Positions 1-32,000 of a DNA stretch of 32,000 bases are shown one piece after another. Positions within the stretch are counted from its first letter, which is position 1. Each line of letters starts with the position of its first letter. The position numbers were made by a program, and so were the translations under genes. The notes beneath the pieces are model-generated. The model was not told the DNA's origin. It ran no database searches and saw only the letters and a program-made list of their open reading frames with translations. Origin of the DNA: an uncultured archaeon. Its GTDB lineage: Archaea > Iainarchaeota > Iainarchaeia > Iainarchaeales > Iainarchaeaceae. The stretch is taken from positions 35,837 through 67,836 of the forward strand of contig CAZNZM010000003.1 in NCBI GenBank assembly GCA_964577555.1. Direction: 5' to 3'.

Positions 1-195
1 CCTGGCGGAATTGCTGTTATCCAGTTTGACTGTTTTAGTCCTAACAGTCTTAAATTTAATGATGATGTTAGATTCAAGAATGAAATTGCTCTTTTATTGA
101 GGCAATATAGAATTAATAATTTTGAATTTAAACGGACTGGTTCAGATTTATGGCCTACTGTTTTATTTTTTCAAAAACCGGTTGTTAAATTGTGA
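1..195 (+). CDS. C-terminal fragment (truncated by the window edge) of a class I SAM-dependent methyltransferase-like protein; paralog of 5464..6225
   Basis: Frame 1 is open from base 1 to TGA at 193-195. The translation PGGIAVIQFDCFSPNSLKFNDDVRFKNEIALLLRQYRINNFEFKRTGSDLWPTVLFFQKPVVKL parallels the C-terminus of the 5464..6225 product (RPGGIAVIHFG...ILYFEKPFVKIP). Nt 1-27 match 6067-6093 at 24 of 27 positions (hand aligned). Confidence 0.6.
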   Translation, partial: PGGIAVIQFDCFSPNSLKFNDDVRFKNEIALLLRQYRINNFEFKRTGSDLWPTVLFFQKPVVKL

Positions 196-339
196 GTGGT
201 GTTCCAAGTATTTTCAATATTGCAAAGTGTTTTTTAGAAGCTAATGAAATTGCCAAAAATTTGTGGCGGTTGCGTAGTCTTGTGTGGGTATTAAGTGCTT
301 TAGGTTATAGTAACGTCATTTTTTAATTATTTTTTTGTT

Positions 340-1110
340 TTGTCATTTGTGGTTTTTATGAATGGCTTTACTGCTCATATTATTGTTAAGAATGAAGAAA
401 GATTCATTAATTATGCTATTGAGTCTGCGCTTCTTATTGCTGATCAAGTTATTGTTTTTGATACTGGTTCTACGGATTCAACAATTGAAATAGTGCAATC
501 TTTGGTTAGAAAATATCCTAATAAAATATTTTTTTTTGAGAAGGGTAATCAGAGCACAACTGGGCTTGTTGAATTGAGAAATGAAATGATAAAGCTTACT
601 AAGACTGATTGGTTTTTTTTAGTAGACGGTGATGAAGTAGTCTCTATAAAAAATTTATCTGCTTTTTTAAATTTTTTTAGTTCTTTGTCTGAAAAAGTTT
701 CAAGAGTTGAGGTGAATAGGCGTGATTTTATAGGAGATGCTAATTTAGTGGCAAGAAATAGTTTGGTTGGGCGGTTTTATAAGACAAATAAAATAGTTTT
801 TTTTGGGGAATATCCTTTTGAATATCCTGTTTTGAAAGACTTTTCAAAAGAAACAATTGAATCTTTTTCTGTAAGCATTTCGGAAGATTTGGTTTTGTAC
901 AATCATTTTACTTATTTTGCCCGTTCGCAAAAAGATAATGATGTAAAGTTTGGGAGACACTGGCGTAAGTTGCCTTTTCCAATATTATTGTATTTTGGGT
1001 CAAAACCTGTTCCAAATATTGATGAAAATTTGGTTGTTGCTTTGTTAAAATTTCCGATTTATAATTTAATTGGGTTGTTTAATAATATGTTGTTATTTAA
1101 TAGAAAATAG
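340..1110 (+). CDS. Glycosyltransferase family 2 (GT-A fold)
   Basis: ORF track 340..1110 starts at TTG; the first ATG is at 358. HIIVKNEE, VFDTGSTDST and the DxD-like FLVDGDE motifs are typical of GT2 enzymes. Confidence 0.7.
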   Translation: MSFVVFMNGFTAHIIVKNEERFINYAIESALLIADQVIVFDTGSTDSTIEIVQSLVRKYPNKIFFFEKGNQSTTGLVELRNEMIKLTKTDWFFLVDGDEVVSIKNLSAFLNFFSSLSEKVSRVEVNRRDFIGDANLVARNSLVGRFYKTNKIVFFGEYPFEYPVLKDFSKETIESFSVSISEDLVLYNHFTYFARSQKDNDVKFGRHWRKLPFPILLYFGSKPVPNIDENLVVALLKFPIYNLIGLFNNMLLFNRK

Positions 1111-1306
1111 TGATTTTTTTTTAATATAAATTTCATTTATTTTTTTTATTAAGATTTTGTTTTTAATTTTGGAATTGTTTTTTTTGTTATTTTTTTTGTA
1201 TTCTTTTTTTGTGAGCCATTTTTTTTATTTTCTTTTTTTTCGTTTTTTTTTTAATTTTAATACTTTGTTTTTTTTGTTTGTTTTGGTTTTTTAATACTTT
1301 CCTAAA
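1111..1306 (+). repeat. G/T-rich intergenic array A (T-run array with GTGAGCC core at 1211-1217)
   Basis: Starts right after the stop of the + gene 340..1110. Long T6-T10 runs are separated by short islands. The core GTGAGCCAT is flanked by T7/T8 runs, as in the other arrays. Confidence 0.6.
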
Positions 1307-2527
1307 TTGTTTTTTTTTGTGGTTGGCAAGAAGATTGTTCCTGCGGTTAGGGCTTTGGGCATAAAGCATGCGACTCGTGATGTTGTTCCGATTGCGCAGG
1401 AAGTTGAAAGGTCTGGTAAAAAGGTTTTGTATTTGAATATTGGGGACCCAATGGTTTTTGATTATCGTACTCCTGAGCATTTGTGGCAGGCTATTTTTGA
1501 GAATAAGAAAAATGCTGAGGGTTATTCTGATTCTTTGGGTTATTTGGGTGCAAGAAAAGCTGTTGCTGATTATGCTAAGCGAATGGGTGTTGGTGGTGTT
1601 TCTTGGGATGATGTTATTACTTTTGTTGGTGGGAGCGAGGCCATAATTTTTTCTATGCAGGCTCTTTTTAATCGTGGCGAGAATTGTCTTGTTCCTGTGC
1701 CTGGTTATTCTATTTTTACTGGGGAACTTGCTTTTTTGGAGTGCGAAGCTAATGGTTATTATTTGGATGAGGAGAATGGTTGGCAACCTGATGTTGATAT
1801 GATTGAAAGGAATATAAATGAAAAGACCAGAGCTATTGTTGTTATTAATCCTAATAATCCTACTGGTTCTGTTTTTTCTCGCGGTACTTTGAAAAAGATT
1901 GTTGACATTGCTGGTTCTCATGATTTGGTTGTTTTTGCTGATGAAACTTATGATCAGTTGTTGTTTGATGATGAAACTTTTGTTCCAATGGCTTCGCTTT
2001 CTGATGATGTTCCAATGATTTGTTTTGGCAGTATTTCCAAGAATTATCTTGCGCCTGGTTTTAGGGGTGGTTGGATTTATCAGCATGGGCCTAAAGAGGT
2101 TTTGAGTGATTATTTTGATGCTATTAAGAGGTTTTCTAGGTTGAGGCTTTCGACTGTTGCGCCTGTGCAGTATGCTATTGAAGCGGCTTTGAATGGGCCT
2201 CAGAATCATTTGGGAAAGTTGAGGGATAAGCTTAGAAAAAGGCGTGATCTTGCTTTTAAGAGGTTGAATGAGGTTCGTGGTTTGAGTTGTGTCAAGCCTA
2301 AAGGTGCTTTTTATTCTTATCCTAGGATTGATTTTCCGATTGAGTCTGATAGGCAGTTTGTGGTTGATCTTGTGAAGCAGAAAGGTGTTTTGTGTGTTTA
2401 TGGTGAAGGTTTTGGGCAAAAGCCTGGGACGCATCATTTTAGGATTGTTTTTTTGCCGCCTGAGGATGTTCTTTCAGAAGCTTTTGATAAGATTGACGAG
2501 TTTATTCGTGAAAATTACAGGTTTTGA
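1307..2527 (+). CDS. PLP-dependent class I aminotransferase, alanine/aspartate aminotransferase-like
   Basis: 406-aa ORF. NIGDP, INPNNPTG, the SxSK-like GSISKNY (PLP lysine region) and the C-terminal HFRIVFLPP resemble archaeal alanine aminotransferases. The start is uncertain (TTG 1307 or GTG 1319). Confidence 0.9.
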   Translation: MFFFVVGKKIVPAVRALGIKHATRDVVPIAQEVERSGKKVLYLNIGDPMVFDYRTPEHLWQAIFENKKNAEGYSDSLGYLGARKAVADYAKRMGVGGVSWDDVITFVGGSEAIIFSMQALFNRGENCLVPVPGYSIFTGELAFLECEANGYYLDEENGWQPDVDMIERNINEKTRAIVVINPNNPTGSVFSRGTLKKIVDIAGSHDLVVFADETYDQLLFDDETFVPMASLSDDVPMICFGSISKNYLAPGFRGGWIYQHGPKEVLSDYFDAIKRFSRLRLSTVAPVQYAIEAALNGPQNHLGKLRDKLRKRRDLAFKRLNEVRGLSCVKPKGAFYSYPRIDFPIESDRQFVVDLVKQKGVLCVYGEGFGQKPGTHHFRIVFLPPEDVLSEAFDKIDEFIRENYRF

Positions 2528-4293
2528 TTTTTGTTTTTCATTATTTCTTTGAAAAGTGCTATTGCGGCTTTTTTTGGGCCTTCTAATTCCATTCCTTGCA
2601 ATCCTAATTGTGTTTTGATTTGTCCAACATAAATTCCTTCTTTGAACATTTGTTTGAAGTATTTTTCGGCTATGATTTCGTGTTCTTCTTTTAGTTGTAA
2701 TGGGCCGAATATGTTTGCATAGTATGTTGTTGAAATTCCTGTTTCTTGGGTTGTGCCTTTTGCCAGTCTTTTTCCTTCTTTAAAAACAGCCATTGCTTCT
2801 TCTGGTGTTTTGAATCTTTGCAAGTAGTTTTCGTCTTCTGGTTTTTCGTAGTTGTTTGCATAAAGAAAATAGTCTATGTTCCAACCGTGTTGTATTTCTT
2901 TGAGCGTGGTTACTGGTATTATTATTCTTGCGTTTGGTTCTCGGTTTGGTATCATTATTATCATTCTGTCTAGTTGTCCATAAACGTATCCTGTGTCAAG
3001 GTCGTCTATTCTTACAAAGGCTCCGATTTCTGTGCCGTATGCCTTGATTTTTCCGTCTTTTCCTATTTCAAGAGAACCCATGTCGTCAAATATTATTTTC
3101 ATTTCTCTTAGGTTTTCTCCGCTTAGCATTCTTAATGCTTCTAGTGATTCGCTTTTTCCTGCTCCTGAATCTCCGACTAATATTATGTTTGCTTTTTTGC
3201 CTGTTTTCATTGTTATTCTTACCATTGCTCCGTGGATTGGCATTCTTCCTCTTTTTATCCAAATCGAGTTGTGGAGGGTGAGCATCATTTTTTTTATGTA
3301 TCCAAAGTAGCCGAATTCTTTGTCTGCTGGAATTGCTCCAATCATTAAATTGTTTTTTTCGTCAATGTAGTAAATCGTTTTTTCTGGGTAATATTTTTCG
3401 AATGTTTTTAGTGGCAAGCCGTAGACATATATTGCGTCCGGTTTTTTTTTCAGGTCTTGGTCTGTGCAAAGTTCGAAAAGGTTTGCTGTTGAAAGAGCCA
3501 TTCCTGTATAGAAGTCGTGGAAGTATAAGTAAATAATTAGTTCTCCTACTTTTGCTGGGAAGCAAAGCCATTCTTGTTCGTTGAATTCTGTGTTTTCAAT
3601 TGGGTTTGATTTTACTATTTTGAATTCTCCTTTTCTTTTGTTTATGAGCGGGTCTATTATTACTGGTGGATTTAATAGTATTTGTCTTATCATCGGGATT
3701 TTTTTTAGTTCTGCATATTCGTTTGGGATTTTTGGTTCTATTTTTTTTGCTATTGCTCCGACTGTGCAACCTGCTGGGACTTGGCGGAAAATAATCGGGT
3801 GTTCTCCTGTTATATTTTCTTGCATGTCTCTATAGATTTTTCTGACTGTGTGGTTGAGTTTTTCAATTGTGTCGTTGAATGTTCTGTATGGTTTTTTGTC
3901 TATTTCTTTGTCTGGCGAGTTTTGGTCTTGTAGGCATATTAGGTAGCGTTCGTGGTTGCGCCAGTAATTATAAAGTTCTTCTACGAATCTGTCCAGCAAG
4001 TATGGTTCTTTAAAGAATGTTTCCAATTCTGGGTTGTTTTTTAATGCTGTTTTTATATCGTGTTTTGCTATGCATTTTAGTGCTTTGTGGAGTTGTTCTT
4101 CTTGTTCTTTTTCGGTTGTTTTTGGGAGGAGTTTCAAAAATTCGGATTTTTTTTCTCTTAATTTTTTTAATAGGTTTGAAAGCATTGTTTTGAATAGTTC
4201 GCTGTCAATTATTTTGTCAATGTTTCCCCATTCAAGGCTTGTGGTTTTTATTATTACTTGTTTTCCTTGGAATGAAACTTTTGTTGCCATCAA
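2515..4293 (-). CDS. Uncharacterised 592-aa protein with an HPr kinase/PEPCK-like P-loop kinase domain
   Basis: Long ORF with ordinary (not low-complexity) composition. IHGAMVRI...ANIILVGDSGAGKSESLEAL...IIFDD matches the HprK-type signature HG..V...G.SG.GKSE..L.L...DD. The N-terminal ~350 aa have no motif I recognise. Confidence 0.7.
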   Translation of the reverse strand: MMATKVSFQGKQVIIKTTSLEWGNIDKIIDSELFKTMLSNLLKKLREKKSEFLKLLPKTTEKEQEEQLHKALKCIAKHDIKTALKNNPELETFFKEPYLLDRFVEELYNYWRNHERYLICLQDQNSPDKEIDKKPYRTFNDTIEKLNHTVRKIYRDMQENITGEHPIIFRQVPAGCTVGAIAKKIEPKIPNEYAELKKIPMIRQILLNPPVIIDPLINKRKGEFKIVKSNPIENTEFNEQEWLCFPAKVGELIIYLYFHDFYTGMALSTANLFELCTDQDLKKKPDAIYVYGLPLKTFEKYYPEKTIYYIDEKNNLMIGAIPADKEFGYFGYIKKMMLTLHNSIWIKRGRMPIHGAMVRITMKTGKKANIILVGDSGAGKSESLEALRMLSGENLREMKIIFDDMGSLEIGKDGKIKAYGTEIGAFVRIDDLDTGYVYGQLDRMIIMIPNREPNARIIIPVTTLKEIQHGWNIDYFLYANNYEKPEDENYLQRFKTPEEAMAVFKEGKRLAKGTTQETGISTTYYANIFGPLQLKEEHEIIAEKYFKQMFKEGIYVGQIKTQLGLQGMELEGPKKAAIALFKEIMKNKNQNL

Positions 4294-4394
4294 AATGTTT
4301 TTTTTGCATTATGTTTTTAATTAGGTTCATTGCTCTTTTGTTTTTTTTCATATTTCCTTTTAAAACCTGATTATTTGGGTTTTTTTGGCATTTC

Positions 4395-4403
4395 TTTATA
4401 AAT
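4395..4403 (+). promoter_or_regulatory. Candidate archaeal TATA box for the DUF1931 gene
   Basis: TTTATAAAT lies about 65 nt upstream of ATG 4467, in the divergent intergenic region. Confidence 0.3.
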
Positions 4404-4424
4404 CTTTTTTCAGTGTTTAATTTG

Positions 4425-4443
4425 TTTCCTTTTGAAAAGGAAA
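4425..4443. promoter_or_regulatory. 19-bp perfect palindrome (candidate operator) in the leader of the DUF1931 gene
   Basis: TTTCCTTTT-G-AAAAGGAAA, 9-bp arms around one central base, between the TATA-like box and the SD GGAGGT at 4454-4459. Confidence 0.3.
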
Positions 4444-4466
4444 ATAAAACTATGGAGGTATTTTCA

Positions 4467-4643
4467 ATGACTGATCTTTTAGTTGTTGGTTCAAAGGTGA
4501 AGGAAGAGATAAAAAAGTATGACTGTAATACTGCTGGCGATGCGGTTGAGGCGCTCAGTAAAATGGTTGAGGATGTAATAAAAAAGGCCGCCGAAAGGGC
4601 AAAAGCCAACGGTAGGAAGACGGTCAGGGCAGAGGACTTTTAA
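4467..4643 (+). CDS. DUF1931-family histone-fold protein (58 aa)
   Basis: SD GGAGGT lies 7 nt upstream of ATG 4467, inside the longer track ORF 4413..4643. MTDLLVVGSKVKEEIKK...AVEALSKMVEDVIKKAAERAKANGRKTVRAEDF is the typical DUF1931 pattern. Confidence 0.75.
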   Translation: MTDLLVVGSKVKEEIKKYDCNTAGDAVEALSKMVEDVIKKAAERAKANGRKTVRAEDF

Positions 4644-4690
4644 TTTTTGTAATGTAAATGAAAAAGGATTTTGTTTTGTATTTTTTTTAT

Positions 4691-4717
4691 GGGGCTTTGG
4701 GTTTGCCCCGTTTTTTT
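4691..4717 (+). terminator. Hairpin plus T-run terminator after the DUF1931 gene
   Basis: GGGGC (4691-4695), loop TTTGGGTTT, GCCCC (4705-4709), then G and T7 (4711-4717). Confidence 0.55.
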
Positions 4718-5405
4718 AATTTTGTATTTTTATTTTGATTAGTTTTTTTGTGCTATGGCTTAGTATTTTGTGGCTTTTTTTTGTGATTAATATGTCGTCT
4801 TCTATTCTTATGCCGAATTTTTTTGGCAGGTAGATTCCTGGTTCTATTGTTATTATGTCTCCTGTTTTGAGGAATTGGTTTGGTTTTTTGGATAGTTTGG
4901 GGTTTGCATGTATTATTTTTGACAAACCGTGTCCTAGGCTGTGGTTGAAGTATTTTGCGTGTTTTCCAAGTATTTTTAGTGCGTGTTTGTAAATTTTGTT
5001 GCCGTCTGTTTTTGGCTTTAGCATTTTTATGCATTCTTGGTTTGCGCGAAGTACTTTTGAGTATATTTTTTTTTCTTTTTTTGATGGTTCGCCGAAGTAT
5101 ATTGTTCTTGTCATGTCTCCGCAGTATTTGTTTACTCTTGCGCCAAAGTCTATTACACAGAAGCCTTTTTTTAGTTTTGTTTTGTTTGGCTTGTGGTGCC
5201 AATCTACCGCGTTTTCTGCTGTTGCAACTATTGTTTGAAAAGCGTTTTTTGCTCTTGCTTTTTTTATTTCTTTGTCAATGAATTTGGCTATGTCTTTTTC
5301 TGTTTTGAATTCGTTTTTTTTGAGTTTTTTCAAGAGTTTTGCAAATATTTTGTCGTTTATTTTGCATGCTTTTGAAATGTTTTTTGTTTTTTGATTTTTT
5401 GTCAT
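4716..5405 (-). CDS. M24-family metallopeptidase (Xaa-Pro dipeptidase/aminopeptidase-like, catalytic domain only)
   Basis: Pita-bread metal-ligand pattern: VIDFGA, CGDMTRT, HSLGHG, TIEPG, IRIEDD. Confidence 0.8.
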   Translation of the reverse strand: MTKNQKTKNISKACKINDKIFAKLLKKLKKNEFKTEKDIAKFIDKEIKKARAKNAFQTIVATAENAVDWHHKPNKTKLKKGFCVIDFGARVNKYCGDMTRTIYFGEPSKKEKKIYSKVLRANQECIKMLKPKTDGNKIYKHALKILGKHAKYFNHSLGHGLSKIIHANPKLSKKPNQFLKTGDIITIEPGIYLPKKFGIRIEDDILITKKSHKILSHSTKKLIKIKIQN

Positions 5406-5463
5406 GCAATCATTAAGTTATTTTTGGCATGATTTTAATTATGTTTGTTTTTTTTGTTTGTAT

Positions 5464-6225
5464 ATGGTTGGGAAACGTTTGAGGAATAGGCCTTTAGCGA
5501 ATGACGATCCAAGGGTGCCTTTTCCATGGCGTCGTTTAGGTCGGTCAGAAAGAACTCGTAAGCCTAATAATTATGCGCGTGAAGTTTCAATTTTTGATGG
5601 TTATGTAACAGCACGTGATATTAGAGCTACTTGGGGTGTTTTTGAAACAGGAATTAATAATGCTAAACGCATTTTGCATTTTGATATTAAAAGACATGTT
5701 GCTGCTTTATTGTCTAAAGATAATGTTCGTGTGGTTAATGTTCTTGATTTGGGTTGTGGCAAGGGTGTTGCGTTGAATGATTTGAAAAGGCTTTTTGGTG
5801 ATAGGGTGAGGACTTTTGGGCAGGTTGCGGCTGTTACTTCTAATGAAAAATATGATGGTGTTGATAGGCTTTTGGTTGGTTCTTTGACTTTGCCTGAAAA
5901 ACCGCTTAAGCTTGTTGATAAAAGTAAAGTTGTGAATGTTAATTTAGATAAGTGCAGAGTTTTTAGGCCTAGGCCTATTATGGATTTGATTTATTCTACT
6001 TATGGCCCTGCTTATCATTCTTTTTTGAGGTTGACTATATTTGAAGAGGTTATTAAGTGGCTTAGGCCCGGCGGAATTGCTGTTATTCATTTTGGCACTC
6101 CTTATAATAGGCTTGAATTGAAGAATGAGCTTGCTGTTTTGATGAAACAATATGGTGTTAAGGAATGGTTTATTAAGAAGGGTGGGATTTTATATTTTGA
6201 AAAACCTTTTGTTAAAATTCCTTGA
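5464..6225 (+). CDS. Class I SAM-dependent methyltransferase-like protein with a basic N-terminus
   Basis: Motif I VLDLGCGKG and the later RPGGIAV motif. Start placed at ATG 5464, because the track start 5404 overlaps the divergent gene's start. Confidence 0.65.
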   Translation: MVGKRLRNRPLANDDPRVPFPWRRLGRSERTRKPNNYAREVSIFDGYVTARDIRATWGVFETGINNAKRILHFDIKRHVAALLSKDNVRVVNVLDLGCGKGVALNDLKRLFGDRVRTFGQVAAVTSNEKYDGVDRLLVGSLTLPEKPLKLVDKSKVVNVNLDKCRVFRPRPIMDLIYSTYGPAYHSFLRLTIFEEVIKWLRPGGIAVIHFGTPYNRLELKNELAVLMKQYGVKEWFIKKGGILYFEKPFVKIP

Positions 6226-6623
6226 TATTGTTGTAAGATTTTTTTTAGCTTAATTTGTTTTTTTTTGATTTTTAAGAATTTCAAGTTTGCTTTTTTGTTT
6301 TTTTTGTTAATTGTTTTTTTATTTGTTTTTTTTTGTTTGGTTTTTGCAAGCTGTTTTTTTATGGAATTTGTTTTTTTTTTAATTTTAAATTGTTTTGTCT
6401 TTTTTTTTGTGGTTTGGTTTTTTTTTCAAGCTGTTTTTTTTTTATGGAATTTTGTTTTTTTTTGGCGAGCCGATTTTTTTTTGTTAATTGTTTTTTTTTA
6501 TTTGTTTTTTTTTAATTTTTGTTGTTTTTTTTGGTGTTGGTGATTTTTTTTTTGTTATTTTTTTTTAATTTTTGTTGTTTTTTTTGTGGCTTGTTTTTTT
6601 TGTTTTTTTAAATTCTATTTTTT
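6226..6623 (+). repeat. G/T-rich intergenic array B (internal duplications; GCGAGCC core at 6465-6471)
   Basis: Fills the whole gap between convergent genes. Repeated modules are CAAGCTG-Tn-ATGGAATTTG (6347-6380 and 6427-6463) and TTGTTAATTG-Tn-ATTTG-Tn (6304-6334 and 6481-6513). GTGGCTTG at 6586-6593. Confidence 0.75.
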
Positions 6624-7136
6624 TTAGGGTGTTATTCTTGTGACTTCGTAGTAGTTTATTTCGTTTTCCGAGTCTACAACTGCGTTTAAAAGTTTTGTTT
6701 TTAGGTTTCCTGCCAATCTGACCATTCTGGATAGTTCTATGAAATTGTATTTGTCGTCTTGTGATGTTACGTTTATGCACCATTGTGAATGTGCTTCTCC
6801 TGGTTTTTTTCCTCTTGGATATACTCTGAAATCAAATCCGAATTTGAATCCTGTTTTTACTACAAATCCTCTGTTTCTTAGGTCTTTGAATACTTGGTAT
6901 TTTAGGTAAAAGTTTTTGATTTTTTTGTCCGCGTAATTCAAGTATTCTTCTTCATTCATTGTTTTTCCTGTTTTTCCGTTTGTTATGCTGAATTTTTCTT
7001 TTTCAAGCAGGTATAGTCCTTCAAACAAGTCTAATATTAGTTCTTGTTCTTTGTTTTCGCCGAAGCCTCTTTGTCTTAATGCGTCTGCCAGTCTTTTGTC
7101 TTTTGTGAGTATTTTGTCGTTTATGATTATTGCCAT
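6624..7136 (-). CDS. endA: tRNA-splicing endonuclease (short homotetramer-type EndA, 170 aa)
   Basis: The C-terminal catalytic-domain pattern KTGFKFGFDFRVYPRG...GEAHSQW and the overall size are typical of archaeal EndA. Confidence 0.85.
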   Translation of the reverse strand: MAIIINDKILTKDKRLADALRQRGFGENKEQELILDLFEGLYLLEKEKFSITNGKTGKTMNEEEYLNYADKKIKNFYLKYQVFKDLRNRGFVVKTGFKFGFDFRVYPRGKKPGEAHSQWCINVTSQDDKYNFIELSRMVRLAGNLKTKLLNAVVDSENEINYYEVTRITP

Positions 7137-7335
7137 AATAATTCTATTTTGGCAATTGGTTATTAATGATTGTTGTTTGTCATTTTGTTAAATTGGTGTT
7201 GTATGTGGTTTTGTTTTAAAAAATTTTGATTGTTTTTTTTGTTTTGTATTTGATTTTTAATTGGTTTGTTGTGAAACTTTTTTGGTTAAATATGTTTTTG
7301 AATTTAATATGTTTTAATATTTTGGGTGGTTTTTT

Positions 7336-8427
7336 TTGGAAAAGCCTTTGATTGATCCTTGGGGTTCTTTTGCAGTTAATGATTATACGCATGTTTTTCG
7401 TGAGTTTGGATTGACTCCTTTTTCTAGGGATTTTGCTGGGAATTTTGATTTTTTTCTTTTTGAGCGTGGCATTGTTGTTGCTCATAGGGATTTTGACAAG
7501 GTTTTGAAGAGGATTGAATCTAAGAAGCCTTTTATTAATATGACTGGCATTGCTTCTTCTGGGCCTTTTCATTTAGGGCATAAGGTGGATGTGGATTTGT
7601 TCAAGTTTTTCAAGTCGAAGGGTGGTAGGAATTATTTTGCTGTTTGTGACATTGATGCTTATGTGAGCAGGCCTGATGAGAAAATTCCTGATTTGAGGAC
7701 GGCTAAAAAGTTTGCTGTTCTTAATGTGGCTGATTTGCTTGCTTTGGGTTTGGAGAAGGAGGATATTTATGTTCAGTCAAGGCAAGGAAGCAGGTATTAT
7801 GAATTTGCTTTTGAGTTGAGTAAAAAGATAACTAAAAATACTTTTGAAGCTGTTTACGGGCATGTTGATTTGGGTAAGGTTTCTGCTAATTTGTTGCAGT
7901 ATTCTGATATTTTACATCCTCAATTGGTTGAGTTTGAGGGCCCGATGCCTTCTGTTACTGGCATTGGTTTGGATCAGGATCCGCATGCACGTTTGGTAAG
8001 GGATATTGTTAAGAGGTTGCCTTACAAAATGCAGGTTCCTTCTTTTATTTATTTTAAGCATCAGTCTGGTTTGCAGCCGGGACAAAAGATGTCTGCTTCA
8101 AAGCCTGAAACCGCTATTTTTTTGTCCGATTCGCCAAAGGATATTGAGAAAAAAATAAATAGGGCTTTTTCTGGTGGCCAGCCAACTGTTGAAGAGCATC
8201 GTGCAAAGGGTGGTAATATTGAAATTGACATGGTTTTTGAAATGTTGAAGTTTCATTATCCTGACACGAAAGAGCTTGAAAAGATTGGCATGGATTTTGC
8301 TTCGGGTAAAATGCTTGCATCTGAGTTGAAAAAATTTGCGGTTGATTTCTTTGTGCCTTTGCTTGTAGAGCACCAAAAAATGGCTAAGGGCAATATTGAA
8401 TTGGCTGAAAAATTGGTTTACGGGTGA
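7336..8427 (+). CDS. trpS: Tryptophanyl-tRNA synthetase (archaeal/eukaryotic type)
   Basis: Class I signatures HLGH and KMSAS. TTG start at 7336 with GGGTGG 6 nt upstream. Confidence 0.9.
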   Translation: MEKPLIDPWGSFAVNDYTHVFREFGLTPFSRDFAGNFDFFLFERGIVVAHRDFDKVLKRIESKKPFINMTGIASSGPFHLGHKVDVDLFKFFKSKGGRNYFAVCDIDAYVSRPDEKIPDLRTAKKFAVLNVADLLALGLEKEDIYVQSRQGSRYYEFAFELSKKITKNTFEAVYGHVDLGKVSANLLQYSDILHPQLVEFEGPMPSVTGIGLDQDPHARLVRDIVKRLPYKMQVPSFIYFKHQSGLQPGQKMSASKPETAIFLSDSPKDIEKKINRAFSGGQPTVEEHRAKGGNIEIDMVFEMLKFHYPDTKELEKIGMDFASGKMLASELKKFAVDFFVPLLVEHQKMAKGNIELAEKLVYG

Positions 8428-8434
8428 TTATTTT

Positions 8435-8998
8435 TCATATTTTTCCAACGAGTTTTATTTCAGGTTTTATTGTTTTTTTGCCTGGTTTCCAATTCATTGG
8501 GCATACTTCGCCTTTGTTTTCTCTTACGAATTTTGCTGCTTCTAATTTTCTTATTGTTTCTTCCACGCTTCTGCCTATGTTGTTGTCGTGGAATTCAAAT
8601 GTCTTTATTATGCCATCCGGGTCGATTATAAATGTTGCTCTGAGTGAAAGCCCTTCTTGTTCTATAAGAGTGCCGTAAGCGGTGCATACTCTTCTGGCTG
8701 GGTCTGCAAGCATTGGAAATTTTATTTTTTTGATTGTTGGGGATTCGTCGTGCCATGCTTTGTGTACGAATGCTGTGTCAACGCTGACGCTTATTATTTC
8801 TGCGCCGAGTTTTTTTATTTTGTCATAGTTTTCTGCAAGTTCTCCGAGTTCTGTTGGGCAAACAAATGTAAAGTCGGCAGGATAAAAAAACAATATTACC
8901 CATTTTTCTTTGTAGTTTGACAGGCTTATTTTTTTGAATTTGTCGTCAACGTATGCTTCTTCAGTGAATTCTGGTGCTTTTTGGTTTATTGATATCAT
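8435..8998 (-). CDS. Typical 2-Cys peroxiredoxin (AhpC/Tsa family)
   Basis: Peroxidatic motif FTFVCPTEL and a C-terminal resolving Cys in GEVCP. Confidence 0.9.
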   Translation of the reverse strand: MISINQKAPEFTEEAYVDDKFKKISLSNYKEKWVILFFYPADFTFVCPTELGELAENYDKIKKLGAEIISVSVDTAFVHKAWHDESPTIKKIKFPMLADPARRVCTAYGTLIEQEGLSLRATFIIDPDGIIKTFEFHDNNIGRSVEETIRKLEAAKFVRENKGEVCPMNWKPGKKTIKPEIKLVGKI

Positions 8999-9076
8999 GT
9001 TAAAATGGTTTTTAGCATCATTTTAAATTTTTTAGCTTTTGGCTTTTGTCAATATTTTTTTTGTTTGTAGTACTAT

Positions 9077-9856
9077 TTACAAAAATTTTTCTGTTATGCG
9101 CATTTGTTTTCTTTCAAGTCCTTTTATTTTTGCTTTTTCTTTTTCGCTTGGAGTAAGTTCAAAATCAAGTTTTGCGAATTCCAACCCGAGTTTTTCCAAT
9201 AGTTCTTTTGCGTTTTTTCTTATTGAAGGAGCAAGCAATATTCCGCGTGTTTTTATTCCTTTGAGTTTTTCAATTTCTTGCATGTATCTTTGGAGTTGTG
9301 TTACTGCTGAAAAGTCTGCTTGTCTTCTTTTGAGTTCTATTACAACAAAATTTCCATTTTTGTCTTGTGCAACTATGTCGCAAATTCCTTTTCTGAAGTG
9401 TTGTTGTTGGTTTATTGGTTTTAGGCCTGGTTCAACCATTGAAAGGTCTTCCATGAGTATTTTGTTCAAGTCTTTTTCTGAGCCGCTTAGTCTTAAATCG
9501 TCTGTTATTTCCATTTCGTGGTTCATGACTTGGTGTATTTTTTCGAACTCTATTCTGAGTAATTCTTTTGGTTTTGTTTTTGTTGCTTTTATGATTAGAG
9601 TGTTTTCGCCTAGGCTTGTTCCTATTTTCGTGTTTATCATGTAATTTGTGGGCCTTACTAGTCTGTTTTGGTGTATTGAGATTGAGCCGTCTCCTTTTAT
9701 TATCATTAACCTTTTTCCAATTGGCAATTTGGATGTTGCTCTTCCAATGTAATCTACTTTACATTCTCCTATTACCAGAACCATGTTTTTGTTGATTATT
9801 CCTTTGTCTATTTCCGATTTTATTTCTGTGAATTCATTCATGTTCTCTGCTCGCAT
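9077..9856 (-). CDS. nucS: Endonuclease NucS/EndoMS
   Basis: N-terminal VDYIGRATSKLPIGKRLMIIKGDGSISIH and the C-terminal RecB-like motif DIVAQDKNGNFVVIELKR. Confidence 0.9.
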   Translation of the reverse strand: MRAENMNEFTEIKSEIDKGIINKNMVLVIGECKVDYIGRATSKLPIGKRLMIIKGDGSISIHQNRLVRPTNYMINTKIGTSLGENTLIIKATKTKPKELLRIEFEKIHQVMNHEMEITDDLRLSGSEKDLNKILMEDLSMVEPGLKPINQQQHFRKGICDIVAQDKNGNFVVIELKRRQADFSAVTQLQRYMQEIEKLKGIKTRGILLAPSIRKNAKELLEKLGLEFAKLDFELTPSEKEKAKIKGLERKQMRITEKFL

Positions 9857-9946
9857 TTAATTAATTTGTTTAAAGGTTTTATTATTTTTTTGGAAATTGT
9901 TTTGCCTGCAAACAATTAAATATCTCTTTTAAGTAAGAGATTTAGA

Positions 9947-10573
9947 ATGAGAACTATTGATGCGAAGTCTTATGCTAATTCGTTTTTGGTTTTTGCAATA
10001 TTATTTTTAATAGGCATTTATACAAATGAACTTGGTTTTTGGAAAAACGCTGCAAATGCTTCTTTGATGACTGCGGTTTCTTTGATTTCCATAGTGCTTT
10101 TTTTGGGTCCTTTGTCCAGGTTTTTTCCAAATTATTTTATGCATGACTTGGTTTATCGTAAACCCATTGGTATTGCTGGTTTTGTTTTTACTATTATATA
10201 TTCTTGCATTTTATTTGCATTGAATGAGTTTGATTTTTATAAGCTTTTTTCTGGATCAAATTTTCTTTCGTCTTCTTATCTTGCTCTTTCCTTGTTGACA
10301 ATGTTTGCTCTTTGGTTAATTTCAATGCCTAAGTCTATTCAAGAGTTAAGTTTTGCAAGGTGGAAGTCTTTGCAAGGTTGGGGTTATGTTGCTCATGCTT
10401 TTTTGTTGTTGCATTTTTGTTTTGTTGATGCTTATTTTTTTCCGAAAACAATTACTGGCAAATTAATCGTTTTTTTGTCTATTTTAGCCATGGTTTCAAA
10501 AATTGCAGTGGTTTTAATTAACTTGCCTAAAAAGCACTCTTTGATGGAGATTAGTCGTTTAAAGAGGCATTGA
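9947..10573 (+). CDS. Polytopic membrane protein, possibly ferric-reductase-like/YedZ(MsrQ)-like
   Basis: About 6 hydrophobic segments, with a His pair in YVAHAFLLLHF. The family assignment is weak. Confidence 0.45.
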   Translation: MRTIDAKSYANSFLVFAILFLIGIYTNELGFWKNAANASLMTAVSLISIVLFLGPLSRFFPNYFMHDLVYRKPIGIAGFVFTIIYSCILFALNEFDFYKLFSGSNFLSSSYLALSLLTMFALWLISMPKSIQELSFARWKSLQGWGYVAHAFLLLHFCFVDAYFFPKTITGKLIVFLSILAMVSKIAVVLINLPKKHSLMEISRLKRH

Positions 10574-11100
10574 CAATCAGAACTTTATTTTTTTTATTTT
10601 TTTTAAGCTTTTTTTTAATTTGTTTTTTTTGTTGTTTGTTTTTGGCGGGCTGTTTTTTTTGTATTGGTTTTTGTTTTTATTTTGTCAGCAAATTTTTTGT
10701 TATTTTTTTGGATTCTTTTTTTGCGAGCCGAATTTTTTTTTGTTATTTATTTTTTTTGTCTTTGTTGGTTTGGTTTTTTTTGAGCCAATGTTGTTTTTTT
10801 AAATTTGCTTTTTTTTTGTTTTTTTGGTATTGCTAGCCATTTTTTTGTCATTGTTTTTTGTGAGCTATTTTTTGTTATTTTTTTTATTTAAATTGTTTTG
10901 TCTTTTTTTTGTGGCTTGTTTTTTTTGAATTATTTTTTTTGATTTTTGTTTTTTTTGCGAGCCATTTTTTTGTCAATTTTTTTGTAATTTTATTTTTTTC
11001 TTAATTCATTTTTTCTCTTTTTTTTCAAGACAAGTTTTTTTGTCTTTGGTGGTTAGAAAATTGACTTTTTTTTGTTTTTTTGGTTTTAATAAGTTGGTGT
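10574..11100 (+). repeat. G/T-rich intergenic array C, the largest (GCGAGCC at 10723-10729 and 10957-10963)
   Basis: Starts at the stop of 9947..10573. A sampled line (10621-10680) has T42 G14 A2 C2. Islands: GGCGGGCTG 10644, GCGAGCCGAA 10723, TGAGCCAATG 10781, GCTAGCC 10832, GTGAGCTA 10860, GTGGCTTG 10911, GCGAGCCA 10957. Confidence 0.8.
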
Positions 11101-11139
11101 TCAAAAAGGTTTTAATTTGAAAGGCAGGCAATTTTTATT

Positions 11140-12150
11140 ATGGGTCATTTGGAAAAAGATTTTTCAAAAAAAGAAATTTTTGAAGAGGCTAAAAGGCTTA
11201 AGAGCAATATGTCTGCTTTGGATTATAGTTTAAACGAATGTCTTGTTTTTGCCCCTTTAACACTTAAAATAAATCGATTGAAAAAAGAGAAGAATGCAAT
11301 AATTCTTGCGCATAGTTATCAACGTCCTGAAATAGTTTTTGGCATAGCGGATTATTCTGGTGACAGTTATGGTTTAAGCGTTGAAGCATCAAAAACAAAG
11401 GCAGACATAATAGTTTTTTGTGGAGTGCATTTTATGGCTGAAACTGCTAAAATCATTAATCCTGGTAAAAAAGTTCTTGTTCCTTCTCTTGAAGCTGGTT
11501 GTTCTCTTGCTGAAAGCATTGCCGCAAAAGATGTCAGAGTACTCAAGGAAATGAATCAGGATGCAAAAGTTGTTTGTTATGTTAATACGTCTGCTGAAGT
11601 AAAAGCCGAATCTGATGCGTGCTGTACAAGTGCTAATGCTCTTAAAGTGGTTGAATCGATGCCTTCTGATAAAGTGATTTTTATTCCTGACAAGTTTATG
11701 GCTAAAAATTTGCAAAAGGTTTCAAAGAAGAAGATTATTAGTTGGGATGGTAAATGTGTTGTTCATGAGCAATTCAATTCTGAGCAAATAAGAGAATATA
11801 GGAGTGCCTATCCTGGTTTGGAGGTTTTGTCGCATTTGGAGTGCGACTCAAGTGTTATAGGGCTTTCCGATTTTTCTGGAGGAACCAATGATATGATAAA
11901 TTACATAAAGTCAAGTCGAGCTGATAAATTCATGGTTGTTACTGAATGCGGAATGTCTGATGTGTTGAGGCAAAAGTTTCCTGAAAAAACTTTTGTTACT
12001 CCTTGCAGCATTTGTCCTTATATGAAAAAAATAAATTTGGAGAATGTTTTGGCTTCTTTGGAGAATGAAGTTTTTGAAGTTGATGTTTCTCCTGAAATAA
12101 TTGGCAAGGCTAGTTTGGCTATTAAAAGAATGATTGAAATTGGAAAGTAA
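11140..12150 (+). CDS. nadA: Quinolinate synthase
   Basis: 336-aa ORF with the NadA pattern: AHSYQRPE, CGVHFMAETAKI, and conserved Cys residues including VVHEQF and TECGM. Confidence 0.9.
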   Translation: MGHLEKDFSKKEIFEEAKRLKSNMSALDYSLNECLVFAPLTLKINRLKKEKNAIILAHSYQRPEIVFGIADYSGDSYGLSVEASKTKADIIVFCGVHFMAETAKIINPGKKVLVPSLEAGCSLAESIAAKDVRVLKEMNQDAKVVCYVNTSAEVKAESDACCTSANALKVVESMPSDKVIFIPDKFMAKNLQKVSKKKIISWDGKCVVHEQFNSEQIREYRSAYPGLEVLSHLECDSSVIGLSDFSGGTNDMINYIKSSRADKFMVVTECGMSDVLRQKFPEKTFVTPCSICPYMKKINLENVLASLENEVFEVDVSPEIIGKASLAIKRMIEIGK

Positions 12151-12187
12151 AAAATTGGTGTTCGGGCAAAACGCCCGAACAATTTTT
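12150..12187. terminator. Bidirectional hairpin terminator between the convergent genes nadA and 12186..12584
   Basis: GTTCGGGC (12160-12167), loop AAAAC, GCCCGAAC (12173-12180). Flanked by AAAAATT upstream and AATTTTT downstream, so a T-run follows the stem on both strands. Confidence 0.6.
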
Positions 12188-12584
12188 AATATGTGTTCGC
12201 CATTGTTCTTTTTCCAAATCCATTTCCTTGTTTTCTGCACATGCCTGGTTGTTGCCAATTGTATTTTGGTTGGTTTAAACCAAGTTTTGCTTTGAGTTCA
12301 AGTGCTTTTTCCATATCTCCTTTTTCAATTGCTTTGTGGAGTTCTGAAAATGTTTGAAAGTTTTTTTCATTTATGATTTGGAATATTCTTCCGTTGGTTG
12401 GTAAATTATTTTCTTGCCTGATTTTTTTCCACTCAGCGTAATTTCCATCTTCTATTGCTTTTTCAATTTTTTCATGTAGTTCTGGATTGTAATTTATTAT
12501 TGGTTTTATTTGGTATGCTGCTGCAAAACCAGCTACAAATAGGCTTGTGGCTATTATTGTCATTATTATTGCGATTTTTTTCAT
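12186..12584 (-). CDS. Small secreted or membrane-anchored helical protein of unknown function
   Basis: SD AGGAGGT precedes the internal ATG at 12584, giving MKKIAIIMTIIATSLFVAGFAAA (signal/anchor). Two similar helical segments, EKIEKAIEDGNYAEWKKI and ELHKAIEKGDMEKALELK. Confidence 0.6.
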   Translation of the reverse strand: MKKIAIIMTIIATSLFVAGFAAAYQIKPIINYNPELHEKIEKAIEDGNYAEWKKIRQENNLPTNGRIFQIINEKNFQTFSELHKAIEKGDMEKALELKAKLGLNQPKYNWQQPGMCRKQGNGFGKRTMANTY

Positions 12585-12700
12585 TATAATACCTCCTTTG
12601 TTTGGTATTAGAGGTTTTAGATTTTGGTTTATAAATTGGTTTTCCGGATTTATACCCAAATCTAGCCTAAATTTATTATTTTTTTGTATTTTTTTTGTTT

Positions 12701-13117
12701 TCATTCTTTTAGGAGATATATTAGTATTATTGTGGCTATTAGCGTAAATATTGAAGGTATTATTGTGAAAGGACCTAGTCCAGCTCCTCTGAATCCAAAA
12801 ATTTGTGTTAATAATGGGTTGGCTGTTAAACTTTGTGCAAATAAAGCCGATGCCATTGCGATTAGCCCCAAACTAAAATTAGATTTTAATTCCGAATAAA
12901 TTGTTGCATAATTATATATTAAATATATTAAAAGGAAAGAGTTTATTGTTGAGATAATTGTTTTAAAAAAATTTAATTCTTCGTTGATCATCATGCTTTT
13001 TCTTTGTCCTGGCGTGTAATAATAGTTTATCATTGAAACCATTAGAATTGTTGCAATTATTACAAATGCTATGACTGTTAAAGTTATTGTCATGGGGTTT
13101 TTAGTCTTGTTTTTCAT
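12701..13117 (-). CDS. Four-TM membrane protein of unknown function
   Basis: Hydrophobic segments TITLTVIAFVIIATILMV, IISTINSFLLIYLIY, LGLIAMASALFAQSL and FTIIPSIFTLIATIILIYL. The start is probably ATG 13117 (AGAGGG upstream), overlapping the stop of the upstream HTH gene. Confidence 0.6.
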   Translation of the reverse strand: MKNKTKNPMTITLTVIAFVIIATILMVSMINYYYTPGQRKSMMINEELNFFKTIISTINSFLLIYLIYNYATIYSELKSNFSLGLIAMASALFAQSLTANPLLTQIFGFRGAGLGPFTIIPSIFTLIATIILIYLLKE

Positions 13118-13418
13118 GTTTTTTTCCCTCTTTATCATTTTGTTCGGTAATCATTTTTTTAAGTAATTCGGCGTTTTCTTTTAGTTTTTCCGAATAAAAA
13201 TAGATTTGTCCGTATTTATTTCCTATTTTTGTGATTAAACCGTTTTTTTCCATTAATTCTATGTGGTGTTGGGCTGTCTTGTAATTCATGCCTGTTCTTT
13301 TTGCTATTTCATTGAGGTTGGCTGGTTTTTTTTCTATTTCTTTTAAAATTGAAATTCTGCTTTTTCCTCCTTTTGAACCAGCAATCAGCCAATAAATTGT
13401 TTGTTGAAAGTAATCCAT
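13101..13418 (-). CDS. Winged helix-turn-helix transcriptional regulator (ArsR-like)
   Basis: WLIAGSKGGKSRISILKEIEKKPANLNEIAKRTGMNYKTAQHHIELMEKNGLI is a typical wHTH segment. It is first in a three-gene same-strand cassette. Confidence 0.75.
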   Translation of the reverse strand: MDYFQQTIYWLIAGSKGGKSRISILKEIEKKPANLNEIAKRTGMNYKTAQHHIELMEKNGLITKIGNKYGQIYFYSEKLKENAELLKKMITEQNDKEGKKHEKQD

Positions 13419-13482
13419 ACCTTAAATCTTGGTTTGAAATATAATAAAAATACTTTATTGGATTTGTATTTGTGGTGGGTTT

Positions 13483-13893
13483 ATGAAATCTTATACAAAG
13501 TATTTGAAGTTTAATACAAAAAATCGTGTTGATTTTGTTTTAATTACTAATGAAATACAAAAAGCTGTTTCAGAATCTGGTGTTTGTGAAGGTTTTGTTC
13601 TTGTAAATCCTATGCATGTTACTTCTGCGGTTATTGTAAATGATAATGAACGTGGTTTGCATGAGGATTTTAAACGGGTTTTTGAACGTCTTGTGCCTTA
13701 TAATGCGGTTTATGAGCATAATGTTGGGGAAGATAATGCGGCTTCGCATATTTGGAGGCAATTAATTGGGCATCAGGTTGTTTTGCCAATAACAAAAGGG
13801 AAGCTTGATTTTGGTACTTGGGAGCAGGTTTTTTATTGTGAATTTGATGGGCAGAGGGAAAAAAGAGTTTTGGTAAAAATAATAGGGGAGTAA
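13483..13893 (+). CDS. YjbQ/UPF0047 family protein (secondary thiamine-phosphate synthase enzyme family)
   Basis: 136 aa. HVTSAVIVNDNE, NAASHI and LPITKGKLDFGTWEQVFYCEFDG are family hallmarks. Confidence 0.8.
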   Translation: MKSYTKYLKFNTKNRVDFVLITNEIQKAVSESGVCEGFVLVNPMHVTSAVIVNDNERGLHEDFKRVFERLVPYNAVYEHNVGEDNAASHIWRQLIGHQVVLPITKGKLDFGTWEQVFYCEFDGQREKRVLVKIIGE

Positions 13894-13908
13894 AAAATTT
13901 GGGTGAAT

Positions 13909-15345
13909 TCAGTTTTCTATGTAGTGTGTTCCAATGCTTTCTTTTCTTTTTATTGCTGCTTCTATGGTGAGTTTGCAAACTTTTAGGGCTTTTTGTATTG
14001 CAATGCACTTGTTGGTTTCGTTTTTTTCCATTTTTTCTTCAAGCGCAGTTATTCTTGCAAGTCCTTCGTTAAGGTTTTGTTGTGTTCTTATTACGCCGCA
14101 GCATTTCCACATTATTTTTTTCATTGCTGAAAAGGCAATTTCTTGGTTTATGCCTTCTTTTGCTTTTTCTTGTTTTTTTGTTTTTGCAGTATTGTTTTTT
14201 CTTTTTTGTTTTGTTGCGTTTTGTGCTGCGATTTTACCCATTACTATGCCTTCTAAAAGTGAATTCGATGCAAGCCTGTTTGCTCCGTGGAATCCTGAAC
14301 ATGTGCATTCTCCTGCCCCGTAAATTCCTTTTATGTTTGTCATTCCGTTTTCATTGATTTTTATGCCGCCTATAGTGTAGTGTGCTGCTGTTTCTATTGG
14401 TATTAATTCTTTTTCAGGGTTTATTTTGTTTTTTATCAGTTCTTTGTATACTCTTGGAAATTTTTTTTGGAAGTCTGTTTGCATGTTTCTTGCGTCCAAA
14501 TATACTTTTTCTCCTTTGATCATTTCATAGTATATTGCTCTTGATACTTTGTCTCTTGTAAAGAGTGGATTGACTATTTGTTCTCCTTTGCCATTTACTA
14601 TTTTTCCGCCTTCTCCTCTTACTGCTTCGGTTATTAAAAAATTTGAGCCAAGTGCTTGTATGGTTGTTGGGTGGAATTGTATGAATTCCATTCCTGAAAT
14701 GTCGCATCCTGCGGAATATGCTATTCCAATGCCTGTGCCTATTGTTGTTTTTGGATTGGTTGTTTTTTCAAAACAGGCGGCGTAGCCTCCTGTTGCTATT
14801 ATTAGTGCATTTGAAGTGAATTCTTCTTCAATTGTTTTTATTCCGACGTAATTGTCTTTGTTTGTTTGTATTTCGTTTACAAATAATTGGTCAAGCATGT
14901 GAACGTTTGGTTGTTCTTTTGCTATTTTTCTGAGGAATTTCGTGATTTCTTTTCCTGTTTGGTCGCCGTTTTTGTGAAGAATTCTTCTTTTTGAGTGTCC
15001 TCCTTCAAGTCCAAGTTCTGGTTTTTTGTTTCCGCCGTCAAATTCAAAGCCGTAATTCATTATTTCTTTTATGCAATCAGGGCCTGATTTTGTTATTAAA
15101 TTGACTATTTTTTCGTCGCATAGCCCTGCTCCTGCTTCAATCGTGTCTTTTGCGTGTTCTTTCCATGAATCGTTTTTTCCTATTGTGCATGCTATGCCGC
15201 CTTGGGCGTGGTAGGAGTTTGAATATTTTTCATCGCCTTGGTCTATGAGTGCGATTGATTTTTTTTTGTTTTTTGACGCTTCTATTGTTGCAGACAAACC
15301 TGCTATTCCTGAGCCAATTATTATAATGTCAAATTTTTCTGTCAT
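13909..15345 (-). CDS. nadB: L-aspartate oxidase
   Basis: N-terminal FAD motif IIIIGSGIAGLSA, then AQGGIA, FHPT and HGANRLASNSLLE. Confidence 0.9.
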   Translation of the reverse strand: MTEKFDIIIIGSGIAGLSATIEASKNKKKSIALIDQGDEKYSNSYHAQGGIACTIGKNDSWKEHAKDTIEAGAGLCDEKIVNLITKSGPDCIKEIMNYGFEFDGGNKKPELGLEGGHSKRRILHKNGDQTGKEITKFLRKIAKEQPNVHMLDQLFVNEIQTNKDNYVGIKTIEEEFTSNALIIATGGYAACFEKTTNPKTTIGTGIGIAYSAGCDISGMEFIQFHPTTIQALGSNFLITEAVRGEGGKIVNGKGEQIVNPLFTRDKVSRAIYYEMIKGEKVYLDARNMQTDFQKKFPRVYKELIKNKINPEKELIPIETAAHYTIGGIKINENGMTNIKGIYGAGECTCSGFHGANRLASNSLLEGIVMGKIAAQNATKQKRKNNTAKTKKQEKAKEGINQEIAFSAMKKIMWKCCGVIRTQQNLNEGLARITALEEKMEKNETNKCIAIQKALKVCKLTIEAAIKRKESIGTHYIEN

Positions 15346-15479
15346 TGTTAAACTAATTTTTGTAATGTTTAAAATTTATATGCTTAAAAATTTTATTGAT
15401 TTTATGAAATTATTGTGGATTATTTTGCTTTGCTATATGTTTAAATAGTTAGAGTAAGAGATTTTTAAAGGATGAAATT

Positions 15480-15950
15480 ATGGTTAGAAAAACTGTAAGA
15501 AAGGGTGGTGTGAAAAGATTAAATCATAACCCTTTAACTCCTAAACCTAAAAATTCTGGTGTAACAAGGGCTTTAGAAAGGGCACTTGGATATGAACGTG
15601 CTGTTGCTGGTTTTATTTTGGGAAAACCTTATCCTTTTAAAGCTTTAGAAAAAATGTTTTCTAAAAACTTGCCTCCTGAATATAAAAAAATTATTTCAAG
15701 ATATTCTTTAGAACCTTTTTTGAGTCATTCAAGAGAAACTTTAATAGGAATAGATAAGAGATTAGCTGAGTTAATTTCGGAACGGAATGATTTGATAAAA
15801 AGACGTGCGCCTAAAGAACAAATAGAAAGAGTCAAATATCTGATAAATTTGAATAGGCAAATGAGGTCTGGAGTTATTCAGCAAGTTGCTATGGAACTTC
15901 ATACTATTTTTACGCAAATTAAAAAAGAATTTCACCCTATTTTAAAATAA
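15480..15950 (+). CDS. Hypothetical basic protein (156 aa)
   Basis: Clean ORF with AGGATGA upstream of the ATG and non-repetitive composition. I recognise no motif. Confidence 0.5.
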   Translation: MVRKTVRKGGVKRLNHNPLTPKPKNSGVTRALERALGYERAVAGFILGKPYPFKALEKMFSKNLPPEYKKIISRYSLEPFLSHSRETLIGIDKRLAELISERNDLIKRRAPKEQIERVKYLINLNRQMRSGVIQQVAMELHTIFTQIKKEFHPILK

Positions 15951-16368
15951 TTAAGACAACTTTGTTTTTTTTGAGCTGTTTTTTTGTTATTTTTTTGAAT
16001 TCTTTTTTTTGTGGGACGTTTTGTTGCGCCAATTTTTTATTATTTTTATTTTATTTTTTTAAAGTAATTTTTTTTTGTCATGTTTTTTTTTGAATTATTT
16101 TTCTGATTTTTGGTTTTTTGTTTGAAATTTTGTTTTTTTGGCGAGCCAAATTTTTTGATTTTTTTTGTTTTTTTTGTTTGATGTTTTTTTTGTTTTTCGA
16201 GCCGATTTTTTGTCTTGTTAGTCAAGTTTTGTTTTTTTTTGGTTTCTCGTTGTTTTTTTATTAGTCTATTTTTTTGGCTAACTAATTTTTTTGCCAAGTT
16301 TTTTTTGCAAGCCAGTTTTTTTAGACTATTTTTATTTTTTTTTATTTTTGATTTTGTTTTTTGTTTAA
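15951..16368 (+). repeat. G/T-rich intergenic array E (GCGAGCC at 16141-16147, CGAGCC at 16198-16203, GCAAGCC at 16307-16313)
   Basis: Fills the gap between convergent genes 15480..15950 and enolase. Shares the TGAATTATT...GATTTTTG...GCGAGCCA module with array C. Confidence 0.75.
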
Positions 16369-17640
16369 TTATTTGAATAGTTTGTCGCCTAAAAAGTTAG
16401 CGTTGTTTCCTAGTTCTTCTTCAATTGCGATTAGGCGATTGTATTTTGCTATTCGTTCGCTTCTTGCTGGGGCTCCGAATTTGCTTTGCCCTGAGCCCAA
16501 GCCAACTGCAAAGTCTGAAATGAAAGTGTCTTCGCTTTCTCCAGATCTGTGCGAAACCACAACGTTCCAATTGTTTTTTTCTGAAATTTCCCATGCTTTT
16601 ATTGATTCTGAAACTGTTCCTATTTGATTTAGTTTTAGCAACAAGGCGTTGCATGATTTTTCAGAAACTGCTTTGCTTATTCGTTCAACATTGGTTACTA
16701 ACAAGTCGTCTCCCACTATTTGTATTTTTTTTCCTAATCTTGAATTTAATTCTTTCCAGCCTTGCCAATCGTCTTCAGCCATTCCGTCTTCGATTGAAAC
16801 TATTTTGAATTTTTTTGTTAATTCGGAGTAGAAGTCGATTAACTCGCTTGCTGAGAATGATTTTTTTCCTATCTTGTAATTTCCATTGTCAAAGAATTCA
16901 GAGCTTGCGCAATCAATTCCTAAAAATATTTTTCCATTATATCCTGTTTCTTCTATTGCTGTAAGCATTAATTCAAGTCTTTTTTCTAATGAATCTATTT
17001 TTGGAGCAAAGCCCCCTTCGTCTCCGAGTAATATTGCTTGTGCGCCAAATTTTTTCTTTAAAATGTCTTTCAATGTGTGGTATGATTCAACTCCCGCTCT
17101 TAATGATTCGGAAAAAGATTTGAATTTGGCTGGAAAAAACATGTGTTCTTGTATGTCATTTTCAATGCCTGCGTGTTTTCCCCCGTTAATGACATTGAGT
17201 TGTGGCATTGGAAGGCACATTTTTTTTCTGCCTGATATTTGGTTGATGTAGGAATATAATTCAAGATTGTTTTCGGCTGCGTTTGCTCTTGCAAAAGCCA
17301 TTGAAACTGAAAGCAACGAGTTTGCCCCTAACCTTGACTTGTTTTTTGTGCCGTCAAGAGATATTAGTATGTTGTCAAATTCTTCTTGTGTGTCAAATTT
17401 TTTTTCTTCTATAAATTTTGAAATAATTGTATTTACGTTTTGCACTGCTTTTAGGACTCCTTTTCCGAAGTATTCTTTTCCACCATCGCGCAGTTCTATT
17501 GCTTCGTGCAATCCTGTAGAAGCGCCGCTTGGAACTATTGAAGAGAATGAGCCTAGGCGTGTTTTGATTTCAGCTTGTATTGTCGGGTTTCCTCTACTGT
17601 CCAATACTTGTCTGGCTTTTACTTTTAGAATTTTTATCAT
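16369..17640 (-). CDS. eno: Enolase (phosphopyruvate hydratase)
   Basis: 423 aa. SRGNPT, SGASTG, DDLLVTN and SHRSGESED motifs. Confidence 0.95.
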   Translation of the reverse strand: MIKILKVKARQVLDSRGNPTIQAEIKTRLGSFSSIVPSGASTGLHEAIELRDGGKEYFGKGVLKAVQNVNTIISKFIEEKKFDTQEEFDNILISLDGTKNKSRLGANSLLSVSMAFARANAAENNLELYSYINQISGRKKMCLPMPQLNVINGGKHAGIENDIQEHMFFPAKFKSFSESLRAGVESYHTLKDILKKKFGAQAILLGDEGGFAPKIDSLEKRLELMLTAIEETGYNGKIFLGIDCASSEFFDNGNYKIGKKSFSASELIDFYSELTKKFKIVSIEDGMAEDDWQGWKELNSRLGKKIQIVGDDLLVTNVERISKAVSEKSCNALLLKLNQIGTVSESIKAWEISEKNNWNVVVSHRSGESEDTFISDFAVGLGSGQSKFGAPARSERIAKYNRLIAIEEELGNNANFLGDKLFK

Positions 17641-17834
17641 TTTTAAACCAGATTAAATTGTGCAATTCACCTATTTATTGTTTTGTATTTTGTTGGCTAT
17701 GCGGATTAGATTGTTTGGTTTATTGGCTTTTTTTTAGTATTGTAAATTATTGTAAAACATGGTTTTTATTTTAAAATCAATGTCTATTTTTTTTATGCAG
17801 AACATTTATTAATGAAAGAGAATTTTATTTTATT

Positions 17835-18665
17835 ATGCGCTGGTTTTTTTTGTGGTTGTTTTCGGTTTTATTTTTTTTGGAGTGTGTTTCTGCTCTCATG
17901 ATAGATACTCCTTCTTCCGTGCCTGAAAATGTTTCTTTTGGTTTTAAGGTTGTGCTTGATTCTACTGAAAAATGGACTAAGACAACTATTAAGGTTGACG
18001 AGCAAAATCTTTTGGATGTGTATTCTAATGGAACCGTGGTTCCTGATCCTCAAAATGGGCAATTTGCTTCAAGGGCTTTTGTTATTGATACTGATCCGAG
18101 TTCAACTGCCGGGCTTTTGTTGTTTGTATCTTATTTGGGTTTTTCTAAGGGAAAGCATGTTGTTTCGGCTTCTTCTGAAAGCGGTTTTGATTCAAAAGAA
18201 ATAGTGAGTTTTGTGCCTATTGATGAAGGTTATAAGGAGAGTGTGGAAGGAACTATTTCAGAGTTGGATAATAAGGTTTCGGAACAGGTTGAGCGGTTGG
18301 ATGATTTGGAAGAGAAATTGGGCGGTATTCAAAAAAGTTTGAATCAGACCGGGCAAAAGGTTGAAAGTTTGAATGACAAGGTGGAAAATAATATTGAAAA
18401 TAGGGTTGGCAATCTTGAAGGAAAAGTGGATTCGTTGAATGCCAAGCCGGTTGTTTCAAATTCTGTTTCTGGTTTGATAAATCTGGTTGATTCTCTTTTT
18501 GTTCCTCTTGGCATTGTGGCTTTGATAATAATTTTGGCTGGTCTTATAATGCTTTTCAAGAGCAGGTTTGGCGGGGATGGAAGTTCGGTTTATTATAAAG
18601 ATGAATTCGGTTTGCCTGCTTCAAAGAAGCATGAGGAAATGGCTTCTGATTTGACTGAAAAGTGA
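17835..18665 (+). CDS. Type I membrane/surface protein with a coiled-coil stalk
   Basis: Signal peptide MRWFFLWLFSVLFFLECVSA and a probably beta-rich ectodomain. Heptad-like region ELDNKVSEQVERLDDLEEKLGGIQKSLNQTGQKVESLNDKVENNIENRVGNLEGKVDSLNAK. C-terminal TM segment LFVPLGIVALIIILAGLIMLF. Confidence 0.6.
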   Translation: MRWFFLWLFSVLFFLECVSALMIDTPSSVPENVSFGFKVVLDSTEKWTKTTIKVDEQNLLDVYSNGTVVPDPQNGQFASRAFVIDTDPSSTAGLLLFVSYLGFSKGKHVVSASSESGFDSKEIVSFVPIDEGYKESVEGTISELDNKVSEQVERLDDLEEKLGGIQKSLNQTGQKVESLNDKVENNIENRVGNLEGKVDSLNAKPVVSNSVSGLINLVDSLFVPLGIVALIIILAGLIMLFKSRFGGDGSSVYYKDEFGLPASKKHEEMASDLTEK

Positions 18666-18795
18666 ATGGTTTGTTTTTGCAAAGTAATGTTTTTTTTTCA
18701 TGCCTAGCCATTTTTTTCTGTTTTTTTATAGAGTGTTTTTTTTAGAATTTTTTTTGAGTAGTTTTTTTCAAGTTTGTTTTTTTTTAATTATTTTT
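18666..18795 (+). repeat. G/T-rich intergenic array D (CCTAGCC core at 18703-18709)
   Basis: Fills the gap between convergent genes. TGCCTAGCCATTTTTTT resembles TGCTAGCCATTTTTTT at 10831. Confidence 0.6.
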
Positions 18796-20505
18796 TTATT
18801 TTTGTGTTTTTTTCTTAAGAGCGGCTTTTACAAAGCCTAAGTATATTGGGTTGGGTTTTAATGGTCTGGAAGTGAATTCTGCATGGTATTGTGTACCAAC
18901 ATAGAATGGGTGTTCTGGGAGTTCAAGTATTTGCATTATTTTTTTTTGTGGAGCCATTCCTGAAAAAACCAAGCCGTGTTTTTCCAAAATGTCAATAAAT
19001 TTTGTATTTACGTTGAATCTGTGCCTGAATCTTTCCCTTACTATTTCTTTTTTTCCATAAAGTTCGTATGCCAGAGTTCCATTTTTTATTTTGACATCAA
19101 AGCCGCCTAATCTGAGTGTTCCGCCTAAGCCTTCTATTTCTTCCTGTTCTGGCAAAATGCATATTACGTTGTTTTCGGGGTCTTTTTTGACTTCTTCGGT
19201 TATAGCATTTTTTATTCCGCATACGTTTCTTGCGAATTCTATTACTGCCATTTGGAATCCATAGCATATGCCTAAAAATGGTATTTTGTTTTCTCTTAGG
19301 TGTTTTGCAATCATTATTTTTCCTTCAACACCGCGTGTTCCAAAGCCTCCGGGGATGATTACTCCATCTACTCCTTTTAATTCTTCTTCCACTTTTGTTT
19401 TTCCTCTTTCTATTGCCGTTGTTTCAATCCATTTTATGTTGATTTTGGTTTTTAATTGCACTCCGCAGTGTTCCAATGCTTTGGTGATGCTTATATAAGT
19501 GTCGCTTGTGCCTGTATATTTTCCTGCAATGCCTATGGTTATTTCCTTGTCTGGTTTTAAAGTGTTTTTTTTCGTCCATTCTTTTAGGGATTTGCTTCCA
19601 TTAACTTTGAATTTTGTCTCAAGTTTTAGTACTTTCAAAATTGCTTCATCTATTCCTTGTTCCCTGTAAAATAGTGGCAATTCGTATATGTTGCCTACAT
19701 CGTATGTGTTGAATACTCTTTCTATGGGAACGTTTGCATTCATTGATATTTTTTCTTTTACATTTTCTGTTATTCGTTTTTCGCTTCTGCATACTATTAT
19801 ATCTGGTTGTAATCCGAGGCTCATTAATTGTCTTAGCCCTAATTGAGCTGCTTTGCTTTTGAATTCTCCAAGATGGTGTGGTTCAAGTATGTATGTTATG
19901 TTTACTAAGCATGCGTTTTCTTTGCCTTCTTCGTAAATAAGTTCTCTTACGCTTTCCATTGCAAAAAGGTTTTCGTAGTCTCCTACTGTTCCGCCTATTT
20001 CTACTAAAACTATGTCTGCTTTTGTTTTTATTGCCAGGTTTCTTAGCACAAGTTTTGTTTCTCCGGTAACGTGAGGTATGTATTGGACGTCTCTTCCGTG
20101 GTATTCGCCTTTTCTTTCTTTGTCAATTATTCTTTTGTAAATTTGTCCGTGTGTTGTAAAATTGTCTTTTGAAAGGTTTTGGTCCAAGAATCTTTCGTAA
20201 CTTCCTAAGTCCATGTCTGTTTCTGTGCCGTCGTCAAGGACAAAAACTTCGCCATGTCTGTATGGGCTTAATGTTCCTGAGTCTATGTTAAGATAAGCTT
20301 CGATTTTCAATGGTGATACTTTAAGTCCTCTGTCTTGAAGTGCTTTTCCGAGTGCTGAAGAAAAAATTCCTTTTCCAATTCCACTTATTACTGAGCCAGT
20401 GATTATGACATATTTTGTTTTGCCTTTTACATAACCTTCGGGCATTGAAGAATAATTTTCTTCGCTTGATTTATCTGCTATTTTTCCAAGAAAATTTTCA
20501 TCCAT
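18796..20505 (-). CDS. pyrG: CTP synthase
   Basis: 569 aa. N-terminal synthase domain (YVIITGSVISGIGKG) and C-terminal glutamine amidotransferase domain (GICYGFQ, HRHR). It has a ~30-aa N-terminal extension, so the start is uncertain. Confidence 0.95.
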   Translation of the reverse strand: MDENFLGKIADKSSEENYSSMPEGYVKGKTKYVIITGSVISGIGKGIFSSALGKALQDRGLKVSPLKIEAYLNIDSGTLSPYRHGEVFVLDDGTETDMDLGSYERFLDQNLSKDNFTTHGQIYKRIIDKERKGEYHGRDVQYIPHVTGETKLVLRNLAIKTKADIVLVEIGGTVGDYENLFAMESVRELIYEEGKENACLVNITYILEPHHLGEFKSKAAQLGLRQLMSLGLQPDIIVCRSEKRITENVKEKISMNANVPIERVFNTYDVGNIYELPLFYREQGIDEAILKVLKLETKFKVNGSKSLKEWTKKNTLKPDKEITIGIAGKYTGTSDTYISITKALEHCGVQLKTKINIKWIETTAIERGKTKVEEELKGVDGVIIPGGFGTRGVEGKIMIAKHLRENKIPFLGICYGFQMAVIEFARNVCGIKNAITEEVKKDPENNVICILPEQEEIEGLGGTLRLGGFDVKIKNGTLAYELYGKKEIVRERFRHRFNVNTKFIDILEKHGLVFSGMAPQKKIMQILELPEHPFYVGTQYHAEFTSRPLKPNPIYLGFVKAALKKKTQK

Positions 20506-20663
20506 TAGAGCCCCCCAACAAATTTCAAAAAAACAGACTAATGTAATGTTGATTGGGGTATATAATGATATTTGTCACAATTTGTTATTGGATTGCAAGT
20601 CGTTGGTGTAAATAGAAATATTTTTTTTGACAATTGTCTTTGTTTTGCTTTTCTTTAAAAACT

Positions 20664-20678
20664 CTTATTAAAATATTA
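20664..20678 (+). promoter_or_regulatory. Candidate TATA box for tRNA-Pro
   Basis: CTTATTAAAATATTA is centred about 26 nt upstream of the tRNA 5' end at 20697. Confidence 0.35.
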
Positions 20679-20696
20679 CAAGAAAATATGTGTGAG

Positions 20697-20806
20697 GGGG
20701 CTGTAGTCTAGCCTGGTTAGGATTCAGCGTTCGGGTGGCGCTTAAAGTAATTTGTTTGTTTTGCCAGAATTACGCTGCGGCGAGAGTTCAAATCTCTCCA
20801 GCCCCA
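20697..20806 (+). tRNA. tRNA-Pro (anticodon CGG) with a 36-nt intron at the canonical 37/38 position (20736-20771)
   Basis: Hand-folded. Acceptor GGGGCTG/CAGCCCC with A73. D stem GTCT/GGAT. Anticodon stem CAGCG (20725-29) / CGCTG (20773-77). Loop TT-CGG-G[intron]A. T arm GAGAG-TTCAAAT-CTCTC. No encoded CCA. An intron helix GGC/GCC and 3-nt bulges at both junctions give a relaxed BHB. Confidence 0.85.
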
Positions 20807-20835
20807 TTTGTTTTTTTTGGTTGCCCAAAAGTGCT

Positions 20836-20928
20836 TTAATCGCACTTGTGGGCTTCTTCTTCGTCAGCAAAATTGCTGGATTTTTGGAATACTTCGTGGC
20901 ATTCCTTGCAATATTTGAATTCTATCAT
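20836..20928 (-). CDS. Candidate 30-aa zinc-finger-like small protein
   Basis: Below the ORF-track size cutoff. SD GAGGTGA (20941-20935) lies 6 nt upstream of ATG 20928. Translation MIEFKYCKECHEVFQKSSNFADEEEAHKCD has CxxC plus HxC. Confidence 0.35.
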   Translation of the reverse strand: MIEFKYCKECHEVFQKSSNFADEEEAHKCD

Positions 20929-21030
20929 TTTATTTCACCTCTTTTATTTTTGAAACCACTTTTGTGGGAGAATACGAATTTTTGTTTTTACTTTTTTTCT
21001 TTTTCTCAATGGAATAATATGCAATTAGTT

Positions 21031-21040
21031 ATTTATAAAT
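21031..21040 (+). promoter_or_regulatory. Candidate TATA box for the CPBP protease gene (leaderless or short-leader transcript)
   Basis: ATTTATAAAT is centred about 26 nt upstream of ATG 21062. There is no SD before that ATG. Confidence 0.35.
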
Positions 21041-21061
21041 CTATTCTTTTAAGTATAAATC

Positions 21062-21640
21062 ATGGTTATTGAAGATAATCCTTATGTCACTGTTTTTTTT
21101 TGTTCATTTCTTTTGATTTTTATTGAAGTTGTTTTATATTCTTTGAAACTCAAAAAATTGTTTTATAAATTCATTAATCAAAATGTTTCGGCTATGTTTT
21201 TTAATTGGCATTTTCCTTCTGATAAGCCTTTCAGTCTTTTTGTAATTCCGTTGTTAGTGATTTTGGTGTTTAACTTTTTTTTGGTTAAAAACCAGTATTT
21301 GGTTGAAACTTCCGTTGCAGTATTTGCAATTGCCGTAAAAGTTTTGGTTGAAGAAATTGTTTTCAGGGGCTTTGTTTTCGGCGCTTTATTAAAATTTTTT
21401 AATGTAAGTGAAAATATTGTTTCCATTAAATTAATATTGCCTGTTTTTCTTCAGGCTATTTTTTTTGTTTTAATGCATTTTGGGACAATAAATTTTTTTG
21501 GTGTTTTTTTGAGCGGTTTGGTTTTTGGAATTGTTTTTTTCTTTTCTGGAAAAAATATCTTGCCGTCAGCTATGTTGCATTTGGCGTTGAATTTGTCAAT
21601 ATTCATGGCTGGCTTGACAGAAAATTTGTTAGGAATGTAA
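21062..21640 (+). CDS. CPBP-family intramembrane glutamic endopeptidase (CAAX protease / Abi family)
   Basis: All three family motifs are present in a polytopic protein: EEIVFRG (EExxxR), FVLMH (FxxxH) and HLALN (HxxxN). Confidence 0.8.
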   Translation: MVIEDNPYVTVFFCSFLLIFIEVVLYSLKLKKLFYKFINQNVSAMFFNWHFPSDKPFSLFVIPLLVILVFNFFLVKNQYLVETSVAVFAIAVKVLVEEIVFRGFVFGALLKFFNVSENIVSIKLILPVFLQAIFFVLMHFGTINFFGVFLSGLVFGIVFFFSGKNILPSAMLHLALNLSIFMAGLTENLLGM

Positions 21641-21807
21641 TATTATTATCTGAAAAAATGCCGCATTGGCAAGTTTTTTTTATTTTTGTTGTTTTTGCAT
21701 AATATTAAATATCTTCCATAGCATATCTAATTTGCCGGTAAAGGCTTATTTGAATTATTGCCTGCCAATTTTTTTGGCGAAATTAAGGGCGGTTGGAGGG
21801 GTAAGAT

Positions 21808-21927
21808 ATGGTGGCAAAAAAGTCAAGTAAATCGCAAAAGAAAGTTGCAAGTGAAGATTCTTGCGGCTGTGGTTGCGGGGAAAGTTCTCATAAAGAGTCT
21901 TCGGATAAAGGTTGTGGCTGTTGTTGA
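21808..21927 (+). CDS. Candidate 39-aa cysteine-rich peptide (metallothionein-like)
   Basis: Below the ORF-track size cutoff. SD GGAGGGG (21795-21801) lies 6 nt upstream of ATG 21808. Translation MVAKKSSKSQKKVASEDSCGCGCGESSHKESSDKGCGCC has 7 Cys. It forms a local GC-rich island in an AT-rich genome. Confidence 0.5.
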   Translation: MVAKKSSKSQKKVASEDSCGCGCGESSHKESSDKGCGCC

Positions 21928-21939
21928 AGGTGCTTTTTT

Positions 21940-22119
21940 ATGATGGGTTTGCACTCTTCGAAAATCAAAGCCAAGGCTTCAAACTATGCTGCTCCTGAAT
22001 TAAGATGCATGAATTGTGGCAGGATAATTGTGGAGCCCATGCCTGGGCTTTATGGCAGGAGATTCTGCAGCATGGATTGCAAAGATGAATATATGAGTAG
22101 TGGCCCAGCCCAGCCATGA
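21940..22119 (+). CDS. Candidate 59-aa TRASH/FCS-type zinc-ribbon protein
   Basis: GAAGGTG lies 7 nt upstream of ATG 21940, which is 12 nt after the stop of the previous ORF. Translation MMGLHSSKIKAKASNYAAPELRCMNCGRIIVEPMPGLYGRRFCSMDCKDEYMSSGPAQP has CxxC-x16-FCSxxCxxxY. A hairpin plus T9 follows. Confidence 0.6.
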   Translation: MMGLHSSKIKAKASNYAAPELRCMNCGRIIVEPMPGLYGRRFCSMDCKDEYMSSGPAQP

Positions 22120-22135
22120 ATTGGGCTTTTTTTTT
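22107..22135 (+). terminator. Hairpin plus T9 terminator after the TRASH-like ORF
   Basis: AGCCCA (22107-22112), 9-nt loop, TGGGCT (22122-22127), continuing into T9 (22127-22135). Confidence 0.5.
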
Positions 22136-22247
22136 ATTTTTTTCAAACATGTTTTTTTTGCGAGCCATTTTTTTTGTGATTTTTTTTGTCAAACTATTTT
22201 TATTTTTTTTGTTATTTGTTTTGGCTGGACATTTTTTTGTCATTTTT
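22120..22247 (+). repeat. G/T-rich intergenic array F (GCGAGCC at 22160-22166)
   Basis: T8-GCGAGCCA-T8-GTG, then TTTGTCAAAC, then GGCTGGACA-T7-GTCA. Same architecture and orientation as arrays A-E. Confidence 0.65.
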
Positions 22248-23462
22248 TTATCTGAATGTTGTGCAAATTTTGTTGAGTTCGTTTGCGAATGTTTCTATTT
22301 CTGATTTGGTGTTGTAAATGTAAAAACTTGCTCTTGCAAGCCCTTTTGGGTTAATGCTTCTAACTATTGGTTCTGCACAATGAAAGCCTGTTCTTATTGC
22401 AATATTTTTTGATTCGTCAAGAGCTACGCCTATATCTAATGTGTCGAGTCCTTCTATGTCAAACAATATTATGCCTGCTTGTTTTTCTGGGTTTTTTGGG
22501 CACTTGAATTTTATTCCTTCTATTTTTTCCATTTCGTTGAATGCTGTTTTGAGAAGTTCTTTTTCGTGGTCTTCAATGTTTTCAATGCCTACTTTTTTAA
22601 TGTATTTTATCGCTTCGCCAAGCCCGTATATTTCAGCTATTGGCATTGTTCCCGGTTCAAATTTTTCGGCATTATCGCTGAAAATTGTTTTTTCAAAAGA
22701 AACTGATTTTATGGCGCCGCCGCCGAACGTGGCTGGCGGTAATTGTTCAATTAGGTCTTTTTTCATGTAAAGGCATCCTATTCCGGTGGGGCCAAGCATT
22801 TTGTGCCCTGAAAATGCTGCAAAGTCGGCTCCGATTTTTTTTATGTCAATTTTTGTATGTGGTGTTGATTGGGCGGCGTCTAAAAGAAAGAGTGCTCCGT
22901 TTTCGTGGCTTAGTTTAGCCGCTTCTTTTACCGGGAAAATTGATCCTATTGTATTTGGTATGTGTGTCATCGCCACTATTTTTGTTTTTTTTGTTATTTT
23001 GGAATTCAAATCTTCAAGGTCAAGCGTAAAGTCGTTGTTTATTTTTATTATTTTGAGTTTTGCGCCTTGTCTTTCGCAAATTTTTTGCCAAGGTATTAAA
23101 TTGGCGTGATGTTCGGCAAATGTAATTGCTATTTCGTCTCCGCTTTTTATTTTTCCTGCTCTTTCAAGCGAAGTTGCAACTATGTTGATGCTGTCGGTAG
23201 TGTTTCTGGTGAATATTATTTCTCCGTCATTTGCGTTTATGAATTTTGCAGTTTCTTTTCTTATTGTGTCTACGTCTGTTGTTGCTTGTCTTGAGAGTCT
23301 ATGTGCGCCTCTTCCTAAATTGGCTCCTATTTCTGTGTAGTATTTGTTCATTGCTTCGATTACGCTTTTTGGTTTAAGTGTTGTAGCTGCGTTGTTTAAG
23401 TAAATCAGGTTTTTTTGTTTTTCAAGTATTGGGAAGTCTTCTCTAATTTTTTCTGGAAGCAT
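22248..23462 (-). CDS. sufS: Cysteine desulfurase (SufS/CsdA-like class V aminotransferase)
   Basis: 404 aa. PLP-lysine region FSGHKMLGPTGIG and active-site Cys region RTGFHCAEP. Confidence 0.9.
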   Translation of the reverse strand: MLPEKIREDFPILEKQKNLIYLNNAATTLKPKSVIEAMNKYYTEIGANLGRGAHRLSRQATTDVDTIRKETAKFINANDGEIIFTRNTTDSINIVATSLERAGKIKSGDEIAITFAEHHANLIPWQKICERQGAKLKIIKINNDFTLDLEDLNSKITKKTKIVAMTHIPNTIGSIFPVKEAAKLSHENGALFLLDAAQSTPHTKIDIKKIGADFAAFSGHKMLGPTGIGCLYMKKDLIEQLPPATFGGGAIKSVSFEKTIFSDNAEKFEPGTMPIAEIYGLGEAIKYIKKVGIENIEDHEKELLKTAFNEMEKIEGIKFKCPKNPEKQAGIILFDIEGLDTLDIGVALDESKNIAIRTGFHCAEPIVRSINPKGLARASFYIYNTKSEIETFANELNKICTTFR

Positions 23463-23529
23463 AATGATTGTATAGTGTTTGTTTGGTAAAATGCTTAATA
23501 ATTGTATGTTTTATCTTTTGTATGTTTGG

Positions 23530-24489
23530 TTAGTGGTTTGTTTTGGCTAGTTCTTCATCAATAATTTTGAAAAGTTCTTCTTTTGTTTTTGGCGAAACTA
23601 TTGCTTTGTCATTTATGTAAAAGGTTGGTGTTGCATAAATTCCTGCTTCTATTGATTCTTGTTTTTGTTTTTCCACGAAAGAATTGTATTTTTTTGATTC
23701 AAAGCATTGTCTGAAGGTGTTTTTTTCTATTCCTGCTTTTTCTGCGTAAACATAGTAATGCTCTTTTAATTGGGTTGTGTCTTGTAGGTTTGTGCAGCTT
23801 GCTTGGTTTTCGAACAAAAGTTTTTTCAGTTCCCAGAATTTTCCTTGTTCTCTTGCGCATTCTGCGGCAATTGCCGCGTCAAAGGAATATGGGTGGGTTG
23901 GTATTGGAAGGTATTTGAATGTAAAACTTATTTTGTCTTTGTATTTTTCCAGCATTTCTTCAACAATTGGTTCTGCGGCTTTTGTGTATGGGCATGTAAA
24001 GCATCCTACTTCAACTATTTTGATTTTTGCGTTTGGATTTCCTGTTGTTGGAAGTCCTTCGGTTTTCACTGGCTTTAGGTTTTCTGGGTTTTTGTTTTTT
24101 GGAAAAATCCAGTCAAGCCAGCCGTTGCTTATATAGCTTTCTGGGTTGAGGTAGCAAGCTTCTGGGGAATTTTGTCCGTTGCAGTTGCCGTATGCAATAA
24201 AATTGTATATTCCGTATGCGCTGTAAAAAAAACTTGCAATCATTATTATTGTTAGAATTAGTGAGATTGTTTCAAAATGTTTGTTTATGAATTTTCCTGC
24301 TGTTTTGTTGTATTTCATTGTTTTGATTGAAGCAATAGCTTTGAGTCTTTTGTCAAGCCCTGTATTGCATGGTCTTAACGTGATTTTTCTGAAGACACAG
24401 TCAAATGCTTCTTTTGCAAGTGGCTTGTGAGTTGCTGAGAAAATGCTTAATATGCTGAATACGACGAGTGCAATAATGCATACAACCAT
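23530..24489 (-). CDS. Membrane-anchored DsbA-family thiol:disulfide oxidoreductase
   Basis: Two N-terminal TM segments, then a thioredoxin-fold domain with CxxC (VGCFTCPY) and DsbA-like ATPTFYIN. Extra Cys pairs CVFRKITLRPC and CNGQNSPEAC. Confidence 0.75.
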   Translation of the reverse strand: MVVCIIALVVFSILSIFSATHKPLAKEAFDCVFRKITLRPCNTGLDKRLKAIASIKTMKYNKTAGKFINKHFETISLILTIIMIASFFYSAYGIYNFIAYGNCNGQNSPEACYLNPESYISNGWLDWIFPKNKNPENLKPVKTEGLPTTGNPNAKIKIVEVGCFTCPYTKAAEPIVEEMLEKYKDKISFTFKYLPIPTHPYSFDAAIAAECAREQGKFWELKKLLFENQASCTNLQDTTQLKEHYYVYAEKAGIEKNTFRQCFESKKYNSFVEKQKQESIEAGIYATPTFYINDKAIVSPKTKEELFKIIDEELAKTNH

Positions 24490-24550
24490 AAATCACATTA
24501 TCAATTAGCAAAAATTTATTATTTTGATTGTTTTTTTTTAGTTATTTTTT

Positions 24551-32000: not shown

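What the first reader, a model, noticed from the sequence alone, without database searches (positions are those of the whole stretch)
1111..22247. Dispersed, strand-locked, almost pure G/T intergenic arrays carrying a conserved GCGAGCC core
Six intergenic tracts share one architecture: 1111-1306, 6226-6623, 10574-11100, 15951-16368, 18666-18795 and 22120-22247. Each consists of long T6-T10 runs with scattered G. A sampled line (10621-10680) has T42 G14 A2 C2. Every 30-80 nt the runs are interrupted by a short island containing C and A. The exact heptamer GCGAGCC occurs at 6465, 10723, 10957, 16141 and 22160, always in the same orientation and always flanked by T-runs. Near-variants are GTGAGCC 1211, GAGCC 10782, GCTAGCC 10832, CGAGCC 16198, GCAAGCC 16307 and CCTAGCC 18703. 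The local consensus is roughly T(6-9)-G-GCGAGCC-R-T(6-9)-GTC. On a non-exhaustive manual scan I did not find the heptamer inside any CDS. With this base composition a specific G/C-rich 7-mer is expected well under once per 32 kb. Every array begins directly at the stop codon of a + strand gene, and four of the six fill the gap between convergent genes. They have no terminal inverted repeats, no constant repeat-spacer period and no coding signal. C/A-containing cores surviving in a sea of G/T suggests the cores are under selection while the rest sits at mutational equilibrium. Possible roles, all speculative: stacked oligo-T termination arrays for + genes with a protein-binding core, U-rich transcripts, or a nucleoid- or replication-associated motif.
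Basis: seen in the sequence. Interest (0 to 1): 0.75.

Follow-up and report, generated by a model that had tools for sequence, protein, structure and literature searches.

The report
Hypervariable oligo-T arrays with conserved core
In an uncultured DPANN archaeon with extreme strand-biased base composition, the spaces behind genes on the T-rich strand hold fast-changing arrays of T7-9 runs, and these carry a short one-orientation motif (GCGAGCC) that is kept between two species and whose function is unknown.

Summary
All six tracts exist at the stated coordinates, and a seventh lies upstream on the same contig. GCGAGCC occurs 5 times in the window, always on the + strand and always inside the tracts. 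That is 6 copies in 2.3 kb of arrays, against about 0.02 expected from local composition.

"Almost pure G/T" is overstated: G+T is 77-85%. The G/T richness and the strand lock are not special to the arrays. Four-fold degenerate codon sites of genes on both strands have the same + strand composition as the arrays (T .60-.63, G .15-.18, A .15, C .07). The arrays therefore sit at the neutral composition of an extremely asymmetric genome, a Diapherotrites-type DPANN archaeon.

The arrays are more than drift:
- T-run lengths peak at 7-9 and none exceeds 10.
- A and C are clustered in islands.
- Arrays occur only in gaps downstream of + genes.
- A sister species (enolase 87% identical, about one neutral change per site) has arrays at 3 of 4 orthologous sites. 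Their content cannot be aligned, but the enriched words are the same (CGAGCC, TTTTGTC).

Best reading: expansions of oligo-T terminator space by slippage and duplication, carrying a selected or self-propagating module of unknown function. Interest is moderate.

The parts
1111..1354 (+). Array 1. It lies in a +/+ gap between the glycosyltransferase stop (1110) and the aminotransferase start (1355). It contains the variant core GTGAGCC.
6226..6623 (+). Array 2. It lies in the convergent gap between the 273-aa gene (+) and tRNA-intron endonuclease (-). It has 22 T runs of at least 6 and internal duplications (6306-6334 ~ 6483-6513; 6347-6380 ~ 6427-6463; 6514-6533 = 6567-6586).
   Evidence: The relative L136 has an array at the orthologous site.
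10574..11139 (+). Array 3. It lies in a +/+ gap between the 208-aa gene stop and the NadA start. The last ~45 nt (11095-11139) is the conserved NadA promoter/leader and is not array. The array is absent from the orthologous site of the relative, where the gap is 100 bp.
15951..16368 (+). Array 4. It lies in the convergent gap between the 156-aa gene (+) and enolase (-). The orthologous array in relative L131 has four GCGAGCC copies.
18666..18795 (+). Array 5. It lies in the convergent gap between the 276-aa gene (+) and CTP synthase (-). The orthologous array in relative L087 is 511 bp.
22120..22247 (+). Array 6. It lies in the convergent gap between the 59-aa zinc-ribbon-like ORF (+, 21940-22119) and the class-V aminotransferase (-). 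The JGI 92-aa call on the - strand here looks spurious.
6465..6471 (+). Exact core GCGAGCC, within the module T9-G-GCGAGCC-GA-T9-GTT (6455-6485).
10723..10729 (+). Exact core GCGAGCC, within the module T7-GCGAGCC-GAA-T9-GTT (10716-10744).
10957..10963 (+). Exact core GCGAGCC, within the module T8-GCGAGCC-A-T7-GTC (10949-10974).
16141..16147 (+). Exact core GCGAGCC, in the context T7-G-GCGAGCC-AAA-T6-G.
22160..22166 (+). Exact core GCGAGCC, within the module T8-GCGAGCC-A-T8-GTG (22152-22178). A 34-nt stretch here is 94% identical to a module in non-orthologous arrays of the relative.
1211..1217 (+). Variant core GTGAGCC.
10780..10786 (+). Variant core TTGAGCC.
10832..10838 (+). Variant core GCTAGCC, followed by A-T7-GTCA.
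16197..16203 (+). Variant core TCGAGCC, followed by GA-T6-GTC.
16307..16313 (+). Variant core GCAAGCC. The word GCAAGCCAG is also in the upstream seventh array.
18703..18709 (+). Variant core CCTAGCC.
6381..6426 (+). Segment shared between arrays. It is homologous to 10886-10926 (…AAATTGTTTTGTC-T8/9-GTGGYTTG…).
10886..10926 (+). Segment shared between arrays: the partner of 6381-6426.
10968..10974 (+). One example of the second enriched word, TTTTGTC. The 11 array copies start at 6393, 10680, 10754, 10843, 10896, 10968, 11038, 16073, 16208, 22184 and 22235.
   Evidence: 5.8 per kb in arrays against 0.73 per kb elsewhere. The reverse complement is absent from arrays.

Best explanation
The window comes from a Diapherotrites-type DPANN archaeon whose chromosome carries an extreme, replication-type strand asymmetry. 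The explanation has three layers, and my confidence falls from the first to the third.

(1) Shown. The G/T richness and the strand lock of the arrays are simply the neutral base composition of this strand. The arrays have the same composition as four-fold degenerate sites of genes in either orientation.

(2) Shown for the anatomy, inferred for the mechanism. The arrays occupy terminator space downstream of genes coded on the T-rich strand. They are made of T7-9 tracts separated by 1-12-nt words. T-tracts of this kind are the known archaeal termination signal: oligo-T / U-tracts, read by RNA polymerase and bound by aCPSF1. I infer that the arrays grew from such terminators by homopolymer slippage, by tandem duplication of 30-225-bp segments, and by copying between arrays. 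This would make them hypervariable, and dispensable at any single site.

(3) Inferred. One module, T7-9-(G)GCGAGCC-R-T6-9-G(TC), is kept in both species while everything around it turns over. It is therefore maintained either by selection or by biased copying. My best guess is that it is a cis-acting module of the 3'-end / terminator region of T-strand genes, acting as a pause or protein-binding site between two U-tracts. This module would be re-seeded among arrays by recombination. All arrays are T-rich on the same strand, so homology-driven copying automatically keeps the core in one orientation.
For: Layer 1.
- Four-fold sites read on the + strand are T .631 G .148 A .145 C .076 in + genes and T .599 G .183 A .154 C .063 in - genes. 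The arrays are T .635 G .144 A .156 C .066.
- Codon and amino-acid usage split by gene strand.
- The asymmetry runs over at least 47.8 kb.
- A complete Diapherotrites genome shows a bacterial-type cumulative GC skew with one origin (PMC5905446).

Layer 2.
- T-run lengths are bimodal, with 27, 37 and 19 runs of length 7, 8 and 9 against 13, 11 and 7 expected. No run is 11 or longer, against about 14 expected.
- T runs recur at a spacing of about 14-17 nt.
- All 7 arrays start at + gene stops, and none lies in the 23 gaps that do not follow a + gene (p = 0.016).
- Nearly every + gene has a T run of at least 7 within 50 nt of its stop.
- In other archaea, two or more U-tracts within 18-36 nt give the best termination and aCPSF1 binding (PMC8716108). 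Four consecutive oligo-dT terminators are known behind a Pyrococcus histone gene (PMC2253867).
- Duplications: repeated word pairs inside arrays are seen 2 times against 0.1 expected, p about 0.002-0.006. Duplicated copies differ only in T-run length. A 225-bp segment is 95% identical between two different arrays of the relative. Strains that are 99.6% identical in enolase differ by a ~75-bp unit.
- Array 3 is absent at the orthologous site of the relative, which has a 100-bp gap with a small hairpin plus T7.

Layer 3.
- GCGAGCC is seen 6 times against 0.02 expected in the window contig's arrays.
- In the relative's arrays L087 and L131 it is seen 5 times against 0.00 expected, and TTTTGTC 14 times against 0.6. 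L136 adds one more copy.
- Counting both lineages, all 12 array copies are on the T-rich strand. Composition alone would favour the reverse complement, which has T where the motif has A.
- Neutral divergence is about one change per site: four-fold identity is .64 against .42 by chance.
- A 34-nt module is 94% identical between non-orthologous arrays of the two species.
Against: - No transcript data, so termination at these tracts is inferred from other archaea.
- 10 of 16 - strand genes have no T run of at least 5 within 80 nt of their stop. T-tracts are therefore not a universal requirement in this genome, and their abundance behind + genes could be a by-product of the mutation bias.
- A terminator needs 2-4 tracts, not 10-30.
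- The array-free orthologous site shows that the neighbouring genes work without an array.
- The peak in T-run length could be a slippage equilibrium rather than the result of selection.
- + strand specificity is not proven. Convergent gaps are downstream of both genes, and the -/- gaps available for comparison are few and short.
- If the genome holds a few hundred copies, a few could survive by chance and re-amplify. Conservation of the core then points to selection but does not prove it.
- The function of the core is a guess. I found no structure, no known RNA family and no match to any known binding site.
Confidence: 0.55

Rival explanations
1. Purpose-built stacked terminators or insulators. 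The whole array is selected as a host function. It would give fail-safe termination of T-strand genes, shield convergent neighbours, support polymerase recycling, or act as stiff poly(dA:dT) tracts that exclude histones.
For: - The arrays sit directly after + stop codons and never in divergent gaps.
- The T7-9 length is favoured.
- More U-tracts give better termination and aCPSF1 binding (PMC8716108).
- Consecutive terminators support polymerase recycling (PMC2253867).
- Arrays persist at 3 of 4 orthologous sites over about one neutral change per site in a small genome. This argues against plain junk.
- A histone-fold gene is present at 4413-4643.
Against: - Array 3 is missing at the orthologous site, where a 100-bp gap suffices.
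- Sizes vary 4-fold between species, and by whole units between near-identical strains.
- - strand genes mostly have no T-tract.
- Other convergent pairs are separated by 7-35 bp, one of them (12159-12181) by a single hairpin terminator.
- This reading gives no reason for a conserved GC-rich core.
Confidence: 0.2
2. Plain low-complexity drift. The arrays are functionless spacer DNA at mutational equilibrium. The recurring words are only the consensus of a young, locally amplified satellite.
For: - Composition is identical to four-fold sites.
- Content cannot be aligned between species.
- Arrays are gained and lost, and vary in size.
- Intra-array duplications are present.
- RNA folding is not better than shuffles, with z from -0.8 to -1.6.
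Against: - The same heptamer and the same second word are the top enriched k-mers in both species, despite about one neutral change per site.
- The window copies of GCGAGCC have different flanking words, so they are not one recent duplication.
- A and C are strongly clustered.
- Arrays are restricted to gaps after + genes.
- Arrays persist at orthologous sites in a genome type that normally deletes unused DNA. This last point rests on general knowledge, not on a test here.
Confidence: 0.15
3. A polar chromosomal signal tied to the direction of replication. The oriented core would be read by a DNA-tracking or priming machine. It would be the counterpart of bacterial KOPS or Chi, or a preferred start site for Okazaki primers on the T-rich lagging-strand template.
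For: - All 12 array copies have one orientation relative to the skew.
- That orientation is opposite to what composition favours.
- TTTTGTC is equally polar: its reverse complement is absent from arrays.
Against: - KOPS and Chi are spread through coding DNA. Here the core is absent from genes beyond chance, with 1 copy in 45 kb against about 0.3 expected (my calculation from the non-array composition; count).
- Copies are clustered, not evenly spaced.
- The related word CAAGCC occurs in both orientations.
- Homology-driven copying between arrays of the same orientation explains the polarity without any reader protein.
- No contig with a skew switch was available to test a flip.
Confidence: 0.05
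4. RNA-level hairpin terminators or a small RNA. The C/A islands would be the 3' arms of stems whose 5' arms have become G/U-only, pairing through G-U wobble (for example GGCUUGU ... GCGAGCC).
For: - Some good examples exist: 10912-10918 pairs with 10957-10963 at -11.3 kcal/mol. GGUUUGG-U9-CAAGCUG at 6410-6433 is another.
- GGCT lies 8-70 nt upstream of 10 of 26 AGCC cores, against 3 of 26 downstream.
Against: - Against other array segments as controls, core-to-upstream pairing is not significant: mean z is -0.35 for 20 cores.
- Whole-array z-scores are -0.8 to -1.6.
- The terminator scan finds none in the arrays.
- There are no Rfam or tRNA hits.
- Loops would be 10-40 nt of U.
Confidence: 0.03

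Closest known systems
Archaeal oligo-T / U-tract transcription terminators (intrinsic and aCPSF1/FttA-assisted), including genes with several consecutive terminators
   Same: T-tracts lie on the coding strand directly after the stop codon. Two or more tracts fall within 18-36 nt. Several consecutive terminators behind one gene are documented (PMC8716108, PMC2253867).
   Different: There are 10-30 tracts over 130-570 bp instead of 1-4. Tract length is 7-9 rather than 4-7. The arrays hold conserved non-T words. They are present on one strand only, while most genes on the other strand lack any tract. Arrays are gained and lost between close relatives.
Replication-associated strand compositional asymmetry with strand-specific codon usage (Borrelia, Chlamydia, Lawsonia; cumulative GC skew in the Diapherotrite 'Ca. 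Forterrea')
   Same: G exceeds C and T exceeds A on one strand whatever the gene orientation. Codon and amino-acid usage split by gene strand. Non-coding DNA follows the same bias (PMC2671203, PMC2089121, PMC5905446).
   Different: The magnitude is much larger. At four-fold sites AT skew is about -0.6 and GC skew +0.3 to +0.5. From my own knowledge, this is nearer to animal mitochondria than to typical bacteria. Composition alone does not explain the T-run length peak, the islands or the conserved words.
Bacterial dispersed intergenic repeats (REP/BIME, BOX, ERIC, Correia and other MITE-like elements)
   Same: Both are short multi-copy non-coding modules. They cluster in mosaics, mostly behind genes or between convergent genes, vary between strains, and break short-read assemblies.
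   Different: There is no palindrome or hairpin, no terminal inverted repeats and no defined ends or target duplications. The core has strictly one orientation. No transposase or RAYT gene was seen in the 47.8 kb I examined.
Polar oligomers co-oriented with replication (KOPS, Chi and other architecture-imparting sequences)
   Same: A short G/C-containing word lies with complete strand bias on the G/T-rich strand.
   Different: It is confined to intergenic arrays and absent from coding DNA beyond chance. Copies are clustered. No archaeal reader protein is known.
Minisatellites / VNTRs and homopolymer microsatellites with a focal length
   Same: Growth is by slippage and unit duplication. Copy number varies between near-identical strains. 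Run length is peaked with an upper limit.
   Different: There is no constant unit: TRF finds only 2-6 copies at 62-80% match with changing periods. The same words recur at many unlinked loci and in a second species.

Membership tests
Archaeal oligo-T terminators | A run of at least 4-5 T on the coding strand just downstream of the stop codon | tested here: met
   All array-bearing + genes, and most other + genes, have a T run of at least 7 within 50 nt of the stop.
Archaeal oligo-T terminators | Two or more U-tracts within about 18-36 nt, the unit bound by aCPSF1 | tested here: met
   T runs of at least 6 recur with spacings mostly of 14-17 nt. The criterion is taken from PMC8716108.
Archaeal oligo-T terminators | Transcript 3' ends map to the tracts | not testable with these tools
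   No RNA data are available for this uncultured organism.
Archaeal oligo-T terminators | Used genome-wide by genes of both orientations | tested here: not met
   10 of 16 - strand genes have no T run of at least 5 within 80 nt of their stop.
Replication-type strand asymmetry | The same strand is G- and T-rich at neutral sites whatever the gene orientation | tested here: met
   Four-fold sites read on the + strand have T .63 in + genes and .60 in - genes, and C .076 and .063. Third codon positions are mirror images.
Replication-type strand asymmetry | The sign of the skew switches at the origin and terminus | not testable with these tools
   Only 47.8 kb of one contig could be read, and it shows no switch. 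The 147-kb NCBI contig was not retrievable.
REP/BIME or MITE-type mobile repeats | Dispersed multi-copy intergenic elements | tested here: met
   There are 7 arrays in 47.8 kb, and the same words recur in three contigs of a sister species.
REP/BIME or MITE-type mobile repeats | An internal palindrome/hairpin or terminal inverted repeats | tested here: not met
   There are no inverted repeats within or flanking the arrays. Folding is no better than shuffles.
REP/BIME or MITE-type mobile repeats | A cognate transposase (RAYT or an IS family) in the genome | tested here: inconclusive
   No transposase domain turned up among the 37 window ORFs I scanned against Pfam, or in the precomputed Pfam labels of the genes called on the contig. 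The rest of the genome was not seen.
KOPS/Chi-type polar oligomers | Strong strand bias co-oriented with the compositional skew | tested here: met
   In arrays of both lineages, 12 GCGAGCC copies are on the T-rich strand and none on the other.
KOPS/Chi-type polar oligomers | Frequent and spread along the chromosome, including inside genes | tested here: not met
   Outside the arrays there is 1 copy in 45 kb, which is chance level. All other copies are clustered in arrays.
Minisatellite / tandem repeat | Head-to-tail copies of one unit of constant length | tested here: not met
   TRF gives only overlapping low-score rows with periods of 9-70, 62-80% matches and 2-6 copies.
Minisatellite / tandem repeat | Unit gain or loss between close strains | tested here: met
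   L087 and L131 are 99.6% identical in enolase but differ by a ~75-bp unit in the array.
CRISPR array | An identical repeat at a constant period with unique spacers | tested here: not met
   There is no constant repeat or period.

The most novel reading that the evidence does not exclude
The module T7-9-(G)GCGAGCC-R-T6-9-GTC could be a selected, strictly polar cis-element. It would be read by a protein or by the transcription or replication machinery. On this reading it defines a new, non-palindromic class of archaeal intergenic repeat. The class would have arisen in a lineage whose chromosome underwent a recent, extreme shift to strand-asymmetric mutation, and it would spread between arrays by recombination rather than by a transposase.
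Probability: 0.25. Interest if true: 0.7.

Novelty: new variant of a known kind. Interest (0 to 1): 0.5.

Why it matters
Two things would matter if confirmed.

First, the genome is a natural experiment in strand-asymmetric mutation. Relatives with 70-82% identical housekeeping proteins have 45-50% GC and no skew. This lineage has 33% GC, and its neutral sites are 60% T on one strand. That points to a recent change in replication or repair, and it could show what sets the size of the skew in archaea.

Second, the arrays separate what mutation does to unconstrained DNA from what is held against it. A 7-nt C/G-rich word survives in a strand that destroys C. It is thus a ready-made candidate for an unknown archaeal cis-element, for which termination, 3'-end processing or DNA tracking are the candidate roles.

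There is also a practical point. These arrays break short-read assemblies of such genomes, and they attract spurious gene calls.

Tried and rejected
- The genome-contig scan with NadA found no close relative.
- The motif scan TTTTTTKGCGAGCCRNNTTTTT gave 38 single, unrelated hits in metagenome contigs, with no arrays and normal composition.
- The same scan gave 2 unrelated hits in viral contigs. The lineage is absent from both collections.
- Rfam gave no family at gathering score. ARAGORN found no tRNA or tmRNA.
- Tandem Repeats Finder gave only weak rows with shifting periods. A CRISPR-like or fixed-unit reading is rejected.
- The inverted-repeat search found nothing in or around the arrays. 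TIR or palindromic elements are rejected.
- The hairpin-terminator scan found none in the arrays. It found only the bidirectional one at 12159-12181.
- RNA folding of arrays 2, 3 and 4 gave z of -1.26, -0.78 and -1.61.
- The wobble-hairpin idea looked suggestive against mononucleotide shuffles (mean z -0.69). It vanished against real array segments as controls (mean z -0.35).
- Coding: the ORFs inside the arrays are Phe/Leu- or Lys/Asn-rich, are not conserved in the relative, and have no Pfam hit.
- Promoter reading of the cores: upstream regions of the genes carry mixed A/T TATA-like boxes (TTTAAATA type) and show no resemblance to the core.
- No helical phasing: spacings between T runs show no long-range period.
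- The 100% TrpRS hit could not be used to reach the 147-kb NCBI contig, because only the Logan contig is indexed.
- The test 'does the orientation flip where the skew flips' could not be run. No available contig contains a switch, and separate contigs have no absolute orientation.

Full report
**Source and organism.** The window is part of JGI metagenome contig Ga0394875_0000553 (68,106 bp; window position = contig position - 29,981). The same sequence occurs at 100% identity in a second JGI metagenome and in a Logan assembly. The genes are archaeal: tRNA-intron endonuclease, NucS, an A/V-type ATPase operon and a histone-fold protein. The nearest named homologues of enolase and TrpRS are from Candidatus Diapherotrites MAGs. 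By joining flanking loci I could read 47,768 bp of the contig.

**Checking the observation.**
- GCGAGCC occurs five times in the window, all on the + strand and all in the tracts.
- A seventh array lies upstream (window -7867..-7464). It again follows a + gene stop and carries GCGAGCC, TTGAGCC, GCAAGCC and ACTAGCC.
- Against the arrays' own dinucleotide content, CGAGCC is seen 7 times against 0.03 expected and GCGAGCC 6 times against 0.02.
- A second word, TTTTGTC, is seen 13 times against 1.4 expected. In the six window arrays its density is 5.8 per kb against 0.73 per kb elsewhere in the window, and its reverse complement is absent from them.
- A and C are clustered in islands while G is scattered almost at random.
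- 'Almost pure G/T' is an overstatement, because G+T is 77-85%.

**What explains the composition and the strand lock.** The whole window is T 42.7%, A 23.5%, G 20.1% and C 13.7%, with 197 T runs of at least 7 against 17 such A runs.
- Third codon positions are mirror images in + and - genes. Synonymous codon choice and even amino-acid usage split by gene strand.
- At four-fold degenerate sites, read on the + strand, + genes give T .631, G .148, A .145, C .076. - genes give T .599, G .183, A .154, C .063.
- The arrays give T .635, G .144, A .156, C .066.

The arrays therefore have exactly the neutral composition of this strand. This is the known kind of replication-associated asymmetry that shapes codon usage in Borrelia, Chlamydia or Lawsonia. 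A bacterial-type cumulative GC skew has been shown for a complete Diapherotrites genome (PMC5905446). Here the magnitude is extreme. It is also recent: relatives with 82% identical TrpRS (L133, GC 50%) or 70-74% identical enolase (L088, L132) show no skew, compact gaps and no arrays.

**What composition does not explain.**
- T-run lengths in the arrays are bimodal. There are 27, 37 and 19 runs of length 7, 8 and 9 against 13, 11 and 7 expected. No run is 11 or longer, against about 14 expected.
- Outside the arrays the distribution is close to geometric, with the same ceiling.
- The arrays read as T7-9 tracts separated by words of 1-12 nt, at a spacing of about 14-17 nt and without long-range phasing.
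- Arrays occupy 7 of 31 gaps that follow a + gene and 0 of 23 other gaps (Fisher p = 0.016). Among gaps of at least 100 bp the split is 7 of 10 against 0 of 10.
- + strand specificity as such is not proven. Convergent gaps are downstream of both genes, and -/- gaps are few and short.
- Nearly all + genes have a T run of at least 7 within 50 nt of the stop, whereas 10 of 16 - genes have no T run of at least 5 within 80 nt.

**Comparison with a sister species.** Contigs L087, L131 and L136 come from two other metagenomes. They carry enolase at 87% and NadB at 89% identity, with the same skew.
- Four-fold sites of enolase are 64% identical against 42% expected by composition. About 62% of neutral sites have therefore been redrawn. 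One neutral GCGAGCC copy would then survive with a probability of about 0.4% (my calculation from those numbers).
- Arrays are present at the orthologous sites of arrays 2, 4 and 5.
- Array 3 is absent from its orthologous site. The 208-aa gene and NadA are 100 bp apart, with a small hairpin plus T7. Only the last ~45 nt before the NadA start is conserved with the window.
- Array 5 is 130 bp in the window and 511 bp in the relative.
- The arrays cannot be aligned beyond their T content.
- Yet in L087 and L131 the top enriched words are the same: CGAGCC 6 against 0.03, GCGAGCC 5 against 0.00, TTTTGTC 14 against 0.6. T runs again peak at 6-8 with a maximum of 9. L136 adds one more GCGAGCC in the array-2 orthologue.
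- A 34-nt module (T8-GCGAGCCA-T8-GTGA…) is 94% identical between window array 6 and non-orthologous arrays of the relative.
- Counting both lineages, all 12 array copies of GCGAGCC lie on the T-rich strand. Composition alone would favour the reverse complement.

**How the arrays change.**
- Inside array 2, three segments are duplicated, and the copies differ only in T-run length. Repeated word pairs exceed token shuffles, 2 against 0.1, p about 0.002-0.006.
- Window arrays 2 and 3 share a ~45-nt segment.
- In the relative, 225 bp are 95% identical between the orthologues of arrays 4 and 5.
- Two strains that are 99.6% identical in enolase differ by a ~75-bp unit.
- Short-read assemblies break inside the arrays.

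The arrays thus evolve by slippage, segmental duplication and copying between arrays, much faster than by substitution.

**Interpretation.** I hold three layers with decreasing confidence.
1. Composition and strand lock are mutational. This is shown.
2. The arrays are expansions of oligo-T terminator space behind T-strand genes. T-tracts are the established archaeal termination signal. Two or more tracts within 18-36 nt give the strongest termination and aCPSF1 binding (PMC8716108). Consecutive terminators behind one gene are known (PMC2253867). The anatomy fits. The array-free orthologous site and the variable sizes show that no particular array is needed.
3. The core module is maintained by selection or by biased copying. 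Its function is unknown. My best guess is a pause or binding site between two U-tracts in the 3' region of T-strand genes, re-seeded among arrays by recombination. All arrays are T-rich on the same strand, so homology-driven copying keeps the core in one orientation without any polarity-reading protein.

**Rivals.** The rivals are:
- a selected fail-safe terminator, insulator or histone-excluding tract;
- plain drift with a young satellite consensus;
- a KOPS/Chi-like or priming signal;
- wobble-paired RNA hairpins.

The hairpin idea was tested. Pairing of the cores to upstream sequence is not better than to other array segments (mean z -0.35). Whole-array folding z-scores are -0.8 to -1.6. 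There are no terminator-scan, Rfam or tRNA hits in the arrays. The related word CAAGCC occurs in both orientations (GCAAGCCAG, and GTGGCTTG as its reverse complement). GGCT lies upstream of 10 of 26 AGCC cores against 3 downstream. This hint is not significant.

**Limits.**
- There are no transcript data and no complete genome.
- The NCBI 147-kb contig could not be retrieved.
- The lineage is absent from the searchable metagenome and viral collections.
What I could show is its contig-independent equivalent: the motif is always on the T-rich strand.

**Verdict.** The feature is real and statistically solid. Its most eye-catching properties (G/T richness and strand lock) are explained by an extreme but known kind of genome-wide mutational asymmetry. 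Its architecture is a new variant of known things: oligo-T terminators, slippage-driven repeats and dispersed intergenic repeats. The conserved polar core is unexplained.

Noticed in passing
whole window and flanks (window -9642..38125): The strand asymmetry is extreme. Four-fold sites read on the + strand are about 60-63% T and 6-8% C in genes of both orientations. Codon choice splits by gene strand (Lys AAA 56% in + genes, 97% in - genes). So does amino-acid usage (Val 8.5% against 3.7% of codons). Relatives with 82% identical TrpRS or 70-74% identical enolase have 45-50% GC and no skew, so the shift is recent.
   Followed up: partly
window 12159-12181; ~4684-4712; 22101-22133; L129 547-570: Short convergent gaps without arrays carry bacterial-style G+C-rich hairpins followed by T runs. 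The hairpin at 12159-12181 reads as a terminator on both strands. The array-free orthologue of array 3 (L136 3566-3665) also has a small hairpin plus T7.
   Followed up: partly
window 1187-1369, 10747-10851, 16046-16297, 21965-22243; L129 1826-1951; L136 7669-7896: JGI gene calls of 34-92 aa inside the arrays look spurious. Most are on the A-rich strand, and the one I translated (window 21965-22243) is Lys/Asn-rich and has no Pfam hit. At 21940-22119 an uncalled 59-aa + ORF with weak zinc-finger similarity looks real instead.
   Followed up: partly
window 5731-6094 and L129 9308-9671 (window -335..28): These two stretches are paralogous, 87% identical over 365 bp. One lies in the 273-aa gene in front of array 2 and the other in a 263-aa gene upstream of the window. 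Both have weak methyltransferase similarity. In the more distant relative L133 the M24 peptidase and the tRNA endonuclease are adjacent, with no such gene between them. The sister-species contig L136 ends inside the array on that side of the endonuclease, so its neighbour there is unknown.
   Followed up: no
window 12186-13138: The 172-aa and 145-aa (DUF8036) genes between NadA and the HTH gene are absent from the sister species. There NadA directly overlaps the HTH gene (L136 2182-3565).
   Followed up: no
window -5600..-1600 (L129 ~4000-8000): This stretch holds - strand genes (ferredoxin, peroxiredoxin, an AbiEii toxin) with a much weaker skew than other - genes. It also contains a 600-bp non-array gap. 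It may be a recently acquired island that has not yet taken on the host composition.
   Followed up: no
whole 47.8 kb: No T homopolymer exceeds 10 and no A homopolymer exceeds 8, although about 10-14 T runs of 10-11 or more are expected. In non-coding DNA outside the arrays, T8 is commoner than T7. This points to a length ceiling, or a focal length, for homopolymers in this organism.
   Followed up: partly
window 6378, 10823, 22199; both ends of L131; end of L136: Short-read assemblies from four datasets end inside the arrays. Genomes of this clade will be systematically fragmented at these sites.
   Followed up: yes
window 21758-21943: The region between the Rce1-like gene and the zinc-ribbon ORF holds two overlapping candidate small ORFs. 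One is the JGI 61-aa call. From reading the raw sequence I also see a Cys-rich frame (MVAKKSSKSQKKVASEDSCGCGCGESS…GCGCC). I did not check that frame with a tool, and I did not resolve which ORF is real.
   Followed up: no
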